DNA from: an uncultured Acidimicrobiales bacterium
GTDB lineage: Bacteria; Actinomycetota; Acidimicrobiia; Acidimicrobiales; SHLQ01
Assembly (NCBI GenBank): GCA_964517125.1
Contig: CAZFBD010000006.1
Coordinates: 27,429 to 91,428 of the forward strand
Direction of reading: 5' to 3'
Length of the DNA: 64,000 nt
The notes beneath the pieces are model-generated. The model was not told where the DNA came from. It made no database searches and saw nothing but the letters and a program-made list of their open reading frames with translations. Below, in pieces: positions 1-64,000 of this stretch. The position numbers and the translations under genes were made by a program. Numbering within the stretch: the first letter of the stretch is position 1; every line of letters begins with the position of its first letter.

Positions 1-2
1 AG

Positions 3-1235
3 TGTTGCCCGGAATGTATCGATCAGGGCTATACCGGGAACACCGACGAAGACGGCCAGTGGTGGTATGAAGCGGGCCAGCCGGGAGCGGACGACGTCGT
101 TGGGTTCCTGGTTCACGAGATGGACTTGGAGAGTCCGACGAGCGCTCGACGACTCGGTGAGACTTCCAACGAGACGCCCGAATATTCGCCTCGCCAACTA
201 ACGATCCGAGGGACCCTTCTCGCCGACTCCCGCCAAGGTCTCTACTACCTCCAGAACGCAATCACTCAAGCGCTCTCAAATCCTTGCGGACCGTGCGACG
301 GATACGAAGCGGAGATCCTTCCGTTCTGCCCGAGCGCCGACGCGCTAGAGCCGTCGATCCCTCCGGAGATCTGGCTCCCCACCGACCTCGAAGCATCCTT
401 TGCTCCGTGCGAAGGGATCGATTGTCCCGAAGCCGAACCGCTCGAAGCCGCTGGAGAAGTCCCTACCCAAGTCGACAACGGCATACGGACGATCCTTCGA
501 GTCCGCTTCCAATACTTCGACGTCGACCCCGAAAGCGAAGCGTCTCCGACGTGCTGGGGTGCCGACGTTATTATCGGCTTCGAGGTCTTCGAAGATAAAG
601 AATGGGGCGAAGAGATCTCCGGCCTTTGCGCCGAGCGGCCTCTCGTCGGCGACGATTGCTGGCCACACGACTTCTCAAAGTGCCTATGGCTCCCGGAGCT
701 TTCGGCGTGCGACTTCGGCGAGGATGCCGTAGCCGAAGAAGAGGATTCCTTCGAAGGCATTCGCCCTCTCGTCGGTCGGACTATCCGCTATTGCCAACCG
801 CTCTACACGACTCGACGCTCTTGCCTAACTCCGGTCCTCCCCGTCGGCGCGGAGGTAGCTCCGATCCTTCGGCTTAGTACCGGGACCGAAGAGCTAACGA
901 ACCTGCGCATCCTCTTTCATCCCGCCTATACCGGCGTCCCCGCTCCGGAGACCTGCCAAGGTTGGGAGTTCTACTCAAATCATGCGACATGCGCAAAGAT
1001 CATGATCGCTGGCCCGGTCCCGGATAACGCCCGGATCGAGATCGACGGCCGACGCCAACGATCTTTCATCTGGTGCGGAAGCGAAGAACCCGTAGCGGCC
1101 GAAGAGCTTATCGAGGGCTGGGATTGGCCGACTCTCGATCCGACCTGCCGCTATTGGGTTACTTCGGTAGCCGACTGCTTCAACACCTCCGAGGACGCCC
1201 GTCTAGCGCTCTCCTACTCTCCGAGGTTCGGCTGA
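3..1235 (+). CDS. Cys-rich virion (tail/baseplate-type) protein, 5' end probably outside window
   Basis: Track ORF 120..1235. The same frame is open with no stop from nt 3 (CCPECIDQGYTGN...), so the gene starts either upstream of the window or at ATG 120. 17 Cys in the 371 aa by hand count. First of a block of large co-directional structural-looking genes. Confidence 0.6.
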   Translation, partial: CCPECIDQGYTGNTDEDGQWWYEAGQPGADDVVGFLVHEMDLESPTSARRLGETSNETPEYSPRQLTIRGTLLADSRQGLYYLQNAITQALSNPCGPCDGYEAEILPFCPSADALEPSIPPEIWLPTDLEASFAPCEGIDCPEAEPLEAAGEVPTQVDNGIRTILRVRFQYFDVDPESEASPTCWGADVIIGFEVFEDKEWGEEISGLCAERPLVGDDCWPHDFSKCLWLPELSACDFGEDAVAEEEDSFEGIRPLVGRTIRYCQPLYTTRRSCLTPVLPVGAEVAPILRLSTGTEELTNLRILFHPAYTGVPAPETCQGWEFYSNHATCAKIMIAGPVPDNARIEIDGRRQRSFIWCGSEEPVAAEELIEGWDWPTLDPTCRYWVTSVADCFNTSEDARLALSYSPRFG

Positions 1236-2392
1236 TGACTAGTCGTGGCTCGGGCTCCTTCTCGCCGCTTACGGAGGCTACCTATACGGTCGTCGTCCAG
1301 AAGCGATCGACCGGCGCGGAGGTAGGCGGTTGCCGATTCACCCAGGGCAACGGCGGCTTTACCCGAGTCCTCGACGGTATTAGCTCGGGAGAGGTAACGG
1401 TCCCGGCTTCGGGTTGCTCATGCGATTGCATTCCCGACGGCCGAAACCACGAGCTTGCTTTCTACCGAGACGACTGTCCGGATGAACCGGCTTGGGTCGG
1501 TCCGATCGTTCGAATCGTCGACGATGCGGCGGCCGGGACGATTCGAATCCAGGCATACGACCGGCTCTATTGGGTCGAGGGCGCTCCGGCTTCGAGAGAC
1601 ATCCTCTACGGCGCTCCCAACGAGATTGACATCGTCGAGCTATTCGCCGAGTTCCTCGAAGACGCCGCGCTCTACGAGGATCCGAATATCGACTACTGGT
1701 ATCGAGGCTCGCCCGGAAACCTTCCCCCGCTCGGTGACTTGCTACTGGAATCCAACGTCGAGCAGTACGGTTCTATCTACTCGGGGATGATCGGCCTCGC
1801 CAAGTCTTCTCTTGATTTCACGATGGTTGGCCCTCACCTCTACTGGGGCTCGCCCTCGGTCCCGATCGCCAAGGGTCCTCCCCTCAACTCCTCCCACTGG
1901 TCAACTCCGCCGATCATCGACCGAGACTTCGGTTCGGTAACCTCTCGCGTAATCGTGACGGCGGCCGGAGGAGTCCTCGGTATCTATCCGCCCTTGAGCG
2001 AGAGGGAAGAGCCAAGCCAGCGAGGCGACGGGAATCGTACGGTCTTCATCGCCGATACGAATCTGAACACGCAAGCCGAAGCGAACTCCAAGGCGAGAGA
2101 CGTCTACCTCCAGAACTCCGGCCCTACCGACTTCATCATTACCGGCGACGGCTCCCTCTCCGACAAGTTCCCTCACGACCTAAAGGGCCTCATCCCCGGA
2201 CGGCTCTACCCGGTAACGGCCGACGGCCAATGCCTCCAGGCCGACGCCGACGAGCTTCAACTCTTTAACGTCGTCGTCGAGATAGGCGACGGTTCTGCCG
2301 AGTCCAAGAACAACAACCTCTTTGAGCGCCGAGTAGCGGGCGACTTCGCCAAGCCCGGCTCCGAAGGCTCCGCCGAAAGGCAGTCCGCCTAA
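1235..2392 (+). CDS. minor tail protein-like structural protein
   Basis: Track ORF 1073..2392 trimmed to ATG 1235, which overlaps the upstream stop (TGATG). N-terminal segment (TYTVVVQ.., ELAFYRDD.., WVGPIVRIVDD) recalls siphovirus Gp37-like minor tail proteins; this is recollection only. Confidence 0.55.
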   Translation: MTSRGSGSFSPLTEATYTVVVQKRSTGAEVGGCRFTQGNGGFTRVLDGISSGEVTVPASGCSCDCIPDGRNHELAFYRDDCPDEPAWVGPIVRIVDDAAAGTIRIQAYDRLYWVEGAPASRDILYGAPNEIDIVELFAEFLEDAALYEDPNIDYWYRGSPGNLPPLGDLLLESNVEQYGSIYSGMIGLAKSSLDFTMVGPHLYWGSPSVPIAKGPPLNSSHWSTPPIIDRDFGSVTSRVIVTAAGGVLGIYPPLSEREEPSQRGDGNRTVFIADTNLNTQAEANSKARDVYLQNSGPTDFIITGDGSLSDKFPHDLKGLIPGRLYPVTADGQCLQADADELQLFNVVVEIGDGSAESKNNNLFERRVAGDFAKPGSEGSAERQSA

Positions 2393-2637
2393 TGACCGAT
2401 TTCAGCGTCTACGACCACCGATCTTCGGCTCCAACCTCAGACCCGGAACGAGACCTAGAGCGAGCCCTAGAGCGAATGGCCCTAGCTATTCGCGACCTCC
2501 AGGCGGCGGCTACCAGAAACCTCCCGCCTACCTTCCGATTCGTCATCGACTCCGAGACCGACACGGCCTACCTAGTCGACATCGTAAACAAGCGCCGAGC
2601 GGCGATAACCACAGCTAATTGGGAACCAACACCATGA
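2392..2637 (+). CDS. hypothetical protein
   Basis: Track ORF. ATG overlaps the upstream stop (TAATG). Confidence 0.6.
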   Translation: MTDFSVYDHRSSAPTSDPERDLERALERMALAIRDLQAAATRNLPPTFRFVIDSETDTAYLVDIVNKRRAAITTANWEPTP

Positions 2638-3638
2638 GCGACATTTCACTAGTAGATCCCGACTCGATCGGCTGTTGCGATCCGGAAGTAGATCCGGGCG
2701 ACGGCTATCCGGCCGAACCTCCCCCATGCACCTACGAGTCTTGCTCGATCGGCTTCTTGCCGATGACGGTTACGAGGGGAGCGCTCGGTGCCTACGTCCG
2801 GCTCTTCGGTCAATCCGGAGCGTCGAGCGAACGGCTACCCGAATCGTGCGACCCCGAAGACGAATGCGGTCTCCTCCGCTGCTACATCGACTCCGACGGC
2901 AAGAACCTCGGACTAGGTATCTCGCTCAAGGGAAGCCCGGCCGCTCTTGAAGTGGATTGCACCGACGAAGAGGGGAACGACCTCTACGTCAACGGGCTAA
3001 GGGCGATCAAGAACCCGGACGGATCATGCTCGCTCGGCACGCTCCCGATCCCGCTTCAAGGAAAGGTTTGCGTCGACGGCTCCGGCCAATGCACGACGAC
3101 CTTCCCTCCGGGCCAAGAGGGCGATGTCTTCGGATCGAGCGCGGACGGCGGTTGCGGTCCTAACCCTTGCGTCTCGCTGACCAACGAGGGTTGCTTCCCT
3201 ATGGTCGTGACTCCGAAGATTACGATCACGGGCGCTCGGCTCGGTCCCGGCGTTACCTACCAAATTCAGCCAAACGTTCAAGGTAACTTCGAAGACTCCT
3301 TCGACGCCTTCTCGAATAACGCCGGAGATTGCACCGTAAGCGACGCCGGAACCGGAGCTACCTCTTCGGCCGGAGACCCGGAGCACACCCACGAAGGGCC
3401 AAGCCATAGCCACACGGTGAATTGCAATGAGGGCGACCAGTCCTACTCGGGAACGATCGACCGACCGTTGATCCAGCTTGGGCCGGGCGAGACCTTGGAA
3501 TTCTGCGCTTCGGTATCTATTCGATACGACCGAGACAACGAGGGCGGCGGACTTCTCAACTTCGGAACCGTCAACGTTTGCCTCGACTACTCCAGCTTGG
3601 TAACGCCAGAAACTATCGCCGCGCTCGAAGGGAACTAA
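2634..3638 (+). CDS. Cys-rich structural protein (tail/fibre-type)
   Basis: Track ORF 2619..3638 trimmed to ATG 2634 (ATGA overlap with upstream stop). 18 Cys in 334 aa by hand count. His-rich patch GDPEHTHEGPSHSHT. Confidence 0.6.
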   Translation: MSDISLVDPDSIGCCDPEVDPGDGYPAEPPPCTYESCSIGFLPMTVTRGALGAYVRLFGQSGASSERLPESCDPEDECGLLRCYIDSDGKNLGLGISLKGSPAALEVDCTDEEGNDLYVNGLRAIKNPDGSCSLGTLPIPLQGKVCVDGSGQCTTTFPPGQEGDVFGSSADGGCGPNPCVSLTNEGCFPMVVTPKITITGARLGPGVTYQIQPNVQGNFEDSFDAFSNNAGDCTVSDAGTGATSSAGDPEHTHEGPSHSHTVNCNEGDQSYSGTIDRPLIQLGPGETLEFCASVSIRYDRDNEGGGLLNFGTVNVCLDYSSLVTPETIAALEGN

Positions 3639-3642
3639 GAAG

Positions 3643-6291
3643 ATGACTTGCGAATCATGCGCCGGAGGCGAAGTCCATAGGCACGCCTATAACCCGAACC
3701 GAGCGATCGACGATATTACCGTCGACGAAGATGGCACAGTCCTCTTCGTTAAGCCGCTCAAGCCTTCGGAAATGTGCATCCACGAATTGCGCAACGTCGT
3801 AATCGAACTCGAAGCCGGGTACGAGCAACCCGACAACGTGACTCCGATGGTTTGGAATCCGGATACGTGTCGGCTGGAGCCGGGATGTTGGCCCTCTTCC
3901 TCGATCATCGAATGGGACTCGACTCAAACCCTGGAGCCTCCAACCGAGGACGACGACGGAAATGTCTACTGCGAGATCTCGTGCGACCAAGGAACGACCT
4001 TCGCCTTCCGGGACGCCCAAACGGATTGCCTGACTCATATCTGTTTCGGCGGCGAGATGGTATGCCTTCCCGAAGGCAGCGAGGCGGAAGAGCCCGGTAC
4101 GCCGGTCGATCAGGTTTGCTACGACGTATCGAGTTGGAGCTTCCCGGCTTCCTACGGTGGCGGTCCGGGCGACTGGTTTATCTTCGGCAACGACTACAAC
4201 AACGCCGGTTGCACATCGGGCACGAATCAATTCCCGTTCCAATCGAAAGAGTTCTCTTGCTGGGACGACTTCGGCGGAGACGACGGACCGGATTCGGGAT
4301 GGAACTCCCTCACTTGGGAAAGCCCGGACCCTTACCAGTCGAGCCCGATGATCGCGGAAGCCGTCGAGAACATCTCTCACGGTTGCGCTCGACCGGCGTT
4401 CCGTATGGACCCCAACTTCCCGGTTGGGACGACCGGTCCGATTACGTGGAGCTTCAACTTCACGCTTACTTCCGGAGCGACGCGCTTCGCCGCCTACGAC
4501 AAGATCTCCGGCAACCAGATCCCGGTAACGATCGTCTCGGCTCCGACGCAACCGTCGGGCTCCTCGATGGTCGTCGAGAACGGCCCGAACGGTCCGCAGG
4601 TTTACACCTTCGCTGCGGCGACGGGCAACTACGTCCTCCAATTCTCTCCTCAATCCGGAGTCCAGCTAGAGAACATTTGCTTCCTGATTTGGAACCTCGC
4701 CGGAGTCGGCGAACCGGAGCGAGTGGACACGGTCTCGGTAACCGCTTCGCCAAGTACTACTACGTGTTGCCTCCAGTGGTCCTCGATCTCCGACCTAATC
4801 AATTGGATGAACGGTACGGACCCGATCGCTCAAGGTTGGAGCTTGGTCGACGGCAAGATTTGCCAGACCGTTGCCTCCGGAGTCGGCGTGAACTACGGGG
4901 AGCTTTCGTCGTGCGACGATTCGAGCAACCCGACCGTTACCCAAACCACGAGCACCGGAGGCGGCGGGGGGACTACGACCGTGCTCCCTTGCCAGACAAC
5001 CGCTCCCAACGGACGGACCGGCGACCGTTCGGGAATCTACATCGACGATTGCTCATGTATCGATGCTTCGCCGTGGGACCCCAACGGGACCGAGACGCTC
5101 GCTCAGTGGCTCACCGCTACCTATCCTCCCTCCGGCTTCCTTGAGTACTGGAGAGCGCCGGTTTGCGGTCCTGACGGCGTGACGAATTGGATCATGTCCG
5201 GTACCTCTTGGGGTCAGACCGATTGTTGCGAAGACGTCGTCGTGGAGCCCGACCTCTTCCGGGCTTGCGAGCTTCTTCCGGATTCGGCCTTCGAGTATTC
5301 GGTCCGGGCCGACAACCCGCTTTCGTGGAACGACAGTCGTCCGACTGGATCCCAGCTCCTCGCCGTCGATCGATTCAACGCAAACGTCGGTTGCGGAAAC
5401 CACGTAAACATCTTCGGCGATCCAAACCTTTGCTGGACCGGCAACCAGATCGACGGTCCGCTAGTCATGGACAACGGAGAGACCCGAGTCCTTTGGCCCG
5501 ACGTCTACAACGGCGTTCCCGTAATCGGCGGTCAATACCAATTCCGCAACGACGCCAACTACATGCCGCCACCGGCCGACTTCGGTCATGGCTCGATTGA
5601 CCCGACAAGGGCTCACCGACTCTTCTTCGACGGGAACCGTTGGGGCTACTCCTATATCGCGGATGAGATTCGGACCGGCCCCGGAGCGGATCAATGGGAG
5701 CACGTCTTTACCTTCGTCGTCGCCCCGTGGATGTTCGCTTCCGACCCGACGACCTTCGGTCTCGATATGCACGCGCCTCTTGGCGAAGCCGGGACGGGAG
5801 CCGTTGTCGGGTCGATCTCGAACGGCCAATTCGGCTTCTTCTCTCAGTACTCGCCGACGGCCATCACGCCGGGTATCAACGCCAATAGCCAAACGACGAA
5901 TATCCCTCTCGGCTCATTCAACCTTCCCCCGGTAGGAACTTGGGTCACGGTCGCCTCCGACGGGATTATCGATCCGACGGGTGGCGGCTACTTCAATGCG
6001 ACCTATTCGACCGACGGCGGCGAATGCGCTCAGTTCGTTAACCACGGGACGGACTACGGCTTCTACTACTCAGACTCGGCGCTCACGGGCCAGTTCTATA
6101 GCATCGTCCAGCAGTACGACTTCCACCAGTTCCCAACGGCGACCTCTCCAAACTGGGACGACACCTTCGGAAACGTCCGACGGACTTTCTGGGGAGGCTG
6201 GGGGCTAACGTTGAACAACGGAACGACGGACCTCGATCGAGTTTGCGAGCACGGTCGAGCCCTAATGCAATCCGAACTATGCGAGGTTTGA
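3643..6291 (+). CDS. large Cys-rich tail fibre / receptor-binding-type protein
   Basis: 882-aa track ORF, the longest in the window. G/S/T/N/W-rich with many scattered Cys. Position after the minor-tail-like genes. Function inferred from size and context only. Confidence 0.6.
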   Translation: MTCESCAGGEVHRHAYNPNRAIDDITVDEDGTVLFVKPLKPSEMCIHELRNVVIELEAGYEQPDNVTPMVWNPDTCRLEPGCWPSSSIIEWDSTQTLEPPTEDDDGNVYCEISCDQGTTFAFRDAQTDCLTHICFGGEMVCLPEGSEAEEPGTPVDQVCYDVSSWSFPASYGGGPGDWFIFGNDYNNAGCTSGTNQFPFQSKEFSCWDDFGGDDGPDSGWNSLTWESPDPYQSSPMIAEAVENISHGCARPAFRMDPNFPVGTTGPITWSFNFTLTSGATRFAAYDKISGNQIPVTIVSAPTQPSGSSMVVENGPNGPQVYTFAAATGNYVLQFSPQSGVQLENICFLIWNLAGVGEPERVDTVSVTASPSTTTCCLQWSSISDLINWMNGTDPIAQGWSLVDGKICQTVASGVGVNYGELSSCDDSSNPTVTQTTSTGGGGGTTTVLPCQTTAPNGRTGDRSGIYIDDCSCIDASPWDPNGTETLAQWLTATYPPSGFLEYWRAPVCGPDGVTNWIMSGTSWGQTDCCEDVVVEPDLFRACELLPDSAFEYSVRADNPLSWNDSRPTGSQLLAVDRFNANVGCGNHVNIFGDPNLCWTGNQIDGPLVMDNGETRVLWPDVYNGVPVIGGQYQFRNDANYMPPPADFGHGSIDPTRAHRLFFDGNRWGYSYIADEIRTGPGADQWEHVFTFVVAPWMFASDPTTFGLDMHAPLGEAGTGAVVGSISNGQFGFFSQYSPTAITPGINANSQTTNIPLGSFNLPPVGTWVTVASDGIIDPTGGGYFNATYSTDGGECAQFVNHGTDYGFYYSDSALTGQFYSIVQQYDFHQFPTATSPNWDDTFGNVRRTFWGGWGLTLNNGTTDLDRVCEHGRALMQSELCEV

Positions 6292-6292
6292 T

Positions 6293-6709
6293 ATGAACGC
6301 CGGAGAAGTTTGGTTCGTTCGGATGAACGAGGGGAAGCGCTACATCGTTGTCCTCGACGGCGAGCCCGAAGAGGTCACGGTTACCGAAGGCGAGGTAGCG
6401 ACTTCCTCCAAGGCCGTACGAGCAAAGGGGTACGCCCGTCCTCAAGTCAGGCTCATGGCCAAGAACCTCATCGATCCCAAAGAGGTAAAGGTCAAGGCGA
6501 AGCTCGAAGGCAAGGGTCAAGCCAAAGAGGTGACGGCCCGCGTCTTCGGGGTCGAGCCGGACTCCGAGGACTTCTTCGTTCCGGTCGATCTCTTCGAGAA
6601 GAAGATGGCCGACTCGATCGAAGAGGCGGAAGCCTTCATGTTCAGCGAAGAGGGAGCAGCGCCTATGTTGCTCCCCCCGAGAACCGACGGCTACAAACCG
6701 GAGTTGTAA
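6293..6709 (+). CDS. hypothetical protein
   Basis: Track ORF. GAGG 6 nt upstream of ATG, 1 nt after the upstream stop. Confidence 0.6.
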   Translation: MNAGEVWFVRMNEGKRYIVVLDGEPEEVTVTEGEVATSSKAVRAKGYARPQVRLMAKNLIDPKEVKVKAKLEGKGQAKEVTARVFGVEPDSEDFFVPVDLFEKKMADSIEEAEAFMFSEEGAAPMLLPPRTDGYKPEL

Positions 6710-6765
6710 ATCGAACCCGAGTTCGATTAAGGTCCGGGTATACGTAAACCCGAAAGGACCTATTC

Positions 6766-7077
6766 ATGTCGGATGCACCGACTCCGGTTCCGCAACCGAG
6801 AGGTCGAAGGAATGCGGTTAAGACCCGACCCCTTTGGTACTCCTACCCAGGCGGCATGGTCAACCTCGACGAAGCTAGAGCCGTCACACTTAGCCGTTGG
6901 TCAAACGCCGTCAAGATATTGGTCCTCTTCGCTCAGTGCGATTCAAGCGAAGTTGTTTGGGAGGCTAGGGCTAACTCGGAGTGCCCGTCCGAGGCGAAAG
7001 CCGAACTCGACTTGGCCTACGAAGAGGCGACGGTAGTTCTGCAAGACATCGCTAAGAGGCTAGGGATCCGGCGATGA
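6766..7077 (+). CDS. hypothetical protein
   Basis: Track ORF. AAAGGA ribosome site upstream. Confidence 0.6.
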   Translation: MSDAPTPVPQPRGRRNAVKTRPLWYSYPGGMVNLDEARAVTLSRWSNAVKILVLFAQCDSSEVVWEARANSECPSEAKAELDLAYEEATVVLQDIAKRLGIRR

Positions 7078-7217
7078 GCGACGAGAGGGAAGAGGAATTC
7101 GCCCGAGCGAAAGAGTCTCTCGCTCGCAAAGGCTCGTCTCGCCGGTCGATCTTCCTACCCGGTCGCCCGAAGTTCCTATCGACCGTCATCGAGTTCATCA
7201 AGGCGAATCAATGGTAG
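7074..7217 (+). CDS. hypothetical small protein (47 aa)
   Basis: Below the 60-aa track cutoff. ATG 7074 overlaps the upstream stop (ATGA), and its own stop overlaps the next start (ATGGTAG). Translates MSDEREEEFARAKESLARKG... and fills an otherwise empty 130-nt gap. Confidence 0.5.
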   Translation: MSDEREEEFARAKESLARKGSSRRSIFLPGRPKFLSTVIEFIKANQW

Positions 7218-7450
7218 GGCTTCCTTCGAGATCAGCTCTGGCCTACGCGCTTCGGCGCGAGATACGGGACACGCTCGACGGCGAGGTCGCTCTAGCTACC
7301 CAAGACATGCTCTACGCCCGGATCGCCGACACGCTCGCCGCTTCCGGGATAGATGTCGATCGAGTTCCTACCGACCTAAGTACGGCGGAGCCGAGCGAAC
7401 ACATAACGTGCCGATGCGAAAGGTGTATACGCAATGCGATCCTTGGATAG
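7211..7450 (+). CDS. hypothetical protein
   Basis: Track ORF, coupled to its neighbours. Confidence 0.55.
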   Translation: MVGLPSRSALAYALRREIRDTLDGEVALATQDMLYARIADTLAASGIDVDRVPTDLSTAEPSEHITCRCERCIRNAILG

Positions 7451-7658
7451 GGAAGACGAGAATCTACTTAAGGACATGGCGGACGAAGTCGAGCAACTTC
7501 GTAGAGAGTGGTCCGCCCTCATGGTCCGGCGAGACGATTTGATAGTCGACGTCCTGGAGCGGAACCCGAAAGCCGCTAAGGTCGATGTCGCTCTCCACCT
7601 CGGAGTCTCCGACACGATTATTCGCAGGTCGGAGCAAGCGGTTAAGGACCGACGTTGA
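7434..7658 (+). CDS. helix-turn-helix DNA-binding protein
   Basis: Track ORF. Segment AAKVDVALHLGVSDTIIRRSEQAV looks like an HTH. Confidence 0.5.
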   Translation: MRSLDREDENLLKDMADEVEQLRREWSALMVRRDDLIVDVLERNPKAAKVDVALHLGVSDTIIRRSEQAVKDRR

Positions 7659-7978
7659 CCGAGGGCTACTGGTGCTTCGAGAAAGCGGCCGACGGCGAGG
7701 GCTATGAGGTTCGGGTTTGGAGCCCGAAGCCGCCGACCTGGACGATAGCTATCGCCCACTGGCACGAAGTCGAGGGAGGCTTCGAAGCCGAAGAGGTCTA
7801 TTCGATCGACGAGACCAACCTTCGATTCGACTCGCTCGATGAAGCCTTCGCTCGGATACCGCCCGAGTTCCGAGACGAAGCGGCGAATAACCTCCGAGCC
7901 CAAATCGGCGAAGAGGCAAAGACCAATCAAGCAACGATCGATCGGTGGCTCGCCTCCGATCCCAAACGAAAGGCATGA
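7655..7978 (+). CDS. hypothetical protein
   Basis: Track ORF. TTG start in a TTGA overlap with the upstream stop. Confidence 0.5.
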   Translation: MTEGYWCFEKAADGEGYEVRVWSPKPPTWTIAIAHWHEVEGGFEAEEVYSIDETNLRFDSLDEAFARIPPEFRDEAANNLRAQIGEEAKTNQATIDRWLASDPKRKA

Positions 7979-7981
7979 ACC

Positions 7982-8395
7982 ATGACCACCAATGAATCAA
8001 CCAAGAGCGAGAGCCTCGCTAGCGTCGTCGGATTTACGGCGGCCCTCGCGGAAGCTCGATCAACCGGCGACTTCTGGGAAGGGATGGCCCGAAGCTCGAT
8101 GGCGGTCTTCGTCTTCGCCGCCGACCTTATGCAGACGGGTCAAGAGGGAGCGGAGCCGCACGGCGTGAGCGCCGATTACTTCGACAACGGCCAAGAGTCT
8201 GGATGGCGTATCACCGTTGCCGAGAATCCCTTCGGTAGCGATCAGGGCGCTCTCCACGGCGTGGTCCTCGCCAATACCGTAGAGCACGCTTTGATCGAGC
8301 ACCTTTGTGCCTCCTTCGACCCTCAGCGCTCGCCTTCCCTTGTCCGATCCCTCGAAGAGCGAGACGCCCACGACTCACCGCCGAGCGCCGACTGA
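7982..8395 (+). CDS. hypothetical protein
   Basis: Track ORF. AAAGG upstream. Confidence 0.6.
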   Translation: MTTNESTKSESLASVVGFTAALAEARSTGDFWEGMARSSMAVFVFAADLMQTGQEGAEPHGVSADYFDNGQESGWRITVAENPFGSDQGALHGVVLANTVEHALIEHLCASFDPQRSPSLVRSLEERDAHDSPPSAD

Positions 8396-8685
8396 TGCCT
8401 TGCTTTGACGGAGGCCCTCGCGAAGGAGTCGACCCGATGGCGAAGGAGCGGCTCGACCGGGTAACCCGGATCGCCTGTTCGGCCTTGACCGCCATCGAGT
8501 CCTACGGCCTAGAGATTCCGGAAGACGCTCGGGCCTGGTGGGAGGTTCACAAGGAGCAAGACGCCAAGCGAGAGCGGGAAGCGGAAGAGGTCAACGAGCG
8601 GATTCGAACCCGACTCGCTCTCTTGGAAGATATCCGTAGTCGGGTATCGGATGACGAGTGGGAGATCTTGGGGTTCAGGCCATGA
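8395..8685 (+). CDS. hypothetical protein
   Basis: Track ORF 8305..8685 trimmed to ATG 8395 (TGATG overlap). Confidence 0.55.
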   Translation: MPCFDGGPREGVDPMAKERLDRVTRIACSALTAIESYGLEIPEDARAWWEVHKEQDAKREREAEEVNERIRTRLALLEDIRSRVSDDEWEILGFRP

Positions 8686-9032
8686 GCGAGTGGGTAGGCG
8701 AGAGGATCCTCACCGCTCGGGAAGTCGGCGAGAAGGTTCTCGAAATTCAGGACGACGACATAGGCCGTCTTGAGTTCCTTCTCGATCACACATCGAAGAA
8801 TCCTGGCTTCGGCGTAGAGATCTGGGTCGACGCTCTGCCGACGATTCAAGACGTAGCCGAAGCGATGGGAATCGAGATCGACGACTACGTACCGGGCGGC
8901 GGCTGGTGGGCGAGCACGTCGATCAAGGTCGCCGGACTAGAAGAGAAGGCCAACGCCGAGAGGACTCAGCGCACGAGCCTAGGTCGTTGCCCGATTTGTT
9001 CGGCCAAAGGAGGTTGCGGTGCCAAGCGATAG
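8682..9032 (+). CDS. hypothetical protein
   Basis: Track ORF 8658..9032 trimmed to ATG 8682 (ATGA overlap). Confidence 0.55.
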   Translation: MSEWVGERILTAREVGEKVLEIQDDDIGRLEFLLDHTSKNPGFGVEIWVDALPTIQDVAEAMGIEIDDYVPGGGWWASTSIKVAGLEEKANAERTQRTSLGRCPICSAKGGCGAKR

Positions 9033-9207
9033 ATACCTAGCCGTCCGCAAGCGAGATCTTCAAGAGCACATAGCTCGGATGAGGGAGGAGAAGCGGACCC
9101 TTCGAGGCATGGGAGCCAACGTACCGGATCACCTTAAGGGGATAGACGGAGCGATCGAAGCGGCCGAAGCCGAGCTTCGCGGAGTGATGATGATGGGAAG
9201 GAGCTAG
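9019..9207 (+). CDS. hypothetical protein
   Basis: Track ORF, GTG start, overlaps the upstream end. Confidence 0.45.
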   Translation: MPSDRYLAVRKRDLQEHIARMREEKRTLRGMGANVPDHLKGIDGAIEAAEAELRGVMMMGRS

Positions 9208-9209
9208 CT

Positions 9210-9602
9210 ATGTGTCAGGTAGGAGACGGGGAGTACCCGACCTTCTTTAACCAGACCTCGATCAAGGCTTCGCGGAGCGCTCACCGCTGCACGGAATGCG
9301 GAAGAGGTATCGAGGTCGGCTCGCCGTACGTACGGACCGAAGGTCTCTGGGATGGCGAATTCCAAACGTTCAAGACGTGCGAGCACTGCTCCGCCTTGAC
9401 TCGCTGGTTCACGGTCGTTTGCAACGGGACGCTATTCGGCGGACTCTACGAGGACCTCCACCACCACTGGGACGACTATCGCCAACCGGAGCTAGGGATC
9501 CTCAAGACCATGATGCTTCGTAGCTGGAGGGGCGTAACGCCCTCGACGATCTCGGGCCTAGTCGAGAGGAACGAGCTTTACCGGGAATCGTTGGCGGCAT
9601 GA
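9210..9602 (+). CDS. zinc-ribbon protein
   Basis: Track ORF. GGAAGGAG ribosome site. CTECG...CEHC cysteine pairs. Confidence 0.6.
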   Translation: MCQVGDGEYPTFFNQTSIKASRSAHRCTECGRGIEVGSPYVRTEGLWDGEFQTFKTCEHCSALTRWFTVVCNGTLFGGLYEDLHHHWDDYRQPELGILKTMMLRSWRGVTPSTISGLVERNELYRESLAA

Positions 9603-10078
9603 GCGAACCGGATCGCAACGACCCGACCGTCTACCTCTCGATAGCGGCCCGAGCAGCTCACGCCAGGGCGAGAGGATTCCCGGCCGAAGTTCCCTACACC
9701 TTCGCTCACGGCGTAGGAGTAGACGACGTAGTAGGCGAAGATCTTCCCCCTGTGGAGCAAATCGACGATGAGGGAAGGCTCATAGCTCTGCCTCCCCCTC
9801 CCGCTTCCCAGTTCCGCTGGGACCGCTTAGGGAAGCTGCTAGCCGTTCTCACGGGACTGGTCATCTGGGGATTCTTGCTCGGCGAGGCCATGATCTGGGT
9901 TGCCGAGACGGACCGGATTACGAAGGTCCCGAGGTCGACCGGTTGGCTTGCGGCCTTCTACACCGCAAGCTTTGGCATCGGCGTCGTCCTTCTCAAATTC
10001 TTCGAGAGCTGCTGGACGCTAGCGAAGCTCGCCGCTCGCCGAGCAGTGCGTTGGCTTACCGAGGCGAAGGTAAGCTAG
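9599..10078 (+). CDS. membrane protein
   Basis: Track ORF, ATGA overlap. Two hydrophobic segments (LLAVLTGLVIWGFLLGEAMIWV, WLAAFYTASFGIGVVLL). Confidence 0.6.
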   Translation: MSEPDRNDPTVYLSIAARAAHARARGFPAEVPYTFAHGVGVDDVVGEDLPPVEQIDDEGRLIALPPPPASQFRWDRLGKLLAVLTGLVIWGFLLGEAMIWVAETDRITKVPRSTGWLAAFYTASFGIGVVLLKFFESCWTLAKLAARRAVRWLTEAKVS

Positions 10079-10091
10079 CCCTCGGAAATTT

Positions 10092-10163
10092 GCACCTATG
10101 GCGAAGTGGAAACGCTGGGGCCTGCAAAGCCTCGATGCGAAGGTTCGATTCCTTCTAGGTGCT
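10092..10163 (+). tRNA. tRNA-Cys: tRNA-Cys (anticodon GCA)
   Basis: Hand-folded cloverleaf. Acceptor GCACCTA/TAGGTGC (7 bp). D arm GCG/CGC with an A.A mismatch and a GG in the loop. Anticodon stem GGGGC/GCCTC, loop CTGCAAA. 5-nt variable loop. T arm GAAGG-TTCGATT-CCTTC. Discriminator T (U73), the known CysRS identity base. No encoded CCA. Confidence 0.9.
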
Positions 10164-10410
10164 CTGGAAAGGTTTGGAGATGAGATTCTTAATAGCTTGG
10201 AGCTACTACCGGGAGCAGATGAAGGACTACCCGAATACGCCGAAGGCGCAAGCCCGTCTCTGGGCATGGCGTCGAGCGGGCTTGTAGGGGCGAAGCTAGA
10301 GTAGGTACCGACTAGCGGCCCGAGTCTCCCCCCCCAATCCTTCGATCGAGGAGATACAAGAACCCATGAGCCTGGCGAAACCTCCATTCAGATGAGGCGG
10401 CAAGAAGAAG

Positions 10411-10458
10411 AAACCGCGACCTCAACGGCCTAGTCGACCGGCCGCCAAACCGCGACCT
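10411..10458. repeat. 12-nt direct repeat AAACCGCGACCT x2 flanked by inverted GAAGAAG/CTTCTTC
   Basis: Copies at 10411-10422 and 10447-10458. GAAGAAG lies just before the first copy and CTTCTTC just after the second. Confidence 0.6.
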
Positions 10459-10494
10459 TCTTCTCGTTTCGCTCCGTGAGAGCGATCTAACTAA

Positions 10495-10524
10495 GGGACC
10501 AGCTTCCTTCGGGAGGTTGGTCCT
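10495..10524. terminator. bidirectional hairpin terminator (13-bp stem, TTCG loop)
   Basis: GGGACCAGCTTCC-TTCG-GGAGGTTGGTCCT followed by TTGCCTTTC. Lies between the plus-strand tRNA block and the convergent minus-strand genes. Confidence 0.6.
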
Positions 10525-10532
10525 TTGCCTTT

Positions 10533-10718
10533 CTAGAACCCGGCCGAGAATCTCGCCCAGTGGATCTGGCCGCCGTAGGTGATGCTCGCTCGATGCGAGG
10601 AGAGATGCCGAGCCAGCGCTCTAGCGTTCTCCGCCCACGTTGAGCACGTCGAGCAAGCGTCGATCGGGCAAGGCGTTTCGAGGAGTCCGCCTTCGGTATC
10701 GGTGAGATGAGTTTCCAT
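10533..10718 (-). CDS. hypothetical protein (61 aa), leaderless
   Basis: Track ORF 10533..10754 trimmed to ATG 10718. This ATG lies 7 nt downstream of the -10 of a conserved minus-strand promoter, and the track start sits inside that promoter's -35. Confidence 0.55.
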   Translation of the reverse strand: METHLTDTEGGLLETPCPIDACSTCSTWAENARALARHLSSHRASITYGGQIHWARFSAGF

Positions 10719-10725
10719 GCCACCA

Positions 10726-10764
10726 ACCATGCCGGTCTGCCGTAGATAAATCAACCCCTATTTA
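10726..10764 (-). promoter_or_regulatory. conserved extended promoter (minus strand)
   Basis: Reverse complement reads gtaaATAGGGG-TTGATT-17 nt-CATGGT-7 nt-ATG. Confidence 0.65.
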
Positions 10765-11517
10765 CTACGAGGGACGGGAAGCCTCTTCGCAGATCCAGCA
10801 ACGGCCCGGCCGACCCCAATGCAAATCAGGTTCCGCTACGTACATCAATCGATGACCGGTAACGATCCAACCGACTACGCCGACCTCATCGCTAACGATC
10901 CTCGCCGTAGCGTCTCCGTCTCCGGCCGACGGGTAGTTTCCAGCGGAGACCGGCCGGTAGAGCCCGTAGTGAGCCGGTTCGGCTCGGATGGATTCAGCCC
11001 TCAGAGATCCGTCGGCGAGGCCAGCGAGAAGAGAAGCGGAGCGCTGCAGATATCGAGAGTAGGCTTCGTACTCCTTCGCCTCCCGGCCGAGATGCTTCGA
11101 TACCTCTTCCCACTTCTGGATAGCTCCTACGTCGAAACGCTCGTCGTTGGTAGTCGCCAAACGAGAGGCGGCGGACTGGAGCCATTCCCGAGCGACGCGA
11201 GAAGCGTTAGGAGTAGCGTCCTCGATAGAGGTAAGGCTTCGCCGGAGAAGCGACCCTCTCACCGTCCAGCGGTCTTCGCCTTCCGGGCTTAGCGTCGCCG
11301 AGAGGATGTAGGGAGTCCCGTTGATCTTGACCCAATCGGGATCGACTCCGAAGCCGTTGCCGAAGTGAATACAAGGAGTCCCGTCAGCGAGCCGAGAGAA
11401 TCGGTAGTGAACATCCCCCGAGCACCGGAGCGCCGTTAGGGGGAGGACGCCCGAAGGCTCCGTAGTATCGAGAGTTTGCATACGGGTAACCATAGTCGGG
11501 CGTTTAGCTAAAGTCAT
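10765..11517 (-). CDS. hypothetical protein
   Basis: Track ORF 10765..11559. First ATG (MTLAKRP..) is at 11517. Start is uncertain because no clear ribosome site is present. Transcribed divergently from gene 11674. Confidence 0.5.
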   Translation of the reverse strand: MTLAKRPTMVTRMQTLDTTEPSGVLPLTALRCSGDVHYRFSRLADGTPCIHFGNGFGVDPDWVKINGTPYILSATLSPEGEDRWTVRGSLLRRSLTSIEDATPNASRVAREWLQSAASRLATTNDERFDVGAIQKWEEVSKHLGREAKEYEAYSRYLQRSASLLAGLADGSLRAESIRAEPAHYGLYRPVSAGNYPSAGDGDATARIVSDEVGVVGWIVTGHRLMYVAEPDLHWGRPGRCWICEEASRPS

Positions 11518-11606
11518 AGTTAGAAGTCGAGAGATCCACGAGCCGGGCAAGCCGATCAACTAAGATCCGGTAGTAGTCGCCGTGACTACTTTGGTCGACT
11601 AGGTTG

Positions 11607-11635
11607 GTAATTACTTACGGTAATTACGTAATTAG
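11607..11635. promoter_or_regulatory. three GTAATTA(C/G) boxes, candidate operators in a divergent control region
   Basis: GTAATTAC at 11607 and 11620 (8-bp palindromes) and GTAATTAG at 11628. The last abuts the AGGGG-TTGACT promoter. Confidence 0.4.
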
Positions 11636-11668
11636 GGGTTGACTAGGTACCCTCGCGTCGCACAACAT
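11631..11668 (+). promoter_or_regulatory. conserved extended promoter
   Basis: attAGGGG-TTGACT(11639-11644)-18 nt-CAACAT-5 nt-ATG 11674. Confidence 0.6.
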
Positions 11669-11673
11669 TGAGT

Positions 11674-11991
11674 ATGGACGAAACCCTATGCAAGCACGAT
11701 CTCCCTACGTTCTGCTGTACGTACTGCATGACTAAGCCCAAAGCCGCCCCGATGTCTCTCGAAGAGAAGTTCGCCGACGGCAAGGGCGATACGCTGGTCG
11801 AGTACGTAAGCGAAACGACCGGGCTAACCATCTTCAAGTGGAAGGCTCCGCTCGAAGCGAAGATTCGCTACGTTCTGGTCGAGCCGAGCATGGCTCCTTT
11901 CCCGGTCGGGATATTCAACCTCTTGCGAGAGGCGAAGGAGCAAGCCGTGGCGATAGCTTTCGGTTCCGAAGCGGGAGAGACGGCCGCTTGA
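11674..11991 (+). CDS. hypothetical protein, leaderless
   Basis: Track ORF 11668..11991 (TTG) trimmed to ATG 11674, directly after the promoter -10. N-terminal Cys cluster CKHDLPTFCCTYC. Confidence 0.6.
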   Translation: MDETLCKHDLPTFCCTYCMTKPKAAPMSLEEKFADGKGDTLVEYVSETTGLTIFKWKAPLEAKIRYVLVEPSMAPFPVGIFNLLREAKEQAVAIAFGSEAGETAA

Positions 11992-12314
11992 GTTTCCGAT
12001 TGGTCGAGCGCGGATTCTGGATAGCCCAATTCGAGGATCTCGTCTCCGGCTCCCACGTTCTCTTCCTTCGCCAGGTCGGCGACGGCTGGATAGCGGAGCA
12101 CTGGGGATGCCACGACCGAGGGGATACGAAGGACCGGATCGATCGAGGAGAGCCGATACTTGAATCCGCTCGCCTCGCCCGGCTCAAGCTAGAGCTACAA
12201 GCCGAGCATCGCTCATCATGGGGCATGTCGGATCGCCCGGCTACCTTCCTAGAGAAACGTCTAGCGAGGACGCTCGGGACGAAGGCGAAACGAGAGATCG
12301 GGACGGTTAGGTAA
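11988..12314 (+). CDS. hypothetical protein
   Basis: Track ORF 11838..12314 trimmed to TTG 11988 (TTGA overlap with upstream stop). Start is uncertain. Confidence 0.45.
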   Translation: MSFRLVERGFWIAQFEDLVSGSHVLFLRQVGDGWIAEHWGCHDRGDTKDRIDRGEPILESARLARLKLELQAEHRSSWGMSDRPATFLEKRLARTLGTKAKREIGTVR

Positions 12315-12350
12315 TTAGGGGTTGACGTAATACCTATCTACCCTTAAGCT
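12313..12350 (+). promoter_or_regulatory. conserved extended promoter
   Basis: aattAGGGG-TTGACG(12322-12327)-17 nt-TAAGCT-6 nt-ATG 12357. Confidence 0.7.
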
Positions 12351-12356
12351 TGAACC

Positions 12357-12719
12357 ATGACCAACCGAGCAACCCCGAAGATCACCTACTCGCCAAACGA
12401 ACTCGTCGGCTTCGATATCCTCGCCGACGGCGTCAAAGTCGGTAACTGCTACAAAGCTCAGCGAGGCCCGAAGTGGTTTGTCCGGACGGGCGGCGGACCG
12501 GTAACCCGAGTCGGCTCACGAAGCCGGGCCGGGAACCTTCTCCTCGAACGTCTTACCGACGCCATCACCGAGGTTGCCCCTTACCACGAGCAGGCTCGAC
12601 TTATCGTCGAGGATCCGGTTCGAAAGCTCATGTTCTCCCGTCTCGCCGAGATGGGTCACGTCAAGGCCGATCTCGTCGGCGGCGAAGTTCTCCACGTTTG
12701 GACGGAGGTCCAGAAATGA
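12357..12719 (+). CDS. hypothetical protein, leaderless
   Basis: Track ORF. ATG 6 nt after the -10. Confidence 0.65.
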   Translation: MTNRATPKITYSPNELVGFDILADGVKVGNCYKAQRGPKWFVRTGGGPVTRVGSRSRAGNLLLERLTDAITEVAPYHEQARLIVEDPVRKLMFSRLAEMGHVKADLVGGEVLHVWTEVQK

Positions 12720-12955
12720 CCCTTGTGAATTGCTACCACACGACCGTTACCGGAGCCGATGAGAACGGCGAGAAGTTCCAGTACGTCATGGGCGGCTGGA
12801 GCGTTAGCAAGAGCGATGCTCTTATCCGTATCGGTGAACACGCCAAGTCCGAGGGTCTCGTCTCTTGGAAGTTCTCCGACACGACCGTTGCCGCTTCCAA
12901 CGAGCCCGCGGAGTTGCTCGGGAATACGATCACCTACTCGGGCGGCCCGGCTTAG
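12716..12955 (+). CDS. hypothetical protein
   Basis: Track ORF 12473..12955 trimmed to ATG 12716 (ATGA overlap). Confidence 0.6.
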   Translation: MTLVNCYHTTVTGADENGEKFQYVMGGWSVSKSDALIRIGEHAKSEGLVSWKFSDTTVAASNEPAELLGNTITYSGGPA

Positions 12956-12997
12956 TCATCACCCCGATAGGTCGGATCTGTAGTAGAATTGGGTATC

Positions 12998-13021
12998 GAG
13001 GTCCTCCCCTTCGGGGACCTC
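12998..13021 (+). terminator. hairpin terminator
   Basis: GAGGTCC(T)CC...GGGGACCTC, about 9 bp with one bulge, 40 nt after the stop at 12955. Confidence 0.45.
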
Positions 13022-13050
13022 CCTAACCTCCCTAACCTCCCTAACCTCCC
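13017..13050. repeat. 9-bp tandem repeat CCCTAACCT x3 (3.8 copies counting partial ends)
   Basis: acct-ccctaacct-ccctaacct-ccctaacct-ccc read directly. Intergenic, between the hairpin and the start of gene 13068. Confidence 0.85.
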
Positions 13051-13067
13051 GACCCGAAGGAATCAAT

Positions 13068-13505
13068 TTGAAGACCTCAACTATTGTCGAGCTTCTCCTT
13101 GCGTTTACCCTGGCGATGTTGGCCCTCCTCTACTTCGTGGGTCGCTCCGAAGAACTAGGCGCAGAGGAAGAGTCCCTTACCGTCTCGACGCTCCCGGCGA
13201 CGACAACTACCGAGCCGAAGGAGTTCCCCTTCGAGGTCTCCGGTGAGTGTGTCTTTAACGAGCTTCTCTCGATGTGGCAATTCGAGGGAGACGTTACGAA
13301 CTCCTCCGACGAAGCCCTAGACATAATCGTCTTGCTCGATATGGGTATCGATGAACCCTCCGACCTTCCGTCCTTGACGGTCGTGCGGGAGGTACCGGCC
13401 GGAGCCACGGTCGACTTTACGCTTAGCGACTTCGCTCGCGACGCCGGAGAGTCCGCCGACGCTGGCGTATGCGAGAACCCGAGAGCGAAGAAGATCGGTA
13501 ACTAG
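13068..13505 (+). CDS. secreted or membrane-anchored protein
   Basis: Track ORF, TTG start with GAAGGA upstream. N-terminal hydrophobic segment IVELLLAFTLAMLALLYFV. Confidence 0.55.
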   Translation: MKTSTIVELLLAFTLAMLALLYFVGRSEELGAEEESLTVSTLPATTTTEPKEFPFEVSGECVFNELLSMWQFEGDVTNSSDEALDIIVLLDMGIDEPSDLPSLTVVREVPAGATVDFTLSDFARDAGESADAGVCENPRAKKIGN

Positions 13506-13537
13506 GGGTTGACTTATCTAAGGGCTGGGATCATGCT
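13503..13537 (+). promoter_or_regulatory. conserved extended promoter
   Basis: ctAGGGG-TTGACT(13509-13514)-17 nt-CATGCT-6 nt-ATG 13544. Confidence 0.65.
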
Positions 13538-13543
13538 TGAGGT

Positions 13544-13723
13544 ATGACTATTGCTCAAGGATGGGCCAAGGCCCGGACCGGTAAGGAACTATCCGAAGCA
13601 GAAGCTATCCAAGTCTGCATCGAAGCCCTGGAGACCGAGATCGAGGCGACCGCTTTCCCGGTCGATGAATCATGGGCTCCAGTAGGAATCGAGAACCTCC
13701 GGGCTCGGCTCAACGATTCATAG
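13544..13723 (+). CDS. hypothetical small protein (59 aa), leaderless
   Basis: Missing from the track (one residue under the cutoff). ATG sits 6 nt after the promoter -10. Translates MTIAQGWAKARTGKELSEAEAIQVCIEALETEIEATAFPVDESWAPVGIENLRARLNDS. Confidence 0.6.
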   Translation: MTIAQGWAKARTGKELSEAEAIQVCIEALETEIEATAFPVDESWAPVGIENLRARLNDS

Positions 13724-13832
13724 AACGGAGCTAGACGTAAACTCCCGTTACGCCTAGTCTCGTAGAAGGAGGAATCGCTACCGGCCGGAGCCTGGCCCCT
13801 TGGCTCGCTCCGGTCCGCTGCTCACCTCCGAA

Positions 13833-13877
13833 GAAGAGGACCGGTTTGGACATGGATCTCCTTGGCCGGTCCTCTTC
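13833..13877 (+). terminator. hairpin terminator (12-bp perfect stem, 21-nt loop)
   Basis: GAAGAGGACCGG ... CCGGTCCTCTTC. Confidence 0.55.
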
Positions 13878-13910
13878 TCGCGTCTCGGGATAAATCTTAG
13901 GGAATTACTA

Positions 13911-13947
13911 AATAGGGGTTGACGTATAGACCAAGCGGGCTTATCGT
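13911..13947 (+). promoter_or_regulatory. conserved extended promoter
   Basis: aatAGGGG-TTGACG(13919-13924)-17 nt-TATCGT-7 nt-ATG 13955. Confidence 0.7.
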
Positions 13948-13954
13948 TGTCTTC

Positions 13955-14161
13955 ATGAACAAAGAGCAGGCAATCAAGGCCAGCAAGATCAAACCAGGAA
14001 TGACCGTCCAGGTAGACCGGTTCGCTTCGAACCCACTAGCCGGAACCTTTCAAGAGATCGCCACCATCGAGCGGAACGGGCCAAGCGTTATGGCTTTCAC
14101 GGTCAAGTCCAACGGCTCAACGATCGTCTTCAACTGTTCCGACGACGTTCCGTTTCGGTAA
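13955..14161 (+). CDS. hypothetical protein, leaderless
   Basis: Track ORF 13919..14161 starts on the TTG of the -35 hexamer. Trimmed to ATG 13955. Confidence 0.65.
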   Translation: MNKEQAIKASKIKPGMTVQVDRFASNPLAGTFQEIATIERNGPSVMAFTVKSNGSTIVFNCSDDVPFR

Positions 14162-14189
14162 CCCGACCCAAGCCCTAGGAGGCTCCGCA

Positions 14190-14444
14190 ATGACCATCTC
14201 GATCGACATCTCCAATACCGTTGGCCAAGGCAGCGCTATCGGCGCTAACGGCTCTCCGGTCTTCGAGGTCGAGGTAGTTCATCCGACCCGAGCCTGCAAG
14301 GACGTCGAGCGGCACGGAGTCTTCCTCGGGTTCGGGAAGGTCGTCTCGGGCGGTCCCGTCAACGGCTACGAAGTTGGCTTCAAATTCGAGTCGATTCAAG
14401 GCGAGCCGTCCGAAGGCATCGAGCCGTGCGACCTTTGCTTCTGA
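14190..14444 (+). CDS. hypothetical protein
   Basis: Track ORF. AGGAGG ribosome site 7 nt upstream. Preferred over antisense ORF 14175..14510. Confidence 0.6.
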   Translation: MTISIDISNTVGQGSAIGANGSPVFEVEVVHPTRACKDVERHGVFLGFGKVVSGGPVNGYEVGFKFESIQGEPSEGIEPCDLCF

Positions 14445-14460
14445 GCTAGACTCGTGGCCG

Positions 14461-14889
14461 ATGCAATCCAGCAAGGCGAAGAAGAAGTCCGAGGATCGCG
14501 CTAGAGACATCGAGTGGATAACGGTCCGGCTAGTCCCGGCTTCTCGCTGGCCCGAGATCGCCGACTACGTACCGGAGGAGCATCGGTCCGATCGGCTAGT
14601 TGTCCCGGCCGAAGCGTGGTACCCGAGCTGCGACTCCCATCCAGGTGATAGGTCGGCTTGCCTCGCCGCCTTCTGGATTCCCTGCGAGCAACCCGGCCGA
14701 TCGATGGATCGCCATACGTGGCGACCTCACGAGGACGGATGCGACGTTTGCGCCGAATTCATAGCGGCTCAACCTCACGAGTTCGGCTCGTGGCCGGAAG
14801 AGGACTGGAACAACCTCCCGTCCTTGGAGTTCGGCTCGTGGTTCGGGCCGGTAGCTCCCAATCCTAAAGAATTGCTAAATAGGGGTTGA
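14461..14889 (+). CDS. hypothetical Cys/Trp-rich protein
   Basis: Track ORF 14374..14889 trimmed to ATG 14461 to avoid overlap with 14190..14444. Its TGA stop is the GA of the next promoter's TTGACG. Confidence 0.5.
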   Translation: MQSSKAKKKSEDRARDIEWITVRLVPASRWPEIADYVPEEHRSDRLVVPAEAWYPSCDSHPGDRSACLAAFWIPCEQPGRSMDRHTWRPHEDGCDVCAEFIAAQPHEFGSWPEEDWNNLPSLEFGSWFGPVAPNPKELLNRG

Positions 14890-14914
14890 CGTAATGCCCA
14901 ACCTTCTATAGGGT
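14876..14914 (+). promoter_or_regulatory. conserved extended promoter
   Basis: taaatAGGGG-TTGACG(14886-14891)-17 nt-TAGGGT-6 nt-ATG 14921. Confidence 0.7.
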
Positions 14915-14920
14915 TGAGGT

Positions 14921-15118
14921 ATGAAGACGTACGGAGAACTCGCTAAGTCGGACACCTTCCTGGTATTCGACATCGCAAGCGGAACCAACATTGCGACCAA
15001 GGTGACGGCCGCTCTCCACGCCGAAGGAATCGTGAACCTCGCGGTTCAGTTCCCAGGCAGGGAAGGGGCAACGTTCCTCGGAAGGTTCCCGGCCGATCGA
15101 GAGATCAAGACCTACTAG
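14921..15118 (+). CDS. hypothetical protein, leaderless
   Basis: Track ORF. ATG 6 nt after the -10. Confidence 0.65.
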   Translation: MKTYGELAKSDTFLVFDIASGTNIATKVTAALHAEGIVNLAVQFPGREGATFLGRFPADREIKTY

Positions 15119-15147
15119 GGGAGATACGAAAGCCAACTGAATAGGAA

Positions 15148-15330
15148 TCGAGCAGCTAGCCGAGAGCTGGTAGCGCGGGCTCCGAACCTTCGTCGAGAAG
15201 GGGACCGTTAGAAGCGGCTGGGATAAGAACCCCAGGGACACGGTAGGACTGGCCTCAATGCGAGGGCGCTAACCCCAAGCGAATCGACTGGACACGAGAG
15301 ACGGATTCGGGCTCTCGGCTAGCTTCTCGA
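15148..15330 (+). ncRNA. candidate structured RNA / complex 3' element closed by a long-range stem
   Basis: AGCTAGCCGAGAGC (15154-15167) pairs perfectly with GCTCTCGGCTAGCT (15311-15324). TCGAG/CTCGA extend the stem past 1-nt bulges. The 143-nt interior holds several small hairpins (CCTTC-GTCGA-GAAGG, CTGGG..CCCAG). No ORF and no family assignment. Confidence 0.3.
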
Positions 15331-15340
15331 ATAAATTCCT

Positions 15341-15378
15341 AAATAGGGGTTGACGTAATGCCGAGGGCTAGGCATACT
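15341..15378 (+). promoter_or_regulatory. conserved extended promoter
   Basis: aaatAGGGG-TTGACG(15350-15355)-17 nt-CATACT-7 nt-ATG 15386. Confidence 0.7.
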
Positions 15379-15385
15379 TGTATAC

Positions 15386-15613
15386 ATGAACGACATCAAA
15401 GAAATTGGAACCATCCTCTGGATCGACCTCTCGACTGTGAATGAAATCTCAGTCGGCCACGACTTCGAAGAAGGCGACTTCTGGGTAGTCGTCGACGGAA
15501 CTTTCATCGACGTAGACGACTCGGTCGCCGCCGAGATCTTCGCCGGTATGGAGCTGCTCGAAGCGTACCGAGCCGAAGAGGGCGACGTCGTAGAGCTTTC
15601 CTACTCCCTCTAA
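15386..15613 (+). CDS. hypothetical acidic protein, leaderless
   Basis: Track ORF. ATG 7 nt after the -10. Confidence 0.65.
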   Translation: MNDIKEIGTILWIDLSTVNEISVGHDFEEGDFWVVVDGTFIDVDDSVAAEIFAGMELLEAYRAEEGDVVELSYSL

Positions 15614-15628
15614 ATCTCCCCCCAACGC

Positions 15629-15668
15629 AAGAAGCCCGTCTAGTCGCTACAGACCGGACGGGCTTCTT
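15629..15668. terminator. hairpin terminator (12-bp perfect stem)
   Basis: AAGAAGCCCGTC ... GACGGGCTTCTT, 15 nt after the stop at 15613. Sits at the boundary with the convergent minus-strand block. Confidence 0.6.
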
Positions 15669-15686
15669 CGCGCTTAGGATTCGGTT

Positions 15687-15851
15687 ATGGGATGCGTCAA
15701 CGGAAGCGACTGCAAGGCCGTCGATCGAGACGGACCCCTTACCCCTGACGGCCTCTGTAGCGTTTGCGTAGCTCGGCTCCCGGTGGACCCTTCGGTGCTC
15801 GCCTCCGCCGAGATTGAGATAGGCCAGCTACTCGACGAGCTAGGGCTTTAG
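15687..15851 (+). CDS. possible small Cys-containing protein (54 aa)
   Basis: Not in the track. ATG 15687 translates MGCVNGSDCKAVDRDGPLTPDGLCSVCVARL... Weak ribosome site, located after a terminator, and overlaps the 3' end of the convergent gene by 4 nt. Confidence 0.3.
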   Translation: MGCVNGSDCKAVDRDGPLTPDGLCSVCVARLPVDPSVLASAEIEIGQLLDELGL

Positions 15852-16285
15852 GTCGAGAGGTTCGCCGCGTGACGATGAAGCGTTTGGAGCCCGTTAAGGA
15901 CGGCCTCTAGAGCGTTGACGGCGTCCCTCTTCGAGCGAAATAGCTGGAGACTGATTTGCCACGAGAGGTAGAGATCCGAAGCTTCCAGGTCGGCGACGGC
16001 CTTGCGGCTCGACTCGGTATGGCGGATCGCCGGAGGATCTCCTTCTCCCGGCTCGACGACGGCGAAGGTCGAGAGGAAGGCCGTAGCGTGGGCTTTCTTG
16101 TAGTCGTTGTCCGCCTCAGCGGTCGCCCTCGCTAGAGGTTCTAGCTCCTTGATCTCCTTACGAAGATCTCGGGCGACGCTAGCGATCCAGCCAGACAAGA
16201 CCGTCGGATTCGAAAGGTGCTGGCTTAGATCTTCGTCGACGTTGAGTTGGTCGAGTACGGCGGCCGTAGCTCCGCTACTGGTCAT
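15848..16285 (-). CDS. hypothetical helical protein
   Basis: Track ORF. AGGAGA ribosome site on the minus strand. Confidence 0.6.
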   Translation of the reverse strand: MTSSGATAAVLDQLNVDEDLSQHLSNPTVLSGWIASVARDLRKEIKELEPLARATAEADNDYKKAHATAFLSTFAVVEPGEGDPPAIRHTESSRKAVADLEASDLYLSWQISLQLFRSKRDAVNALEAVLNGLQTLHRHAANLST

Positions 16286-16440
16286 GGTTTCTCCTATCGG
16301 GAAGGTTCGATTCTTTGAACGGGCAATTGCCTCGCTTGCATCCTCCGAACCCGGCCGGACGGCAAGCCGAGCAGCGGGGATGCGAGCAGCTGATGCAAGT
16401 CCCTTGAGCGCCCGTTACTCGGGCGAGGGATATGGCGGCG

Positions 16441-17019
16441 CTAGTCGAGTTCATCAGGCCCCTTAGCTTTCTCGACGACGGCTCCTCTTAGCTGGAGGAT
16501 CGATAGCTCCGGAGCGCCAGTCGTACCCTCTTCCTCGGAACCGAAGAACTCGGTTTCAGCGCTCGGCGGCTCCTCGACCTCTTCGGGCTCGTCGTCGTCC
16601 GGGATGAACATCTTGAAGAGAGCTACCAAGACGCTAACGAGGAGACCCCAAACGTTAAGGGAGAGCGAGGTAAGAAGGTCGACGAATCGCCACTCCCACG
16701 GGAACGCTCCGATCGTCCAGCCGAAGACGAAGAAGCTAATCCACTGACCGACGCATAGCGGGCAAGTCCAAAGGCGGTGGAGCCAGTGGGCGAAGAGCTG
16801 GAGGCCATACGGGTAGTAGCGGAAGTCGCTCGCTTGCTCGACGTCCTCGCCGGGACGAAACCCTAGCTGTAGCGAGTCGATGATATTCGAAAGCCAGCGC
16901 TCGACGGGAGCGTGAATCGCGTCGAGTACCGACTCACAAACGAAGTACCGGGCTCCGGCGAAGATGCCGAGAGAGAGTACCAACCACTCGAAAGGTTCTA
17001 GGGCTAGGTCAAGATTCAA
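16441..17019 (-). CDS. membrane protein, DUF1360-like
   Basis: Track ORF. Multiple hydrophobic segments and the CPLCVGQW motif I associate with DUF1360. Acidic C-terminal tail. Confidence 0.55.
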   Translation of the reverse strand: MNLDLALEPFEWLVLSLGIFAGARYFVCESVLDAIHAPVERWLSNIIDSLQLGFRPGEDVEQASDFRYYPYGLQLFAHWLHRLWTCPLCVGQWISFFVFGWTIGAFPWEWRFVDLLTSLSLNVWGLLVSVLVALFKMFIPDDDEPEEVEEPPSAETEFFGSEEEGTTGAPELSILQLRGAVVEKAKGPDELD

Positions 17020-17728
17020 TGCAATCCAATTCTGCTAGTTGGGTTAGATGGTCGAGGTCGGAACGTCTCATCACGGCGAGCTTTACGTCGGACCCTTCTC
17101 CTTCGCCCCAAGATAGAGCGAGAGCGGCCGGGCCTCCCGAGCGGTCGGCTCGGGTCGAGACTTCGGCGAACTTGGCTTGAACCTTCTCGCCGCTCCACCA
17201 CTTACGGATTACGGATAAGTCGTCGCTCATAACCGAGTACGAGGCGACCTTCCCCGGCGAGTCCTCTTTGGCGTGGTTAATCATCACGATCAGATCGTCG
17301 ATCGGCACGAGAGCGATTACGTCGTCTCGCCAGACCCGAGGAGTTGCCCCTAGTACCGAAGGAAGATCGGCGAGCGGAGCCCACTTCGAAGGTACGCGAA
17401 TGTAGTCGAATTGCTCGGTCTCTTCGAAGTACATCCGGCAAGTCCGAAGCTCTACGGTTACGTCGGCTCCTCCGCCTCTCGCTCCGGAGAGGGCGACCCT
17501 TCGACCCTTGATCGACTTGGCGAAGCGAAGCTCTCGGCGGTTGGCTCGACCCTTGATCGAAGATCCCCTGCAAGCTCGACATTTGTTCTTGTCGCAATTG
17601 CGGGTATGGACCTTCCCGTCCTTCCACTTCTTCGGCTTGCCTCCCTTCATCCGAGGGAGCCCTTTCCTTCCGCAGCCACAGCCACAAGTGACGTGTTCCT
17701 TCGGCGGTTTGAGTAGTTCTCCAGCCAT
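17009..17728 (-). CDS. zinc-ribbon protein, function unknown
   Basis: Track ORF 17009..17812 trimmed to ATG 17728 (GGAAGGA ribosome site, 2 nt after the upstream stop). N-terminal CGCGCG...NCDKNKCRAC cluster. A PD-(D/E)xK-like nuclease core was considered but its lysine is not evident. Confidence 0.55.
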   Translation of the reverse strand: MAGELLKPPKEHVTCGCGCGRKGLPRMKGGKPKKWKDGKVHTRNCDKNKCRACRGSSIKGRANRRELRFAKSIKGRRVALSGARGGGADVTVELRTCRMYFEETEQFDYIRVPSKWAPLADLPSVLGATPRVWRDDVIALVPIDDLIVMINHAKEDSPGKVASYSVMSDDLSVIRKWWSGEKVQAKFAEVSTRADRSGGPAALALSWGEGEGSDVKLAVMRRSDLDHLTQLAELDCIES

Positions 17729-17730
17729 AG

Positions 17731-18030
17731 CTAAATCCTTCCGGGATTGAATTGTGCGACGGTCTTCCAAGCGTCTTCGGGCGGCATGACTTCGTTCCCC
17801 CACTGAATGCAAAGCGTCTTAGCTTCGAGTTCAGGAATCCAATACGGCGCTCGGGAGTGGGGCTCTACGAGCGGGAACTTTGGGCTCTCTCGAAAGGCGA
17901 CTTGGGAGAGGTACGTCTCGCTGCACCAACGCCTCCAGGTCTCGTCCGGTATCACGGCTCCGTTTGCTCGCAGATGCTTGAGTAGTTGAGCGGCCTTGAT
18001 AGCGACTATTCGTTGAGTCATCGGGGCCAC
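17731..18030 (-). CDS. hypothetical protein
   Basis: Track ORF, with GTG 18030 or ATG 18021 as start. First gene of the minus-strand block. Confidence 0.55.
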   Translation of the reverse strand: MAPMTQRIVAIKAAQLLKHLRANGAVIPDETWRRWCSETYLSQVAFRESPKFPLVEPHSRAPYWIPELEAKTLCIQWGNEVMPPEDAWKTVAQFNPGRI

Positions 18031-18124
18031 CTTACTACATAACCCCTGAAACCCCCACCCTATACAGATCGTCCGGAGCCGCTGATAACATCGAAGTCCT
18101 TCCCTTAGCTAGAAAGGTCCTACA

Positions 18125-18814
18125 TTGAGTGGTTGGGCGAATAGGATCGTCGGCTTTGAGCCGGAGGTAAAACCGTCGGAGTTGATCCCTCATCCGAGGA
18201 ACCCAAGACTCCACGGCGATAACCAGCGGGCGGCGATGGGCGAGACGCTGGCTTCGATCGGCTGGACTACGCCGGTAATCGCCAACCAGAAGACCAACCG
18301 GATAATCGACGGCCACATGCGAGTCGAAGAGGCCGCAGCAAACGGCGAGACCGTTCCGGTTATGTGGGTCCATCTGAATACCGAGGAAGAAGAGCACGCA
18401 GCCCTTGCGACCCTCGATCCGTTAGCGCTCATGGCTACCTTCGACGATCAGATCTTGACCGATCTAGTCGAGATAACTGACTCGGTGCCGAGCGGAGTTA
18501 GCGACCTCCTGGCCCAGATAGCGAACTACGATCCTGTCGAAGAACTCGAAGAGATAGCCGGGAGGGTTCCCGCTCCGGTCGCCGACCTGCCGATGCCGGA
18601 GGTCGACCTAACGTCGAGAGGCTCAGAGATCTCGGTCCCGAATCCGGCCGAACGGCGCGACGCCTGGGCTGAGGCCGGAGTGCGTTCGATTATCCTCCCC
18701 TTCGACGCCGATACCTACAAGCTAGTGGTCGAGTCCTTCGCCGAAGCTCGGGAGCGCTTGGGCGTCGACTCCAATGCCGAAGTGGTAGTGAGTCTTCTCG
18801 GCGTGGAGCAATGA
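18125..18814 (+). CDS. ParB-like N-terminal (ParB/Srx) domain protein
   Basis: Track ORF, TTG start with GAAAGG upstream. Motifs IPHPRNPRLH and IIDGHMRVEEAAANGETVPV. Confidence 0.7.
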   Translation: MSGWANRIVGFEPEVKPSELIPHPRNPRLHGDNQRAAMGETLASIGWTTPVIANQKTNRIIDGHMRVEEAAANGETVPVMWVHLNTEEEEHAALATLDPLALMATFDDQILTDLVEITDSVPSGVSDLLAQIANYDPVEELEEIAGRVPAPVADLPMPEVDLTSRGSEISVPNPAERRDAWAEAGVRSIILPFDADTYKLVVESFAEARERLGVDSNAEVVVSLLGVEQ

Positions 18815-19641
18815 AAGAGATCGAGGTCTCTCGATCCGACTTCAAGCCGGTACGAGGGGAAGCCGAATACGCGGAACCTCCAGGTAAAGACTCCGTCGTC
18901 TTGACGGATCATCTCGGCATCGACGCCGAGACGGGCTGTCCGGTGATAGCTCATTCGACGGTTGACTTCGGCGAGATCGGCGAAGCTCTCTTCGAGTGGG
19001 CTCCGCATATGCCTTGGAAGGGCGAGGGCTCCTCCAAGAACGAAGTCCGACTCTCCGGTATCAATAACGCTCACGTCATCTTCGGCTATGCGGCCCCGGT
19101 CCCTATGCGTCGGCGATGGGCGGCTTCCTCTACGGCTTTCAACCGGGAGTATCCGAAGGCGGCTTACGCCTTGGAAGTCCTCGCCGCCCAGTGCTCTGAT
19201 TGGTTCGAGGCCAACCTTCCCGAAGCGTATGAGAATCACCTACAAGCTATCGACGGTCTTCACGACGGTTGGAAGCTAGCCGGGCGAGCGCCTTGGACTT
19301 CCGGGATCATCAACAAGTCGGCAGCCCTCCGCTACCACCGGGACTCCGGGAACTCCGTAGGATCCTGGTCCGCGATGATCGTTATGAGGAAGGGCGTCGG
19401 CGGCGGGCTCCTCCACGTAAGAGACCTTGACGTCTACCTAGCGTGCGACCACATGAGCCTTTCGATCTTCGACGGACAGGCCCTAACCCACGGCGTTACT
19501 CCGCTGGTCCATAGCGAGGACCCCGAAGAGATTCGGATATCGATCGTCTTCTACACCAAGACCGGAATCGTTAGGGCCGAAGCTCCGGGAGACGAGATAA
19601 TTCGCGGGCAGATCCGAGCATCGAGGGGCATCGAAGAATGA
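18811..19641 (+). CDS. 2OG-Fe(II) dioxygenase, TET/JBP-like
   Basis: ATGA overlap. Motifs YHRDSGN (HxD), LTHGVTPL (second His) and RISIVFY (RxS 2OG arginine), in the order and spacing of double-stranded beta-helix dioxygenases. The wording resembles TET catalytic cores as I recall them. Confidence 0.7.
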   Translation: MKEIEVSRSDFKPVRGEAEYAEPPGKDSVVLTDHLGIDAETGCPVIAHSTVDFGEIGEALFEWAPHMPWKGEGSSKNEVRLSGINNAHVIFGYAAPVPMRRRWAASSTAFNREYPKAAYALEVLAAQCSDWFEANLPEAYENHLQAIDGLHDGWKLAGRAPWTSGIINKSAALRYHRDSGNSVGSWSAMIVMRKGVGGGLLHVRDLDVYLACDHMSLSIFDGQALTHGVTPLVHSEDPEEIRISIVFYTKTGIVRAEAPGDEIIRGQIRASRGIEE

Positions 19642-20558
19642 CGATCCTTGAGGAAGCGGGAGCGCTCGGAGAAGACTTCGTCGCCTTCGGAACCGTTCAC
19701 CGAGAGACGAGAGACATCGATCCGATCTACCCGGTGATGCGACATCTCTTCGTCTTCGCTCCTCACCTCTTCCCTACCGAGCGCTCAAGGGTCGAGTTCA
19801 CCTTCGCTTACGTGACTTGGTACAACCTCCCGACGGCCCTCTCGCTTTGGGTCCAAGGGTTCCGCTTCTCCGACACAAAGATCGGCGAGGTCGACTACTG
19901 GCCGACCGGCGTAGAGCGTCGAGGCCATCGCAACCCGGCCGCCACAAACGCTCACATCGACTCGCTCCGTAGTCTCGATGACGCCTTCTCCAACGGCCTT
20001 CTAGGTTGGCTCTCTTCGGGCCAGCAAGAGGACCCCTTCGAGGAGTGGAGGCGACTGCAAGAGGTCTTGGTCGAGCCGTGGGGCAACGGTCGATGGGCCG
20101 CTTTCAAGACGGGCGAGGTCTTGATCGAGGCGAACAACTGGAAAGCGGAGCCGACCGACGCGGGGCATAAGAACTCAACCGGCCCTCGAAGAGGTCTGGC
20201 CGACCTCGCTCCGCAAACCGTCGGCTACTCGATAGCGGAACTAGACCTAATCACCGAAGAGCTTCGCCTCGATATGGAGGAGCAAACCGGTGAGCGCTGG
20301 AGGGTCGCCGAGATCGAGACGGTCCTATGCGACTTCCATTCGATGAGGAAGGGCGGCTACTACGTCGGTCACGACATCGACTTACTCCTCGCTCAACTAG
20401 GCGGCGAGAGGGTCGATCAGGTAGCTCGGAATCTCATCCTCAACGCTCGGTCGCATTGCTTCCCGAGTTGGCTTCTCGGCGAGATGCAAGGTTGGGATGG
20501 GGTTCGGCGAGATCTCAAGAAGCTCTATCGAGACGACGGAGGTATCGGCTGGTGGTAG
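19638..20558 (+). CDS. hypothetical protein, possibly aGPT-Pplase-like DNA base-modification transferase
   Basis: ATGA overlap. Motifs WGNGRWAAFKTGE and ETVLCDFHSMRKGGYYVGHD. The family assignment rests on context and weak recollection only. Confidence 0.6.
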   Translation: MTILEEAGALGEDFVAFGTVHRETRDIDPIYPVMRHLFVFAPHLFPTERSRVEFTFAYVTWYNLPTALSLWVQGFRFSDTKIGEVDYWPTGVERRGHRNPAATNAHIDSLRSLDDAFSNGLLGWLSSGQQEDPFEEWRRLQEVLVEPWGNGRWAAFKTGEVLIEANNWKAEPTDAGHKNSTGPRRGLADLAPQTVGYSIAELDLITEELRLDMEEQTGERWRVAEIETVLCDFHSMRKGGYYVGHDIDLLLAQLGGERVDQVARNLILNARSHCFPSWLLGEMQGWDGVRRDLKKLYRDDGGIGWW

Positions 20559-21424
20559 TAGTCGAAGGAATGGGCTGGCTCGGCGTTGTCGCCGGGCGGA
20601 TACTCGACGAGCTGGGCGTCGACTGGTGTTGGTATGACACCGACTCGCCGGTCCAATCCTGGAGAGCGTCGACCGGGATCGTCTATCCCGGAGGCGATGA
20701 GATGGACCGTTCTAACTACGATCGGTGGATCGCCGAACTCGCCGAAGGGCGATGGATCGACGATGCGGTAGAGCCGGTCGAGTTCTGGTTTGCTCACCTC
20801 AACCCTCCACACGGCGGCAAGTACTCCCTCTCGGCTGACCTTGGGTCTATCCGGCGCGGATCCCTCCCGGCCGTGATGGTCAACGTTCCGGAGGTCGTCG
20901 CTCGGCACCGAGAGCTATGGGCTGATCGTCGAGTAGAACCGAGGCAGCCCGACGTAATCGCCCACGGCTTCCGAGGGCGGATCGTTAGATGGGTCTGGGG
21001 CTACTCGGTAAAGGTTCGGCTTGAGTTCTCCGATGAGCTTCGTAACGCTTCGGAGTCCGGAAGGCTTTCTCTCTACGGCCGAGACGGTCGTTTCAAGATC
21101 GTCTATGCCCACCTAGGAGCCGGTAGCGATTACTGGCGAGTCGGCTCGTCTTTGATAAGTCAGAAGGTCCCGAAGGAGCTAGACGCCGGGAAGCACTTCG
21201 ATTCTTGCCGAGCATCCTTCGAGAAACTCTTCGGAGATCACGCTCAAATTGTCGAGCAGCTTGAAGAGCCGGTTCACGGCTGGAGGCCGAAGCGTTCCGA
21301 CGAAGACGACGACCGCTGTATCGTCGATCCAACCGGCGTTATCCACTTCCCTTCGGTCGCCTACTCCGGCGTTCGCTGGACGCCTTCGATCGCCGATTCG
21401 TTCCGAGAGGTAATACCGAGATGA
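20552..21424 (+). CDS. FAD-dependent oxidoreductase (DAO/glycine-oxidase-like)
   Basis: Track ORF 20327..21424 trimmed to GTG 20552 (GGAGG 9 nt upstream, 7-nt overlap with upstream gene). N-terminus VVVEGMGWLGVVAGRILDELGVDWCWYD is a Rossmann GxGxxG..D fold. C-terminal motif is HGWRPKRSDED..P.G. Confidence 0.6.
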   Translation: MVVVEGMGWLGVVAGRILDELGVDWCWYDTDSPVQSWRASTGIVYPGGDEMDRSNYDRWIAELAEGRWIDDAVEPVEFWFAHLNPPHGGKYSLSADLGSIRRGSLPAVMVNVPEVVARHRELWADRRVEPRQPDVIAHGFRGRIVRWVWGYSVKVRLEFSDELRNASESGRLSLYGRDGRFKIVYAHLGAGSDYWRVGSSLISQKVPKELDAGKHFDSCRASFEKLFGDHAQIVEQLEEPVHGWRPKRSDEDDDRCIVDPTGVIHFPSVAYSGVRWTPSIADSFREVIPR

Positions 21425-21936
21425 TCTTCGTCCACCTAATGGGAGTCCCTGGAGCCGGGAAGTCGACGGCCGTCCGCAAAGCTCTAGCCAATACCGAGCG
21501 GATCGAGCTAGACGTAGGCGCTCCCTTCGCCGTAGAGACCTTCGCTTACGAGGGCAAGACCATCGCCCATCTAGGTTCAACCGAGGGCGAGTATCCGGGA
21601 ACCGACCGACTCTCGATGGCGGTCTCACCTCAAGTCGTAGCGTGGCTCGCCGGAGGTCCGCCCGTTGACGTAGTCCTCTCCGAGGGGGACCGGTTGACGT
21701 CGAGGAAGTTCTTCGACCAAGCCGACAAGATCGGCGTCGAGCTTCGAGTAGTACTCCTCGCCGTCTCCGAAGAGGTCGCCCAACAGCGCCGAGATAAGCG
21801 AGGCTCGAACCAGAGCGCGACTTGGCTCAAGGGTCGGACGTCTAAAGTAGGCAACCTCGCCGATCGAGTAACGAGAAGGATTGGCACCCTAGAGCGAGCG
21901 GACAAGGTTCTACTAGAGGAGCTAAGCCGTGAGTGA
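21421..21936 (+). CDS. P-loop kinase-like protein
   Basis: ATGA overlap. Walker A HLMGVPGAGKST within a 171-aa kinase-sized protein. Confidence 0.65.
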   Translation: MIFVHLMGVPGAGKSTAVRKALANTERIELDVGAPFAVETFAYEGKTIAHLGSTEGEYPGTDRLSMAVSPQVVAWLAGGPPVDVVLSEGDRLTSRKFFDQADKIGVELRVVLLAVSEEVAQQRRDKRGSNQSATWLKGRTSKVGNLADRVTRRIGTLERADKVLLEELSRE

Positions 21937-22312
21937 ACAACTCATCCGAGTTTGGCTCGCCGGGGCCGAAGCCGCCGATGCGGCCGAAGTCCTAGGCGTT
22001 GACATCGAAGAATACGACCGGGCCGTTAGTAGCTTCCTGGCCAACGAGAGCGAGACCACTTCGGGGGACCGAGTCGGCCTGCAGCTCGCCGAGATCACCG
22101 CTTCGCGCCAAGCTCTTCGCCGTCTAATCTCTTCGCCGTCCACGGCTCCGGCCGACGTCGTGAGAGCCGTGCTCGCCCTCTTCCGGGCTCACGACCAAGA
22201 GGCGAAGGTAATCGGCTCGCTCCACCACGACCCTCAAGCCCGAGTCGCCAAAGACTCCGTAGCCTCGCGCCCCTTCGGCTCGATCCTGGCGACGATTGGC
22301 TCGGACATCTAG
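21929..22312 (+). CDS. putative terminase small subunit (HTH protein)
   Basis: Track ORF, GTG start overlapping the upstream end. N-terminal HTH-like AADAAEVLGVDIEEYDRAV. Lies immediately upstream of terL. Confidence 0.45.
   Translation: MSEQLIRVWLAGAEAADAAEVLGVDIEEYDRAVSSFLANESETTSGDRVGLQLAEITASRQALRRLISSPSTAPADVVRAVLALFRAHDQEAKVIGSLHHDPQARVAKDSVASRPFGSILATIGSDI
22286..22298 (+). promoter_or_regulatory. CTGGCGAC(C)GATTG motif, copy 1 of 3 (upstream of terL)
   Basis: CTGGCGACGATTG 16 nt before ATG 22315. Related copies precede the portal gene and gene 55422. Confidence 0.3.
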
Positions 22313-22314
22313 CC

Positions 22315-23856
22315 ATGTCCGGCGCTCCGGATACCCGACCTCCCGAGCTACTAGAAGGACTACCGGTACCCGACGAGACCTCGGTCGAAGCCGTCAGCAC
22401 TGAAGGACTATCCCCTAGGGAGCACGAGCTAGCCGTACGGATCAACGCTCTTGAGGAATACTCCGACGTCGAGAAGTGGGTTCTATTCCGACTCGCCAAG
22501 TGGCGACATATCGACGCTCGACCCGAGCAACTTATGCCGGTCGACGCTCAATACTTCTTCGCTGTGGGAGGTCGCGGGTCCGGCAAGACGAGAGCCGGAT
22601 CCCAAACCCTCTTCGAATGGGCATGGGAGTTGCCCGGTACCCGCTGGGCTTGCGTCGGACCGACCAGGCTCGCCGTTCGAAATCTAATGTTCCTCGGTCC
22701 GTCGGGTCTTCGAAACGTCATCCCGGATCAAGCTCTCGAAACGGGCGACTGGGACGGCTCCTTCAATGAGACTCGCCTAGAGCTTCGCCTAGCGAACGGC
22801 TCGGTCATTACCGGCTACTCCTCCGAGCGTCCCGGTCGAATCCGAGGCGACAACCTTTCGGGATTCTGGGGAGACGAGCCAGCCGAGTGGAAGGACTCAA
22901 GCCAACTCCCGCTCGAACTCAACACGACGTTCTCAAACCTTATGCTCGCCGTCCGGGAGAATACCGAAGGCGGTACGCGAGGGATCATCACCGGGACTCC
23001 TACGCCCTGCCCGCTTCTCGCCGGTAACGCCCAACACGAGATCCCCGGCCTCCTCACGGGGATGCAAGAACCTCCAATGACGGTCGTCCGCATGTCGACT
23101 CGGGACAATCTAGAGAATCTCGACGCGAGCTTTACCCGGCTCATCATGTCGCTCGAAGGAACTCGCCTTGGTCGCCAAGAGATCGATGCCGAACTTCTTA
23201 CCGATATCGAAGGAGCGGCTTGGAAGAACCATTGGATAGTCGTCGACGACACGGGCCTAACGCTCCAATTCGACCGCATGGTAATCGCCGTCGACCCTTC
23301 TGGTAGCGACGGCCAAGGCGACGGAGACGAAGTAGGCATCGTCGTTTGTGGGCTTTCTGACGGCCAGTACTGGGTACTCGAAGACCTCTCGGGAGGATGG
23401 GGGCCAGGCGAGTGGAGCGAATTGGTATGGGACGCTTACAAGCGATGGGAGCCGCAGTCCTACCGGGCTCCGCATATCAAGGTCGAAGGCAACTACGGGA
23501 AAGAGCTAGCGGCTCAACCTCTCCGGGTAAGCCAAGACCGAGTTCCCGGAATCGACATCGACATCAAGCCGGTACGCGGGTCGAAGTATCAACGGGCGAA
23601 AGCAACCGCCCAGATCTACGAGCCGACGTTGCAGAAGGCCACAGGCGTACGAGTCCGTCACGCCGGGCGCTTCCACCTCCTGACTAGCGAGATGACTACC
23701 TTCTTGCCCGAGAGCGGTTGGTCGCCGAACCGAATGGACGCTCTTACGCTCGGGATGAATTGGCTCGCCGAATTCGACGAACTACCTCAAGTAGCCGGGA
23801 GCCACGGGACCACCCTCGGCACGCTCCTCGGTCGTCACTCAGGCGGGTATCGCTAG
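22315..23856 (+). CDS. terL: terminase large subunit
   Basis: 513-aa track ORF. Walker A GGRGSGKTR, Walker B-like FWGDEPAEW, and nuclease-domain acidic motifs (VIAVDPSGSD). Confidence 0.85.
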   Translation: MSGAPDTRPPELLEGLPVPDETSVEAVSTEGLSPREHELAVRINALEEYSDVEKWVLFRLAKWRHIDARPEQLMPVDAQYFFAVGGRGSGKTRAGSQTLFEWAWELPGTRWACVGPTRLAVRNLMFLGPSGLRNVIPDQALETGDWDGSFNETRLELRLANGSVITGYSSERPGRIRGDNLSGFWGDEPAEWKDSSQLPLELNTTFSNLMLAVRENTEGGTRGIITGTPTPCPLLAGNAQHEIPGLLTGMQEPPMTVVRMSTRDNLENLDASFTRLIMSLEGTRLGRQEIDAELLTDIEGAAWKNHWIVVDDTGLTLQFDRMVIAVDPSGSDGQGDGDEVGIVVCGLSDGQYWVLEDLSGGWGPGEWSELVWDAYKRWEPQSYRAPHIKVEGNYGKELAAQPLRVSQDRVPGIDIDIKPVRGSKYQRAKATAQIYEPTLQKATGVRVRHAGRFHLLTSEMTTFLPESGWSPNRMDALTLGMNWLAEFDELPQVAGSHGTTLGTLLGRHSGGYR

Positions 23857-24095
23857 CCGACCGTTACGCCAAGGTCCTTGGCCAAAGCGGCAAGGAGGGC
23901 GTATGCGTCGGCCTCTGGGATCTCAATAGCGGTAGCCTGTTGCCCGTCTCCGCCGATCTCGACCGTCACCCGACCCTTGTAGCCGTAGTCCTCGGTATTA
24001 CCTTCGGCCTGAACCGTTATCTCTAGGTAGGAGAATTCGCCGGTCTTCTGGCCGCCTGGGGTTTCTTCGGTCTGGTTGTACTCGTAGGTGCTCAT
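23853..24095 (-). CDS. hypothetical acidic protein, leaderless
   Basis: Track ORF. ATG 6 nt after the -10 of a minus-strand promoter. Its stop overlaps the terL stop within the GCTAGC palindrome. Confidence 0.6.
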   Translation of the reverse strand: MSTYEYNQTEETPGGQKTGEFSYLEITVQAEGNTEDYGYKGRVTVEIGGDGQQATAIEIPEADAYALLAALAKDLGVTVG

Positions 24096-24101
24096 GGGGC
24101 A

Positions 24102-24135
24102 ACCATAATCCGCCTTCGGTATTAAAGCAACCCCT
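24102..24135 (-). promoter_or_regulatory. conserved-type promoter (minus strand)
   Basis: Reverse complement reads cAGGGG-TTGCTT-17 nt-TATGGT-6 nt-ATG 24095. Confidence 0.6.
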
Positions 24136-24137
24136 GA

Positions 24138-24473
24138 TTACTTATTTAGTCCGGAGAGCAGGAGGGTCACGATCTTCTTTACGTCGGCATCTTCGTAGAT
24201 GAGGAACATCGCCCCTTCGGGTCCGTGTTGCCCGTCGAGTCCCGGATCGAGGTTCACCGGGTAAGAGGCTCCGGTCTCCGCCATCTCCTGAAACCGCTCG
24301 ATCATTTGGGCGGTACTATCCGCCTCAACTTCGTTGAAGACCTTCGTATCGAAGTCGGTCCCGGCCGTCATGCCTTTGACTCGCAACGGGCCGACGTTCC
24401 AAAGCCCGAGGATCTCGGCGAAGACGGTTCCTTTCTCAAGCTCCAGGAATTCAGGACGGCGGCATATTCTCAT
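24138..24473 (-). CDS. hypothetical protein
   Basis: Track ORF. TATGAT lies 6 nt upstream of the ATG on the minus strand, suggesting a leaderless start. Confidence 0.6.
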   Translation of the reverse strand: MRICRRPEFLELEKGTVFAEILGLWNVGPLRVKGMTAGTDFDTKVFNEVEADSTAQMIERFQEMAETGASYPVNLDPGLDGQHGPEGAMFLIYEDADVKKIVTLLLSGLNK

Positions 24474-24508
24474 GGCTCGATCATAGCCCTAGATACGTAA
24501 AGGCTAGG

Positions 24509-24796
24509 ATGGTCCTTATGGATCACGAGCTACCGCCCGGCCACGTCTACCGATACTCCGCTTCGCCCGAGATCGACTTGGAAGGCCGACCTACCGGTTA
24601 CGTGGCATGGGTTAAGAGGCCCGAGCGGATAGGCACTTGGAAGCACCGCGCTCTGGCTCTAGAGAAAGCTCGGGAGAAAGCGAAGCTAAGAGGCGAGATC
24701 TACGCTCCGATAAAGCTCCGCTCCTCTTACGTCCGTCAGGACATGAGTCCGCATAAAGTGAGTTCATGGCAAGACCTTCCGGCTCAAGCCGGGTAA
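24509..24796 (+). CDS. hypothetical protein
   Basis: Track ORF. An alternative start at ATG 24518 lies 7 nt after a TAGGAT -10-like hexamer. Confidence 0.55.
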   Translation: MVLMDHELPPGHVYRYSASPEIDLEGRPTGYVAWVKRPERIGTWKHRALALEKAREKAKLRGEIYAPIKLRSSYVRQDMSPHKVSSWQDLPAQAG

Positions 24797-24972
24797 CTCC
24801 GAAGAAGAATACGGGCGCTAGACCGTCGGGCTCGGTAGCCCTCCCTGGCTCCACCAAGAATGTTCGGTGGTGCGAGGGCCATAAAGCCTTCCACCCGGTC
24901 AACCCGAAGCCGAAGTCAAAGCGTAAGCCGGTCGTCCTCCAGTCCAAGCCGGAACCGGACGAGCCGTCCTAA
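24766..24972 (+). CDS. hypothetical basic protein
   Basis: Track ORF with high GC3. Overlaps the upstream gene by 31 nt. Contains RWCEGHKAFH. Confidence 0.4.
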   Translation: MARPSGSSRVTPKKNTGARPSGSVALPGSTKNVRWCEGHKAFHPVNPKPKSKRKPVVLQSKPEPDEPS

Positions 24973-25078
24973 CGTTCCGATGACGACCGAGTCAAGACGG
25001 TAGCCTGAATCTCCAAAGCGGAACTACTCTTCCTTACGGGCTAGCGGCCATTCGACCCTTCGTAGTAGAGGTTCTGTA

Positions 25079-25285
25079 ATGTGGTTGCTCGTCGCCGGAA
25101 GCGGGCTCGTACTCGGGATAGCTATCGGCCTAGCTACAACTGGAGTTGGGTTCCTGATGTCCCGTAACGACTTCGAGCCGGGTATCGGCCATCCTGGGAT
25201 GGAGTGTCGAGAAGCTCGCGTCAAGATCGAGCGGCTCCAACAGCAGATCCTCGCTATGAAGGAACAATCCGAAGTAGTGGAGTAG
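25079..25285 (+). CDS. small membrane protein (paralogue A)
   Basis: Track ORF. One TM segment (LLVAGSGLVLGIAIGLATTGVGFLM), then GHPGMECREARVKIERL. Confidence 0.6.
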   Translation: MWLLVAGSGLVLGIAIGLATTGVGFLMSRNDFEPGIGHPGMECREARVKIERLQQQILAMKEQSEVVE

Positions 25286-25290
25286 AGGTC

Positions 25291-25521
25291 ATGCTTTATG
25301 TAGGGATGTCGACGATGTTCGCTCTCTTCGTCCTACTGGGCTTCCCGGTAGGAGTCGGAATCGGCTGGACGATACGAAGGGTCCGGGTCCAACGATCCGA
25401 CCACCCCGGCTACTCGTGCGTCGAGGCCGTCGAGATTATCGAGGGCCTAACCCTCGATCGGAATCCGGTCCCGGTTGAACATCGAGACCTAGCTTGGACG
25501 CACCGAGTAGCTCTCGGTTAG
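25291..25521 (+). CDS. small membrane protein (paralogue B)
   Basis: Track ORF 25204..25521 trimmed to ATG 25291. One TM segment (MFALFVLLGFPVGVGIGWTI), then DHPGYSCVEAVEIIEGL. Same architecture as 25079..25285. Confidence 0.55.
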   Translation: MLYVGMSTMFALFVLLGFPVGVGIGWTIRRVRVQRSDHPGYSCVEAVEIIEGLTLDRNPVPVEHRDLAWTHRVALG

Positions 25522-26089
25522 AAATTTCTTTGAAGTATTTATCCCACTAGCCAAGAGGTCTGAGGGCGCTAGGGGATCGGAGGGAAGCGAGAGGGGACTA
25601 GCTTTCTCGCGCCCGTCGAGGCATAGTTGTCGACCAACGCTCCGCGACAACCGAGAGATCCCCTACCGTACGGGATCGGCCAGAACGGAATAACTGGCTC
25701 AACAAACCCCCTGCCGACACAAGTGGGAACTAAGCGGCCACCGAGTGAGTGAGCAAGTAAAGAGGGCAGAGGCCCTTGGACACTCCGACGATCGAGACCG
25801 GGTAACCTGCGGCCGTCGGCGATCGGTTCTTCGGAACCCATCGGGAGCGAGTGAGTCACACTTACGCCCTTCGATTTGAGGGGAGAGGTTGAATGGTCCT
25901 CTCCCTTGGCTGCGAAGGATTCGTAAGGTTCACAGAACGGATCGGTTCACCTCAGCGTTGCCCCTTGATTAGCGAAAGCGACGAGCGACGGGTAATACCG
26001 AAGGTCTAGCGTTCCAAGGTCTAGGTTTGTTCTACTGCAAGAGCACACCTAGCCCTGACGCTCTGCTCAGGGCTCTGGGTAATCCCTGA

Positions 26090-26182
26090 CGGTCGGCGTC
26101 TTCTAAGAGGGTGGGGCCGCCCCAGCGGCCTCAAGCGTCAGCTGATGGATGAAATCCATCCCCTCTTAGAAGACGCCGACCG
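26090..26182. repeat. 22-bp perfect inverted repeat enclosing two sub-hairpins
   Basis: CGGTCGGCGTCTTCTAAGAGGG (26090-26111) and CCCTCTTAGAAGACGCCGACCG (26161-26182). The 49-nt loop contains TGGGGC-CG-CCCCA and GATGGAT-GAA-ATCCATC. Confidence 0.85.
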
Positions 26183-26263
26183 ACGATGAATTGGGCATGA
26201 GTCTAATACCCGCTGTCAAGAGGGGAGGATAGGGAGAGTATAGACCAGCCCTAGGGTTAAATC

Positions 26264-26318
26264 AATAGGGGATATAAGTAATTACTAGTTGACTCATAGG
26301 GTAAAGACGGACTAAAGT
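26264..26318 (+). promoter_or_regulatory. promoter with split upstream element
   Basis: aATAGGGGatataaGTAATTACtag-TTGACT(26289-26294)-18 nt-TAAAGT. Leader of about 30 nt, then GAAGGG and ATG 26355. Confidence 0.5.
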
Positions 26319-26354
26319 ACTAGGTAAGAAGCAGTCATCGAGAAGGGTATTCAG

Positions 26355-26636
26355 ATGGAACCAGGCGACGAGATTGAAGAAGAGTTCGAAGTAATTGGGG
26401 CTCTGGAACTCGACGAAGTAACGGCGAGGGACCTCCGAAGGACTTTGAACTCGCTCCGGGTTCACGCCCTTGTGATAGCGGTTGCTTTCCTCGCCTACGT
26501 CTTCTCCCTCCGGGCTAACTTCTACCCGATCACCGTGGTAGCCGTCTTCGTTCTGGTCTTCGCCGTCCCCGGCTTCGTCGGCACCGTCCGGGCTTGGTAT
26601 CAAATCCAATCCTTCCGGAACTTCTGGCAGCTATGA
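26355..26636 (+). CDS. small membrane protein
   Basis: Track ORF. Two hydrophobic segments. Confidence 0.6.
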   Translation: MEPGDEIEEEFEVIGALELDEVTARDLRRTLNSLRVHALVIAVAFLAYVFSLRANFYPITVVAVFVLVFAVPGFVGTVRAWYQIQSFRNFWQL

Positions 26637-26896
26637 CCTCCGCGACTAAGGCGAAGAAGAAAGCCGAAGCTTGGTCTTGGAAGTTCCTGCTCCTTCCGTT
26701 TGGAGTTGGCTTCGCCGTCCCGATGATCTTGGTCGGGATCTTCTCCGAGATCGGCGGCCGGACCGTTACCGTTTCGACTTACACCGGCCTGACAACGCTC
26801 GCCCTGTTCCACGCCTTCAACCTCTACGTCCTGACTACGGTCAAGATCCCGAAGCGCTGGGAACGGATTAAGAATTGGAAGAAGTACGTCAAGTGA
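26633..26896 (+). CDS. small membrane protein
   Basis: Track ORF 26594..26896 trimmed to ATG 26633 (ATGA overlap). Two hydrophobic segments. Confidence 0.6.
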   Translation: MTSATKAKKKAEAWSWKFLLLPFGVGFAVPMILVGIFSEIGGRTVTVSTYTGLTTLALFHAFNLYVLTTVKIPKRWERIKNWKKYVK

Positions 26897-27159
26897 GCCA
26901 GACCAAAGAAGAAGAACTCATCTCCGATTGCCGCAAGGTTGAAGCGGGGATCTTGATCCTCACCTTCGTAGCGGCCTCAGTCGCAACCATGACTGGCGTA
27001 GCTTTCGATTGGGTCGAGCATCCAATCCTCGCTCTCCTAGCGCTCCTACTCGTCTCCGGGATTTGGTCGCTTCTCGTCTCGATGGCGGCAAGCTTCCCCG
27101 ATCGAGTTCGAGCCCGAGCTATTGCCGAGCTTCTTATCGATCCGGAGGTAGGACCGTGA
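26893..27159 (+). CDS. small membrane protein
   Basis: Track ORF 26875..27159 trimmed to GTG 26893 (GTGA overlap). Two hydrophobic segments. Confidence 0.55.
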   Translation: MSQTKEEELISDCRKVEAGILILTFVAASVATMTGVAFDWVEHPILALLALLLVSGIWSLLVSMAASFPDRVRARAIAELLIDPEVGP

Positions 27160-27398
27160 ATCTCCTAACGTGGATCTCGATCGTCTTCCTCGCCTCCGCG
27201 GTGCTTCTCGTGCTCTTGACTTCGGCCTACCGGATAGCGGTAAAGCAATGGGCCATCGTTGATGAACTCGGTCCCTTCGACCCGAGAGGCCAAGGACCTC
27301 GACCCGAATCCGACGGCTGGATAACCAACGCCGAAGCGGCCGGGGACGTCGATCACGAGCCGATCGGCTTCGCCGATATCGAGCCCTTCAAGAGCTAA
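27156..27398 (+). CDS. small membrane protein
   Basis: Track ORF 27009..27398 trimmed to GTG 27156 (GTGA overlap). N-terminal TM LLTWISIVFLASAVLLVLL. Confidence 0.55.
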   Translation: MNLLTWISIVFLASAVLLVLLTSAYRIAVKQWAIVDELGPFDPRGQGPRPESDGWITNAEAAGDVDHEPIGFADIEPFKS

Positions 27399-27402
27399 GC
27401 CG

Positions 27403-27960
27403 ATGACGTCTTTGCTTCTCCTGATTCGTCGCCTCTTCGTAGGCTTCGAAGTCGACTCAGTACTAACCGTCGAGCGCCAGACCTACGGCGTCGACGCGAT
27501 TTACTCCGACGGCGAGCGAGTCCACGTCGTCCCCCTATGCGCAGCCTCTTTCGAAACGGCTCACCCGGTTGACGTACGAAGGGCGAGAGGTCTAGAGAAT
27601 TGCGAGCATTGTCTCCCGGATCCTCCCGGCTTGCTGACCTTCGATAAGGAAGGGATCTCCCGAGCGGAGATGGTGAACCGAACGACCGAGTTCTACCGAG
27701 CCCGAGCTATCCGGGTCGAGCAAGAGAGGATGGTCCGAGAGCGGATCGTCGCACCAAACCTCGATCCCGGCCTCATCGCCCGGATCCGTCAGGCGGAGGC
27801 AACCCTAAACGAACTCCCGCTCGACCTTCGAGGGCTCACCGATCAACAAGCCCAAGCCCAAGCTCATCGACTAGAGACCGAGGTAGCGAAGATGCTGCGA
27901 GCGGCCGAAGAGGAGTGGGACCGAGAACTACGAGACGGACCCCGAAAGGACCACCGATGA
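27403..27960 (+). CDS. hypothetical protein
   Basis: Track ORF. C-terminal half looks helical / coiled-coil. Confidence 0.55.
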   Translation: MTSLLLLIRRLFVGFEVDSVLTVERQTYGVDAIYSDGERVHVVPLCAASFETAHPVDVRRARGLENCEHCLPDPPGLLTFDKEGISRAEMVNRTTEFYRARAIRVEQERMVRERIVAPNLDPGLIARIRQAEATLNELPLDLRGLTDQQAQAQAHRLETEVAKMLRAAEEEWDRELRDGPRKDHR

Positions 27961-28769
27961 TTCAAGAAACGGAACTAAGCGAAGGCGAGCAGATCGTCAC
28001 GCAAATCAAACCGCACTGGTACTTCTTCGCTAGCCGGATCCTTCTCTACATAGTCGGGATGATCCTCATGGTTGGAGCCCTCCTACTCCCCGGCAACGTC
28101 GGCGGCTGGATTGCTCTCGCTATCGCCCTATGGCTCGTAGTAACGATCGGCTGGCGAGCCCTCGAATGGCACGCGACGACCTTCGTAATCACGACCGACC
28201 GAATCATGTCTCGCTCCGGCGTACTCACTAGAACCGGAATCGAGATCGCTCTTGAGTCGATCGTCAACGTCCGATTCTCCCAGTCGATAACCGAACGGCT
28301 CGTAGGAGCCGGAGACATCTCGGTCGAGTCGGCCAACGATTCGGGCTCGACCAAGTTCGACGACATCAAGAACCCGAAGCACATTCAAGCCCTTATCCAC
28401 CGGACCAAAGAGCAGAACGTCGAGACGAAACGAGACTTCGCCTCCCTCGACGCGACGAAGGTCCAGGTCCCCGGCGACATCGCAATCGGCGCTCCTCTCC
28501 CGAAGAGTTCCTCGCCGAAAGTCAAAGGCGCTCCTCCCGTCCCTACCGAGGACTGGCGAGCGAAGGTACCGGTTCCGAGGGTCGTCTCTAAAGACGAGGA
28601 TCCGACCGACGAGGTAGAGATCCCGATCGAGACGATGCGACCAGCTACGAAACCTCGATCCCTTTCGGAGAAGATTCGAGAGATCGCCGCCCTTCGGGAT
28701 GAGGGAGTAATCAACCAACAAGACTTCGAACGGATGAGCCGAGAGCTGATCCAGAATGACGGGAGCTGA
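27957..28769 (+). CDS. membrane-flanked bacterial PH (bPH_2/YdbT-like) domain protein with C-terminal SHOCT-like motif
   Basis: Track ORF 27915..28769 trimmed to ATG 27957 (ATGA overlap). Two TM segments followed by FVITTDRIMSRSGVLTR..., with C-terminal IAALRDEGVINQQDFERMSRELI. Confidence 0.6.
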   Translation: MIQETELSEGEQIVTQIKPHWYFFASRILLYIVGMILMVGALLLPGNVGGWIALAIALWLVVTIGWRALEWHATTFVITTDRIMSRSGVLTRTGIEIALESIVNVRFSQSITERLVGAGDISVESANDSGSTKFDDIKNPKHIQALIHRTKEQNVETKRDFASLDATKVQVPGDIAIGAPLPKSSSPKVKGAPPVPTEDWRAKVPVPRVVSKDEDPTDEVEIPIETMRPATKPRSLSEKIREIAALRDEGVINQQDFERMSRELIQNDGS

Positions 28770-28773
28770 AACT

Positions 28774-29280
28774 ATGGAGACCTGGAATCTAGAGCTAACA
28801 ACCTTCGGCGGCATCTGCGTCGGAGCCAAGCACTTCTACGGAGTGCTCTATCCGGCGACCGGAGAACCGATCCGATTGGAGTACAGGCCCGACGCCGAGC
28901 AATCGGCGCTGCTCTCCGAAGCGGAGTGGGAGCATCCCGTAGGTATGGAGACCGAGCGCTTCTTTACCTCCGAAGACGTTCTCCGGAAAGGGATCGAGGT
29001 CTTCCAAGAGAAGGCGAGAGGTCCCCAGCTTCTCCTACTCGGTCAACACGCATCACGCTCGACGAAGGTCGTCATCTCTTCAATCGAGATCGATCCGGCT
29101 CGCGTCGCCACGCTCAACGAGATCCACGCCCGGCGATGCTCCGAGCAAACCCAAGCGAACCTTCACCAAAGCTTCGCTTCGGCCGAAGAACTTCACCGGG
29201 CCTTTGCTCCGGTCGAGGCTCTCAACGACGCCTTTGCCGAACTGGCTATGGCTGCGGTTAACGGTCGAGCGCATTGCTGA
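28774..29280 (+). CDS. hypothetical protein
   Basis: Track ORF 28756..29280. ATG 28774 is preferred because GGGAG lies 8 nt upstream. Confidence 0.55.
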   Translation: METWNLELTTFGGICVGAKHFYGVLYPATGEPIRLEYRPDAEQSALLSEAEWEHPVGMETERFFTSEDVLRKGIEVFQEKARGPQLLLLGQHASRSTKVVISSIEIDPARVATLNEIHARRCSEQTQANLHQSFASAEELHRAFAPVEALNDAFAELAMAAVNGRAHC

Positions 29281-29424
29281 CGATTGACCTCCGAGTCCTT
29301 TGTAGTTGTTGGGCTTGCGGAGCCGACCACTGGCCGAGCGCCGCTAGTTGGGTAATTCGAGTCGGGCTTCGAGCGCCGATAGTCGTAGCCTCGATATGCC
29401 CGGCGTGCTCGGAGGACAGCGGCC

Positions 29425-29745
29425 TTGACGAGAAGTGGTAGATCGTTGCTAGACGTACTAGAAGAGATCGAAGACGAAGCGGTTGGAGGCAACCTCCTGG
29501 TAGGCGGCTTCCTTTCGTCCCCCGAGCTTCGAGCTTCGGTAGCCCTCGCCGTAGAAGCCGAGCGCCGACTCTTCGAGAACGAGGCTATGTACGGTTCGGC
29601 CTACGGTCCCTATCTCCACGATTCGGCCTACGCTGAGATGTCATGGCCGACCCTTGTATCTATTGCCAGGCAAACGTTGAGGAACGAGAGCCGGACCACG
29701 CGAGCGATTGCCCGTTTGAAACTAACGTTTGGCCGAACTCGATAA
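29425..29745 (+). CDS. doubtful ORF (5' two thirds look protein-like)
   Basis: Track ORF, TTG start. Its last 100 nt overlap the better-looking ORF 29643..29855 in another frame and translate as R/T-rich sequence. Confidence 0.3.
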   Translation: MTRSGRSLLDVLEEIEDEAVGGNLLVGGFLSSPELRASVALAVEAERRLFENEAMYGSAYGPYLHDSAYAEMSWPTLVSIARQTLRNESRTTRAIARLKLTFGRTR

Positions 29746-29855
29746 ACGAACCGATCGTTTGCTACGACTGCAAGACCGATATCGGCGATACCTATTCGGT
29801 CGATTCGAACTTCATCAAATGCCACGACTGCGCCGGAGTCCCGGCCCCTACCTAG
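29643..29855 (+). CDS. Cys-rich zinc-ribbon protein
   Basis: Track ORF. Cysteine pairs CIYC...C, CYDC and CHDC. Confidence 0.55.
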   Translation: MADPCIYCQANVEEREPDHASDCPFETNVWPNSINEPIVCYDCKTDIGDTYSVDSNFIKCHDCAGVPAPT

Positions 29856-29864
29856 GAATTTCTA

Positions 29865-29901
29865 ATTAGGGGTTGACTTAAGATCCGGGAGGGATCAAGA
29901 T
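29865..29901 (+). promoter_or_regulatory. conserved extended promoter
   Basis: attAGGGG-TTGACT(29873-29878)-17 nt-CAAGAT-6 nt-ATG 29908. Confidence 0.65.
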
Positions 29902-29907
29902 ACTCCT

Positions 29908-30339
29908 ATGAATCTCATCGAATCAGTCAACAGCGCAATCGCTAACGGCCTCCCAGTAACCGTGACCCGCTCACTGGACGAAGGACGTTGGAGCTACTGG
30001 CTCCACGTAGACGCCATCTACTTGACAGACCTTCCCGAATTCGTCGGGATTGCCTTCGTCGAGCAGATGGAGCGGACCAGCCCGAACGCTTGGGTGGCGA
30101 GCAAGCAACTAATCCTCAACCCACAAGCCCGAGTTCTCTATGCTCAGCGGCTCGGCTATCTGGTCCGCATGGACTACGTTTGCTGCGGCTGGGAAATCCA
30201 GATCGGCGAAGCACCCAGCTTCGAGGTCAGCGACCTTACCGCCGAAGACCTCCTTGAGACTTGCATAGTCGAAGAAGTTGGCGGCCCCGATTCGACCGAA
30301 GTCCTTCTCACCGAAGATCGAGAAAGCGAGTTTTGCTAG
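29908..30339 (+). CDS. hypothetical protein, leaderless
   Basis: Track ORF. ATG 6 nt after the -10. Confidence 0.65.
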   Translation: MNLIESVNSAIANGLPVTVTRSLDEGRWSYWLHVDAIYLTDLPEFVGIAFVEQMERTSPNAWVASKQLILNPQARVLYAQRLGYLVRMDYVCCGWEIQIGEAPSFEVSDLTAEDLLETCIVEEVGGPDSTEVLLTEDRESEFC

Positions 30340-30360
30340 GAGTCTCCTAGCTACAAGATC

Positions 30361-30402
30361 GGAGGCCGGTCCGCTTTATCGCCCACCGCTGGACCGGCCT
30401 CC
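30361..30402 (+). terminator. hairpin terminator (12-bp perfect stem)
   Basis: GGAGGCCGGTCC ... GGACCGGCCTCC, 22 nt after the stop at 30339. Confidence 0.55.
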
Positions 30403-30431
30403 TCTCCCGCAACCAACGAAAGGATTCAGCC

Positions 30432-31079
30432 ATGAGCACGCTGACCAGAGTAAGCCAACTAGCGAAGCAGTCGAGGAAGTTTGGTTGGGACGTAACGGTC
30501 CGAGCCAACATCGCACCGGCCGAAGACGAAAGGGATTGGGACGGCGAGCCGTTCACCATCGAGAAGATCGAAGAACTCTTCGGCGAAGGTAGGAGCTGGT
30601 TTATCCGCTTCTCGCATCCCCTCTCCAGGCTCCCCCAAGAGCAGACCCGAGCAATCCGTAACGTCGAAGGCAAGCCCGTCGAAATCGACGGCGTCCCGTT
30701 TCTTCGATGGGGCGACCGGGAGCAACACGGCGACGCCCTGAGGAACTACCGAGATTTCGATATTGCCTACCGAGACGTTTCTATCGTTCACGTAACCGGC
30801 GAAGGAAACCTCAACGGCAAGTCGACCAAGGGTTCATACCGGACGGAGGTCTCCCTTAAGGAGATCGAGCGCCACCTTGACCGGAAGGTAGTTACCTCTC
30901 TCGCCGCCATCCCGGCGCTTCGAGAGTTTGAAAGTTCGTGCTCCCAGTTCGAAGCGTCGAGCGGCCGGGTTGGTCGCGCCGAAGAAGAGCTAGCTCAGAT
31001 CCGAGCAGAGCACGCCCAGAACATCAACCGAGTAAGCCGAGCCGCTATGGCTCTCAAGAAAGCGGAGGCACCCAAGTGA
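30432..31079 (+). CDS. hypothetical protein
   Basis: Track ORF. AAAGGA ribosome site. Confidence 0.6.
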   Translation: MSTLTRVSQLAKQSRKFGWDVTVRANIAPAEDERDWDGEPFTIEKIEELFGEGRSWFIRFSHPLSRLPQEQTRAIRNVEGKPVEIDGVPFLRWGDREQHGDALRNYRDFDIAYRDVSIVHVTGEGNLNGKSTKGSYRTEVSLKEIERHLDRKVVTSLAAIPALREFESSCSQFEASSGRVGRAEEELAQIRAEHAQNINRVSRAAMALKKAEAPK

Positions 31080-31873
31080 GCCACTTCTCAGTAATCGTTA
31101 TCGGGCCGGATCCGGAAGCCCAGCTTCGGCCGTTTCATCAGTACGAATGCACGGGCATCGTTGATGAGTACGTAAAGGAAGTCGATCGGACCGAGGAAGC
31201 CCGAGACGACTACGAGAAATACAGCAAGAACGGAGAGCCCTTCGAGGAGTTCATCAAGGGCTGGTTCGGCGACACGATCACCAGTGATGAGCCGATGACG
31301 GAAGGGTTCAAGACTCGGATCGATTCCGACGGGCGAGTCTTTAGCTTGACCAACCCTGATTACAAATGGGATTGGTACACGATCGGCGGACGTTGGTCCG
31401 GCTGGCTCCTCAAAGACCAGGCTCCTCGATCCGAATTCGACTTCGACCTACTCCGCAGCCGAGCAGCGAACGAGGCCGGAGCCGACTGGGACGCGGTGTG
31501 GAAGGGCGGCTACGAACCGCCGAACGACATCAAGACCTTCGAGGACTTCGAAGGCGACGGCGAGGCTTGGGCGGAGTACGACAGATGGCTCCGGGGTCTT
31601 CCGTTCGCTCAGCGAGCTTTCGATCGAGGCTTCGTTCTCGGAGTCCGGGAGTTCCTGGTCGACCGGGAGACCTACGTCGGCAAGGCTAGGGATGCCGCTA
31701 TCTCTCCGTTCGCTATGGTCGCCGAAGGTCGATGGGCCGCTAGGGGCGATATGGGTTGGTTCGGGATGTCGACCAGCGACGTGCCATCGGAGGATTGGAA
31801 TAAGCGAGTCTCCGGGTTCCTCGAATGCCTCGCTCCGGAGACGCTTCTTACCGTCGTTGATTGCCACATCTGA
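31076..31873 (+). CDS. hypothetical protein (conserved-looking, KWDWYTIGGRWSG motif)
   Basis: Track ORF 30938..31873 trimmed to GTG 31076 (GTGA overlap, GGAGG 8 nt upstream). Confidence 0.6.
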   Translation: MSHFSVIVIGPDPEAQLRPFHQYECTGIVDEYVKEVDRTEEARDDYEKYSKNGEPFEEFIKGWFGDTITSDEPMTEGFKTRIDSDGRVFSLTNPDYKWDWYTIGGRWSGWLLKDQAPRSEFDFDLLRSRAANEAGADWDAVWKGGYEPPNDIKTFEDFEGDGEAWAEYDRWLRGLPFAQRAFDRGFVLGVREFLVDRETYVGKARDAAISPFAMVAEGRWAARGDMGWFGMSTSDVPSEDWNKRVSGFLECLAPETLLTVVDCHI

Positions 31874-31901
31874 GACGGAGGAGTAAGAAGGTTCTAAGTC
31901 G

Positions 31902-31936
31902 CTCCCGGCCGGGTATCCAATCCGTCCGGCCGGGAG
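31902..31936 (+). terminator. hairpin terminator (11-bp GC-rich stem)
   Basis: CTCCCGGCCGG-13 nt-CCGGCCGGGAG, 29 nt after the stop at 31873. Confidence 0.55.
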
Positions 31937-32068
31937 AGTGGTAGCCGCTAGGTGTGCGTCCTTCGTAAGGGGATGACACCGGGTAGGGCTAGCTCTTTGC
32001 TCAGGGGCTAGACCGGAGTTCGATTCTCCAAGTGGCACTAATCGATAGCTAAGGAAGGAGGAAGGTCA

Positions 32069-32251
32069 ATGCTCCAGAAGCTAAGTATCTACGCACTAGC
32101 GCTCTTCGGTCTCTTCGCGATCGCGTCGGGCGGCGGAGACGTCTCCGCTATGTCGAGCGGCTTTGGCGACTTTGTGGTCCAGCTCTTCGGCGGCATCGCC
32201 GAGTTCCTAGCCGGATTCTTCGGCGGCTTCGGTAACGACTCTCCGCAGTAA
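32069..32251 (+). CDS. small hydrophobic Gly/Phe-rich protein
   Basis: Track ORF. Very strong ribosome site AAGGAAGGAGGAAGG. N-terminal signal/TM-like segment. Confidence 0.6.
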   Translation: MLQKLSIYALALFGLFAIASGGGDVSAMSSGFGDFVVQLFGGIAEFLAGFFGGFGNDSPQ

Positions 32252-32277
32252 CAACCCACCGAAAGGAATACGCACCT

Positions 32278-32856
32278 ATGGGAACCAGAGGAATGCTCGG
32301 ATTCGTCGTCGACGGCGAGAAAGAGATCATCACCTACAATCACTTCGATTCGTACCCGAGCGGCCTCGGAGCCGACGTAGCCGAGTGGATCGCTTCGGTC
32401 GACGATTGGGAGGCCATACGGCAGCAAGCCCGAGACCTCACCCCGGTCGACGAGGAGAGCAAGCCAACCGAGGACGAGCTAGCCAAGCTAAGCCGCTGGC
32501 ATAACTCGATGGTGAGCGAGGGCGACGATTGGTACTCGCTACTACGGGGGACCCAAGGTAAGCCGGGCGAGATCCTGGATTGCGGCTATTGGGTCCCCAA
32601 TAACGGCTTTGTATCGGACTCGCTATTCTGCGAGTGGGGATACTTCATCGACCTGGACACGGCGACTTTCGAGGTCTACCGAGGGTTTCAGAGGAGCCCT
32701 CACGAGTCCGGGCGGTTTGCCGGTCGAGTCCGTTCGAAAGAACCGCTTGAGTATTACCCGATCAAGCTCGTCGGCTCGTCGAGCCTAGGGTCGTCAGCTA
32801 AGCGACTGATCGACGAAGTCGAAGCGGCCGAGCGGGCCGAGTATGAAAACGACTAA
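32278..32856 (+). CDS. hypothetical protein
   Basis: Track ORF. AAAGGA upstream. Confidence 0.6.
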   Translation: MGTRGMLGFVVDGEKEIITYNHFDSYPSGLGADVAEWIASVDDWEAIRQQARDLTPVDEESKPTEDELAKLSRWHNSMVSEGDDWYSLLRGTQGKPGEILDCGYWVPNNGFVSDSLFCEWGYFIDLDTATFEVYRGFQRSPHESGRFAGRVRSKEPLEYYPIKLVGSSSLGSSAKRLIDEVEAAERAEYEND

Positions 32857-32876
32857 GAGCGTGCGGGAACCATGAG

Positions 32877-32906
32877 GGAGGGTCGGGCTTACGGGCTCGA
32901 CCCTCC
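32877..32906 (+). terminator. hairpin terminator
   Basis: GGAGGGTCG ... CGACCCTCC followed by TTCGCTT. Confidence 0.5.
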
Positions 32907-32942
32907 TTCGCTTAAGCACCTCAACGGAAGGAGAAGTTCGAT

Positions 32943-33470
32943 ATGGGAAAGAAGACGACGCTAACCCGATTCAACCCGCTGGCTACGATGCCGCTTCACA
33001 CGGTGGTTCGAGTGGAAGGCGATATCGAGACCGCTCTCGGTTACTACCTAGTCGACGAGCGAGGAGCCTTCGGGGCGCTGGCTTCCGCCTTCGTTCCGGG
33101 CCATGAGGAATGCCGCTCGTGCATCCGTGATGAAGACGTGGAGTGGTTGCTCGTCAAGGTCGCTCTCTACGGCGTCTCGGCTACTTCGGTCCACGAAGTC
33201 CACGGCCAAGAGCACTCTGTGACCCTGGACGGCTTTCGAGGCCACTTCTTCAACGACCGCAAGGACGCCGAAGAGTACATCGTCCTCAACGTCTCGGCGC
33301 GAGAGGATATCGAGGCGGAGGTAAAGGCGGAGGTCCTCGGTCCTAGGGAATGCCCCGGATGCTACGAAGAGGGCGACGATTGCGGTTGCTGGGATTGCAC
33401 CGACTGCGGCCTACTCAACCCTCAAGGCGACCCGTGTCAGAACGGTTGCCCGGATCCGACCTTCAACTAG
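32943..33470 (+). CDS. hypothetical protein with C-terminal Cys cluster
   Basis: Track ORF. GGAAGGAG ribosome site. C-terminal ECPGCYEEGDDCGCWDCTDCG...CQNGC. Confidence 0.6.
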   Translation: MGKKTTLTRFNPLATMPLHTVVRVEGDIETALGYYLVDERGAFGALASAFVPGHEECRSCIRDEDVEWLLVKVALYGVSATSVHEVHGQEHSVTLDGFRGHFFNDRKDAEEYIVLNVSAREDIEAEVKAEVLGPRECPGCYEEGDDCGCWDCTDCGLLNPQGDPCQNGCPDPTFN

Positions 33471-33479
33471 GAGATCGAG

Positions 33480-33632
33480 ATGGAGCAGCTAGAGAGCCTT
33501 CCGAAGTGCTGTTGCCGATGGGGTTCGGCTCGGTCGGGCGAGTGGCCCGAGTTTCAGTGCCGAGGATGTCAGGTCCACATCGAGGACCTAATGGTTTCGA
33601 GGTCTTGCGCTCGCCACAAAGCCGAGTCTTAG
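33480..33632 (+). CDS. small Cys-rich protein (50 aa)
   Basis: Not in the track. AGGAG 6 nt upstream of ATG 33480. Translates MEQLESLPKCCCRWGSARSGEWPEFQCRGCQVHIEDLMVSRSCARHKAES. Preferred over the off-frame track ORF 33350..33646. Confidence 0.5.
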   Translation: MEQLESLPKCCCRWGSARSGEWPEFQCRGCQVHIEDLMVSRSCARHKAES

Positions 33633-33641
33633 GAATTTGTA

Positions 33642-33679
33642 ATTAGGGGTTGACGTAATCACGACGACGGAGCTAGGGT
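33642..33679 (+). promoter_or_regulatory. conserved extended promoter
   Basis: attAGGGG-TTGACG(33650-33655)-18 nt-TAGGGT-7 nt-ATG 33687. Confidence 0.65.
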
Positions 33680-33686
33680 TGTGGCT

Positions 33687-34250
33687 ATGGAAACTCATCT
33701 AGAAGACGGCAAGATCAACTACGTACTCGAAGAGGCGGCCGACGGTACCTATACCGTTTCGAGCTTCGACCTAGCGAGCGACTCAACCAGCAACCACGGC
33801 AAGACCGAGGCGGCGAGCATCCCCTCCCTCATCACGGCGACCGTTATTGGCCAAGCCCTAGCAGAGTCGTGCATTGTCCCGGAGGGCGTCTTTATCCCTC
33901 CGGCAGCCGAAGAGGTAGAACTCGTCTACGGCGGCGACCGCTCGAAGCCAGCCTTCGGTTACGAGGTCCGACGAATCCAGGTCAACGAGAAGATGGGCAA
34001 GGCAACGATCGCCTTGGTCGCTCCCGACGGGACTTTCATCGCGGAGTCCAAGGGCAAGCGAGGCTACTCCGCTACTCACGTCGTCTTGGTCTACTATCCC
34101 GGCGACCGGTTCCCGGTCCTCTTCTCGATATCGAAGAGCGCCGAGTCAGCGGGCAAGACGCTGGATACTGAACGTAGCCGTTACTGCGCCTTCCGACCGA
34201 AGTCGGAACAAGAGCAATTCAAGGGATGGGTAGTTCCGGTCCAGTACTGA
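33687..34250 (+). CDS. hypothetical protein, leaderless
   Basis: Track ORF 33681..34250 (GTG) trimmed to ATG 33687, 7 nt after the -10. Confidence 0.6.
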   Translation: METHLEDGKINYVLEEAADGTYTVSSFDLASDSTSNHGKTEAASIPSLITATVIGQALAESCIVPEGVFIPPAAEEVELVYGGDRSKPAFGYEVRRIQVNEKMGKATIALVAPDGTFIAESKGKRGYSATHVVLVYYPGDRFPVLFSISKSAESAGKTLDTERSRYCAFRPKSEQEQFKGWVVPVQY

Positions 34251-34316
34251 GATCTTCGGCTAGAGCAGCCGAGAGCAAGAAGAAGAATCATCAAGCGAAC
34301 CAAGGAGATTGGAATC

Positions 34317-34967
34317 ATGAAGATGTTGCAGGTAATTCTAGGAAGCCCGAGCGGGCGAGGAGAATCGGAAGCGGTTAAGGAGATCCGCGAAGATACGAGC
34401 GGACTCGTGAGGACGCTTCGACTCTTTCAAGCGTTGTTCCTCCTGGCCGGTCTCGGGTCGGTCGCCGGTAACTTCATGGCAGCGGAGCCGAGCCTCGCAA
34501 GTCGAGTCGTCTTCGTCGCCCTCCCCCTCACGGCGATCATCATGGTCGAGGCGGCCCAGTTCCGTCATCGGTCTCGATTCGCCGAAGAGACGAGCCGGAT
34601 CGATTGGCCGCAGATCGGCGCTTGGGCGATAACGCTTGTAATCGCCGGGAAGTCCGTAAGCCATATCTACGCCTGGGGCGACGCGGTGGGTCTCGGAACC
34701 TACGGAGCGGCCGTGCTGGTCTTTATGATCGACGGCATCGCCGCCCTTGCGCTTATCCGGATGAAGACGATCCGAACTCAGATGGGCTTCAACGATCGAC
34801 TCATCGTTTGGGTCAAGGCGATCGAGTCCGCCGAGCGCAAGGCGAAGAGCGAGGCTACGAGGGCCAAGCGGCGAGCCGCCCGGAAGCCGAAGGCCGCCAA
34901 GGGCAAGACCGAGCCGTCGGTCGATAAGCCTGAACCGCTCAAGCTCGTAGAAGCGGAGACGTCGTGA
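34317..34967 (+). CDS. multi-pass membrane protein with Lys/Ala-rich basic tail
   Basis: Track ORF. AAGGAG ribosome site. Four hydrophobic segments, then KAKSEATRAKRRAARKPKAAKGK. The architecture recalls DUF2637-type proteins (recollection only). Confidence 0.6.
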   Translation: MKMLQVILGSPSGRGESEAVKEIREDTSGLVRTLRLFQALFLLAGLGSVAGNFMAAEPSLASRVVFVALPLTAIIMVEAAQFRHRSRFAEETSRIDWPQIGAWAITLVIAGKSVSHIYAWGDAVGLGTYGAAVLVFMIDGIAALALIRMKTIRTQMGFNDRLIVWVKAIESAERKAKSEATRAKRRAARKPKAAKGKTEPSVDKPEPLKLVEAETS

Positions 34968-35182
34968 GTAGCTTCGCCATAGTCGCAATCAATCACGACG
35001 GCGATTGCGAGGGATGTCTAGAGTCCGCCGTCAACGCTCGGGCGATGGCCCGAACCTCCGGAGCGGTCCGCAGCTCCCACTCCGACGGCCGGGGCCACGG
35101 GGCCACCGTCGAGCGAGGGGAGGACGTCCTCCCGGAACGGTCTAACGAGGGATTCACGCTCTTGAAGGGAGCCACGCAATGA
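34964..35182 (+). CDS. hypothetical protein
   Basis: Track ORF, GTGA overlap. Confidence 0.5.
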   Translation: MSSFAIVAINHDGDCEGCLESAVNARAMARTSGAVRSSHSDGRGHGATVERGEDVLPERSNEGFTLLKGATQ

Positions 35183-35526
35183 TCGAACCTATTCGAGTCC
35201 TCATCCAGCCAGAGATGCTTACCGGCCTCGCCAAGGCCCGAATGCGAGTCGAGCGAGGGGAGGCCAAAGAGGTCTCGGTAAACAACCTCGCCTACCAAGC
35301 GTCGGTTCAGTCAGCGCTCCCGTTCCTCGCTTGCCTAGTTCCGGATGCGGTCGCCGTCGAGGAAGACGGTAATCATCCTTGGCTCGTCGCTCTTGGGAAC
35401 TTCGCTATCCAGTCGAAAGATTCGCAATGGGACGACGTAGCCGAGCAGCACGTAAGCGAGAAGCTCGCCGTCTACCTCAACGGAGTCCAGTCGGCGAAGG
35501 ACGCTGAGCGGAGGATGGCAAGGTGA
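35179..35526 (+). CDS. hypothetical protein
   Basis: Track ORF, ATGA overlap. Confidence 0.6.
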   Translation: MIEPIRVLIQPEMLTGLAKARMRVERGEAKEVSVNNLAYQASVQSALPFLACLVPDAVAVEEDGNHPWLVALGNFAIQSKDSQWDDVAEQHVSEKLAVYLNGVQSAKDAERRMAR

Positions 35527-36113
35527 GTCGAGTGGTCGATAGCGATCCGATCTTGGCTTGGCTCTTCGAGGTCATGGCCAAAGAGGGCGAGGAGATGAGC
35601 GACGACGAGATAGCCGTCTTCCAGGAGATAGCGAACTACCGTTGCGGCCAGCTATCGGAGGTACCGCCCGAAGGGGAAACGAACGGCGAGCTTCTCGCCA
35701 CGGCGGCCCCGAAGCCGGTAGACCCGTTGTGTGTCGAATGCAACGGCGATCTCCGGTGGCATATCACGCTCGCCTCCGGGGGGATTCCGGGAGACGTCGA
35801 GCCGATGCTTTGTCAGCGTTGCGTTCACTGCAAGAAGACGGGAGCAACGGTCCGGCCCGGTCCCGTAATGAACCACCTAATCAACGGCGGCTCCTTCCGA
35901 GCGAAGACCGTCGTTGTTCTTAGGACCGAGGTCTCCAACGTCTTCGCCTACGCCATCGAGCTAGAAGACGGGACGCCGGTCCACTCCTTCGGAGAGGTCG
36001 AGTCTGGGACCAAGGCTGAGCCGATCGTTCCCACGAAGAGCGACGCGCTGGAGGCCGTCGTAGCGGAAGGCTTCGGTATAGCCGCCGAGTACGTAGTCCT
36101 AGGGGCGAGATGA
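35523..36113 (+). CDS. zinc-ribbon protein
   Basis: Track ORF, GTGA overlap. Cysteine pairs CVECNG...CQRCVHC. Confidence 0.55.
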   Translation: MSRVVDSDPILAWLFEVMAKEGEEMSDDEIAVFQEIANYRCGQLSEVPPEGETNGELLATAAPKPVDPLCVECNGDLRWHITLASGGIPGDVEPMLCQRCVHCKKTGATVRPGPVMNHLINGGSFRAKTVVVLRTEVSNVFAYAIELEDGTPVHSFGEVESGTKAEPIVPTKSDALEAVVAEGFGIAAEYVVLGAR

Positions 36114-36442
36114 CGAATCCGTGCCACGTAGCCGATTCGCAATGCCTCATGCCAGCGAACCACCCGAACCCGAAGCGGTTGCGGACCCGTTGCGTCTCTT
36201 GCGGTAATGGGGTTTGCGTTGCTTGCTCGATCCTGACGAAAGCTAAAGACCTGCCCGTCAAAGGTCGATGGTGCGGCGCTTGCCTCGATTCAAGAACGAG
36301 GGTCGTCTTCGATCCGATCTTGGTCCGCTACTGGTATCACCAGGTCTCGCTAGCCGGTTACTCGCCGGGCGATCAATCGAGTGAGGACCAAGTAAACGAT
36401 TGGATCGAAGGCCGCAGGCGGGAGCTATCTAGAAGAATCTAG
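36110..36442 (+). CDS. Cys-rich protein
   Basis: Track ORF, ATGA overlap. Cysteine motifs CVSCGNGVCVAC and WCGAC. Confidence 0.6.
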   Translation: MTNPCHVADSQCLMPANHPNPKRLRTRCVSCGNGVCVACSILTKAKDLPVKGRWCGACLDSRTRVVFDPILVRYWYHQVSLAGYSPGDQSSEDQVNDWIEGRRRELSRRI

Positions 36443-36452
36443 ATAAATCTGT

Positions 36453-36490
36453 AAATAGGGGTTGACGTATTCGGTACGGCAAGGCATGAT
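36453..36490 (+). promoter_or_regulatory. conserved extended promoter
   Basis: aaatAGGGG-TTGACG(36462-36467)-17 nt-CATGAT-6 nt-ATG 36497. Confidence 0.7.
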
Positions 36491-36496
36491 AAGTAC

Positions 36497-36727
36497 ATGA
36501 ACAGCAACGGAATCAAGAACCTCTTCTACTCGGCACCGGACGGCAGGATCTTCCGGGCAATCACTCAAGGCGAGGACCTCATGGGCCTCTCCGTCAAAGC
36601 CTCAACCAGGGCTCGCAAGTACAACTTCGTACTCGCCGGAGGAACCACCTCGACCCTCCTCGACTTGGTCGCTCAGAACGGCTGGACCGGCATTGAGCCG
36701 ATCGAGTCCGACGTCCTCGCCGACTAG
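36497..36727 (+). CDS. hypothetical protein, leaderless
   Basis: Track ORF. ATG 6 nt after the -10. Confidence 0.65.
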   Translation: MNSNGIKNLFYSAPDGRIFRAITQGEDLMGLSVKASTRARKYNFVLAGGTTSTLLDLVAQNGWTGIEPIESDVLAD

Positions 36728-36734
36728 AAATTCT

Positions 36735-36773
36735 TAATTAGGGGTTGACGTATTGACCCCTAGGAAGTAGCTT
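36735..36773 (+). promoter_or_regulatory. palindromic promoter variant (TTGACGTATTGAC)
   Basis: TAGGGGT-TGACGTATTG-ACCCCTA inverted arms. TTGACG(36745-36750)-17 nt-TAGCTT. About 55-nt leader, AAGGAA site, ATG 36833. Confidence 0.6.
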
Positions 36774-36832
36774 GTAATCAAGAGATCGAGACCGGCTTAA
36801 GAAATCGGCTCGCCAACAAACCAAGGAACCCC

Positions 36833-37060
36833 ATGTATCAGATTTCAGAATTCGTAAGTCTCACCAGCGCAACCGGTCACTACTCCCGGTTCGCCAACCA
36901 GGGCGGAAGTCTTTCGACTCTCCGACTGAACGAGGTAACCACGCAGCCCGAATTTGAATGCGGCTGCGGCGCTCGCAATTGCGGTTGCGACTCTTGGCTC
37001 GACGATCTCCGGACGTCAGCCGAGCAGATGCGATCCTCCACACGAGGGCGGATCGCCTAG
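36833..37060 (+). CDS. hypothetical protein
   Basis: Track ORF. AAGGAA ribosome site. Confidence 0.6.
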   Translation: MYQISEFVSLTSATGHYSRFANQGGSLSTLRLNEVTTQPEFECGCGARNCGCDSWLDDLRTSAEQMRSSTRGRIA

Positions 37061-37072
37061 GAGCGAGAGCTA

Positions 37073-37101
37073 CGGGAGCGTCGGCTAGGTCGGCGCTCCC
37101 G
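37073..37101 (+). terminator. hairpin terminator
   Basis: CGGGAGCG-13 nt-CGCTCCCG followed by GCTTTCATC. Confidence 0.45.
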
Positions 37102-37127
37102 GCTTTCATCTAGCGAAGGACTCAACC

Positions 37128-37472
37128 ATGATGACTACGGAACAACCGAATCTCATAGGCTTCGAAGAAGTCCCGGTCGGCTCGACGGTCCTTACCGACG
37201 TCACCTACCCAAACCAATCGATCAAGGTCGGCTTTACTCGGGTAGACGAAGACGCGTGGTGGATCCTCTCCGACGCTCGTACCGAGACCGGCCATCCCCT
37301 CCCCCTCGACAAAGTTCTACTAGAGATCGTCGGACCTCTCGGCGAGAGCTTCTTCTACGAGCGTGGTTGGATTCCAACCCTCGGAAAGCTCTTCGTCGCT
37401 CAAGTCCAGGTAGGCGATTCCTACGTCTACAAGATCTGGCCCTCCGACGGGCCGCTTGAAGTCCAGCCCTAA
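37128..37472 (+). CDS. hypothetical protein
   Basis: Track ORF. GAAGGA ribosome site. Confidence 0.6.
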   Translation: MMTTEQPNLIGFEEVPVGSTVLTDVTYPNQSIKVGFTRVDEDAWWILSDARTETGHPLPLDKVLLEIVGPLGESFFYERGWIPTLGKLFVAQVQVGDSYVYKIWPSDGPLEVQP

Positions 37473-37519
37473 CGTAGCTAGGGTTTACCTAAACCGTACG
37501 TCTCTCGAAAGGATCGACC

Positions 37520-38068
37520 GTGCAGATTACAGATTTAGTCGGCGAAGTCCGGGGCCAAGAATTCCGGACAACTCTCCTCCGGGAGGATGAAGAGGCAGCA
37601 ACGGTTACCTACCGAGTCGATTGGGTCGGCACTTCGGCAACGACCGAAGTCGAGGGAGCGTTCCCCCACACGACCGATCAGCTCATCACGGCCGGAGAGT
37701 TCGGAGCCAAGACGCTCATGGGCTCGATATCCGGACCGGCGATCGTCGATCACCTCACGACTGTACGGAAAGAGACCGAAGGATTCCGAAGCTCGGTAGC
37801 TGGCCTAGCCGCTCTCTTCGGCTCGACGGCTCTCCGGCTTCGAGAGATCTACGACGTCAAAGACCTAACCGGCCAGGGCGTCATTCTCGCTCTTGAGTCG
37901 GTGCAAGAATACCTTGATCCCGGCTCCGCCGAGAAAGCAAGGGAAGCGGCTCGCTCGGAAGAGGAGTCGTCCGCCGACGATCGCGACTCGGAGGTAGACG
38001 TTACCGCCGACGACTCCTCCGAGTCGATGATCGATCTGGACTTCGATACGGGAGAACTCAGCCAATAG
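37520..38068 (+). CDS. hypothetical protein with acidic C-terminus
   Basis: Track ORF, GTG start with AAAGGA upstream. Confidence 0.6.
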   Translation: MQITDLVGEVRGQEFRTTLLREDEEAATVTYRVDWVGTSATTEVEGAFPHTTDQLITAGEFGAKTLMGSISGPAIVDHLTTVRKETEGFRSSVAGLAALFGSTALRLREIYDVKDLTGQGVILALESVQEYLDPGSAEKAREAARSEEESSADDRDSEVDVTADDSSESMIDLDFDTGELSQ

Positions 38069-38227
38069 AGATCACGTCTGGGGCTAGAAGCCGCATATCC
38101 GAGGCCCGACGGGCCAGTCTTGCCAAGCGGGGATGAGCCGCTAGCAAGGCTTAAGCCGAGCTAGCTCTCGGTGAAAGGGCGGCCACGGGGCACAGGTTCC
38201 GCCTCGCTTTGAATACCAGACATCTAC

Positions 38228-38304
38228 GCTCCGGCCGGACCGTCCGCCGTCGAATGAGTTGCTAACTGGGAGGTTGCAGCGAACTTCGAGGTTCCGGCCG
38301 GAGC
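38228..38304 (+). terminator. long-loop hairpin (11-bp stem) within a structured gene-free region
   Basis: GCTCCGGCCGG (38228-38238) pairs with CCGGCCGGAGC (38294-38304). Confidence 0.35.
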
Positions 38305-38340
38305 TATCCAAGCGAACCACCAACGAAAGGAACCAGAGCT

Positions 38341-38700
38341 ATGGAAGACGAGTTCGAGGTAAGCGACATCTATACGGTTTCAGCGCTCAACCGTCACCTA
38401 CCAGACTTCCCCGATCACCTCCTTTGGGCGACCTTCGATCCGAGCGGCCTCGACCTTAAGGTCTGGCTCTCCACCTACGGTCAAGGCCGTCCCTCCCTCG
38501 AAGCCGCGTGCGTAGCCCATTGGAGATCTCACGAGCACGGCGTTAGGAGCGACTCGATTATCGCCGCCTACGAGTCCGACTTTGGTTGGCGCTGGTGGTT
38601 CTTGAGCGACCTCGGTACGGCGCTCGACCCGATCGATCAACCGGACCTCTCGTTTCTCCCTCCGCTGCAGGTCTACCGCTGGAAGATGAAGCCCAAGTAA
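38341..38700 (+). CDS. hypothetical protein
   Basis: Track ORF. AAAGGA ribosome site. Confidence 0.6.
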   Translation: MEDEFEVSDIYTVSALNRHLPDFPDHLLWATFDPSGLDLKVWLSTYGQGRPSLEAACVAHWRSHEHGVRSDSIIAAYESDFGWRWWFLSDLGTALDPIDQPDLSFLPPLQVYRWKMKPK

Positions 38701-38704
38701 TCTG

Positions 38705-39268
38705 ATGAGCGATGATTCGGGATACGACGAAGTGAGGTCCGACGGCCAGCCAGGAAAGCGAGGCGTCGACTTCCCGGCTCCGCACTGGGGCTACTACTAC
38801 TTCGAGCGGAGACCGAGACCTTGGGTCCGACCGTTGGACTTCTTTAAGGCGTTTCTTCACCGGTCTTTGGCGGGGGAAGCGTTCCGATGGTTTGTCGGCT
38901 ACCGATGGTTTGTCGGCTACTGCGGCGTAACGGTCGACCGTGCGATGCGGTTCTCGTCTCACGCCGAGCGCTCGAAGTGGTTCCCGAATATGGACGAAGC
39001 CGGAGTCTATATGTGGGAGATAATCGACGACGGCAGGCCGATGCTCACGGCGGAGGCAACGGACCTTTGGGAGCGAGCGGCGATACGGAAGATCGTCCCT
39101 CTCCACAACATCAAGATGAACGACCGGCGAGATCGGAAGACTCCTCGACCGGTTCGGTTTCGACACGTAACGCCGTCGGCGCAACGGAGCGTCGATCGAT
39201 TCGCTATGACCTTCATCGTCTTTCAATCCCTAACGATCGCCGCCTTGATAGCGATCCTTGCCATCTAG
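38705..39268 (+). CDS. C-terminally membrane-anchored protein
   Basis: Track ORF. C-terminal TM FIVFQSLTIAALIAILAI. Contains an in-frame 18-bp tandem duplication (RWFVGY x2). Confidence 0.55.
   Translation: MSDDSGYDEVRSDGQPGKRGVDFPAPHWGYYYFERRPRPWVRPLDFFKAFLHRSLAGEAFRWFVGYRWFVGYCGVTVDRAMRFSSHAERSKWFPNMDEAGVYMWEIIDDGRPMLTAEATDLWERAAIRKIVPLHNIKMNDRRDRKTPRPVRFRHVTPSAQRSVDRFAMTFIVFQSLTIAALIAILAI
38885..38920 (+). repeat. 18-bp perfect tandem duplication inside a CDS
   Basis: CGATGGTTTGTCGGCTAC x2 (38885-38902 and 38903-38920). Confidence 0.9.
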
Positions 39269-39283
39269 AGAGAGGAACCGAGT

Positions 39284-39799
39284 ATGAACCTCACCGAAGA
39301 AATCAGGAATCTGGTCTCCCCACCGAAGGGGACGGCCCAAGAATTGGCTAACGTCCGCGCTGCTATCGAGATCCGAGACCGTCGAATCAACGGCTTAAAC
39401 CGTACGGTCGAGCGCCTGGAGAAGAAGAAGACGGAGCTAGAGGAAGAGGTTGCTCGGCTAGCCGACGCGCTCCACGAGACCGAAGGTCGCCTCCTACGGG
39501 AACAGGACAAGCACATGCCGAGCGCCGATGAAGAAGTAGTCCGGCGAGTCGATCAACACAAGGTCCTCATCGCGGAGCGGAGCCGGAGCAAGATCCTGAG
39601 TATTCATCCGGCGTGGAACCTCCTTGCCGAAGAAGGGCCGATGACGATGGCCGAGATCCGGACGGCGCTACCCGACGCCAAGAACACGAAGGCGTTTGTC
39701 GATCGAGGGGTGGAGATCGGTATCCTCGCAACCGAAGGTCGGCCAAAGAAATTCGACGTCTCGGATTCCTTCAAGCCGTCCGACGCCGAAGAGGAGTAA
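39284..39799 (+). CDS. coiled-coil protein with C-terminal winged-helix-like segment
   Basis: Track ORF. AGAGGAA ribosome site. Heptad-like RRINGLNRTVERLEKKKTELEEEVARLADAL. Confidence 0.55.
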   Translation: MNLTEEIRNLVSPPKGTAQELANVRAAIEIRDRRINGLNRTVERLEKKKTELEEEVARLADALHETEGRLLREQDKHMPSADEEVVRRVDQHKVLIAERSRSKILSIHPAWNLLAEEGPMTMAEIRTALPDAKNTKAFVDRGVEIGILATEGRPKKFDVSDSFKPSDAEEE

Positions 39800-39804
39800 G
39801 CGGG

Positions 39805-40083
39805 ATGTTGATAACGCTCGGGATCATAGCGATAGCCGCTCTAGCGGTAGCGATAGGAACGGCTACGGCTTTCTTCCTTAGCCGCGAGAAGCCGGGTCCG
39901 GTCAATTGGGTAGCGACGGTATTCATCACGTCGGGAGAAGACGGCGAGTTCCGTTCGCTGGAGGGCTCGACTACGAGCGAGGCTTACGCTCGTGCCGAGG
40001 TCCTCGCCAACCTCCAGGAGCTACGCTCGGAGTATCAAGACGTGGCGCTGATCTCGTGGCTCGTGGCAGACCGTAGGCTCTAG
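39805..40083 (+). CDS. small membrane-anchored protein
   Basis: Track ORF 39613..40083 trimmed to ATG 39805. N-terminal TM LITLGIIAIAALAVAIGTATAFFL. Confidence 0.55.
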   Translation: MLITLGIIAIAALAVAIGTATAFFLSREKPGPVNWVATVFITSGEDGEFRSLEGSTTSEAYARAEVLANLQELRSEYQDVALISWLVADRRL

Positions 40084-40112
40084 CCGGTTAGGCTACGCTA
40101 TTCCCTTAACGG

Positions 40113-40129
40113 CTGGCGACCTATGATTG
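40113..40129 (+). promoter_or_regulatory. CTGGCGACC..ATTG motif, copy 2 of 3 (at portal start)
   Basis: taaCGGCTGGCGACCtatgATTG. Shares the 12-mer CGGCTGGCGACC with 55391-55402. Confidence 0.3.
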
Positions 40130-41611
40130 GCAAGGGCAAGAATCTTGAAAGTCTCGGATCTTAGGCGAGCCAGCGTAGTAACTACGAAGCCTTCTCTCAC
40201 AGCCCAGACCTCCGCCAACCGGGTAACGGCCGCTGTGTCGAGGCCGATCGCCAACCGTCGACGCTCGGTAGTTCGACGGAGGTTCGACGGCAAGTCCTCC
40301 CAAGAGCTAGTCCGGATCTACGACGAAGACGGACCGAGTTGGGTAGGCCAGTTTCTCGACGACCACGCGGATCTAGTGGCCCTTATGCGCTTCCGGGTTC
40401 AGGTCTGGTCGAGCGAGACCGGCGCTTACCAGTGGGTCGACATGCCTTCTATCGCCTCGATCCTCGAAGCGAACCTAATCGGCTACCAGGCCGAGCGGGT
40501 GGCGGACTTCGTTCGGATGCTTGCTCGGGAAGTCCTCGCCGTAGGAGAAGCGGCTCTCGTCGAGTTCTCGACTCCCTTCGGTCCTCGCTGGCGAGTTCTT
40601 CCCTTGGACCCAGGGAGCTACGTCGTCGTCGATGAAGACCCTAAGTCGAAGGAACCGCTCCGGCTTGGCTGGCCTACCGAGCCCGGAGCCACGAGCAAGG
40701 ACGGCGCTCCGGCTTGGGTTGAGGCGAACCACGACAAGATTTGGCGTATCTATCGCCCGAATCCGCGCTTCGTTCGAGCGGCGATGTCTCCGCTTTGGAG
40801 AGCGCTCCCGGACGTCCGTCGATTCGATATCGCTACCCGCTCGCTTCACCGGCTAGCAGCGAGCACGCTCCGACTAAACAAGATCCTGGTCCTCAAGGGG
40901 AACCTAAAGGACCTCGGCGTGACCCATCCCAACGGTCAAGAGGAGCTAGGTCCGCTCGGTCGTCAGCTCGACGACTTCCTTTCGGCCTCAGACCGGCGAG
41001 CGCAAGACTACGCCGAAGACGACCTAACCTCGACGATCCCCGGAATCTGGATCTCGGAGGAAGACAACCCGATCGAAGTCGTCGACGCCGGGCCGGTAGT
41101 GGATCCGGAGCTAGTGGGTCTCAAGCTCGACGCTTTGACCGATGCGGCGAGAGGCTTGCCCGGTCCGCTCTCGGCGCTGATCGAAGGCGAAGGAGCGGCG
41201 ACTCGTCTCCTCAACGACGACAACCTTCGGACGGCGATCCACCAAGCGCTTCGACCGATCGCCTCGGTGGTAGCCCACGGACTCACGGTTGCGGTCTTGC
41301 ATCCGAACCTTCCGGAGAGTATCGAGATCAACGGAGCGGCGGTCCCTCGACAACTCTTCCGAGTCTGGCCGGATGAACTCTTCCTCACCTCGGAGGCTCC
41401 GGTCTTCGGCGACATCAAAGCAGCGGCCGACGCTGGCTACATAACCGCCGTCCCGGTACGAGAGGCGCTCGACCTAAGCGAGCACGCTCCTCAACTCCCT
41501 CCCGGAGTTTCCGAAGAGGAGTACCGACTCCAACTAGCTACGGCGAAGGGAAGGCGAAGCGCTGCGGTAGACGTGGAGGAGTGGTTAAGCGATAAAGACT
41601 CCGAGCTATGA
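40127..41611 (+). CDS. portal protein
   Basis: 494-aa track ORF, directly followed (ATGA overlap) by a MuF-like gene. Size and context are typical of a portal. The TTG start is uncertain because there is no in-frame ATG near the 5' end. Confidence 0.6.
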   Translation: MARARILKVSDLRRASVVTTKPSLTAQTSANRVTAAVSRPIANRRRSVVRRRFDGKSSQELVRIYDEDGPSWVGQFLDDHADLVALMRFRVQVWSSETGAYQWVDMPSIASILEANLIGYQAERVADFVRMLAREVLAVGEAALVEFSTPFGPRWRVLPLDPGSYVVVDEDPKSKEPLRLGWPTEPGATSKDGAPAWVEANHDKIWRIYRPNPRFVRAAMSPLWRALPDVRRFDIATRSLHRLAASTLRLNKILVLKGNLKDLGVTHPNGQEELGPLGRQLDDFLSASDRRAQDYAEDDLTSTIPGIWISEEDNPIEVVDAGPVVDPELVGLKLDALTDAARGLPGPLSALIEGEGAATRLLNDDNLRTAIHQALRPIASVVAHGLTVAVLHPNLPESIEINGAAVPRQLFRVWPDELFLTSEAPVFGDIKAAADAGYITAVPVREALDLSEHAPQLPPGVSEEEYRLQLATAKGRRSAAVDVEEWLSDKDSEL

Positions 41612-42741
41612 GCCAAGTAGGCGAACACCGCAAAGCCGCTCTACTTTCTTTCAACGCTCGATGTCCGGCTGGAGAGCAAAGCGATAGCGCCGGGCTCGCC
41701 GTCATCATCGGACTAGAGGTCCCGGACCGATCCGGCTACGTCGACGATTGGCTTACGAGAAGACTCGCTTCGGCACCGGCTCCGGTCTACGCGAAGTGCA
41801 GGAAGGGCGTAGCTCGACCGACGGTCCTACGCTCGATCGATAAGGAAGCGGCGAGGCTGGAGCTATCGCTCAACTCCAAGCTCACCGAGCTAGTCGAAGC
41901 CGAGCTATCTCGACTCCTCCGAACGGCTGGACTCAAGGTTCTGGGCTCGATCCGAGATCCGAAGGTTGCGAGTCAATTCGCTGGAGTCGACCTCACCGAG
42001 GTAGCCCGGACGGCTCACTTCGTACGAGTCGTCGGCGGCCGTACGGCGATGCAGATATCCACGGTGAAACTCAACGAGCTAATCGAGGAAGCGGTAGAGC
42101 GGGTGAGTCGTCGAGCGACCGAGCTTCTAGAGCAAGCCGACCGGGACGCCCGAGACATAATCGAAGAGGCCACCTTGGTTGCCGCCCTCGCCGCTTCGGC
42201 CCTTTCGGTTCCTGCCGTTATCGGTCGCCTGGCGTCGGACTTCCGAGCGCTCGCCAATACCCGGCTAGGCGTTACCCCTGCTCCGGAACCAACCGAGAGC
42301 GATATTGGAGAGCGAGCTTCGGGCAACGTCTCTCCCGGCCTCGCCGCTTCGGCGGTAACGCAAGGTCTGGACCTCGCCGGAGTGGGAGCGGGCGTTGGCT
42401 TCGCCTCGGTAGTCCAGCGTCTTCTACTCGGCGCTCCTTCGAGGACGAGCCCAAACATCCCGGCCGTGGCCGAAGGTCGAGCAACCCTAGAGACCCAATT
42501 GATCTGGCGACACGCGTGGCTAGGTAAGCCTCGGAAGGACTTCCCTCCGCATAAGGCGCTCGACGGCGAACTAGTCGGCTCGCCTAAGTTCCAGACCCTT
42601 TCGGTGGCGGCCTACGAGCGAGCGCTATCGGACGGCTCGACGGCGATCGATCCCCCCTTCTCCGTCGGCGGCTGGCATCCTCAAGACCACATCGGATGCG
42701 TCTGCGGCTACGAACTCCGGACGGTCCTTAGCTTCTCTTGA
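41608..42741 (+). CDS. MuF-like minor head protein
   Basis: Track ORF. The C-terminal GWHPQDHIGCVCGYEL matches the His/Cys-Cys motif I associate with SPP1 gp7 / Mu F family proteins. Lies downstream of the portal gene. Confidence 0.6.
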   Translation: MSQVGEHRKAALLSFNARCPAGEQSDSAGLAVIIGLEVPDRSGYVDDWLTRRLASAPAPVYAKCRKGVARPTVLRSIDKEAARLELSLNSKLTELVEAELSRLLRTAGLKVLGSIRDPKVASQFAGVDLTEVARTAHFVRVVGGRTAMQISTVKLNELIEEAVERVSRRATELLEQADRDARDIIEEATLVAALAASALSVPAVIGRLASDFRALANTRLGVTPAPEPTESDIGERASGNVSPGLAASAVTQGLDLAGVGAGVGFASVVQRLLLGAPSRTSPNIPAVAEGRATLETQLIWRHAWLGKPRKDFPPHKALDGELVGSPKFQTLSVAAYERALSDGSTAIDPPFSVGGWHPQDHIGCVCGYELRTVLSFS

Positions 42742-42855
42742 AGACGGCTATAGACCTACCGATTTGAGGCCCGTTCTGTTAAAGTAATTACGCACTGCAA
42801 GGGTTGTACAGACCGAAGGTTACGGCTCGGAAAGTCTTCCGCTAGGTGTTCAGCA

Positions 42856-42909
42856 CGAGAGAGGCATTCGGTAGTCGCGGAGCGTCGCAACGACCGGGTG
42901 CCTCTCTTG
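42856..42909 (+). terminator. long-loop hairpin terminator
   Basis: CGAGAGAGGCA ... TGCCTCTCTTG (11 bp including one G.U), with an internal GTCGC/GCGAC hairpin. Confidence 0.4.
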
Positions 42910-42936
42910 CGTCTACGGCTCCGTGCAATCCCTCTT

Positions 42937-42972
42937 TAGGGGTTGACGTAATCCGGGGCTAAGGGCTAGGAT
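42937..42972 (+). promoter_or_regulatory. conserved extended promoter
   Basis: tttAGGGG-TTGACG(42943-42948)-18 nt-TAGGAT-6 nt-ATG 42979. Confidence 0.65.
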
Positions 42973-42978
42973 CGAGGG

Positions 42979-43320
42979 ATGAACTCTACGAACCTAACCA
43001 GAGGCGAGGTCTTGCTCGCCAACCGCCGTCAACGGCGAGAGCTACGGAAGGCTAGTCGCCAGATCCGGATCGAAGCCGTCAAGAGCTTCTACCGTTCCCT
43101 CGCTGACGATGCGGAGTGGGAAGCTTGGATGAGGAATCATCACGGCGAACCCGAGCCCACTCGGCTCGCCAACGTCGATTTCAAGCTCGACCTCCGGGGC
43201 CTTACCGAAGCGGTCGAGGATCTTAGGGACGCCTTCCTCGGCTTCGCTGTCACCGTCGACACCACCGAACTCGACGACGCCCTAGAGAAGCTAGGGGATC
43301 TCCGGGGTCGAGAGATATGA
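42979..43320 (+). CDS. hypothetical protein, leaderless
   Basis: Track ORF. ATG 6 nt after the -10. Confidence 0.65.
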   Translation: MNSTNLTRGEVLLANRRQRRELRKASRQIRIEAVKSFYRSLADDAEWEAWMRNHHGEPEPTRLANVDFKLDLRGLTEAVEDLRDAFLGFAVTVDTTELDDALEKLGDLRGREI

Positions 43321-43598
43321 ACCTCATCGAAGCCACGAGCAAGGCGATGAGAAGCGGAGCCCTCCCCCTCCCCGGACCGGGCGAGCTATTCGTCATCCGA
43401 GACCTGGAGCGTTCCGACCGAGCGGGGACTCCCGTTCGCTACGGCCGGACAGGCAACCTTGCCGAGACCGGACCGCTCGACGCTGGATATATCTGGTATC
43501 GAGAAGTCGACGAGACCGGAGCCCCGAAAGGGACCGGCCTCTACGGACTCTCGGTCGACGGCTACCTTCGAGACAAAGAAGCGTTGCTCGATGACTAA
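43317..43598 (+). CDS. hypothetical protein
   Basis: Track ORF, ATGA overlap. Confidence 0.6.
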   Translation: MNLIEATSKAMRSGALPLPGPGELFVIRDLERSDRAGTPVRYGRTGNLAETGPLDAGYIWYREVDETGAPKGTGLYGLSVDGYLRDKEALLDD

Positions 43599-43950
43599 GG
43601 CCGAGAGGAGTCTTTGCGGTTGCTACCCCTTTAGCTACGGAGACCTCCGAGCGGCTATCGCCGAAGCGGCTAAAGGCGAGGTCGCCTACGTCAACCGGGC
43701 TTCAAACCGATTCGCAAATCGGCTTCTCGTCGCCCTCGAAGATCTCTGGCCATGCATCAAGGATCAGTTCGAGGTAGCGGAGATCCTGGAGATGGACGAA
43801 GAGTCCTTGATCCTCGGTCCGGCCGGGGCTGGCCACAACTTCGTAATGGCGGATTTGATCGTCTCTCAACTTCCCGAAGTTTGGGAAGCGACGATTCCTA
43901 TCAACGCTCGAAACTGGAGCCCGAACCAAGGAGAAGCGAATGCCATCTGA
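43591..43950 (+). CDS. hypothetical protein
   Basis: Track ORF 43459..43950 trimmed to ATG 43591 (8-nt overlap). Confidence 0.55.
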   Translation: MTKAERSLCGCYPFSYGDLRAAIAEAAKGEVAYVNRASNRFANRLLVALEDLWPCIKDQFEVAEILEMDEESLILGPAGAGHNFVMADLIVSQLPEVWEATIPINARNWSPNQGEANAI

Positions 43951-44284
43951 CACAGGGAACGTATTAGTCGAAGGGACCTACCGAGTATCACAGTGGCTTG
44001 GTTCGTCGTCGGGCGGTCGTCACGGGATCCCCTGCTTTCTCCGGCTCGGAGGTAGAGACCTGAACCCGTCGATGTACGGATTCAATCCGGAAGAACTCTT
44101 CGGCCATCGACTCGCCGAAGGAACCAAGATCCTAGTTACTATCGAGGTCGTCGAGGAAGGTCCCGAGCTTCTTCAAACTAGTTTCCCGCCGTCGAGCTTC
44201 CGCGGTGGAATCAAGGCGTGGAACGAGCTACCGGCCGCCGAGCAAACCTCCCTCTGGGACGGGCACGAAGCGGGTAGGTCGTGA
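43940..44284 (+). CDS. hypothetical protein
   Basis: Track ORF, 11-nt overlap. Confidence 0.55.
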   Translation: MPSDTGNVLVEGTYRVSQWLGSSSGGRHGIPCFLRLGGRDLNPSMYGFNPEELFGHRLAEGTKILVTIEVVEEGPELLQTSFPPSSFRGGIKAWNELPAAEQTSLWDGHEAGRS

Positions 44285-44583
44285 CCGTCTACGTAGACCA
44301 ACTAGTCGAGTGGGGCTGGATGCTTCGAGGCGTCAAGACGTCGAGTTGCCATATGGTCGCCGATACCGACGAAGAGCTTCACGCTATGGCGCAAGCGATC
44401 GGACTCAAGAAGTCTTGGGCTCAGAAGATGAATAGCGCCAACCAGTACCGTCGGCACTACGACCTCACTCCCAGGAAGCGAGCGCTAGCCGTCGACGCCG
44501 GAGCCGTACAGATGACGCTCCGGGACTTCGGTCGCCTAATCAAGAAGGGGCAAATCGATGCGGCAAATCGACGTAGTGTTTGA
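44281..44583 (+). CDS. DUF4031-like protein
   Basis: Track ORF, GTGA overlap. VYVDQL..W....CHMVADTDEELHAMAQAIGLKKSW......HYDL matches my memory of the DUF4031 consensus. Confidence 0.6.
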   Translation: MTVYVDQLVEWGWMLRGVKTSSCHMVADTDEELHAMAQAIGLKKSWAQKMNSANQYRRHYDLTPRKRALAVDAGAVQMTLRDFGRLIKKGQIDAANRRSV

Positions 44584-44728
44584 CGGCCCTCCGGGACCCG
44601 ATAGCGGTCGGCTCGTAGAGGTCGAGGATATGGAAGGCCGATCGGTGAAAGTCGGCAAGTGGATCGACCGAGGCGACGGCCTCTACGCCCTTCGCCTCAC
44701 GCTCGCCGACGAAGCCGAGAAACCGTAG
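44558..44728 (+). CDS. small protein (56 aa)
   Basis: Not in the track. AAGAAGGGG lies upstream of ATG 44558. Translates MRQIDVVFDGPPGPDSGRLVEVEDMEGRSVKVGKWIDRGDGLYALRLTLADEAEKP. Overlaps the upstream gene end by 26 nt. Confidence 0.5.
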   Translation: MRQIDVVFDGPPGPDSGRLVEVEDMEGRSVKVGKWIDRGDGLYALRLTLADEAEKP

Positions 44729-44816
44729 AGGGATATCGGTCCCCCTATTTACAAATGTCTAAGGCGTGAGTACCCTATCCTTAATACTCCGCCCAAATCC
44801 CGAAGGATGAGTCCCC

Positions 44817-45935
44817 TTGAAGATCCTCTCCAATCCGTTCGCCGCGCTTAGCTCCGAGGAGTCCGTATTCCGCTGGGCTATCGGCAGAGTGAACAAGGCC
44901 CGAGCCGACGGCTTCCCGTTCACCGGTAAATTCGTCGAGCCGGACTACAACCCTCGGCATTCCGATTCGCAATACGACCGACCTCGACTCTTCGCCGGGA
45001 AGCTCGCTAATTGCTACCGAATGATCTTCTACCTCTTGACCGACCCGACAGAGTTCGAGATGGACGAAGGGGCCTACGAGAACTTTGAGCGAGGCGTTAT
45101 CTACGAGAGGGCTATGGCGCTCTTCCTGGAAATCCTGGAATCGGAGATAGACGAAGAGTCTCCGATCATGGCGCTCGGGACTCAGACGACCTTCGGCGGC
45201 GAGCAGCTAACGCCCGACGGGATCTCGATCAGCGGTCGAGGAGACGCTTGGATCCTTTGGAGACGACACCCTTCAACCGGTAGTCCGGCTCTAGAAATTC
45301 TCGACTTCAAGTCGAAGGGAGACTTCGGGTACAAGAAGGTCATAGGCGGCGAAGCCGTCCGTACGGATCACGTCTTGCAGACGGCGGCCGGAGCGCTCTT
45401 CCTCGGTCGTTTCGACGACGAGTCCGAACCTCGCCAAGCGGCCCGAGCCAACGGCCTAGATCCCGACGCAATCGACGTGACGTGGCGGGTCGTGACCGTT
45501 GCCCACTCGATCGCCGGTTGGGGCTCGAAGCATCACGACGAATCCTCCCGCTCGACGATGGAATACGGATCGGTCTTGATCGAGGGCGGTACCGATTGGG
45601 ACGACGAAGAAAGCCAGACTCACGTAATGAAGATGTTGGTCTCCGACGCCGGAGCGCAATCGAAAGTCTGGGCTCGGGCGAAGGCGTACCGAGAAGGCGA
45701 GACGGTCAACATCCCTCGCCGCTACCACCCGTTCACAAGGATGACTACGGGCGACGAGATCACCAAGTGGACCTCCGACGGCAAAGGCGTTTGGGAGAGG
45801 AAGCTCGGGGACCAAGACGTCTTTAGTAGCGAGGCAGCAGAGGAGTGGTCTTGCAAGTACTGCAACTACAGGGGCCGTTGCCCCGAAGAGTCCGGAGCCG
45901 TATCGATATCAACGAAAGGAACTACCGATGAGTGA
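44817..45935 (+). CDS. RecB-family (Cas4-like, PD-(D/E)xK) exonuclease
   Basis: Track ORF, TTG start. Nuclease core GRGDAWILW...LEILDFKSKG. One N-terminal Cys (LANCY) plus C-terminal CKYCNYRGRC give a 4-Cys cluster typical of Cas4/AddB-type nucleases. Confidence 0.7.
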   Translation: MKILSNPFAALSSEESVFRWAIGRVNKARADGFPFTGKFVEPDYNPRHSDSQYDRPRLFAGKLANCYRMIFYLLTDPTEFEMDEGAYENFERGVIYERAMALFLEILESEIDEESPIMALGTQTTFGGEQLTPDGISISGRGDAWILWRRHPSTGSPALEILDFKSKGDFGYKKVIGGEAVRTDHVLQTAAGALFLGRFDDESEPRQAARANGLDPDAIDVTWRVVTVAHSIAGWGSKHHDESSRSTMEYGSVLIEGGTDWDDEESQTHVMKMLVSDAGAQSKVWARAKAYREGETVNIPRRYHPFTRMTTGDEITKWTSDGKGVWERKLGDQDVFSSEAAEEWSCKYCNYRGRCPEESGAVSISTKGTTDE

Positions 45936-46281
45936 TTCAACCGAAGAGGAAGCCGACCTCATTATCGAGTGCTTGACCGAGGAAGAGATCACCGCTTGTC
46001 TCGGCGAGGAGATCGACGTATCCGACGGCGAAGGCATTTACCCGCTAGACGCTATCGAAGGCCCGCTCGGAGAGAAGGGCTTTAGCCTTCGCGAGTCCGT
46101 CCACTTGGAGACGAAGCGATGGGGTCCGCTCACCGCCGAGATTTACCAGGCCGAAGACGGCCGGACGGTCGCTTGGCAGGAGTACCGGACCGAGATGGAG
46201 ACGTACTTCTACGGCTGGATCTCGAAGCTGAAGATCGAGACCACTCAGAAATGGACAATCGTGGAGGAGCAGGCGTCGTGA
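45928..46281 (+). CDS. hypothetical acidic protein
   Basis: Track ORF, 8-nt overlap. Confidence 0.55.
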   Translation: MSDSTEEEADLIIECLTEEEITACLGEEIDVSDGEGIYPLDAIEGPLGEKGFSLRESVHLETKRWGPLTAEIYQAEDGRTVAWQEYRTEMETYFYGWISKLKIETTQKWTIVEEQAS

Positions 46282-47207
46282 CCCGAGCCAGAGGCGGCCT
46301 ACCGGTCAACATCAGCAAACGGAACGTCGGAGCGCCTTCGACCCTTGGCCATATTCGCGGAGGTTTGCGAACCAACAAAGCGGGCGAGATTCTCCCCGGC
46401 GACCATCCGGGCGGTAAGGGCACTTGGCCGATCTCGGTCGATAACTGGGTGCTCACCTCCGGTTCGGCTCCGGCGCTTAAGGCGGCTCGGGAGGTTCTCG
46501 GCGGAACGCCCGACTACGAGTACAACAACGGAGCGGAGAAGTACCGGCTCATCACTGACACGGACACGCTCAACCTTCGAGTCGTTATCGAAGAGGACGA
46601 CATCTCCCGCTACCAGCTCTACAACTCCCGATCAAGAGACGCCGAAGGTGGCGGCGCTCTTTGGATGGAGCGTCTTTGCGACGGCGAGTCCTGCAAGTAC
46701 CAACCGACTCCTGAGCAACAGCCGACTACGGTCCCGTGCGTTTGCTCTAGAGAGATCATCGAGCAAGGGGCGCTGCTTAGCTGCACGCTTCGGTTCCGCC
46801 TTAAGGTCATGTTTGATTGGGGGCCTCCGGGAACCTGGATCCTCGACTCGGGAGCGGAGACCTCCGAAGAGGGAATCTTCACCGGGTACGAACTCCTCAA
46901 GGCGTACACGGTCGCTGGTATGCCAGAAGCAACGCTCACCCGGAGCCGCAAGCAGAAGCTCAACGGCGAGACCTACCACGAGCTTAAGCTCCTCCCGGTC
47001 CGCTCGATCGAGGACCTCAAGGCGGCCTTCGCCGCTCAACAGCTAGCGCTCGACTCTGGGGACTCCGGAGCCGCTACGAGGCTCGCTCTTGAGAACGGTT
47101 CACCCGTGGTTCCTGAGACCAACGAGGCGCTCGACGGCCCTCCCCCGGCGATTGAGTCCGGCTCCGACGACGATCCGGTAGACGCCGAGATCGTAGAGGA
47201 AGACTAG
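46278..47207 (+). CDS. hypothetical protein with Cys cluster and acidic C-terminal tail (candidate ssDNA-binding/annealing partner)
   Basis: Track ORF 46119..47207 trimmed to GTG 46278 (GTGA overlap). Cysteine cluster CDGESC...PCVC...C. C-terminal tail SGSDDDPVDAEIVEED. The function is a context-based guess. Confidence 0.55.
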   Translation: MTRARGGLPVNISKRNVGAPSTLGHIRGGLRTNKAGEILPGDHPGGKGTWPISVDNWVLTSGSAPALKAAREVLGGTPDYEYNNGAEKYRLITDTDTLNLRVVIEEDDISRYQLYNSRSRDAEGGGALWMERLCDGESCKYQPTPEQQPTTVPCVCSREIIEQGALLSCTLRFRLKVMFDWGPPGTWILDSGAETSEEGIFTGYELLKAYTVAGMPEATLTRSRKQKLNGETYHELKLLPVRSIEDLKAAFAAQQLALDSGDSGAATRLALENGSPVVPETNEALDGPPPAIESGSDDDPVDAEIVEED

Positions 47208-47213
47208 AGAGCT

Positions 47214-48848
47214 ATGACCGTGAGCATCGAAGCAGACGAAGGCCACCTAGACGAGATCGTTTACAAGATCGAGTCCGGAGTCGGTCGCGCCTACTTTGGT
47301 GACTCGCGGTCTATCAACGCTTCGCCGCTCGGCAATAAGTTCACCGGCTTCTTCCGCTCGATCCGTCTCTCTTGGAGGATCTTCCGTCCCGGCTTGCTCG
47401 GATCCGTGGCTCTCTTCGCCGCTCTCGTCGCTCTAGCCGGATCCGGCCTAGTCCTCGCCCTACTCCTGGTCGGCCTCTCTGTGGCGCTACTGGCCCGTCA
47501 GGCGGCCGACTTGAGAGACATAGGTGACCGTCGAAATAAGACGTGGAATTTCCGGGTATGGCATTCCTGGTTTCACCTCTGCTACGACTCGAATCGAACC
47601 AACCGAGAATGGATTACCTTCGACGACGCTTCGGGAAAGATCTTCTTTCCCAAGCTCCTCTCGGTTAGATGGGTAGAGGGCCAAGGGCTCCGACTCGACT
47701 TCCGCAAGCTCCCTTCCCCGGATAACACGGCGACCCGAAACTTTGAGGCGATGAAGGAGACGATCCGAGGCGCTCTCGGATTTACCCAAGGTCGAGTCAT
47801 CACCTACGACGAGCCCGGAAAGCGGGAGGTCGTTACGTTCATCTTGACGAACTACCGGCTCCCGAACTCGATAGCCGCCACGATTGAAATGCTCCGGTCC
47901 CCCGAAGGCGTAGTCCCGGTCGGGATCTCACTCGGGAACATCTTCCTCTGGTGGAACCAGCTCCTAAAGAATCACGGGCTCGTAAGCGGCGAGACCAACT
48001 TCGGAAAGTCGACGTGGCTTCGGTTCCGAATCGTCAAGGCCCTTTGGGACGGCTGGGATTGCTGGGCCTTCGACGGGAAGAGGATCGACCTCGGTTGGCT
48101 TCGAGCACTTGGCCAAAGGGTGTGGGCCAACGACGGAACTGTTACGACGGTCAATAGCTTCTGGAAGACGATTAAGGAAGAGATCGAGCTACGCCAACAG
48201 GTCATGGATGCGGCGGCCGTTACTTCGAATTGGGGTAACTGGATCCGACGACTGGAGTGGCTCTACTCGCTTCATCCGGAAGATGCAGCGGCTTGGCTGG
48301 CCAATCACGGAATTGATACTCCGCTAGAAGAGCTTCCCTCTCGACGGATCCTCATCGTCGTTGACGAAGCCGGATCGGTAACGCGAGGCAGCTCGAAGCT
48401 CCACAAGTCAATGCACGAGGACATAGCGAAGATCGTCGAAGTAGCTCGGGCTCTCGGGATGTACGTGGTCTTCGGCGTCCAGCGGCCGGACGTTAAGAAC
48501 CTCGCCGGAGATATGGGCGGCTCGGTCCGGGCTCAATTGAACTTCGTTCTTGCCGTCGGCGAAACCGAGGAGTTTGGTCGGAAGATGATGTTCGGCACCG
48601 AGCATATGAACGACCCGGACGTACAAGCGGCTTCGGGAGCAAGGACCACCGAAGGCGAGCCCATCCCCGGCCGGGCCGCCGTGCTCGGAGCCGACACCGC
48701 CACAAACGACGTCCTCCTAGCCCAACTCCCTTGGATCTCCGAGGAAGACGCTATGAGGATCATCATGGCCCGGAGGCCCGAGACCGATACGGCTCGGGCT
48801 CACAAATGGATCGACGAAGCGTATAGGGAGTTAATCAACTATGGATGA
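47214..48848 (+). CDS. FtsK/SpoIIIE-family DNA translocase-like ATPase
   Basis: Track ORF. N-terminal TM segment(s). Walker A GETNFGKST, Walker B ILIVVDEAG, and the family-typical VVFGVQRPD (QRP) motif. Confidence 0.75.
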   Translation: MTVSIEADEGHLDEIVYKIESGVGRAYFGDSRSINASPLGNKFTGFFRSIRLSWRIFRPGLLGSVALFAALVALAGSGLVLALLLVGLSVALLARQAADLRDIGDRRNKTWNFRVWHSWFHLCYDSNRTNREWITFDDASGKIFFPKLLSVRWVEGQGLRLDFRKLPSPDNTATRNFEAMKETIRGALGFTQGRVITYDEPGKREVVTFILTNYRLPNSIAATIEMLRSPEGVVPVGISLGNIFLWWNQLLKNHGLVSGETNFGKSTWLRFRIVKALWDGWDCWAFDGKRIDLGWLRALGQRVWANDGTVTTVNSFWKTIKEEIELRQQVMDAAAVTSNWGNWIRRLEWLYSLHPEDAAAWLANHGIDTPLEELPSRRILIVVDEAGSVTRGSSKLHKSMHEDIAKIVEVARALGMYVVFGVQRPDVKNLAGDMGGSVRAQLNFVLAVGETEEFGRKMMFGTEHMNDPDVQAASGARTTEGEPIPGRAAVLGADTATNDVLLAQLPWISEEDAMRIIMARRPETDTARAHKWIDEAYRELINYG

Positions 48849-49248
48849 AGCAAGCCTCAAGCGGGCGATCTTGAAGAAAGCGGAAGGGAGGGAAGAGCGA
48901 GAGCAATGCATGGCGGCCCTCTTTGATTGGAAGGCTTCGCACCGACTAGCTCCGAGCGTCGTAAACAAGAACGGAGTCCAATCAATCCCGAGCGGCTTTA
49001 TCCTCGGTCTTCGAATGGCCGACCTTTCGACGACCGACTCGGATGAACTTACCCGGCTCGTGCTTGTAGCTCACCGACACTCCGTCCGGATCTCGATCGC
49101 TCCTCGCTCCGCCTATTCGATCGAGATCGCATTCACGGCTCGATCACCGAAGCGAGAGGAAGGGTCGAGCTTTATGTACCACCCGGACCTTCTCTCCCTC
49201 TCCGACCGGGCTCGGGAATGGATGCCTCTCCAGGAGACGAAGTCGTGA
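48841..49248 (+). CDS. hypothetical protein
   Basis: Track ORF, 8-nt overlap. Confidence 0.55.
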   Translation: MDEASLKRAILKKAEGREEREQCMAALFDWKASHRLAPSVVNKNGVQSIPSGFILGLRMADLSTTDSDELTRLVLVAHRHSVRISIAPRSAYSIEIAFTARSPKREEGSSFMYHPDLLSLSDRAREWMPLQETKS

Positions 49249-49631
49249 GCGCCAACCACTACGTAACGATCGTCGGCGTACCGACGGCAGGCAACTCGGG
49301 CGGCTGGGCTCCAGCGGTCGAGGCCGTCCTCGCCGTATGGAAGAAAGACGAAGTCCTAACGCCGGAGTCTCCGGAGGTTCAGTGGTTTGTCGACGCGGGA
49401 GAGAGCCTTCCGGATCCGTGGGACTTCGACAAGTTCGTAGAGTCCCTCGATCTAGTCGGCCCGATCCTCGCCCGAGTAAACCTCGGCAACGCCAACCACG
49501 GCCTCAAGATCCCGGACGGACATCCGGGCTTGAAGGTTTGGTCTGGCCAGGGCGGAATGGAGATAGGTCTAGAGGTTGATCCGGTCTTCTACGGACCGAC
49601 CTCAGTGGTTCGGTTTACCACGAGCTACTAA
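49245..49631 (+). CDS. hypothetical protein
   Basis: Track ORF 49218..49631 trimmed to GTG 49245 (GTGA overlap). ATG 49218 is also possible. Confidence 0.5.
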   Translation: MSANHYVTIVGVPTAGNSGGWAPAVEAVLAVWKKDEVLTPESPEVQWFVDAGESLPDPWDFDKFVESLDLVGPILARVNLGNANHGLKIPDGHPGLKVWSGQGGMEIGLEVDPVFYGPTSVVRFTTSY

Positions 49632-49686
49632 ACGAGTTCGGGCATAGCCGATGTCCGGCTAGTCCTATGAAAGGGAAGAGTAAGTA

Positions 49687-50073
49687 ATGAGAGAACTGAA
49701 ACCTTGGAACGCTCACCGACTAGAGGTAACCGAGGGCCACCTCGCTCTCCTCCATCGGAGCAACTGGCGATATGAGGAGGGGGAATTCGGAGCGGCCAGC
49801 ATGGACACCAAGCGGCCGTACGGCAACAGCGATGTGCTCGGCGACATAGCCGAGATCGTAGAGCCGGATAAGAATTGGAGCCGGGATAAGGACGACGTCG
49901 AAGACGGCGAAGTCTGGGGCGACCTCGAAGACGACGAGAATCGAGAGCGGTTCTACCGCATTCATCACGAGATGGTGTTGGTGATGGACATCCTCTCGGA
50001 GACCCTCCAGCTAGGAGCGGGTACCTACGAGAAAGAGGACGGCTTTAGTTCTCCTTGGAGGAAGGTCTCTTGA
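49687..50073 (+). CDS. hypothetical acidic protein
   Basis: Track ORF. AAAGGGAAGAG upstream. Confidence 0.6.
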   Translation: MRELKPWNAHRLEVTEGHLALLHRSNWRYEEGEFGAASMDTKRPYGNSDVLGDIAEIVEPDKNWSRDKDDVEDGEVWGDLEDDENRERFYRIHHEMVLVMDILSETLQLGAGTYEKEDGFSSPWRKVS

Positions 50074-50510
50074 GCCGCTCCGCGATTCTCGCCATCATCC
50101 TTTCCGTATTCCTAATCGGCGTCGGCCTGATCTTGGCGGCCGGGCCGGACGACGAGTCGGCGAGCGTAACCGACGTAACTCCGGACGGAGCCGACGTCGG
50201 CTCCGAGCCTCTCGAAGCCACCGGTACCGAAGAGTCGGTAGAGATCACCGATTGCGAGTGGTCCCCCGCGCCGATAGGTCGATGGAGGATCGCCGGAACC
50301 GGTACCTCTTTCGAGTCCGAAGTTTCGAGCGTCGTCGTAAACGTCCAGATCTCGACCGGCTCCGATCTTCTGGAGAATCGAGTCGCTACTACCCCCGACG
50401 TACCTCCGGGCTTCAACTTCATTTGGGAGACCTTCTCTTCGTCCGACGTAGGCGAAGAGATCGAGGTCGATTGTTCGGTCTCCCGAGTATCAATCGTCGT
50501 GCTCGACTAG
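50070..50510 (+). CDS. secreted or membrane-anchored protein
   Basis: Track ORF 50055..50510 trimmed to TTG 50070 (TTGA overlap). N-terminal SAILAIILSVFLIGVGLILAA. Confidence 0.5.
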   Translation: MSRSAILAIILSVFLIGVGLILAAGPDDESASVTDVTPDGADVGSEPLEATGTEESVEITDCEWSPAPIGRWRIAGTGTSFESEVSSVVVNVQISTGSDLLENRVATTPDVPPGFNFIWETFSSSDVGEEIEVDCSVSRVSIVVLD

Positions 50511-50533
50511 AGCGCCCCCGAAAGGAAACCAAC

Positions 50534-51028
50534 GTGGCACAAGACAACAACGTAACGATCACCGGGAATGTGACCCGAGAACCCGAACTCCGATTCACCC
50601 CGTCCGGCCAAGCGGTCGCCAACTTCGGCATAGCCGTTAACCGGCGCTGGCAGAATCGTCAAACGCAGGAGTGGGAGGAGTCCGTCTCCTTCTTCGATAT
50701 CACCGCCTGGTCACAGCTCGCCGAGAATGCAGCCGAGACCGTAGCAAAGGGGACCCGAGTAACGATCACCGGTCGCCTCGACCAACGAGCATGGGAGACC
50801 GAGAACGGAGAAAAGCGATCGAAGGTCGAGGTCGTGGCCGACGACATTGCGGTATCTCTCCGATGGGCAACGGCGACCGTGCTCCAGAACGACAAGCCGA
50901 GCGGCATGGGCCAAGAGACCGGGGCTACTAGCCCTCGCCCTCGGAGCGACGGGCAACAGCAATCCGCTCCCGCTCGTCAGCACGTCCAGCCCGAGCCAAG
51001 GTACAACCCGGATGAGGTTCCGTTCTGA
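50534..51028 (+). CDS. ssb: single-stranded DNA-binding protein
   Basis: Track ORF 50252..51028 trimmed to GTG 50534 (AAAGGAAA upstream). OB-fold SSB signature NVTITGNVTREPELRFTPSGQAVANFGIAVNRRW...FFDITAW. Gly/Pro/Gln-rich linker. C-terminal acidic tip DEVPF. Confidence 0.85.
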   Translation: MAQDNNVTITGNVTREPELRFTPSGQAVANFGIAVNRRWQNRQTQEWEESVSFFDITAWSQLAENAAETVAKGTRVTITGRLDQRAWETENGEKRSKVEVVADDIAVSLRWATATVLQNDKPSGMGQETGATSPRPRSDGQQQSAPARQHVQPEPRYNPDEVPF

Positions 51029-51267
51029 TGGAAGGCGAAGGATCTCTAGAGGAGTTCCTCGCTTCCGTTATCGAGACGGGAGAAGGTCGCCTCGATCAAC
51101 TCACCTACGCGGGCAAAGAGGGGAGCGCTGCCTACTCAATGGTTCACGGTCGAGTCGTCTTCGCTCAGAACCTCCTAGACATCTTGGCGTCGGGAGTCGA
51201 TTGGGCGGTCGCCGAACGGTTGATGCGAAGGGCGGCCGAGACTAACGCCGTCGTCAAACCTCGATAG
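51028..51267 (+). CDS. hypothetical protein
   Basis: Track ORF, TGATG overlap. Confidence 0.55.
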   Translation: MEGEGSLEEFLASVIETGEGRLDQLTYAGKEGSAAYSMVHGRVVFAQNLLDILASGVDWAVAERLMRRAAETNAVVKPR

Positions 51268-51293
51268 TCAGCTCACCGAAAGGAGCACCGCTT

Positions 51294-51650
51294 ATGAATG
51301 CGGCAAACAAGCTAAAGACGAAGTGTCCGCGAGGCCACTTCTACACCCCGAGCAACACGAGACTAAACAAGGTCGGCTCCCGGCTTTGCATCGCTTGCGA
51401 AAGAGAGGTCAATGATTCGAAGTTCACCGAGCGGCAACGGCAGCTCCTATACGCTCTCGCCGGAGGGAAGTACTATTCCCGTCACGAGCGAGTAGAGCAG
51501 AAGCTCCGTCGGCTCGGATATATCGTCGGCGAGTACTCCGATCCTGAACTCAAGATCACGAAGAAGGGTCGAGACCTAGTAGCGAAGTGGCGAGCCGAAG
51601 TGGCCGGAAGAACCGAAGAGATCCAAGCGGCTGAGGAGCAAGCGGCCTAG
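51294..51650 (+). CDS. zinc-ribbon plus winged-helix-like DNA-binding protein
   Basis: Track ORF. AAAGGAG ribosome site. Zinc-ribbon KCPRGHFYTPSNTRLNKVGSRLCIAC. Confidence 0.55.
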   Translation: MNAANKLKTKCPRGHFYTPSNTRLNKVGSRLCIACEREVNDSKFTERQRQLLYALAGGKYYSRHERVEQKLRRLGYIVGEYSDPELKITKKGRDLVAKWRAEVAGRTEEIQAAEEQAA

Positions 51651-51660
51651 AGGTATAACT

Positions 51661-51699
51661 CTCTAGGGGTTGACGTATTGACCCCTAGAGAGCTAGGCT
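51661..51699 (+). promoter_or_regulatory. palindromic promoter variant (TTGACGTATTGAC)
   Basis: CTCTAGGGGT-TGACGTATTG-ACCCCTAGAG has 10-bp perfect inverted arms. TTGACG(51670-51675)-18 nt-TAGGCT. About 25-nt leader, GAAAGG site, ATG 51730. Confidence 0.6.
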
Positions 51700-51729
51700 T
51701 ACGCCAACTCCCACCGAAAGGTCTCATCC

Positions 51730-52248
51730 ATGAATCACGTCACTATCCGATCCTCTGTCTTGGTAGAAGGAGTAGCGAGGAAGGCCCCGGTAACCGTCAA
51801 GATCGGAGATCGTCGCCCGAGCTTCACCCTTGGCGGAAACCCGACCCGAGAGTCCAGAGACCGGATCCGGGCTGCGATGCTCGCCTCCGGTTTCAACTGG
51901 CCCGGTAGGAATATCGAGGTCTCCGTCGACATCTCTCGACCGAGCTTCGATACCTTCGATTGCCTCGATCTCCCGATAGCGCTCGGGGTCCTCATGGCTT
52001 CGGGAGCCATCGACGTGTCCAGTGAGGTCGAGTTCGCCGCCTTCGGTTCTCTCGGTCTTGACGGCTCGCTCCGCTCTCCTCGCTTTGAGGTCTCGCTGGC
52101 GGCGGCCTTAACGACCTTCGACAACCTCGAAGTCGTCGTAGCTCCTAACGCCCGGCTCCACGTCATCGAGACGGTTCTCGACGACCGAGCCGCCGTGCTT
52201 GGGGTTCCTTCTCTCCTCGCCGCCGTGAGCGAGCTTGAGGCTCGATGA
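51730..52248 (+). CDS. ComM/YifB N-terminal (Lon-protease-like, ChlI-type) domain protein
   Basis: Track ORF. Segments SFTLGGNP.RESRDRIRAAMLASGFNWPGRNIEVSVD, then FDCLDLPIALGVLMASG, then FGSLGLDGSLR follow the pattern I recall for the N-terminal domain of ComM/YifB Mg-chelatase-like ATPases. No AAA+ module follows. Confidence 0.55.
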   Translation: MNHVTIRSSVLVEGVARKAPVTVKIGDRRPSFTLGGNPTRESRDRIRAAMLASGFNWPGRNIEVSVDISRPSFDTFDCLDLPIALGVLMASGAIDVSSEVEFAAFGSLGLDGSLRSPRFEVSLAAALTTFDNLEVVVAPNARLHVIETVLDDRAAVLGVPSLLAAVSELEAR

Positions 52249-52505
52249 GCGACCTCTGGGAAGCGCTTAAGACGCCGAGCTTCATGCTGGCGATTTACGT
52301 ACTCGGTCGAGTCTCCGTAGCGGAGTGGACCTACGTCTTCGGCTTCTTCGTCGTGGTTGTCCTCTTGGGCTTCGTCGAGAATCGCTCTCGACGGATCCGA
52401 GCGGAGAAGTACCGAGCGGAGATGCGGAAGGAGATGGAGACGAAGGAGCGGGAATACCAAAGACAGATAGCAAAGATCTACGCCGAAGAGGAGAACGACC
52501 TGTGA
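52245..52505 (+). CDS. small membrane protein
   Basis: Track ORF, ATGA overlap. Two hydrophobic segments. Confidence 0.6.
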   Translation: MSDLWEALKTPSFMLAIYVLGRVSVAEWTYVFGFFVVVVLLGFVENRSRRIRAEKYRAEMRKEMETKEREYQRQIAKIYAEEENDL

Positions 52506-53134
52506 CTAGCACCCAACACCTACATCGAGCAACCGACGGAGAGGGTCCGAAGCTCGCCGCCGAGCGAGCTATGGCTCATCTCACCCCGGCGAGAGAACTC
52601 GCCTTAGCCGTCCTCGCTACTTGGCCCGGATTCACCGAGCGAGAGATCGTCGAGAAGTACCGCTTCTCCCTGGCGTCGCGCTGGATGGAGGACTTCTTCC
52701 AACGGAAGGGCTACCGAGCTACGGCCGGGGACTTCAACGCAGCGATCCGAGACCGGGAGGCATACGATCCGGCGAGCCTTGAAGGTCTCCGTCGTCGCTT
52801 CTCGGATCTCGTCGGTATGAACTGGGCTACCGCCCAGAAAGGCGAAGACGGTAGTCGGATCCTCAAGGTCTCCTTCGAAGCCTGGAGGGTTCGCGAGGTT
52901 GGCCAAGGTCCGTGGATAACTCTCGTAGCTCCGTCGGGAGTCTGCGACGGCGAGTGGTTCCGGATCAACAAAGGCCAGCTAAGCGAGGAAGTAGCGCGGA
53001 CCATCTTGCCCGGAACTCCGCTCTTCGGTCCGTCGATGGAGCCTCTACGAATCAAGACCAGCAATCGAACGAACCTCGCGGACTGGAGCCAGCTCTCCCG
53101 ACTTCCGCACCCCTACCCGAAACGAGTTGTATGA
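52502..53134 (+). CDS. hypothetical protein
   Basis: Track ORF 52325..53134 trimmed to GTG 52502 (GTGA overlap). An ATG at MAHLTP is an alternative start. Confidence 0.5.
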   Translation: MTSTQHLHRATDGEGPKLAAERAMAHLTPARELALAVLATWPGFTEREIVEKYRFSLASRWMEDFFQRKGYRATAGDFNAAIRDREAYDPASLEGLRRRFSDLVGMNWATAQKGEDGSRILKVSFEAWRVREVGQGPWITLVAPSGVCDGEWFRINKGQLSEEVARTILPGTPLFGPSMEPLRIKTSNRTNLADWSQLSRLPHPYPKRVV

Positions 53135-53433
53135 CCCTCACGAAGCGCCAGAAGCAGATGACGGAGAAGGTCGGCGAAGCGATAGCGTTCCTAACCTTCA
53201 CGGGCGGTCGGTGGCCTATGACACTCGTAATACTCCGGGCTCTTTGGAAGAGGAATTGGCTCGCTCTCGTGACGGCGATCCTCTACAAGTCCTACTCGGC
53301 GGCGAGCTTGGCTCTCCTTCGGGACCAGATGAAGAAGCTCGATACGGAGAGGGCCGCAGCGGTCGCTAAGAGCATGAGCGCCGAGTCCTTCTTCCATCCC
53401 GCCTGGAATCCCGACCCGAGAGGTCAGGAATAG
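53131..53433 (+). CDS. hypothetical (possibly membrane) protein
   Basis: Track ORF 52912..53433 trimmed to ATG 53131 (ATGA overlap). Confidence 0.55.
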   Translation: MTLTKRQKQMTEKVGEAIAFLTFTGGRWPMTLVILRALWKRNWLALVTAILYKSYSAASLALLRDQMKKLDTERAAAVAKSMSAESFFHPAWNPDPRGQE

Positions 53434-53436
53434 CCG

Positions 53437-53736
53437 ATGGCAGGCAGAGCCGCCCGAGCCAGCGGGACGACGATGGCCAAGCTCCAAGCCGGTATTGACG
53501 CTTGGCTCGACGAAGACGATCAACTCCTCGCTGATGCCAGGGCCGCCACTAATAACGAGACGCCCTCGATTACCGGGTACGTAACCAGGGCCGGACTCGC
53601 CGATGAGGCGACGGAGATGGGAGCGCTAATCAAGGAAGCCGAACGGGCTCTCGATAAAGCAACCCGAGCCCTCAAGACGATTCGAGCCAAGGCGTGGATC
53701 CATAGCGAAGAGGGGGAGGCGCGTAGTGAGGATTAA
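53437..53736 (+). CDS. hypothetical protein
   Basis: Track ORF. Confidence 0.55.
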   Translation: MAGRAARASGTTMAKLQAGIDAWLDEDDQLLADARAATNNETPSITGYVTRAGLADEATEMGALIKEAERALDKATRALKTIRAKAWIHSEEGEARSED

Positions 53737-54421
53737 GGGTCACACCGACTACAAGACAAACGGGCCTCTGATTCACGACGTCTTCAAGCTCTACCGAGAG
53801 CTAGCTCCGATAGATAAGAAGAAGAGCAAGGCCGATCCGAGGAAGTACGCCGAAGGAGATCTAGTCATCGACTGGACCTACGGGCTCGGCGATTTCTGGA
53901 CCGTCTACCGGCCGAAGAATCTGGTCACCAACGACCTCTACGAAGAGAAGACTTCGCCGGATTTCCGGATCAGCTACACCGAGCCGATTACGGATCACAC
54001 GCTAGAGCGACTCGGAGGGCGGCCTCGATGGTCCGTCTACGACCCTCCTTACCAGCTCACCGGTACCGCCACCTACGACCGGTACGGAGTGCGACGAAAG
54101 CTCTCGGTCAACGACCGCATCGACATGATCCGCATGGGAGCTTTCAATATCGCTTCGGTTACCGACTCGATCCTGTGTATCAAGCTCCAAGATCAGACGG
54201 CGAGCAACCAGCCCTACCGGCTCCACAACCTCGCCGAAGAGGTCCTTCCGGAGGGTTGGGTATTCGACTCCGAATGGTCGATGCCTTCGAACCGAGTCCA
54301 GCCCGAGCTAGGCAAATCGCAACGACGACCGAACAACAACCGCTCGGTCCTCCGTGTTTACCATCGTCGAGGTCGCGCTTGGAAGCGTGACTTCTGGAAA
54401 CCGGATGAACCGAAATCTTGA
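53726..54421 (+). CDS. DNA amino-methyltransferase (N6-adenine or N4-cytosine, DPPY type)
   Basis: Track ORF, GTG start with GGGGGAGG upstream. SAM-binding-like VIDWTYGLGDFW, followed by the catalytic motif VYDPPYQL. Confidence 0.65.
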   Translation: MRIKGHTDYKTNGPLIHDVFKLYRELAPIDKKKSKADPRKYAEGDLVIDWTYGLGDFWTVYRPKNLVTNDLYEEKTSPDFRISYTEPITDHTLERLGGRPRWSVYDPPYQLTGTATYDRYGVRRKLSVNDRIDMIRMGAFNIASVTDSILCIKLQDQTASNQPYRLHNLAEEVLPEGWVFDSEWSMPSNRVQPELGKSQRRPNNNRSVLRVYHRRGRAWKRDFWKPDEPKS

Positions 54422-54447
54422 CCGTTACCCCTATTTAACTATAGGCT
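54418..54447 (+). promoter_or_regulatory. promoter with inverted ATAGGGG element in the spacer
   Basis: TTGACC(54418-54423)-gttaCCCCTATTTAact-TAGGCT. About 55-nt leader to ATG 54503. Confidence 0.45.
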
Positions 54448-54502
54448 ACGGTTACTAACCCCTGGGACGCTCCCCCGGCCAATCAGGATGAAAGGACTAA
54501 CC

Positions 54503-54790
54503 ATGAGTAAGCGACCAGAGGATCGACTTCCCCCCGGCCGACCGGTGAAGCTTCCGACCGAAGACCAGAAGAAGCTACTTGGGAAGCTCAGCAAGGCTCA
54601 CGAGAAGATGCTCAAGAGGAACGAAGAGTACGAGAAGGCAATCGCCGAGCGAGCCGCCATCGTCCTCGAATGCGATGCCGCCGACGTCGGCCCGTCCGCT
54701 ATGGGCCGAGCGCTCGGGCTCACGACCGCTCGAATGGGTGCGCTCCTTAGCTCAGCCAAGAACAAGGCCAAAGAGGATGCGGCCTCCTAG
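54503..54790 (+). CDS. HTH DNA-binding protein
   Basis: Track ORF 54488..54790. ATG 54503 is preferred (AAAGGA 6 nt upstream). HTH-like PSAMGRALGLTTARMGALL. Confidence 0.55.
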   Translation: MSKRPEDRLPPGRPVKLPTEDQKKLLGKLSKAHEKMLKRNEEYEKAIAERAAIVLECDAADVGPSAMGRALGLTTARMGALLSSAKNKAKEDAAS

Positions 54791-55031
54791 CGAGCCTTTC
54801 TACGTCGAGTTCGTAGACCCCGATGATGACCAGATCGTCGTTATCGGGGTCTTACGTTCTCTAGGTCAGGAGGAAGGGAAGGGTAAAGCTCTTGTCTCCT
54901 CCCTGGACCCGGACGGCGAGACGATCATCGTCCCGGCTCGGCTCCTATCTTCGGCCGCCGTCGGCGTGCTGGTCGACCCTTCCCCCGAGTCACTTATGCG
55001 GATCCCCCGCCAACGAAAGAAGAAGAATTGA
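54777..55031 (+). CDS. hypothetical protein
   Basis: Track ORF 54579..55031 trimmed to ATG 54777 (AAAGAGG upstream). Confidence 0.5.
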   Translation: MRPPSEPFYVEFVDPDDDQIVVIGVLRSLGQEEGKGKALVSSLDPDGETIIVPARLLSSAAVGVLVDPSPESLMRIPRQRKKKN

Positions 55032-55372
55032 GTACGTGTAGTTTCTGGAGCGACGCATTGACTAGCGAGGTCTTCTTTGGAATCCTCGACCTCCCTCCGT
55101 TCCGGCTCTCTCCGGTCGAGGCGAGCTTGGTTCTTTGGCGTGTGCTCGACCGAGAGTCCTTCTCCCTCACGGCGGAGTTCGACTCCGAAGACGAGTCGCT
55201 TGTTTCGAGGGTCGGCTTCTACTACTCCGCAAAGCGAGAAGAGGTAAGCGTCGTCGCCACTACCAAGCCGACGGAGATTCAGCCTCTCCGGATCATCTAC
55301 CGCGAGAGGGTCTCCTTCCTAGGCGAAGAGGTTGCCTCCCTTCAAGAGGCGCTCAGCTACGTAACTGAGTAG
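55028..55372 (+). CDS. hypothetical protein
   Basis: Track ORF. TTG start in a TTGA overlap. Confidence 0.5.
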   Translation: MSTCSFWSDALTSEVFFGILDLPPFRLSPVEASLVLWRVLDRESFSLTAEFDSEDESLVSRVGFYYSAKREEVSVVATTKPTEIQPLRIIYRERVSFLGEEVASLQEALSYVTE

Positions 55373-55393
55373 ATCTGGTAGGCTCCTAATCGG

Positions 55394-55407
55394 CTGGCGA
55401 CCGATTG
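55394..55407 (+). promoter_or_regulatory. CTGGCGACCGATTG motif, copy 3 of 3
   Basis: taatCGGCTGGCGACCGATTG, also able to fold as AATCGG-CTGGCGA-CCGATT, 14 nt before ATG 55422. Confidence 0.3.
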
Positions 55408-55421
55408 AAACTGGAGAGGCT

Positions 55422-56648
55422 ATGCCAGCGACGGCGGACCTTACGGCGGCTCTATCCGAAGCCGCCAACCTTTCGGATCTACTCGGGATAATCAAGGACG
55501 ACGAGTCCGCCCTAGCTAGGGCGGTAGCCGCACTACGGGACGAGTTCGAGACCGAGCCCGACCTGGACTCTCCGTTCCCGGTCCCGGTCAATCATCCTTC
55601 ATGGTGGTATGACCCGGCTCCTGGGATGATCCCTCCGGGCAAGAAGGCGACCTTTACCGCCGAAGGTCGCGTATACGGCCGCTTCTTCGAATGGGGCGAG
55701 TGCATCGCCTCCGACCCAGATGAGTGCTGGATCGTTCCTCCCGACCCAACCGAGTACCTCAACTTCCATCAGACCGACGTAGGCGTGGTCGATGAGAACG
55801 GAGACCTTTCCACGGTCAAGGCCGGAGGGTTAGTACCGGGCCATAGCGACCCTTGGGCTTCGCTCGAATCCTCGATCGAGCACTACAACGACCCGACGAA
55901 GATGGTCGTTACGGCGAGGGCCTACGAGGACGAGAACGGCGGCTATATCGTCGGCGGCCTCATCCCCGGAATTACTTGGCGACAAGCGCTCTTGGTCCGG
56001 GCGGCTCCGCTCTCGGGTCACTGGGAAGAGGTTCTGAACGCCGAGACTCCCGACGGCAAGCGGCTTAGTAAAGCTTGGGTATGTCTCGGGCCTAGCATGG
56101 TCGTTCGGCCAGGGCTTCCGCTCCACGATCCCGATAGGGCGCTAGCGAGGCTTGCGATGGTTCGCAGGGTCGACGGTATGAAACGAGTAGCAACGATGAC
56201 CGAAGCAGCGCCGACCGAGACCGAGACCCCTATCGCCGAGACCGAGGCTCCGGCCACCGAGCCCAAGGTCGAAGCGCCAACCACCGAAGCGGAACTAAAC
56301 ATCGAGCCCGAGACCGAGACCGAGCAGGCTCCCGAGACCGAGCAGGCTCCCGAGCCCGAAGTCAAGGCCGAACCGGAGGAGACTCCGCCCGAAGAGGAGA
56401 AGGAAGAGGAGCCCGAAGAGGAAGCTCCTCACACGGCCGCCGAGATCACGGCGGAGGTTATGGCTCGGATGACCTTCTTGGAGTCGGAGGTTAAGCGACT
56501 CACGACCGAGCTATCGCAATTCTCCGCCTTGGCCGAGCAAGTCGAAGACCTCAAGATCCGGTATTGGGCCGATCGAGAGGTAGAAGCGCCAAGCCTCTAC
56601 GTACTCGAAGAGGATAGGTCGGAGGAGTCCGGGCCGGATGAGGGTTGA
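55422..56648 (+). CDS. putative head maturation / scaffolding-type protein
   Basis: Track ORF. GGAGAGG ribosome site. Globular N-terminal 250 aa, then an acidic Glu/Pro/Thr repeat region (ETETP..EPETETEQAPETEQAPEPE..) and a C-terminal coiled coil. The function is guessed from this architecture. Confidence 0.6.
   Translation: MPATADLTAALSEAANLSDLLGIIKDDESALARAVAALRDEFETEPDLDSPFPVPVNHPSWWYDPAPGMIPPGKKATFTAEGRVYGRFFEWGECIASDPDECWIVPPDPTEYLNFHQTDVGVVDENGDLSTVKAGGLVPGHSDPWASLESSIEHYNDPTKMVVTARAYEDENGGYIVGGLIPGITWRQALLVRAAPLSGHWEEVLNAETPDGKRLSKAWVCLGPSMVVRPGLPLHDPDRALARLAMVRRVDGMKRVATMTEAAPTETETPIAETEAPATEPKVEAPTTEAELNIEPETETEQAPETEQAPEPEVKAEPEETPPEEEKEEEPEEEAPHTAAEITAEVMARMTFLESEVKRLTTELSQFSALAEQVEDLKIRYWADREVEAPSLYVLEEDRSEESGPDEG
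56316..56351 (+). repeat. 18-bp perfect tandem duplication inside a CDS
   Basis: GAGACCGAGCAGGCTCCC x2 (ETEQAP x2). Confidence 0.9.
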
Positions 56649-57021
56649 TCTAGCCACGATCGACGACCTTCGCGAGCTTAAGGATCTGATCGACAGACTC
56701 ACCGGAGGAGACGACGACTTGCGCCAACTACTAGAGACGATCGCCGATCGCCAAGAGATCCCGCGTTGCGTCGTGTGCTTTAGGCACGGATCCTTTGTCT
56801 TGCCCGGAATGCTCAACTACGAGCCGACGTGCGATTGCGGAGCGGAGCTAGCTACTTGGCGGGAATGGAACGCCAAGAGCGATGCGGCGAGAACGGCGAC
56901 TCAGGCCGAGCGTCTAGGGTCGACGACTCAGCTCCTACCGGAACTCATCCAGCCGATTCCGAGAAGGCCGGACGCTCCGGAGTTCCGGGCTAACCCCGTA
57001 GAGCGAGGCGAAGATGGTTAA
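56638..57021 (+). CDS. hypothetical protein with Cys pairs
   Basis: Track ORF, 11-nt overlap. Cysteine pairs CVVC...CDC. Confidence 0.55.
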   Translation: MRVDLATIDDLRELKDLIDRLTGGDDDLRQLLETIADRQEIPRCVVCFRHGSFVLPGMLNYEPTCDCGAELATWREWNAKSDAARTATQAERLGSTTQLLPELIQPIPRRPDAPEFRANPVERGEDG

Positions 57022-57748
57022 CCCGAGACGCCCGCAATGGAGCGCCAGGCGTAAGCCGAGCCAGCCGACCGGATCGGTAGTACTCCATAGCTCAGAGTCG
57101 GCTCCTCGCTGGCTTATCGACGACTTGTGGAACTTCATCCTCAACCGTCCCGATCCGGGCTCCTATCACCACGTCGTGGACCGAACCGGCGAGCACCGCC
57201 AACTCATCCCCTACGGCGAAGAGGCGTACCACGTAGGGGCGAGAAAGGGCGACATACGAGGCAACGGCCTAAGCGTCGGCCTCGCCTTCGTTATGAGCGC
57301 TTCGGAGTGGAAGAGGATGGACGCCCGGAGTAAGGACCTCTTCCTCGACGGAGCGGCCGGAGCGGTTGCCGACATCCGGTCATGGTTTGATGAGACTTAT
57401 GGGATCGAGATCCCCTCGCGTCGCCTTACGGTCGAGGAGTTCTGGAACGGCGAGCCGGGCTTCATCCCCCACGGCGACCTCCAGTCCGACCGGGAAGATC
57501 CCGGCGAGTTCTTCCCGTGGGATGAGTTCATAACCCGAATAGAAGGAGGCTCCCCCGTGAGCCCGGACTTAGACTCCATGACCCTCGAAGAGCTAACGAT
57601 CTTGATCCAGAAGACGGCGAACCGTCTTGGAGCGGACATAGCGGTAGACGGCGACTACGGGCCAGCGACGGCGAGAGCTACCGCTACTCTCCTCGAAGGG
57701 AGCGAGTCGGTCGTCTCCGGTCTTGCAAGGCTCGGTCTCGCTCGGTAG
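57014..57748 (+). CDS. endolysin: N-acetylmuramoyl-L-alanine amidase (PGRP/amidase_2-like) with C-terminal peptidoglycan-binding repeat
   Basis: Track ORF. N-terminal VVLHSSES....SYHHVVDRTGE..AYHVG pattern. C-terminal LGADIAVDGDYGPATARATATLL resembles PG_binding_1. Confidence 0.7.
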   Translation: MVNPRRPQWSARRKPSQPTGSVVLHSSESAPRWLIDDLWNFILNRPDPGSYHHVVDRTGEHRQLIPYGEEAYHVGARKGDIRGNGLSVGLAFVMSASEWKRMDARSKDLFLDGAAGAVADIRSWFDETYGIEIPSRRLTVEEFWNGEPGFIPHGDLQSDREDPGEFFPWDEFITRIEGGSPVSPDLDSMTLEELTILIQKTANRLGADIAVDGDYGPATARATATLLEGSESVVSGLARLGLAR

Positions 57749-57764
57749 TCTCTACATCGGTGCG

Positions 57765-57793
57765 GCGCTCCAAGAGGAGCGTTTCATCCTTTC
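57765..57793 (+). terminator. intrinsic terminator
   Basis: GCGCTCC-AAGA-GGAGCGT followed by TTTCATCCTTTC, 17 nt after the endolysin stop. Confidence 0.55.
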
Positions 57794-57891
57794 GGGCGGT
57801 TCCCGCTCGGGCTAAGTTGCTCCTAGCGGATCCTACCTAACCCGAGTGGGGCCGTTTGCGCGCTAGCAGTCCTTCCCTTTAGGGTCAACCC

Positions 57892-58275
57892 GTGTTACCG
57901 TGTTTCCACATGAACTGGCTAACGGTTTGGGAATACGACTCCTCGGAGAATACGACTTCAGCCCACTTGGTCCCGGTCGACGACTCCGACCCGGACGACA
58001 TCGGCTACCTGATCTCTCTCATTGAGAGCGACTCAAGCGGTCGATGGGGCTACTCGATGTTCGAAGACGTTCCGGAAGGAGCGGCCGAGTTCGCCCTCTC
58101 GGTATTCCCGGCCGACCTCCCCGGTAGCTCTTCGGCTCGAATCGTCCCGGCGCTGAATCTCGGAGAGAACCGATCGGACACGGTAAGTGGAGTCCTCAAC
58201 GGCTCTTCTGCCGAGCCCGAGCCCGAGCCCGAAGAGGCTCTTCTCGCTGAGGATGTGGAGAGCGTCCCGGTCTAA
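57892..58275 (+). CDS. hypothetical acidic protein
   Basis: Track ORF, GTG start. ATG 57910 (MNWLTVWEYD) is an alternative. Confidence 0.5.
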   Translation: MLPCFHMNWLTVWEYDSSENTTSAHLVPVDDSDPDDIGYLISLIESDSSGRWGYSMFEDVPEGAAEFALSVFPADLPGSSSARIVPALNLGENRSDTVSGVLNGSSAEPEPEPEEALLAEDVESVPV

Positions 58276-58297
58276 ATCGATTCAGGGTTACTGGATC

Positions 58298-58343
58298 AGA
58301 GCGCCTAGTTGCTTCTTTCGGCGGAAGAGGCTCTAGGCGCTCT
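58298..58343 (+). terminator. hairpin terminator (11-bp stem with inner hairpin)
   Basis: AGAGCGCCTAG ... CTAGGCGCTCT followed by TTCGCG. Confidence 0.5.
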
Positions 58344-58392
58344 TTCGCGTCCGGATCCGACCCCGAAACGTCTCCCGTTAAATAATTGGGTA

Positions 58393-58421
58393 TTGACATA
58401 TCTAGGGGTTGCGATTATACT
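58393..58421 (+). promoter_or_regulatory. near-consensus sigma70/SigA-type promoter
   Basis: TTGACA-17 nt (contains tAGGGGTTGCG)-TATACT. About 45-nt leader with a TTAGG..ACGTCG/CGACGT..CCTAA hairpin, GAGAGGA site, TTG 58474. Confidence 0.6.
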
Positions 58422-58473
58422 TGTTAGGCGGTACGTCGTATAAGAAGCGACGTCCTAACGAGAGGAACCCAAC

Positions 58474-59076
58474 TTGAGAGACTCACAACGGGCGAAGGTC
58501 TACAGGGCCGAGCGAGTAGCGGCCGAAGAGCTAGGGCTCTACTTCTACTTCGCCGACGAAGACATAGCGGAGATGCCCGAGCTAACGGCCTTCGTCAACA
58601 AGACGCTCGACTCGAAGCGAACCCGCAAGGCTTTCGCCGGGGCGAGAAGCTTCGCTATGCCGGTCATCAAGGACGGCCGACGGAACCGATCGGCTTCGGC
58701 GAACGCCTACGAGATGGTCTTCCCGAGATGGAGTCGGAGTCGGCTCGTCGTGATGCACGAGCTAGCTCATACCCTCAATAGCCGGATACGGAGCAACGAC
58801 GTCCTACCAGACGGGACCTCGAATCCCGGACTAGTGAAGTGGGGACGGGAAGCGCCGGGCGTCTACGAGTGGAAGCACGCTCCGCACGGCTGGCGATTCT
58901 GCATGATCTACCTAAGGCTCGTAGAGATCCACATCGGCAAGACCGAAGCCGGGGTCCTTCGCGAGGCGATGAAAGGGGAGGGCGTCAAGTTCAGGAAGCC
59001 TCGCCAGATCTCGCCGGACTCGCGCCGAGAGCTAGCCGAACGAGGGTCTAAAGCGTTGGCGGTCGCCAATGGGTAA
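58474..59076 (+). CDS. HExxH zinc metallohydrolase-like protein
   Basis: Track ORF, TTG start. Motif VVMHELAHTL. The N-terminal SQRAKVYRAE recalls the actinobacterial putative-metallohydrolase family (recollection only). Confidence 0.55.
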   Translation: MRDSQRAKVYRAERVAAEELGLYFYFADEDIAEMPELTAFVNKTLDSKRTRKAFAGARSFAMPVIKDGRRNRSASANAYEMVFPRWSRSRLVVMHELAHTLNSRIRSNDVLPDGTSNPGLVKWGREAPGVYEWKHAPHGWRFCMIYLRLVEIHIGKTEAGVLREAMKGEGVKFRKPRQISPDSRRELAERGSKALAVANG

Positions 59077-60208
59077 GACGGTAGGCATAGTCGGCTTCTC
59101 CGGTTCTCCGAGGCTCGCTTACCGCGTACCTAAGAACGGAGACTATTCGCTCCTCGGTAAGCGACCGGTAAGCCCGGCCGGAACGATCGCCCTTTGGAGA
59201 GGGATCCAGTTGATGCTGGGCTCCAACTTCCATACGACGGACGGGAGGAATTGGCCGACCCAGATCCATAGCAACTACGCAAGGGAGTCGGCCCTCCGGG
59301 ATCGGCTCCATATCGGAGAGAACATCATCATTGATGTTCAGTCGGTAGCGAACTCGGTAGCCGGGGAGATCCTCGGGCCGAAAGAGCTAAAGGTTAGCGA
59401 GGTTCTCGAAACCGGCCAGCAGGTCGTCCGGCCGGAACTCGGAGACCTTCCCCTCTTCTGGAATCCTCCCGCCGAGACCTTCACCCTCGCGTGGACCATC
59501 CCTCCGGAGATCGTCGGCCTCTTCAACGCTTGGCCCTCTTTCACCGGGAAGCCCGGCCACACCGCCGTCTACGCTCATTGCACCTTCGACGGTACTCCCG
59601 CCGAAGGACAGGACTCGTCGATGGCTTTCTTTACGGCGAAGATCTGGATCTACGGAAACTGGACTCCGGGAGGTCTCCCGTTCGGGCCGATCGCTATCAT
59701 CTCAGCTCACCTCAAAGACGGGCAGGTCTGGTTTGAGGGAACCGACGAGCCCACCTACCCGGTCTTGACTCCGTGGGGAGACCCGAACGGATCGACTGAC
59801 GAGCGAACCCTCGCCCTCTACAAGAAGAACCCGACTCCGACGGTTATCCCCTTGGCGGAACCTATGGCGGTCGTTAACGAGACGATGACTCTCCTCGGTT
59901 GTCGGAACGTCGTAACCCAAGCCGCTACCGGTAAGCAATCGAAGATCGCCGAGCGAGCGAGGAAGAAGGCCGGACGTAGTACCGGGCTCCACGTAATCAA
60001 GGTTCAAGGCGGGAGGTCGAGGACCGAGGCCAGCGGTCGAGTCGCTTCGGGCGAACGGGTACGAGCCTGGAACGGACGGCGAGGCGGCTATGCCCATTAC
60101 GGAGTCAACGGGGCCGGGAAGCTCTTCGGCAAGTACACGTGTTCGGTATACCGGCCTATGATTCCGCCCGATGAAGACGCAACCGTGATGTGGGAGGTAA
60201 CCCGATGA
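59069..60208 (+). CDS. hypothetical protein
   Basis: 379-aa track ORF, 8-nt overlap. No motif recognised. Confidence 0.6.
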   Translation: MGKTVGIVGFSGSPRLAYRVPKNGDYSLLGKRPVSPAGTIALWRGIQLMLGSNFHTTDGRNWPTQIHSNYARESALRDRLHIGENIIIDVQSVANSVAGEILGPKELKVSEVLETGQQVVRPELGDLPLFWNPPAETFTLAWTIPPEIVGLFNAWPSFTGKPGHTAVYAHCTFDGTPAEGQDSSMAFFTAKIWIYGNWTPGGLPFGPIAIISAHLKDGQVWFEGTDEPTYPVLTPWGDPNGSTDERTLALYKKNPTPTVIPLAEPMAVVNETMTLLGCRNVVTQAATGKQSKIAERARKKAGRSTGLHVIKVQGGRSRTEASGRVASGERVRAWNGRRGGYAHYGVNGAGKLFGKYTCSVYRPMIPPDEDATVMWEVTR

Positions 60209-60471
60209 TGAGCGAACCGATAGACCCGACTCTTATTGAAGCGACGCTACGAGCCGTCGACTCGATAGAGCACCTAGTCCAAGGCAGGGAGGGGAAGCCG
60301 GACTACGTAGCGACTGCGACCCGAGAGGAACTCATAGCGGTGAACGGCGTGCTCGCCGGGATGCTCCTAGCGGCGATCTTCGAGAAGGCGGCGAGCACGG
60401 GTATAGGGCTCGACCAATTCGTGGCGACCCTTCGCCAGAACGTAGAGAGTCGGGCGGCCGGGAACAATTAA
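60205..60471 (+). CDS. hypothetical protein
   Basis: Track ORF 60190..60471 trimmed to ATG 60205 (ATGA overlap). Confidence 0.55.
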   Translation: MMSEPIDPTLIEATLRAVDSIEHLVQGREGKPDYVATATREELIAVNGVLAGMLLAAIFEKAASTGIGLDQFVATLRQNVESRAAGNN

Positions 60472-60476
60472 TACCT

Positions 60477-60513
60477 CTAGGGGTTGACGTAATCCCCCGG
60501 AAGGGTCTATGGT
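60477..60513 (+). promoter_or_regulatory. conserved extended promoter (leadered)
   Basis: ctctAGGGG-TTGACG(60484-60489)-18 nt-TATGGT. About 50-nt leader with a GCTACC/GGTAGC hairpin, AAGGAG site, ATG 60572. Confidence 0.65.
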
Positions 60514-60571
60514 TCTTGAAGAGCCCAAGCGGCTACCAAGTCGGTAGCGACTAGCAGGCCAAGGAGTAAAC

Positions 60572-61795
60572 ATGACAGACACGATTAACGAGATCGAGAT
60601 TCCGGAATTCCTCAAGCGGTCGGAGCGTCGGAACTACGGACTGGTCCACATGCTGGATCACCTCAAGCAGATGGCTACTTTCCGAGACGACGCAATCGTT
60701 TGCGGCGGAGATCTCGAAGCCGTTGGCGGCAAGGTCAACATCTTCCAGGCTCCTACCGAACTCATCGGTTCCGGAGTGGCGGTAGACGGTCTCGCTATCC
60801 ACGATCAGGCTCTCGCCGATCTCGCTGGCACGGTCGGTCTTCCGGCTCGCTACAGCCGAATGATGATGAACTCTTCGGACGCCGGTATTCGAGAACTCTT
60901 CAACACCAACTTCAACGAGCTGATGCACTCCGAGCGATTCCGTAACCAGCGATTCCTCGCCCGGACCTACAACATCGGCGGCAAGGAACTCCCGGAATGG
61001 ATGAGCGACGCGAGCGAAGCTCCTTCGGTTCTCCGTTGTATCAAGAGCCCGAGCTTCGAGTTCTTCGACAACCTCGAAGTCGCCGCAGCGATCATCGTCG
61101 CCGCATCGAAGCGAGGTCTCAACCCGGACGACATTCACGTCGACCTTTCCGATCGCCGGATGATCGTCCGCCTTTGGGACCGGAGCGTCGAGGCTCGCGC
61201 CAAGGACTTCCTCCAGGGCTACCGCAACCCAGTTGTCGGCGAGCACGAGCGGGACGACACGGTGATGTTCGCCGGTCTCGTTATCTCTAACTCCGACGTC
61301 GGCGCTTCGGCCCTCTCGGTCCAGCGTCAGGTAGTTGCCCGAGTTTGCACCAACGGTTACCGAGTGACCTGGGGAGCGAAGAAGGACAACCGTTGGAGCC
61401 GGTACCACCGAGGAGCGGTCAAGACCGAAGGTCGTATCGACTGGAGCCCGGATACTCTCCGGAGCCAGCAGGAGACCTTGACGAAGGAGATCGGCGATGT
61501 CGTCGAGAAGTTCCTCGATCCGGAGATGCTCAAGGCCGACGTTGCTCACCTCAACGAGTTCGGCACCGAGCCAATCCCGACCGACGGCATTCTTGAGCGG
61601 CTCGGCAAGGCTACGTCTACTCTCGGCGTAACCGATACCGATCTCGCCTTGATCGTCTCCGACTTCCTCGGCGGCGGTCGCCACGATCGGGCCGGTATCG
61701 CCCACGCTTTCACCTCGGCTTCTCAGCGGGTTGACAGCGTCGAGCGAGCCGACCTCCTGGACGCTTCGGCAATGAAGGTTGCCGAGAACGTCTAG
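60572..61795 (+). CDS. DUF932-like protein
   Basis: 407-aa track ORF. HDQALADLAGTVGLPARYSRMM, then FEFFDNLEV, then GLVISNSDVGASALSVQRQVVARVCTNG fit my memory of the DUF932 (phage/plasmid-like protein) consensus. Has its own promoter, AAGGAG site and terminator. Confidence 0.65.
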   Translation: MTDTINEIEIPEFLKRSERRNYGLVHMLDHLKQMATFRDDAIVCGGDLEAVGGKVNIFQAPTELIGSGVAVDGLAIHDQALADLAGTVGLPARYSRMMMNSSDAGIRELFNTNFNELMHSERFRNQRFLARTYNIGGKELPEWMSDASEAPSVLRCIKSPSFEFFDNLEVAAAIIVAASKRGLNPDDIHVDLSDRRMIVRLWDRSVEARAKDFLQGYRNPVVGEHERDDTVMFAGLVISNSDVGASALSVQRQVVARVCTNGYRVTWGAKKDNRWSRYHRGAVKTEGRIDWSPDTLRSQQETLTKEIGDVVEKFLDPEMLKADVAHLNEFGTEPIPTDGILERLGKATSTLGVTDTDLALIVSDFLGGGRHDRAGIAHAFTSASQRVDSVERADLLDASAMKVAENV

Positions 61796-61804
61796 GGCCT
61801 AGGT

Positions 61805-61845
61805 AGCCGGGCGAGAGGGTTGTAGCGGCCAACTCTCGCCCGGCT
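61805..61845 (+). terminator. hairpin terminator (13-bp perfect stem)
   Basis: AGCCGGGCGAGAG-15 nt-CTCTCGCCCGGCT, 10 nt after the stop. Confidence 0.6.
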
Positions 61846-61948
61846 TCTAGTCCGGTTGCTAGTAAAGCCAGTCGGTCGGGTCCGTTCTCCCCCGTATGGG
61901 ACTCGACCGGCTGGTTTCACCAGGAACCGAACGAAAGGATTCCCCACC

Positions 61949-62584
61949 ATGCACATCACCGATGGACGCCTTCAACGCTTCCTCGATCTCTACAGGGCGG
62001 CCGACGAAGACTACGAGGCCGTCCAGCACACGGACGATAGGGCAAGCGAGAAAGCCCGAGCGGAAGCCTTCGACGAGATCGCTAAGACGCTCGGCTTGCC
62101 TCACCACGAAGACGGCTTCGTCCCTGAGCTGCGACTCCTCCGAGACTTCCGGTTGACCGAGCTTTACGGCGAGATCCTGCTTAGCGAGAAGGTTCGAGTC
62201 CCGGCCGTAGTCTCTTCGATCTCGGACCGACGGGATCCGGAGAACAGCGAGTATGTCCCGATCTTCGAGCTAGAGGAAGAGGAGACCGAGGTAGACGTAG
62301 TCGGCGAGCCGATGCTAATCAACGTCCCCTACTGGACGGCGATCCTCGCTCCCGAAGGCGAAGGTAAGTACGACGACTTCACGAAGGATCTACAGGCGGC
62401 CGTCGACTACATTCTCTCGGTCTCTCCGGATACGACCTTCGAGAGCTATATCGAGGGCAGGGGTAGCGAGCCGGAGCACGTAGCTCGATTCTACGTCTCG
62501 GCGGACGGGCGAGTTATCCAGATCCAGCCCGACAAGCTTTGTTGGCCCGAGCCCGATCTCTCGCCGATCAAGTTCGGCCTCTGA
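61949..62584 (+). CDS. hypothetical protein
   Basis: Track ORF 61856..62584 trimmed to ATG 61949 (AAAGGA upstream). The track start lies inside the terminator region. Confidence 0.55.
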   Translation: MHITDGRLQRFLDLYRAADEDYEAVQHTDDRASEKARAEAFDEIAKTLGLPHHEDGFVPELRLLRDFRLTELYGEILLSEKVRVPAVVSSISDRRDPENSEYVPIFELEEEETEVDVVGEPMLINVPYWTAILAPEGEGKYDDFTKDLQAAVDYILSVSPDTTFESYIEGRGSEPEHVARFYVSADGRVIQIQPDKLCWPEPDLSPIKFGL

Positions 62585-62829
62585 TGTTCCGCACGATCCG
62601 AGACTTACTCCGGCTGTCGCCTCTTCCTCCAGAGCCGGACTTCCACTACGAGTGGAGAGTCGTCCAGATCACTTCCGGAGGAATCGAGCCGGGCCAAGAA
62701 CTCGATCTCTATATCGAGAACGGCGAAGGCGGACGTATCAACATCCCGATAACGCGCCGTCACGTCGAGGTTATGACCGCCTACGTAGCGGACCCTCAGC
62801 ACGGAGACTTCTGGCAACCCGAGCTATGA
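62584..62829 (+). CDS. hypothetical protein
   Basis: Track ORF 62539..62829 trimmed to ATG 62584 (TGATG overlap). Confidence 0.55.
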   Translation: MFRTIRDLLRLSPLPPEPDFHYEWRVVQITSGGIEPGQELDLYIENGEGGRINIPITRRHVEVMTAYVADPQHGDFWQPEL

Positions 62830-62873
62830 CTCCGACGACTGGAAACCCGAGCCGTTCGAGCTAGGAGGAACCG

Positions 62874-63104
62874 ATGCCGACGATTACTAAGCGATCAACG
62901 ATCGGCTACCGATGGGAGAAGAAGGGCGGAGGCTACGGCTTCGGTCGACTTCCGGAAGGTAGGGGTCGGACCGAGCAGTGGCTTTGCGATCCGGTCGGCG
63001 TCCCCTTGAAACTCATCGCCACAAGAGGCGAGAAGAGCCGTCCTTGGGTTGCGGTCGAGGGATTGACTGAAGATGAGCTATCGAAAGTGAGCTACGTCAA
63101 ATGA
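62874..63104 (+). CDS. hypothetical protein
   Basis: Track ORF. AGGAGG ribosome site. Confidence 0.6.
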   Translation: MPTITKRSTIGYRWEKKGGGYGFGRLPEGRGRTEQWLCDPVGVPLKLIATRGEKSRPWVAVEGLTEDELSKVSYVK

Positions 63105-63658
63105 CGAAACGAACCGTGATATCGGTAGATATCGAAACCGACGGCCCGGTACCCGGAGAGTTCTCGATGCTTAGCGTCGGGATGGTAGTCGTAAGTACCG
63201 GCCTCCATCGCAGGCTCTACCAGGAGTTTCGCCCGGTGACCGATCGGTTCCAGCCTGAGGCGATGGCGGTTAACGGCCTCGATCGAGAGGGACTTCGAGG
63301 TCTTCCTTGGAACGCCGAAGAGGCGATGATGTATGTCCACGGCTGGCTAACCGCTCAAATGGAGATCGACGGAACCGACCGGTGTGTATTCATCGGCGAC
63401 AATCCGGGCTTTGACTTCGCCTTCATCAACTACTACTTCCATAAGTATCTCGGCGACACCTTCGAGAACCCGAATCCCTTCGGCTGGTCGGCTCGCCGGA
63501 TCGGCGATATCTGGTCCGGCCTCAAGGGCAACTTCCATCGGGTCGGCGATTGGAAAGACCTTCGGGTTACCGAGCACGATCACAACGCCTTGGCGGACGC
63601 TATGGGTAACGCTGAAGCGCTCCTCCGTATGCGAGATGAACACGGGCTCAGTTGGTAG
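63101..63658 (+). CDS. DEDD-family 3'-5' exonuclease (DnaQ-like)
   Basis: Track ORF, ATGA overlap. Exo I VSVDIETDG, Exo II FIGDNPGFDFAFI, Exo III HNALADAMG. Confidence 0.7.
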   Translation: MTKRTVISVDIETDGPVPGEFSMLSVGMVVVSTGLHRRLYQEFRPVTDRFQPEAMAVNGLDREGLRGLPWNAEEAMMYVHGWLTAQMEIDGTDRCVFIGDNPGFDFAFINYYFHKYLGDTFENPNPFGWSARRIGDIWSGLKGNFHRVGDWKDLRVTEHDHNALADAMGNAEALLRMRDEHGLSW

Positions 63659-63930
63659 TTACCGGCGACCCCGATCCGTTGGCGTCGGAGGTCCCGACGC
63701 GCTCGGGTAAGAAGCGAACATTCTCGGCTCAAGAGAAGCGAGACAATCGGACCTTTGTCTCCGGTCGAGACGACCTGTGCGGTAAGTGCGGCGACCCGTT
63801 CTTCGTTTGCCCCCGCTCGATCAAGAGCGGAAAGCAGTACGTCTATCGAGCGCTAACGTGTTGCGGTCGAGACGTACCGTGCACCCATCACAACCCGGAA
63901 TCGGAACCCGAAGGGCGGAGGATCAGATGA
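63652..63930 (+). CDS. hypothetical Cys-rich protein
   Basis: Track ORF with an uncertain TTG start. Cysteine motifs CGKCG...C...CC...C. Confidence 0.45.
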   Translation: MVVTGDPDPLASEVPTRSGKKRTFSAQEKRDNRTFVSGRDDLCGKCGDPFFVCPRSIKSGKQYVYRALTCCGRDVPCTHHNPESEPEGRRIR

Positions 63931-64000
63931 GGCCAGAGCTTACCGAAGGCGAGCGAAGGGAGCGGGAAGCCGTCCTTCTAGGACTACCCGCCGAGCACGA
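63927..64000 (+). CDS. hypothetical protein, 3' end outside window
   Basis: ATG 63927 in an ATGA overlap with the upstream stop. The frame stays open to the window edge (MRPELTEGERREREAVLLGLPAEH..). Confidence 0.4.
   Translation, partial: MRPELTEGERREREAVLLGLPAEH

Follow-up and report, generated by a model that had tools for sequence, protein, structure and literature searches.

A single tRNA-Cys gene in a tailed phage with a cysteine-rich virion block, binned with an Acidimicrobiales-type bacterium

We found that a novel tailed phage, co-binned with an uncultured Acidimicrobiales-type bacterium, carries one tRNA gene, and that this tRNA reads the codons of the amino acid most over-used by the phage. 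The gene is almost certainly a genuine phage tRNA-Cys. The best available explanation of its function, which we consider fairly probable, is that it raises the supply of Cys-tRNA for Cys-rich virion proteins. The stretch of DNA under study (64,000 nt; hereafter the window) is G000:C6:27429-91428 in a 4.76-Mb bin of 158 contigs. Coordinates with the prefix C6 refer to the contig, and plain coordinates refer to the window.

Identity and integrity of the tRNA gene

Two overlapping features were considered at this locus:
10092..10163, plus strand, tRNA-Cys(GCA), 72 nt including the discriminator U73, CCA not encoded (ARAGORN and Rfam)
10098..10304, plus strand, track ORF with poor coding potential, its first 22 codons overlapping the tRNA

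Both tRNA predictors accept the fold. ARAGORN reported exactly one tRNA in the 64-kb window, a tRNA-Cys(gca) at 10092-10164 (+), and Rfam RF00005 matched 10092-10163 (+) over model positions 1-71 of 71 with 60.4 bits (gathering score, 29; E = 1.4e-10). According to the sequence and the ARAGORN drawing, the acceptor stem has 7 bp that are all Watson-Crick (GCACCUA/UAGGUGC). The D stem has 3 bp (G10-C25, C11-G24, and G12-C23) with a closing mismatch A13.A22. The cloverleaf is completed by a 5-bp anticodon stem with a 7-nt loop, a 5-bp T stem, and T54-psi55-C56, as seen in the sequence, the alignment, and the drawing; the anticodon loop is CUGCAAA and the T loop is UUCGAUU. The universal nucleotides U8, A14, G15, G18G19, U33, G53-C61, and A58 are all kept. 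A thermodynamic fold (-26.2 kcal/mol) recovered three of the four arms, namely, the acceptor, anticodon, and T arms. On the 3′ side, the bases CUG stand in place of an encoded CCA. The initial annotation had described a complete tRNA-Cys(GCA) cloverleaf with U73 and a D stem closed by an A.A mismatch, and every detail that it listed could be seen in the sequence or the drawing.

The anticodon GCA and U73 are the major determinants for cysteinyl-tRNA synthetase (CysRS) according to a review (PMC9976931), in agreement with the initial annotation, and both are present in the phage tRNA. The G15:G48 Levitt pair is a strong CysRS determinant in Escherichia coli but is conserved in few bacteria (PMC9976931). 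The phage tRNA has a regular G15:C48 pair and the variable loop GAUGC. Because G15:G48 is not universal (PMC9976931), its absence here is compatible with membership in the tRNA-Cys class.

The ORF that covers the tRNA was scored with a codon model trained on the phage. It reached 0.033 per codon, compared with a minimum of 0.060 and a mean of 0.21 among the 125 called phage genes, and its GC3 is 0.55 compared with 0.70 in phage genes. By these values, this ORF is most likely spurious, as had been proposed from the sequence.

The phage replicon and its host bin

Contig C6 is 103,589 bp in length, is free of Ns, and was assembled as a circle, as its two ends overlap exactly over 55 bp. Its GC content of 59.9% is below the mean of the bin, 63.5% (the MAG of Acidimicrobiales type with which it is binned has ~64%). 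It codes for a large terminase, a 1620-aa tape measure protein, and an endolysin, together with major-tail-like, head-tail-adaptor-like, and tail-fiber-like proteins. A search of C6 for tyrosine and serine recombinases (PF00589 and PF00239) gave no match. Based on these features (circle, GC content, virion genes, and no recombinase), C6 is a complete tailed phage, binned with a bacterium, and probably virulent. The phage is also novel; by terminase, its closest cultured relatives are actinobacteriophages at ~33% identity, and neither the terminase nor the tRNA is present in 25 other genomes of the same genus. The claim that the tRNA is phage-encoded thus stands, with a circularly assembled 103.6-kb tailed-phage genome as its location, and the tRNA-Cys is the sole tRNA on C6. 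Two loci are referred to below:
C6:22434-27296, tape-measure gene (PHROGs)
G000:C29:30621-31517, host CysRS gene region

The bin contains one other tRNA-Cys gene, a CysRS gene, and a gene for a CCA-adding enzyme; about two thirds of its own tRNAs have no encoded CCA. Three genes of the CysRS family (PF01406) and a tRNA cluster for Gly, Cys, and Val also seem to fit an actinobacterium, a group that has CysRS plus the mycothiol ligase MshC. The link between phage and host is based on binning and on one rare acceptor pair (C2:G71) that they have in common. Neither CRISPR arrays nor sequence shared with C6 was found in the bin. Furthermore, the bin avoids TA (observed/expected 0.28), CTAG (0.06), and TTAA (0.02), whereas the corresponding values of the phage are 0.84, 1.02, and 0.48. 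That the phage does not follow the TA/CTAG avoidance of the bin may weaken the host assignment, and the bin may not be the true host.

Cysteine excess of the phage proteome

Genes were called with a simple and rather crude codon-model caller of our own, which gave 3855 genes in the bin and 125 in the phage. Over all genes, Cys accounts for 1.92% of residues in the phage and 0.90% in the bin, a 2.13-fold excess that is the largest among the 20 amino acids. The codon TGC occurs 16.4 times per 1000 codons in the phage and 6.5 times in the bin (2.5-fold), so the Cys codon frequency is indeed higher than in the presumed host. In the phage, 85% of Cys codons are TGC, an exact match to G34 of the tRNA. 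The excess persists when the comparison is limited to ORFs of at least 150 aa or at least 300 aa.

The excess is concentrated in the 34-kb structural block located 5′ of the tRNA (C6:304-34137), where Cys reaches 3.27% compared with 0.90% in the bin (3.61-fold). The next amino acid in this block is Asn at 1.37-fold. The rest of the phage, which has the same GC content, contains 1.15% Cys, about 1.3-fold the bin value. None of the 117 host segments of 34 kb exceeds 1.39% Cys. Among proteins of at least 200 aa, 12 of 45 in the phage reach 3.26% Cys, compared with 1.4% of host proteins. The initial annotation had pointed to Cys-rich structural and zinc-ribbon proteins, and this was qualitatively right: of the 549 Cys residues of the phage, the structural block holds 338 and proteins with paired CxxC motifs hold 79.

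Individual Cys-rich proteins include:
C6:18528-19259, predicted major tail protein (PHROG "major tail protein"), 7.4% Cys
1..1235, plus strand, C-terminal part of a Cys-rich tail protein that has 455 aa and 23 Cys (5.1%) in all and follows the tape-measure gene
2619..3638, plus strand, 339-aa Cys-rich distal tail protein, 18 Cys (5.3%), 66.5% identity to the counterpart in the related phage L008
3643..6291, plus strand, 882-aa Cys-rich distal tail protein, 31 Cys (3.5%), 82% identity to L008 and 61% to L005

An adaptor-like protein has 8.5% Cys. Given the predicted high-copy major tail protein, the excess reaches beyond low-copy tail-tip proteins. Pfam searches with 20 Cys-rich or neighboring proteins found nothing.

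At the codon level, TGC is not the most skewed codon. Its 2.5-fold excess ranks 8th among 61 codons, behind CTA (13.9-fold) and also TTA, ATA, GTA, and AGG, and the phage has no tRNA for any of these five codons despite their stronger skew. The NTA codons (CTA, TTA, ATA, and GTA) are 6-14-fold enriched in the phage because the bin avoids TA/CTAG and the phage does not.

As a separate observation, the virion block also encodes, outside the window, a 1556-aa protein with 74 Cys (L001:8469-13139, which is G000:C6:8469-13139). It contains approximately eight tandem 45-aa repeats with two conserved Cys each (...C...VCN.DT..YD...TTT.GV...PV..PT), and had no match in Pfam or PHROG.

Genomic surroundings and transcription signals

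The features that flank the tRNA are:
9599..10078, plus strand, last protein gene of the rightward structural/tail block, 159 aa (ORF list and our own gene calls)
10411..10431, minus strand, terminator-like hairpin between the convergent genes and the tRNA (pattern scan, consensus match)
10533..11559, minus strand, convergent gene pair, 73 aa and 264 aa, bounding the 3′ side of the tRNA (our own gene calls)
10747..10760, minus strand, first copy of TAGGGGTTGACKTA, one mismatch

In the unbroken plus-strand run that precedes the tRNA, large virion/tail genes are followed by the tape measure, then by distal tail proteins, and finally by small ORFs. The last of these genes (9599-10078) ends with a TAG stop 13 nt 5′ of the tRNA on the same strand. 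Its 159-aa product had no match in Pfam or PHROG, and the same was true for the products of the two convergent genes; for the 264-aa protein, the Atlas provided no lead. The hairpin at 10411..10431 would halt antisense transcription short of the tRNA, on the reading that it is a terminator, and the count of such terminator-like sites in the pattern scan was not above that in shuffled sequence. The scan detected no plus-strand terminator or sigma-70-like promoter adjoining the tRNA, and the structure of the 277 nt on its 3′ side was not significant (z = +0.84).

The phage promoter block TAGGGGTTGACKTA has 15 copies, all within C6:38175-94675; these lie at window positions 10747-60491 and at C6:94675, and for the window the chance expectation is 0.48 copies. 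A single copy is on the minus strand, and the structural block contains none. The remaining 4.66 Mb of the bin contains only one copy at one mismatch or fewer. None of the 15 copies falls in the 37-kb block that ends at the tRNA. The tRNA is the terminal element of this TAGGGGTTGACKTA-free block, which is presumably late. As no copy precedes it, the tRNA is probably made at the end of a late transcript.

Among the other genes in the window, the protein encoded at 18811-19641 carries the PHROGs label "queuine tRNA-ribosyltransferase" (phrog_6059, 3e-36).

Comparison with cellular tRNA-Cys genes

The tRNA body is of the generic compact bacterial type, as a word made of its D arm and anticodon occurs across many bacterial phyla, in at least 119 genome contigs. 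The best full-length cellular match, among the 121 such genes listed, has 86% identity. Pairing is kept where the phage tRNA differs from this match: 31:39 is C-G for U-A, 51:63 is A-U for G-C, and the acceptor, though entirely different, is fully paired. Because the changes relative to the nearest cellular tRNA-Cys are compensatory, they argue for selection on the function of the tRNA. In a set of 300 genomes from the phylum of the host, the top match had 83% identity over positions 8-61, and none was found in the order or class of the host. One unpublished genome, G268, enters this comparison as one of 66 genomes that were counted, and none of our claims depends on it. Exact or degenerate words of the tRNA were absent from IMG/VR and from JGI metagenome contigs, and a blastn search against 50,697 cultured phage records gave no match.

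Compared with the canonical bacterial tRNA-Cys of the E. coli type, the phage tRNA has in common the GCA anticodon, U73, G15, the 3-bp D stem with A13.A22, and the 72-nt compact body. Unlike E. coli tRNA-Cys with its G15:G48, it has G15:C48. It also differs from the common bacterial G1-G2-C3 acceptor in having G1-C2-A3, and its best cellular match, among those listed, is the 86% match described above.

The tRNA-Cys of the host is located as follows:
G000:C12:37580-37655 (L004:7581-7656), host tRNA-Cys, 76 nt

This tRNA is remodeled, with a large D loop and the acceptor GCGUCGG (G1-C2-G3 for the usual G1-G2-C3). The 5′ half of its D loop is 88% like the host tRNA-Tyr. The remodeled form was found with 95-97% identity in 14 of 15 genomes of the genus and with 87-89% identity in two other families; other genomes of the same order have the standard GGCGACG acceptor form. 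This 76-nt tRNA and the phage tRNA have very different bodies. The two are identical in the anticodon loop CUGCAAA and the closing pair C31-G39. They also have the combination of G1:C72 and C2:G71 in common, which is specific to the genus on the host side and was found elsewhere in two of 115 cross-phylum bacterial tRNA-Cys genes and in none of the eight phylum members sampled. This acceptor match may be taken as a post hoc hint of host matching, not as proof.

Related phages

Searches with the terminase and the 882-aa tail protein led to four related phages (L005/6, L008/9, L135/6, and L137/8), which have 45-82% identity to our phage in those proteins. Their distal tail proteins have 3.0-5.7% Cys. 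No tRNA was found within the 6-21 kb read around the tail genes of these partly read contigs, and nothing in L008 or L005 corresponds to the ~9.7-kb window segment that holds the tRNA (~6766-16440). Since these relatives have equally Cys-rich tails and no tRNA in the regions read, the tRNA is not required for such a tail. For the same reason, the Cys-rich tail is ancestral and the tRNA probably an add-on of this larger phage, perhaps a helpful one. By terminase, P0002 is nearest to our phage (67% identity); in its gene table, the genes at the corresponding convergent junction are 132 nt apart, and a tRNA could fit between them. When the 882-aa tail protein and the 159-aa product of the gene before the tRNA were each scanned against IMG/VR, no relatives turned up.

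Function of the phage tRNA-Cys

Our preferred explanation starts from what the genomes contain, namely, an intact tRNA gene located on a phage, the Cys excess, and host genes for CysRS and a CCA-adding enzyme. From these we infer that the gene is co-transcribed with late genes, that its RNA is processed and charged, and that it benefits the fitness of the phage. A non-integrating tailed phage of ~103.5 kb, with an actinobacterial (Acidimicrobiales-type) host, would transcribe its tRNA-Cys gene, probably as the tail end of a late transcript. The 5′ end of the tRNA would be freed by host RNase P and the 3′ end trimmed by host enzymes, after which the host CCA-adding enzyme would add CCA. Host CysRS would then charge the phage tRNA by reading U73 and GCA. 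Late in infection, in a host cell with a single tRNA-Cys gene, the extra Cys-tRNA would meet the 3.6-fold Cys demand of the virion. The initial annotation had likewise proposed that the tRNA supports the translation of Cys-rich proteins. Our analysis supports this interpretation: the Cys excess bears out its part on Cys-rich proteins, and the function itself is probable. Against the function are the Cys-rich tails of the relatives, the 8th rank of TGC, and a host assigned by binning.

A different role, which we consider unlikely, would be insurance, with the phage tRNA-Cys replacing host tRNA-Cys that is destroyed by a defense nuclease or by general decay. Such a loss would hit a phage with a Cys-rich virion particularly hard. 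There are proposals, and for some cases evidence, that phage tRNAs counter defenses that deplete tRNAs (PMC10264068; PMC11555353). In Mycobacterium tuberculosis, the toxin VapC4 has tRNA-Cys as its only target, and its cleavage leaves ribosomes stalled at Cys codons (PMC13096801). Pfam matches above the cut-off mark at least five ORFs of the bin as PIN-domain ORFs, and the phage tRNA, with a body far from that of the host, could be spared by a body-reading nuclease. However, no tRNA-Cys-specific nuclease was identified in the bin, and no tRNA repair enzyme was found among the phage proteins scanned against Pfam or PHROGs. The diagnostic anticodon-loop change is also absent, as both loops are CUGCAAA and both tRNAs have C-G at 31:39. 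Moreover, insurance alone leaves unexplained why the only tRNA carried is for Cys, the most over-used amino acid. This last point also counts against a neutral or nearly neutral passenger, gained with the lineage-specific 9.7-kb accessory segment and without measurable benefit. Such an origin would fit the lack of a counterpart to ~6766-16440 in L008 and L005, relatives that do without a tRNA there, and the occurrence of the exact tRNA nowhere else in the viral, metagenome, and cultured-phage collections. All four stems are nevertheless paired and the universal nucleotides kept despite at least 14% divergence from the cellular tRNA-Cys genes found, and we regard a passenger as quite unlikely.

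The acceptor match raises a further reading, in which a tRNA-Cys tuned to a host lineage with a remodeled tRNA-Cys, and with the rare C2:G71 top on an otherwise canonical compact body, might provide a Cys-dependent phage lineage (major tail protein, 7.4% Cys) with both extra supply and a replacement that escapes a body-reading tRNA-Cys nuclease. We regard this as speculative and quite unlikely; if true, these phages and Acidimicrobiia would compete over the decoding of Cys. Two readings in which the locus is not primarily a translation tRNA are very improbable, and we rejected both. Phages often integrate into tRNA genes, and the gene could contain an attP remnant or component, but C6 has no PF00589 or PF00239 match and shares no words with the bin, and the phage tRNA has no sequence relationship to the host tRNA-Cys. 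Because a Ro60/Rsr ortholog is present in the phage, the tRNA-like module of a Y RNA was also considered. Unlike YrlA, however, the tRNA has an unpermuted order and a normal anticodon arm, and it lies ~46-55 kb from Ro60, directly 3′ of which the actual YrlA-like match is located.

Comparison with known phage tRNAs

Whether phages carry tRNAs for codon compensation or for counter-defense is debated. Compensation for codon or amino-acid usage (Bailly-Bechet, Vergassola & Rocha, 2007, PMC1987346) is a close parallel to the supply explanation, as far as the summary of that work in PMC10264068 goes. By that summary, the likeness lies in a non-integrating phage with a tRNA for codons that it uses far more than the host, and in the placement of the tRNA with late/structural genes. 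The present case departs from the model so summarized in that the match is at the level of the amino acid (Cys ranks first of 20) and not of the most skewed codons, the NTA codons, which have no phage tRNA. It also departs from that outline in having one tRNA only, and its excess stems from the Cys-rich proteome of the virion instead of a difference in GC content.

Nuclease-evading phage tRNAs (van den Berg et al., 2023, PMC10264068; Azam et al., 2024, PMC11555353) resemble the present case in the actinobacterial-type host, and Cys is a tRNA species with a dedicated toxin in mycobacteria. Their escape from nucleases has been proposed to occur through anticodon-loop changes (PMC10264068). Unlike those tRNAs, the phage tRNA-Cys has the same anticodon loop as the host tRNA, and escape mutations are absent. 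A large survey preprint (PMC13015707) contained nothing specific on tRNA-Cys.

The phage tRNA-Cys is a clean but ordinary instance of a known phage strategy and no new kind of system. As a natural case, it is clean in that a single phage tRNA matches the amino acid over-used 3.6-fold in the virion and the counter-defense signature is absent; it supports the supply model at the level of the amino acid, not the codon. The more unusual trait that it highlights is the strongly Cys-rich virion in an uncultured actinobacterial phage group.

Ro60 ortholog and its downstream region

The Ro60/Rsr ortholog of the phage is located outside the window at L003:1961-4169 (G000:C6:92960-95168), with matches to TROVE (2e-19) and the Ro60 vWA domain (5.8e-48). 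The 500-nt gap that follows it contains a sub-threshold YrlA match (L003:4033-4105; 32 bits, E 4e-4) with a permuted T-arm/D-arm module. Four tandem stem elements in the same gap match the nematode sRNA family RF01656 (ceN72-3_ceN74-2), which we take to be a stem-bulge, Y-RNA-homolog family. This region is a candidate for Ro60 together with a Y-RNA array.

Follow-up and report, generated by a model that had tools for sequence, protein, structure and literature searches.

A repeated promoter-like cassette in a phage genome

The ~103-kb genome of an uncultured phage carries at least 17 copies of a near-invariant block of 26-32 bp which, judging on balance from sequence anatomy, we take to be promoter cassettes used by the host RNA polymerase with its primary sigma factor (sigma-A). 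Sixteen members fall within the window (the whole stretch of 64,000 nt analyzed here) and a 17th lies just outside it. Exact copies of TAGGGGTTGAC number 13, all on the plus strand, against a first-order Markov expectation of 0.02; with each coordinate marking the T of TAGGGG, they lie at 11633, 12316, 13503, 13913, 14880, 15344, 29867, 33644, 36456, 36739, 42937, 51664, and 60478. Three close variants, at 10760(-), 24136(-), and 26283(+), complete the set. The consensus over the 16 sites reads aAAT-tnn-TAAwTAGGGGTTGACgTAwT, and pairs of copies share 18-25 identical nucleotides, spacer sequence included. All 16 sites are co-directed with the next gene, including both minus-strand copies, which precede minus-strand genes. 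A search of 50,697 phage records with the 32-nt motif consensus returned nothing relevant.

With a scoring matrix derived from the 13 exact copies, the 16 sites score 12-47 bits, while a block-shuffled control gave a mean of 0.3 sites above 8 bits and a top single score of 21.8. The variants score 12.4-24.1 bits against this shuffled maximum, so their membership rests on context and not on score alone. The initial annotation had listed 18 near-identical promoters; all 18 of its -35 hexamers were checked in the sequence, and neither AGGGG nor the A/T-rich block is present upstream of the two at 54418 and 58393, which leaves the 16 described here.

Promoter geometry and the likely host

The -10 pattern originally proposed, yAnnnT at 17-18 nt past the hexamer, follows all 13 GGGG-TTGAC sites compared to only 3 of 110 other TTGAC sites (Fisher p = 5e-15), and an ATG lies a further 5-7 nt downstream at 10 of the 13 compared to none of the 110 (p = 2e-12). 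Together with the two minus-strand variants, the 10 exact copies account for the 12 leaderless cases first reported. Shine-Dalgarno (SD)-like sequences occur upstream of 3 of these 12 genes vs. 60 of 104 other genes. A generic sigma-70 scan of 10-64 kb returned nine matches, of which seven coincide with listed sites, namely 58393 plus six members of the family. The block has its A/T clusters near -43 to -45 and -49 to -51. In E. coli, the subsites of the UP element occupy matching positions, which favors one half of an earlier proposal, that of an extended -35 or UP-like contact; for its other half, a site for a phage regulator, no regulator was identified in the ~82 kb of the genome examined. 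Classification of the family as sigma-70/sigma-A-type promoters with actinobacterial leaderless geometry is supported by the intergenic position, the consensus -35, the spacer length (17-18 nt), and a -10 with both key bases (A and T) in place. This predicted geometry matches that of mapped actinobacterial leaderless promoters, where TANNNT lies 7-12 bp upstream of the start (PMC3898074).

The host itself appears to be actinobacterial, because the 270 matches of the amidase endolysin are nearly all from actinophages and the terminase has its relatives in Microbacterium, Arthrobacter, and Gordonia phages; gene 60572 also has actinophage relatives. The suggestion that these are TTGAC/TAnnnT leaderless promoters of the actinobacterial type thus agrees with the consensus -35, the spacing, the ATG at the expected start, and the probable host.

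Leaderless and leadered members

The predicted leaderless members begin on the minus strand with the cassette at 10726..10771, where the variant TAGGGGTTGAT (at 10760) reads TAGGGG-TTGATT, 17 nt, CATGGT, with ATG at 10718 for gene 10533..10718(-); an open reading frame does start falsely on the TTG of the -35 at 10754, as had been noticed. On the plus strand follow 11622..11668 (TAGGGG-TTGACT, 18 nt, CAACAT; ATG 11674), 12305..12350 (TTGACG, 17 nt, TAAGCT; ATG 12357), 13492..13537 (TTGACT, 17 nt, CATGCT; ATG 13544), 13902..13947 (TTGACG, 17 nt, TATCGT; ATG 13955), 14869..14914 (TTGACG, 17 nt, TAGGGT; ATG 14921), and 15333..15378 (TTGACG, 17 nt, CATACT; ATG 15386). The second minus-strand cassette, 24102..24147, holds the variant CAGGGGTTGCT at 24136 (CAGGGG-TTGCTT, 17 nt, TATGGT; ATG 24095, gene 23853..24095(-)). 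The remaining leaderless copies, all on the plus strand, are 29856..29901 (TTGACT, 17 nt, CAAGAT; ATG 29908), 33633..33679 (TTGACG, 18 nt, TAGGGT; ATG 33687), 36445..36490 (TTGACG, 17 nt, CATGAT; ATG 36497), and 42926..42972 (TTGACG, 18 nt, TAGGAT; ATG 42979), the last with CTCTT in place of the upstream TAAwT. The ATG positions at 33687 (after 33644) and 10718 (after 10760(-)) are corrected here.

The leadered members in the window are all on the plus strand. The degenerate cassette at 26272..26318 (TACTAGTTGAC at 26283; TAATTACTAG-TTGACT, 18 nt, TAAAGT) has a leader of ~30 nt to gene 26355; its spacer holds TAGGGT, and a further TAGGGG lies 17 nt upstream. At 36728..36773, the inverted repeat TAGGGGT-N10-ACCCCTA flanks the -35, and the -10 TAGCTT is followed by a leader of ~53 nt to gene 36833..37060, after which comes a strong terminator (37073..37101). 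The cassette at 51653..51699 lies within a predicted hairpin enclosing its -35 and has the -10 TAGGCT and a leader of ~24 nt to gene 51730, while that at 60467..60513 (TTGACG, 18 nt, TATGGT) carries CCCCC in its spacer and a leader of ~52 nt with AAGGAG to gene 60572..61795. The two promoters without the upstream block are also on the plus strand. That at 54418..54447 is sigma-70-like (TTGACC, 18 nt, TAGGCT), with an inverted ACCCCTA at 54427..54433 in its spacer and a leader of ~50 nt to gene 54503..54790; that at 58393..58421 (TTGACA, 17 nt, TATACT; 11/12) is the top generic sigma-70 match of the window.

Occurrences of TAGGGGT outside the family were also observed, directly in the spacer of 58393 (58403..58409) and, alone and inverted, at 44747. 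The latter belongs to a lone half-block, TTTGTAAATAGGGGG, at 44741..44756(-), an inverted copy of the upstream half that is intergenic, precedes gene 44817, and has no TTGAC. These two look more like an independent protein-binding element.

Genomic setting of the cassettes

Most cassettes are found within lineage-specific islands, where orphan genes are flanked by conserved core genes. The leaderless copies sit in islands that are absent from the syntenic contig of the closest relative (L129), itself not close, with a terminase only 67% identical. Genes downstream of these copies are mutually unrelated, with no detectable paralogues or family matches, and the one tested, the 187-aa gene after 33633..33679, had no homologue anywhere. 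The term "moron-like" therefore holds in a comparative sense, given the absent islands, the unrelated genes, and the one orphan tested. The family extends beyond the small genes of the proposed regulon: copies also precede longer SD-led operons and, in one case, a probable non-coding RNA locus. Taken as a whole, the interpretation in the initial annotation is partly supported.

Every reading frame meets a stop codon (TAA, TAG, or TGA) within the block, and stops of upstream genes fall inside it or at most 14 nt upstream of it at 11 of the 16 sites. For example, the upstream gene ends at the block's TAA in 12305..12350, at the TAG of TAGGGG in 13492..13537, and at the TGA within TTGACG in 14869..14914, the hexamer that does supply the stop of gene 14461..14889, as first noted.

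A model for cassette function and its alternatives

Under the sigma-A reading, the cassette would consist of an A/T-rich block doubling as a source of stop codons in three frames, the invariant TAGGGG (roughly -41 to -36), TTGAC(G/T)TAwT as a consensus -35 region, a free spacer of 17-18 nt, and a loose -10 yAnnnT. At 12 copies, transcription would start at the A of the ATG of a small gene, giving a leaderless mRNA with no ribosome-binding site, while 26283, 36739, 51664, 60478, and the copy past the window would direct either a leader of 24-55 nt with an SD or a non-coding RNA locus. In three leadered copies, a C-tract in the spacer may pair with the upstream G-tract, such that RNA reading through from upstream would form a hairpin enclosing the -35, and the element would combine terminator or insulator with promoter. 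Hairpins around the -35 are predicted from spacer TAGGGGT/ACCCCTA in three cases, two of them strong; that at 51659..51692 has a 15-bp stem (-27.4 kcal/mol, z = -4.5), and one at L137:14135-14183 has z = -5.1. Promoters of two distant relatives also have the order G-tract, -35, C-tract. The uniformity of the family may reflect selection on the -35 and upstream A/T contacts to recruit polymerase strongly, jointly with copying and homogenization of the block among sites. Neither sigma region 4 nor the alpha C-terminal domains are known to recognize a G-tract between -36 and -39 or a TAwT just 3′ of the -35, so polymerase contact alone leaves the invariance of these bases unexplained. The TAGGGG could be the G-arm of the hairpin, or could result from copying or homogenization of the cassette, given pairs with up to 25 identical nucleotides. 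Significant hairpins are predicted at only 3-4 of ~19 promoters; TAGGGG at the leaderless copies is thus not explained by the hairpin.

That invariance, where the primary sigma factor requires nothing, lends some plausibility to a dedicated sequence-specific regulator, phage- or host-encoded, which would recognize TAGGGG(T) with its A/T flank and switch two promoter classes; we regard this as a tentative alternative. It would bind beside the -35, with its center near -41, to activate or repress the leaderless promoters, and would repress the leadered ones from a second site in the spacer. TAGGGGT occurs 21 times vs. 5.2 expected, is found in isolation at 44747(-) and also 17 nt ahead of the degenerate 26283, and, with TTG-fused copies excluded, is present as TAGGGGT/ACCCCTA in the spacers of 5 of 7 leadered but 0 of 12 leaderless promoters (Fisher p = 0.002), with both orientations represented and positions that vary within 3 nt. 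Monomeric phage repressors are also known to read asymmetric sites repeated genome-wide (PMC9283540). However, of the four inverted spacer copies, three can also be accounted for by hairpin formation, the -35 already matches the consensus, making the need for an activator less than obvious, and neither a sigma factor nor a DNA-binding regulator was found in ~82 kb of the ~103.5-kb genome, with nothing convincing from Pfam and PHROGs for 20 small or reverse-strand proteins. The product of 54503..54790, picked by eye as a candidate regulator, is an orphan for which a single-sequence model gave non-significant structural matches (E >= 2.5).

An alternative or phage-encoded sigma factor, reading GGGGTTGAC as a longer -35 element in place of the host primary sigma, would account for a conserved block that exceeds primary-sigma needs, and some actinophages do encode sigma factors, e.g., Microbacterium cluster EI (PMC7302621). 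We consider it improbable, since TTGAC, 17-18 nt, and (T/C)AnnnT form the primary-sigma pattern, genes required right after injection must rely on the host enzyme, and precomputed Pfam records for ~82 kb hold no sigma-family match (~21 kb lie outside those records). It is similarly hard to believe that the sites are operators or stoperator-like targets of a temperate-phage immunity repressor, as in cluster A mycobacteriophages, acting in silencing and not initiation. The motif is asymmetric, multicopy, located in short intergenic gaps, and co-oriented with transcription, like L5-type stoperators (PMC9283540), and overlaps a -35-like hexamer; yet every one of the 13 exact copies is followed by a -10 at the correct spacing, and most by an ATG at the predicted start, neither of which a stoperator needs. 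In addition, ~82 kb of the genome showed no integrase, repressor, or partition pair, and a lytic phage is suggested by the ~103-kb size and by a set of DNA hypermodification genes. Finally, by analogy with halovirus HF2, whose intergenic repeats carry promoters (PMC8707807), an archaeal host might read the TAAT at about -29 to -26 as a TATA box and the G-rich part as a BRE, with TTGAC coincidental. TAwT does sit at the archaeal TATA-box distance from the leaderless ATG, but this reading is barely credible in view of the actinophage affinities of the endolysin, terminase, and gene 60572, the bacterial-type SSB and AAGGAG-type ribosome sites that the phage carries, and the invariance of TTGAC and A-11/T-7 at bacterial spacing.

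Comparison with known systems

HF2 is likewise a tailed virus whose intergenic regions hold repeated blocks (29-58 bp) with promoter function, as proposed here, but its AT-rich motifs, taken as promoters, serve archaeal transcription machinery (PMC8707807), whereas the hallmarks here are bacterial. Among actinophages, cluster O has a 17-bp palindrome along with SigA-like leaderless promoters (PMC4351075), like those predicted here, Microbacterium phages have an 18-bp asymmetric motif in cluster EC and further motifs in EG, EI, and EF (PMC7302621), and cluster K has start-associated sequences (PMC3203893). These share actinobacterial hosts, 5-34 copies, short intergenic gaps, and usual co-orientation with our cassettes. 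However, these motifs either precede start codons by 14-30 bp, close to ribosome sites, or are palindromes apart from promoters; none forms in itself a complete promoter, with -35 and -10, in 16 or more copies, and there is no sequence similarity. L5-type operators and stoperators are asymmetric, co-oriented, and repeated more than 20 times in promoters and short intergenic gaps (PMC9283540). They differ in being repressor sites mostly devoid of promoter elements, while the exact copies here all have full promoter layout, and no repressor gene was found in the ~82 kb.

The host-takeover module of SPO1 has an early promoter family with a consensus extending past the hexamers. T4 early promoters likewise are host-sigma promoters that recur many times and conserve additional A/T positions upstream (PMC2988021). 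In families of this type, as here, small genes are clustered and have individual promoters, but the consensus of those families has no invariant G-tract beside the -35, and the present cassettes have a rigid -35 and a loose -10. Closest are the PeSL (promoter-early stem-loop) cassettes found in T4-like myoviruses (PMC2839356, PMC4122927), dozens of near-identical short elements in which stop codons of upstream genes lie within an A/T-rich block, a strong sigma-70-like promoter follows, and polyG/polyC stem-loops may overlap the -35 or lie in the spacer, placed directly before orphan genes in hyperplastic regions (PMC2839356). All of these features are seen in our phage. The PeSL hosts are Gram-negative and ours probably actinobacterial, the sequences are unrelated, most copies here have neither stem-loop nor SD (leaderless), and PeSL mobility is defined by recombination between copies, for which the present cassettes have no close relative for comparison. 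The cassettes add one more example to a phage strategy that is already known and do not amount to a system of a new kind.

A Repeated, Probable Promoter Cassette

The initial annotation reported at least 18 near-identical extended promoters, and all 18 of its −35 coordinates carry the described features when checked in the sequence. As a family with a common upstream block (the cassette, each site being named by the T of TAGGGG), however, they number 16 in the window, since the promoters at 54418 and 58393 lack this block and are related promoters only. The string TAGGGGTTGAC is found in 13 exact copies in the window, all on the plus strand, where 0.02 would be expected. With a matrix built from these copies, the variant members 10760(−), 24136(−) and 26283(+) score well above the bulk of shuffled sequence, their range (12.4–24.1 bits) overlapping the single best shuffle (21.8 bits). 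The 16 sites give the consensus aAAT-tnn-TAAwTAGGGGTTGACgTAwT, with a likeness that ends abruptly downstream, and every one of them faces the next gene, the two minus-strand copies being placed ahead of minus-strand genes.

The −35 is close to TTGACA, with TTGAC exact in 14 of the 16 members and TTGAT and TTGCT in the other two. A yAnnnT element follows 17–18 nt past the −35 at 13 of 13 GGGG-TTGAC sites, compared to 3 of 110 other TTGAC sites (p = 5e-15); for yAnnnT with an ATG 5–7 nt further on, the counts are 10/13 and 0/110 (p = 2e-12). The −10 thus has the A at position 2 and the T at position 6, 16–18 nt after the −35, of a sigma-70/sigma-A promoter, and it is weak by consensus because 6 of the 12 leaderless copies (those with an ATG 5–7 nt past the −10) have C as its first base. 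A generic sigma-70 scan revealed no overall enrichment, while seven of its nine matches between 10 and 64 kb coincided with promoters of the initial annotation (six family members and 58393).

The block also acts as a stop signal: the TAA, TAG and TGA of TAAwTAGGGGTTGA occupy three different frames, and 11 of the 16 upstream genes terminate within the block or no more than 14 nt upstream of it. Identical stretches between copies reach 25 nt and include otherwise free spacer sequence (for example, 25 nt for 36739/51664 and 24 nt for 14880/15344), which argues for copying of the cassettes and not for convergence alone. Gene duplication was ruled out as the source of the repeats, with zero paralogy among window proteins and genes downstream. 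Rfam returned no RNA family at the cassettes, and a dyad symmetry of the flanks (ATTA...TAAT) was inconsistent, with concordant and discordant pairs about equally frequent by eye on the alignment.

Predicted Leaderless Units and Gene Starts

The twelve leaderless units proposed by the initial annotation were recovered, counting two minus-strand variants, each with its ATG 5–7 nt after the −10. They show the arrangement of actinobacterial leaderless genes, in which the start codon lies at the predicted transcription start, TANNNT lies 7–12 bp upstream and an SD is lacking; an SD-like sequence precedes 3 of the 12 leaderless genes vs. 60 of the 104 other genes. In Mycobacterium tuberculosis, leaderless transcripts are common and TANNNT is found 7–12 bp upstream of 73% of mapped primary starts, with no −35 consensus seen (PMC3898074). 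The interpretation of the sites as promoters, many of them leaderless, is well supported by sequence logic, and we hold it to be very probably correct. Recognizing the cassette also corrects gene starts in annotation: at 10754 and 33681, false TTG or GTG starts lie inside the −35 or ahead of the true ATG. Among the false starts previously assigned to a −35, the one at 10754 was seen again, and the one at 13919 stands as originally reported.

Spacer Elements, Hairpins, and a Putative RNA Locus

The 7-mer TAGGGGT occurs 21 times vs. 5.2 expected, an excess that reaches beyond the family. It is present in the −35/−10 spacer of 5 of 7 leadered promoters (those with a leader before the gene) and of 0 of 12 leaderless ones (p = 0.002), inverted at 36762, 51687, 54433 and in the family copy beyond the window, and direct at 58403. 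Folding of eight cassettes, including three leaderless copies, gave strong hairpins in two, 51664 and the copy beyond the window, where they enclose the −35 (−27 and −28 kcal/mol; z = −4.5 and −5.1, respectively), and a weaker one at 36739 (z = −1.75); the non-family promoter 54418, folded in addition, has a hairpin with z = −3.4. No hairpin was found at the three folded leaderless copies or at 60478 (z from −1.6 to +0.7), and a short AATTyCT/AGGGGTT hairpin considered for leaderless copies was not significant (z from −0.7 to −1.6).

Of all intrinsic-terminator-like hairpins in the window, the strongest (37073–37101; 13-bp stem, 10 G-C pairs) directly follows the 75-aa gene 36833–37060, which has its own hairpin cassette and therefore looks like an insulated single-gene unit. 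Elsewhere, the intergenic region 12956–13067 contains three tandem copies of CCTCCCTAA (13018–13044), preceded by the GC-rich hairpin GAGGTCCTCCCCTTCGGGGACCTCC.

A 17th family member is located about 3.2 kb beyond the end of the window, at 14147 of L137, the contig that reaches beyond it. A Ro60/TROVE-vWA gene is found ahead of this cassette, and the cassette itself precedes about 450 nt without an ORF. Within L137, 14504–14576 gives a sub-threshold match to YrlA, a Y RNA-like family (E = 7e-4; 32 bits vs. a gathering score of 69), with three weak tandem matches upstream. The family therefore probably drives at least one non-coding RNA locus as well, and a phage Ro60/Y-RNA module may occupy L137 12495–14576, about 1.6–3.6 kb beyond the end of the window.

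The Phage and Its Probable Host

The window is phage DNA of about 59% G+C, with tail genes at 1–6.7 kb, one tRNA-Cys, and the large terminase at 22315–23856. The same proteins are found on metagenome contigs of 103,542 and 103,582 bp, so the genome should measure about 103.5 kb, of which the window represents about 62%; with sequence beyond the window included, the analysis covered about 82 kb of it. Megablast of 20 kb against 50,697 phage records returned nothing relevant and no close cultured phage. The host is very probably an actinobacterium, because the terminase shares about 33% identity with those from phages of Microbacterium, Curtobacterium, Arthrobacter and Gordonia, the 270 matches of the amidase endolysin are almost all from Propionibacterium/Cutibacterium, Arthrobacter, Rhodococcus and Corynebacterium phages, and gene 60572 has relatives chiefly in mycobacteriophages. 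An archaeal reading, with TAwT as a TATA box, conflicts with the endolysin, SSB and ribosome sites, which are of bacterial type. Nearly all genes lack a family assignment in the Pfam records and in our own Pfam/PHROGs scans.

Several other features of this genome merit description. The single tRNA-Cys (GCA; 10092–10164) sits in a 454-nt non-coding stretch with tail-proximal genes on one side and a cluster of seven cassettes on the other. A tRNA-like T-arm, GGAGTTCGATTCTCC, at 32015–32029 in the 195-nt non-coding intergenic region 31874–32068 was called by neither ARAGORN nor Rfam and may represent what is left of a tRNA or an RNA domain resembling one. In the 833-nt non-coding region 25522–26354, the site of the degenerate promoter 26283 and of three additional TAGGGG copies, two independent assemblies of about 103.5 kb break (start at 26099 vs. 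end at ~26146); this may be a genome end or simply the point where a circular assembly was opened. Immediately before the terminase, 18125–21936 carries genes characteristic of thymidine hypermodification in phages, encoding a ParB-like protein (18125–18814), a Tet/JBP dioxygenase (18811–19641), a PF18724 ‘ADDT’ protein (19638–20558), presumably an amino-acid:DNA transferase, and a P-loop nucleotide kinase 3 (21421–21936). The contigs of relatives have no counterpart of this module, except for one weak Tet/JBP match in L127. Modified T within the promoter block could alter its recognition.

Relatives and Origin of the Motif

Contigs of this phage match at 100% identity in both overlaps that were compared (10.9 and 12.4 kb), and the nearest non-identical terminase among 5.8 billion proteins is 67% identical. 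The contig of this closest relative, L129, is syntenic over the 21 kb compared with the window, and the two share the tail genes, a reverse-strand block, the terminase, a 458/377-aa pair, two large proteins and SSB in the same order. The segments at 6.7–15.8, 23.9–25.1, 25.5–38.7 and 42.7–44.8 kb have no counterpart there, and all 12 leaderless copies fall within them. The 187-aa protein after 33644 has no homologue among the 5.8 billion proteins except near-identical copies.

Zero copies of the motif are present in L129. More distant relatives, L130 and L132 (about 45% terminase identity; one of them belongs to the same sample series), carry a few GGGGTTGAC promoters of the form GGGG-TTGAC(A/T)-17/18-yAnnnT and no repeated family. 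The G-tract adjoining the −35 therefore predates the present phage, and amplification into a uniform family is lineage-specific. In some of these promoters of the relatives, the spacer contains or is flanked by C-tracts or CCCC(A/T)(A/T)GGGG palindromes. At L132 15503–15536 the 10-bp palindrome CCCCATGGGG flanks the −35 on both sides, and at L130 13784–13830 another, CCCCTAGGGG, lies in the spacer of a leaderless promoter; both have the look of operators or hairpin arms akin to the TAGGGG element. Exact-pattern scans of IMG/VR gave only single chance matches for a 14-mer and none for the 18-mer TAANTAGGGGTTGACGTA, blastn of the 32-nt consensus against the 50,697 phage records returned nothing relevant, and literature searches for the motif string retrieved primers only, those by sample accession yielding no match.

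Basis of the Extended Block

The −35 and the 15–20 bp around it are rigid, and the −10 keeps only A−11 and T−7, from which we infer that these promoters, by analogy with E. coli, would depend on upstream contacts for polymerase recruitment. Judged from these sequences, the emphasis on −35 and −10 is reversed relative to Mycobacterium tuberculosis promoters. Most copies carry TAAw between −45 and −42 and AAT between −51 and −49; three members have CTCT(T/C) in this place, and the same A/T bases also provide the stop codons. UP elements, which are contacted by the alpha C-terminal domain, are A/T-rich tracts centred near −42 and −52, and the A/T clusters of the cassette (−43 to −45 and −49 to −51) occupy positions comparable to those of UP-element subsites in E. 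coli. We know of no sigma or alpha contacts that explain the invariant TAGGGG or the TAwT after the −35.

Three non-exclusive explanations for this invariance remain: copying of the cassette, the G-arm of a hairpin, and a separate DNA-binding factor. Copying followed by homogenization could keep TAGGGG constant, and TAGGGG could also form the G-arm of a terminator or insulator hairpin, which is real at three to four promoters and absent at the leaderless ones. A composite cassette is the best reading of the extended block, and we lean slightly towards it as a whole statement. Its serious rival is a dedicated regulator that reads the TAGGGG element, as the spacer copies, which are independent of orientation, and an isolated half-site at 44747 would suggest; we consider this less likely than the composite cassette. 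No regulator was found in the Pfam records of about 82 kb or in our own scans, neither of which contained a match to sigma, helix-turn-helix or WhiB families, and Pfam and PHROGs searches of 20 proteins gave nothing usable. More doubtful again is the specific version in which TAGGGGT is read by an unrecognized small phage protein, or by a host factor at sigma region 4, with its position setting opposite regulation of the two promoter classes. If true, it would constitute a one-factor temporal switch between leaderless orphan genes and SD-led operons with the Ro60/Y-RNA-like locus, in an actinophage whose DNA is hypermodified.

Downstream of the 54418 promoter, whose spacer carries ACCCCTA, 54503–54790 encodes a basic 95-aa orphan with a C-terminal segment, SAMGRALGLTTARMGALL, that is helix-turn-helix-like by eye. 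Searches for homologues, modelling of its structure and a fold search yielded no usable identification of it as a regulator: the single-sequence model has pLDDT 79 and pTM 0.33, and the fold matches, many of them DNA-binding proteins, are non-significant (E ≥ 2.5). It is a candidate regulator as a lead only.

Comparison With Known Systems

The family is highly non-random and represents an established type of regulatory design among phages, here in an actinophage lineage about which little is known. The 12 leaderless and 5–7 leadered promoters that share one upstream block form a clean natural set in which to study the use of the −35 and of upstream DNA by the RNA polymerase of actinobacteria, a phylum whose mapped host promoters have no conserved −35 (PMC3898074). 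The block could also be a source of strong, compact promoters for actinobacterial genetics.

Actinophages commonly carry repeated intergenic motifs, but those described differ from the family. Cluster O actinophages have palindromes together with SigA-like leaderless promoters (PMC4351075), and Microbacterium phages of clusters EC, EG, EI and EF have repeated intergenic motifs (PMC7302621); none of these is a whole promoter repeated at least 16 times. The L5-type stoperators of cluster A mycobacteriophages share asymmetry and co-orientation with the family but are repressor sites (PMC9283540), whereas every exact copy here has a −10 and is a full promoter; neither a repressor nor an integrase came up in the Pfam records for about 82 kb or in our own scans.

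The closest described system is the promoter-early stem-loop (PeSL) cassette of T4-like phages, in which the upstream gene’s stop codons lie in an A/T block, a strong sigma-70-like promoter follows, and polyG/polyC stem-loops can extend into the −35 or lie within the spacer. A genome has about 50 of these cassettes, mostly in hyperplastic regions ahead of orphan genes, and their recombination with one another reshuffles the genes (PMC2839356; PMC4122927). The family appears to work like PeSL and has four of its traits, among them the strong sigma-70-like promoter, the A/T block with the upstream stop codon, and a hyperplastic-type location ahead of orphan genes. We do not file it as PeSL, because a stem-loop is found in only a minority of members. 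The likeness suggests that the PeSL type of design, joining stop codons, promoter and optional hairpin, also exists before orphan genes outside the T4-like phages of Gram-negative hosts.

Follow-up and report, generated by a model that had tools for sequence, protein, structure and literature searches.

The five genes that lie upstream of the terminase genes in this stretch of phage DNA very probably convert thymine in the DNA to an aminated base. We analysed a window of 64 kb (the whole stretch of DNA under study, part of a contig of at least 103 kb) and observed five plus-strand genes at 18125-21936 that are chained via start/stop overlaps and are followed by a 127-aa orphan ORF and then by TerL. 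The best-supported reading, to which we give a probability of roughly 55%, is that of a post-replicative thymidine hypermodification operon, in which thymine would be converted to 5-hmdU, 5-phosphomethyl-dU, Nα-glycinyl-T and finally 5-aminomethyl-dU. We infer each enzymatic step, as well as 5-aminomethyl-dU as the end product, from homology, synteny and gene fusions. The cassette is more than a chance observation, as judged by Pfam scores above the curated cut-offs and by its recurrence in unrelated phages and contigs. Its source phage, seen in metagenomes only, is uncultured and probably actinobacterial, and the likely benefit of the modification is the shielding of phage DNA from host nucleases. 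The features are the following.

18031..18124, + strand: intergenic region, probable operon promoter and ribosome-binding site (ORF map, sequence)
18125..18814, + strand: gene 1, ParB/Srx-like protein, 229 aa (PHROG 620, PHROG 498)
18811..19641, + strand: gene 2, TET/JBP-family 2OG/Fe(II) 5-methylpyrimidine dioxygenase, 276 aa (Pfam Tet_JBP)
19638..20558, + strand: gene 3, amino acid:DNA transferase (AADT; formerly aGPT-Pplase clade 2), 306 aa (Pfam ADDT)
20552..21424, + strand: gene 4, DAO-fold (GR2-type) flavoprotein-like enzyme, 290 aa (AF2 model and Foldseek)
21421..21936, + strand: gene 5, P-loop kinase, 171 aa (Pfam Ploopntkinase3)
21929..22312, + strand: 127-aa orphan ORF, small terminase subunit by position only (junctions)
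22315..23856, + strand: large terminase subunit, 513 aa (Pfam Terminase_6N, E = 3.9e-10; PHROG 2, 38, 979)

The ORF map contained all five ORFs at the coordinates given in the original prediction, and the motifs quoted there were present in the translations: IPHPRNPRLH and IIDGHMRVEEA in gene 1; YHRDSGN, LTHGVTPL and RISIVFY in gene 2; WGNGRWAAFKTGE and ETVLCDFHSMRKGGYYVGHD in gene 3; GMGWLG followed by D29 at the N-terminus of gene 4; and GVPGAGKST in gene 5. Base-by-base reading of the junctions also confirmed every claimed overlap between the five genes. ATGA overlaps are found at 18811, 19638 and 21421, GTG 20552 overlaps the TAG of gene 3 (GTGGTAG) with GGAGG ∼10 nt upstream, and GTG 21929 overlaps the TGA of gene 5. 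The 127-aa ORF is translationally coupled to the kinase gene, and the terL ATG (22315) starts 2 nt past its stop. This ORF had no Pfam match, and its sole match among 5.8 billion proteins was the cluster representing the window's own gene (99% identical). A metagenome gene caller had placed shorter starts for the ParB-like gene (18236) and gene 4 (20570). The longer starts fit better, because they retain the conserved N-terminal ParB box in the former and, in the latter, Rossmann strand 1, which is found in all the homologues. Upstream, 18031..18124 separates the ParB-like gene from a divergent minus-strand gene (17731-18030), and AAAGG is located ∼8 nt 5' of TTG 18125. The promoter scan of this region was at background level, with no convincing sigma-70 match; it probably carries the operon promoter together with the ribosome-binding site.

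The ParB-like call for gene 1 holds through its matches to PHROG 620 (ParB-like, E = 8e-18) and PHROG 498 (E = 7e-21). It had no Pfam ParB_N match, family support coming from PHROG only, and it matched Spo0J weakly, with GHMRVEEA aligned to GERRFRAA. An acidic linker joins its N-terminal nucleotide-binding-type domain (NPR box, and DGHMR as the GxxR box) to a C-terminal domain that is conserved, and a C-terminal block is common to the window protein and the ParB-like gene 1 products of CaiB, Tonitrus and Phelemich. It is predicted to activate the adjacent dioxygenase, a role taken over from a published description of such pairs (PMC13229309). The assignment of gene 2 to the TET/JBP dioxygenases was likewise borne out: it scored above the cut-off for Pfam Tet_JBP (E = 4.1e-10; 39.6 bits versus 34.9), and its catalytic residues H176-x-D178, H227 and R242 are invariant across six homologues. 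The family profile also matches human TET2 and Naegleria Tet in the PDB. Dioxygenases that depend on ParB are reported to carry a characteristic C-terminal extension, which is shorter here than in the cultured-phage homologues.

Gene 2 is predicted to be a thymine dioxygenase producing 5-hmdU in DNA. Membership of Tet_JBP alone cannot tell 5mC from T, and purified phage T-dioxygenases oxidised 5mC too, iteratively (PMC13229309, abstract), which would allow for an enzyme acting on 5-methylcytosine, like those of phage TET clades A and B, and for a cassette that hypermodifies cytosine and not thymine. We consider this highly improbable, as the 87 other ORFs of the window include no C5-methyltransferase, the neighbouring AADT and P-loop kinase constitute 5-hmdU machinery, and phage T-dioxygenases form clade C1, the one associated with ParB (PMC13229309, section 5). 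No thymidylate-synthase-like gene was found among these 87 ORFs either, nor an acetyltransferase in the 64-kb window. A methyltransferase, hydroxymethylase or acetyltransferase could be present elsewhere on the contig.

One of the closest known systems is that of Pseudomonas phage PaMx11, gp46–gp49, encoding the glycine:DNA transferase PUGT, the flavin Nα-GlyT oxidase NGTO, an acetyltransferase and a 5-hmdU DNA kinase, which make 5-NmdU and 5-AcNmdU (PMC8989533, PMC11472151). The aGPT-Pplase call for gene 3, declared the weakest in the original prediction, turned out to be solid. Gene 3 matched Pfam ADDT (E = 1.1e-11; 45.4 bits versus a cut-off of 26.2) and the crystallised PUGT (BLASTP E = 4e-7, 24% identity over 282 residues). 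Its D28, E93, R95, R98, W153, K157, E227, T228 and C231 align to D24, E92, R94, R97, W146, K150, E243, T244 and C247 of PUGT, so that the catalytic Cys and Glu as well as the glycine-contacting Asp, Trp and Lys are kept (residue roles from PMC11472151). Gene 3 is predicted to replace the phosphate of 5-phosphomethyl-dU by an amino acid, most likely glycine.

The call of gene 4 as an FAD oxidoreductase was upheld at the level of the fold but gained no sequence-family support. By sequence, it matched nothing in Pfam (DAO included), PHROG, NCBIfam or the PDB. Its AF2 model (pLDDT 88.8, pTM 0.87) retrieved D-amino-acid, sarcosine and glycine oxidases as the top Foldseek matches in the PDB (E = 2e-12, TM ∼0.67), and the Phelemich gp4 oxidoreductase in BFVD. 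The motifs GxGxxG, D29, GWRP and G273-x-R-x-x-P are kept across 156 family members, and the family, whose E-value edge is sharp, comprises 214 representative clusters. It is a discrete DAO-fold family lacking a Pfam model, and is the new element here. Like PaMx11 gp47, gene 4 is located directly downstream of the AADT gene, between it and the kinase gene, and the two are similar in length (290 aa for gene 4 versus 286 aa); the same slot in Kozie is occupied by gp3, a Pfam DAO protein (E = 5e-20). A relative of gene 4 at locus L012 carries a GNAT acetyltransferase in the same polypeptide; the genes there run TET-ADDT-[gene 4::GNAT]-kinase, which reproduces the order gp46 (AADT), gp47 (flavin lyase), gp48 (acetyltransferase) and gp49 (kinase) of PaMx11 (PMC8989533). 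In a second relative, the fusion partner is a P-loop kinase. Gene 4 is predicted to be a functional analogue of gp47 that yields 5-aminomethyl-dU. Apart from the Rossmann motif, it has no detectable sequence relation to gp47, and 8Z2O and 8Z79 were absent from the 50 PDB matches listed for its model; together with the missing Pfam DAO match, this means that its substrate could differ.

The same logic up to the adduct could end in another product, through a different nucleophile (another amino acid or a polyamine) or a different redox step by gene 4, and the final base could be an undescribed structure. The discreteness of the gene-4 family, which is linked neither to NGTO nor to Pfam DAO at the HMM level, speaks for this, as do the low identity of the AADT to PUGT, the differing wedge region of the gene 3 clade (F173/D175 in PUGT) and the use of glycine, serine or putrescine by known AADTs (PMC8989533, Table 1). 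Against it, gene 3 has kept the glycine-holding Asp, Trp and Lys, whereas the putrescine-using enzyme of ΦW-14 has a Tyr in place of that Trp (PMC11472151). Moreover, an amine oxidase of the gene-4 fold would leave 5-aminomethyl-dU from any Nα-linked amino acid, and the GNAT fusion points to a free amine, as in PaMx11. We regard a different end product as possible but less likely, and retain 5-aminomethyl-dU.

The P-loop kinase call for gene 5 was sustained by a match to Pfam Ploopntkinase3 (E = 1.5e-17), the TET-linked family; AAA_33 and Zeta_toxin also match. The family is distinct from PF18748, which Pfam names after validated 5-hmdU DNA kinases. Gene 5 shares its Walker A (GVPGAGKST), GxD and EG motifs with the experimentally validated PaMx11 gp49. 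It is predicted to be a 5-hmdU DNA kinase producing 5-phosphomethyl-dU. Homologues occur in 422 phage records, and among the matches listed many are labelled 'terminase small subunit' or 'adenylate kinase'. Such names, given to homologues in many GenBank/RefSeq phage records and in PHROG 6059 and PHROG 800, would make the cassette a set of ordinary housekeeping genes (ParB partition protein or nuclease, 'queuine tRNA-ribosyltransferase', 'adenylate kinase', 'small terminase') that modify no DNA base. This is even less probable than the cytosine alternative. Pfam assigns Tet_JBP, ADDT and Ploopntkinase3, the only (d)NMP-kinase matches of gene 5 (NCBIfam) are far below the curated cut-offs, which sets it apart from ordinary (d)NMP kinases, and PaMx11 gp49 is a RefSeq 'terminase small subunit' and yet was experimentally shown to be a 5-hmdU DNA kinase (PMC8989533).

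In the thymidine route, the dioxygenase with the ParB-like protein would oxidise thymine in double-stranded phage DNA to 5-hydroxymethyl-dU, standing in for the dUMP hydroxymethylase route. The P-loop kinase would phosphorylate the hydroxymethyl group to give 5-phosphomethyl-dU. Cys231 of the AADT would then attack C6, the phosphate would be expelled and the amino acid, most likely glycine, would be added to form Nα-glycinyl-thymidine, which the DAO-fold protein would oxidise with release of glyoxylate to leave 5-aminomethyl-dU. As no acetyltransferase was found in the window, the pathway likely ends at the free amine. Published work (PMC8989533, section 21; PMC13229309, sections 5 and 12; PMC11472151) speaks for this route. 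Since the five genes are translationally coupled to each other and to the terminase genes, they are probably expressed late, alongside the packaging machinery. The operon structure suggests a coupling of modification to packaging; related modules are not always adjacent to terminase.

In each of the six metagenomic or genomic contexts that were inspected, the gene-4 family adjoins ADDT and Ploopntkinase3 and has Tet_JBP nearby, and the same holds for the three cultured-phage records inspected in this way. Eight records have the gene-4 family gene near the left end, and the five-gene set lies beside terminase in cultured phages of Gordonia, Rhodococcus and Mycobacterium. The supposed novelty of the combination found no support. 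The idea has already been published: Lee et al. (2021) proposed that Tet_JBP replaces dUMP hydroxymethylase (PMC8989533, section 21). ParB-dependent T-dioxygenases of phages, which are linked to kinases and AADTs, were demonstrated by O'Toole et al. (2026), and the ParB plus T-dioxygenase step has been reconstituted (PMC13229309). The same five-gene set was pointed out earlier in Rhodococcus phage Tonitrus (PMC11955845). The cassette is a divergent representative of a gene set known in actinobacterial phages, the steps of which were biochemically shown elsewhere.

Compared with PaMx11, the window has the same gene order (AADT, ∼290-aa flavoprotein, kinase), an AADT of the same Pfam family with the catalytic and glycine-contacting residues kept, and a gene 4 of the same fold class (GR2/DAO) and size as gp47. 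PaMx11 differs in that 5-hmdU is obtained pre-replication, with a thymidylate-synthase-like gene nearby and neither TET nor ParB. Its kinase belongs to a different Pfam family, its cluster lies among replication genes and not beside terminase, and it has the acetyltransferase that was not found in the 64-kb window. Clade C1 T-dioxygenases, for example 5mYOX176 with ParB176, resemble the window in the ParB-like gene immediately upstream of Tet_JBP, in the neighbouring P-loop kinase and AADT, and in the N-terminal nucleotide-binding-type and conserved C-terminal domains of the ParB-like protein, a comparison made by published description (PMC13229309). Terminase genes are a frequent association in the clade C1 survey (19% of contigs; PMC13229309).

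Among cultured actinophages, five-gene cassettes are located at the left genome end in Mycobacterium phages Phelemich and Reprobate (gp1–gp5), Gordonia Sourvirus phages (CaiB, LittleMunchkin and others; gp1–gp5) and Rhodococcus phage Tonitrus (PMC11955845), with a related module in Microbacterium phage Kozie (gp1–gp4). They have the same five families directly upstream of terminase, and the gene order of Phelemich is that of the window. The proteins are only ∼23–40% identical to those of the window, the kinase and gene 4 positions are swapped in the Gordonia and Rhodococcus phages, the gene-4 slot of Phelemich and Kozie holds another, short DAO-type protein, and Kozie has no ParB gene in the stretch examined. 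The GxxR arginine, lost from the ParB-like proteins of the Gordonia, Rhodococcus and Mycobacterium phages, is kept in that of the window. In contrast to the left-end cassettes, that of the window lies 18 kb into the sequence, with an orphan ORF between kinase and TerL.

Base J of trypanosomatids is a glucosylated 5-hmU made by a glucosyltransferase. JBP1/JBP2 and the window have in common that thymine in DNA would be hydroxylated post-replication by a TET/JBP dioxygenase and then derivatised; unlike in base J, the follow-up proposed here is phosphorylation, amino-acid transfer and oxidative trimming.

All five ORFs of the predicted operon are present on the + strand, and they run into the terminase genes as the original prediction had described. 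Every motif that had been quoted for them was found in the translations. The features are as follows.

18125-18814, + strand: gene 1, ParB-like protein
18811-19641, + strand: gene 2, TET/JBP dioxygenase
19638-20558, + strand: gene 3, amino acid:DNA transferase (AADT; Pfam name ADDT)
20552-21424, + strand: gene 4, DAO-fold protein
21421-21936, + strand: gene 5, P-loop kinase
21929-22312: 127-aa orphan ORF between the kinase and TerL, 'small terminase' by position only
22315-23856: TerL, following the 127-aa ORF

We read the junctions base by base and observed ATGA overlaps at 18811, 19638 and 21421. The GTG at 20552, which has a GGAGG ∼10 nt upstream, overlaps the TAG of gene 3 (GTGGTAG), the GTG at 21929 overlaps the TGA of gene 5, and the ATG of TerL lies 2 nt past the preceding stop. 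This translational coupling suggests late co-expression with the packaging genes. A 94-nt gap separates 18125 from a divergently oriented gene upstream, and therefore the operon probably starts upstream of 18125. Between 17500 and 24600, scanning for promoters and terminators gave a signal at the background level, informative neither way. A metagenome gene caller preferred shorter starts in two cases, the ParB-like gene and gene 4; the alignments bear out the longer starts used here, which retain conserved N-terminal elements. The 127-aa ORF had been proposed as the small terminase. Its position fits this proposal, and a search of 5.8 billion proteins matched only the cluster of this very gene, so the label is a purely positional one.

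We consider it highly probable (about 0.9) that this cassette is a TET-primed thymidine hypermodification operon. The five gene families and their context were borne out by the searches, and the interpretation originally put on them is supported.

Gene 2 exceeds the gathering score of Pfam Tet_JBP (PF12851; 39.6 bits versus a cut-off of 34.9, E 4.1e-10), and its family profile retrieved human TET2 and Naegleria Tet from the PDB. The HxD...H iron triad and the 2-oxoglutarate-binding Arg (H176, D178, H227 and R242) are invariant among six homologues. The gene context is that of clade C1, the group of the published ParB-dependent pair 5mYOX176 and ParB176: an overlapping ParB-like gene, with ADDT and kinase genes downstream of TET. 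An extended C-terminus is reported for the ParB-dependent enzymes of this clade; in gene 2 the tail past RISIVFY is ∼27 aa, as against ∼50–60 aa in the cultured-phage homologues. We also considered 5mC as the substrate of gene 2. There was no Pfam match to a C5-methyltransferase (DNA_methylase) among the 87 other ORFs of the window, and this reading was rejected for that reason. Pfam likewise detected neither a thymidylate-synthase-like enzyme nor an acetyltransferase in these 87 ORFs, each at least 70 aa long; the window covers 64 kb of a contig that is no shorter than 103 kb. The lack of all three enzymes in the window fits a thymine-based, post-replicative route to a free amine.

Gene 1 matches the ParB-like families of PHROGs with E 8e-18 (PHROG 620) to 7e-21, and a weak alignment to Spo0J (E 0.11) spans the GxxR box; both point to an N-terminal nucleotide-binding domain of the ParB/Srx type. 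No match to Pfam ParB_N was found at E <= 1. The protein is 229 aa long including an acidic linker, which leaves little space for a central HTH, and the first gene of the cassettes in cultured phages has the same conserved C-terminal block. Both the window protein (DGHMR) and a Frankia version (AGHGR) retain the GxxR-box arginine; gene 1 of the Gordonia, Rhodococcus and Mycobacterium phages (comparison loci L001, L002 and L004) has GNHTL at this position. The difference may bear on any binding of CTP by these ParBs.

Assignment of gene 3 to aGPT-Pplase had been the weakest call of the original prediction. It turned out to be a clear ADDT protein (PF18724, formerly aGPT-Pplase clade 2), scoring 45.4 bits against a gathering cut-off of 26.2 (E 1.1e-11). 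The same family is matched by gp46 (PUGT) of Pseudomonas phage PaMx11, to which gene 3 is 24% identical over 282 residues (E 4e-7). We compared the two using residue roles taken from the PUGT crystal structure. The metal ligands and nucleophile of PUGT (E243, T244 and C247) have their counterparts in E227, T228 and C231 of gene 3, which keeps the ExxxC arrangement of the catalytic Cys and the nearby Glu that is needed for AADT activity (PMC8989533, PMC11472151). The DNA contacts E92, R94 and R97 are conserved as E93, R95 and R98, and the glycine contacts D24, W146 and K150 as D28, W153 and K157. The clade-specific motif DAGHxxSTGPR stands in the place of the PUGT wedge segment (F173/D175). Conservation of D28, W153 and K157 is suggestive of glycine as the nucleophile, though not more than suggestive.

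Gene 5 belongs to Ploopntkinase3 (PF18751; E 1.5e-17). Its Walker A motif GVPGAGKST and its GxD and EG motifs align with those of PaMx11 gp49, a validated 5-hmdU DNA kinase. It did not match PF18748 (HMUDK_HMUD1), the Pfam family named for the validated enzymes and the sister family of PF18751, at E <= 1. The alternative that gene 5 is an ordinary (d)NMP kinase found little favour: its sole matches to such kinases fell far below the cut-offs, and the initial P-loop kinase call stood. Gene 5 is predicted to be a 5-hmdU DNA kinase.

Gene 4 found no family in Pfam, PHROGs, NCBIfam, a phmmer search of the PDB or a PDB profile search, and its identity was resolved by structure prediction only. A word-indexed search of 5.8 billion proteins returned 16 relatives, and HMMER, run exhaustively against 1.84 billion representatives, returned 214; as 209 of these 214 lie below 1e-10, the edge of the family is sharp. 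The AlphaFold2 model, built from 17 sequences, has a pLDDT of 88.8 and a pTM of 0.87. When it was compared with the PDB by Foldseek, D-amino-acid oxidases came top (E 2e-12, TM ∼0.67), followed by sarcosine, iminodiacetate and glycine oxidases; the D-amino-acid, sarcosine and glycine oxidases together range from E 2e-12 to 1e-8 with TM 0.6–0.7. Among viral models, the matches were short FAD oxidoreductases of phages, Phelemich gp4 being one of them. By this model, gene 4 is a protein of the two-domain DAO/GR2 fold. Across 156 family members, G6, G8 and G11 of GxGxxG and the strand-2 acidic residue D29 are at least 92% conserved; with GWRP and a C-terminal G-x-R-x-x-P included, conservation is 91% or more. 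Model, Foldseek matches and conserved motifs together show that the description of gene 4 as having a Rossmann N-terminus and a DAO-like C-terminus was right at the level of fold.

Homology of gene 4 to NGTO, the Nα-GlyT oxidase of PaMx11 (gp47), was not retained at the level of sequence. Gene 4 has no match to Pfam DAO (PF01266), whereas gp47 matches it at E 2.6e-15. In hhalign, only the first 30–34 residues align between the family profile and gp47, and profile comparisons with gp47, Kozie gp3 and Phelemich gp4 gave support at the Rossmann N-terminus only; the profiles of 17 and of 156 sequences behaved alike. NGTO (PDB 8Z2O) was also absent among the 50 PDB matches listed for gene 4. As the alignment is confined to the Rossmann motif, we claim a shared fold class and pathway slot, and not homology.

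The functional link comes from elsewhere. In every locus examined, the gene-4 family adjoins AADT and kinase genes and is confined to TET/AADT/kinase modules. In one representative (P0053, L012:6001-7371), a single protein combines the gene-4 domain with a GNAT acetyltransferase, in a locus with the order TET, ADDT, [gene 4::GNAT], Ploopntkinase3 and, further on, terminase. This protein is the PaMx11 gp47 and gp48 pair within one polypeptide, and the fusion implies that the gene-4 domain yields the amine that is to be acetylated. Another (P0129) joins the gene-4 domain to a P-loop kinase through a long low-complexity linker. From position and size, slot equivalence and these fusions we infer, by analogy, an NGTO-like role for gene 4. 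The acetyltransferase and kinase fusions tie the family to the amine-forming step, and it can now be named as a DAO-fold enzyme family without a Pfam model.

The following pathway is proposed. Gene 2, assisted by the ParB-like protein, would oxidize T to 5-hmdU in double-stranded DNA, a chemistry demonstrated with other enzymes of the ParB-associated clade (PMC13229309). Phosphorylation would convert 5-hmdU to 5-phosphomethyl-dU, as shown for PaMx11 gp49, M6 gp54 and others (PMC8989533). By the AADT mechanism (PMC8989533, PMC11472151), Cys231 would then attack C6, the phosphate would leave and glycine would be added onto the exocyclic methylene, giving Nα-GlyT. The fold, slot and fusions of gene 4 suggest a last step in which the glycyl amine would be oxidized in a flavin-dependent reaction and hydrolysed, to release 5-aminomethyl-dU and glyoxylate. 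We propose 5-aminomethyl-dU as the specific end product with moderate confidence. In the literature searched, we did not come across a determination of the base finally made by any TET-primed AADT cassette. The chemistry or substrate of gene 4 could differ from that of NGTO, in which case these phages could carry an undescribed thymine derivative. Given the translational coupling between module and terminase genes, installation of the base might also take place during packaging. We regard it as unlikely that all of this holds jointly, namely an independently recruited flavoenzyme lineage, an undescribed derivative and installation at packaging time with the ParB-like protein as loader.

The rest of the window is very poorly covered by known families. 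Among its 87 non-cassette ORFs of at least 70 aa (window 1-64000), only seven Pfam families were matched at E <= 1e-3 (DUF4031, bPH_2, ChlI, RNase_T, Amidase_2, Rv2179c-like and SUR7), and no family of polymerases, portals or capsid proteins was recognized. A single tRNA-Cys (GCA) gene lies at 10092-10164, and a 544-aa protein at 47214-48848 has an FtsK/SpoIIIE-like match (PHROG 1358, E 3e-18). After TerL, ∼16 kb (23857-40126) hold mostly small ORFs on both strands and no portal or capsid genes; the next large + strand ORFs begin at 40127. This layout is unusual beside that of cultured relatives, where the portal gene comes within ∼1–3 kb past the terminase.

These families are said to have been first described computationally by Iyer et al. 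in 2013. The original claim of novelty for the combination did not survive the literature. Some contigs without a dUMP hydroxymethylase encode Tet_JBP beside T-hypermodification genes, 'thereby producing the starting substrate' (Lee et al. 2021, PMC8989533). ParB-dependent T-dioxygenases are 'consistently linked' with P-loop kinases and AADTs, and terminases occur in 19% of their neighbourhoods (O'Toole et al. 2026, PMC13229309). A 2025 genome note on phage Tonitrus has the same gene set, with the gene-4 homologue called 'hypothetical protein' (PMC11955845). The combination is therefore already known and the window is a divergent new case of it. No assignment of the fifth gene was found in the literature searched.

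The main value of the analysis lies in the correct annotation of homologues. Public phage records (L004 and L006, among others) are systematically misannotated: the P-loop DNA kinase appears as 'adenylate kinase' or 'terminase small subunit', and 'queuine tRNA-ribosyltransferase' is the name given to the TET/JBP dioxygenase. PHROG 800 and PHROG 6059 carry misnomers of these types, and many of the phage records listed have the homologues under one of these names or as 'hypothetical protein'. A compact five-gene operon of this type would also lend itself well to reconstitution in E. coli, and could serve as an enzymatic means of marking thymine in DNA.

In the phage collection, 422 records have kinase homologues, 100 the dioxygenase, 19 the AADT and 8 the gene-4 family, which indicates that the module is commonly found in shorter forms and more rarely in full. 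Gene order is shuffled in metagenomic contigs, and of the copies without an adjoining terminase one has a Prim-Pol primase as its neighbour and another has minus-strand genes; linkage to the terminase is frequent, not obligatory. In a Frankia sp. AvcI1 assembly (contig JALJSA010000021.1, L008:3224-8891), PTPS (QueD), radical SAM (QueE) and GTP cyclohydrolase I genes are followed, immediately downstream, by a ParB-like/TET/ADDT/kinase/gene-4 module, a layout in which pathways for 7-deazaguanine and for thymine hypermodification are neighbours on a single element.

Several groups of cultured phages carry all five families at the left genome end, with the terminase directly downstream, Rhodococcus phage Tonitrus being one example. 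Gordonia Sourvirus phages have the order ParB, TET, AADT, kinase, gene 4. Mycobacterium phages Phelemich and Reprobate have the order of the window, and the gene-4 slot of Phelemich holds another short FAD-type oxidoreductase. Microbacterium phage Kozie has TET, AADT, DAO and kinase genes; in the stretch examined it shows no ParB gene, and a Pfam DAO protein (E 5e-20) occupies the gene-4 slot. The window is a very divergent example of a wholly post-replicative route to hypermodified thymine, ∼23–40% identical to the cultured-phage versions, and its nucleotide similarity to known phages is nearly nil, a single 71-bp match to Microbacterium phages. PaMx11 encodes AADT (gp46), flavin lyase (gp47, 286 aa), acetyltransferase (gp48) and kinase (gp49) in this order (PMC8989533), and the window has AADT, gene 4 (290 aa) and kinase.
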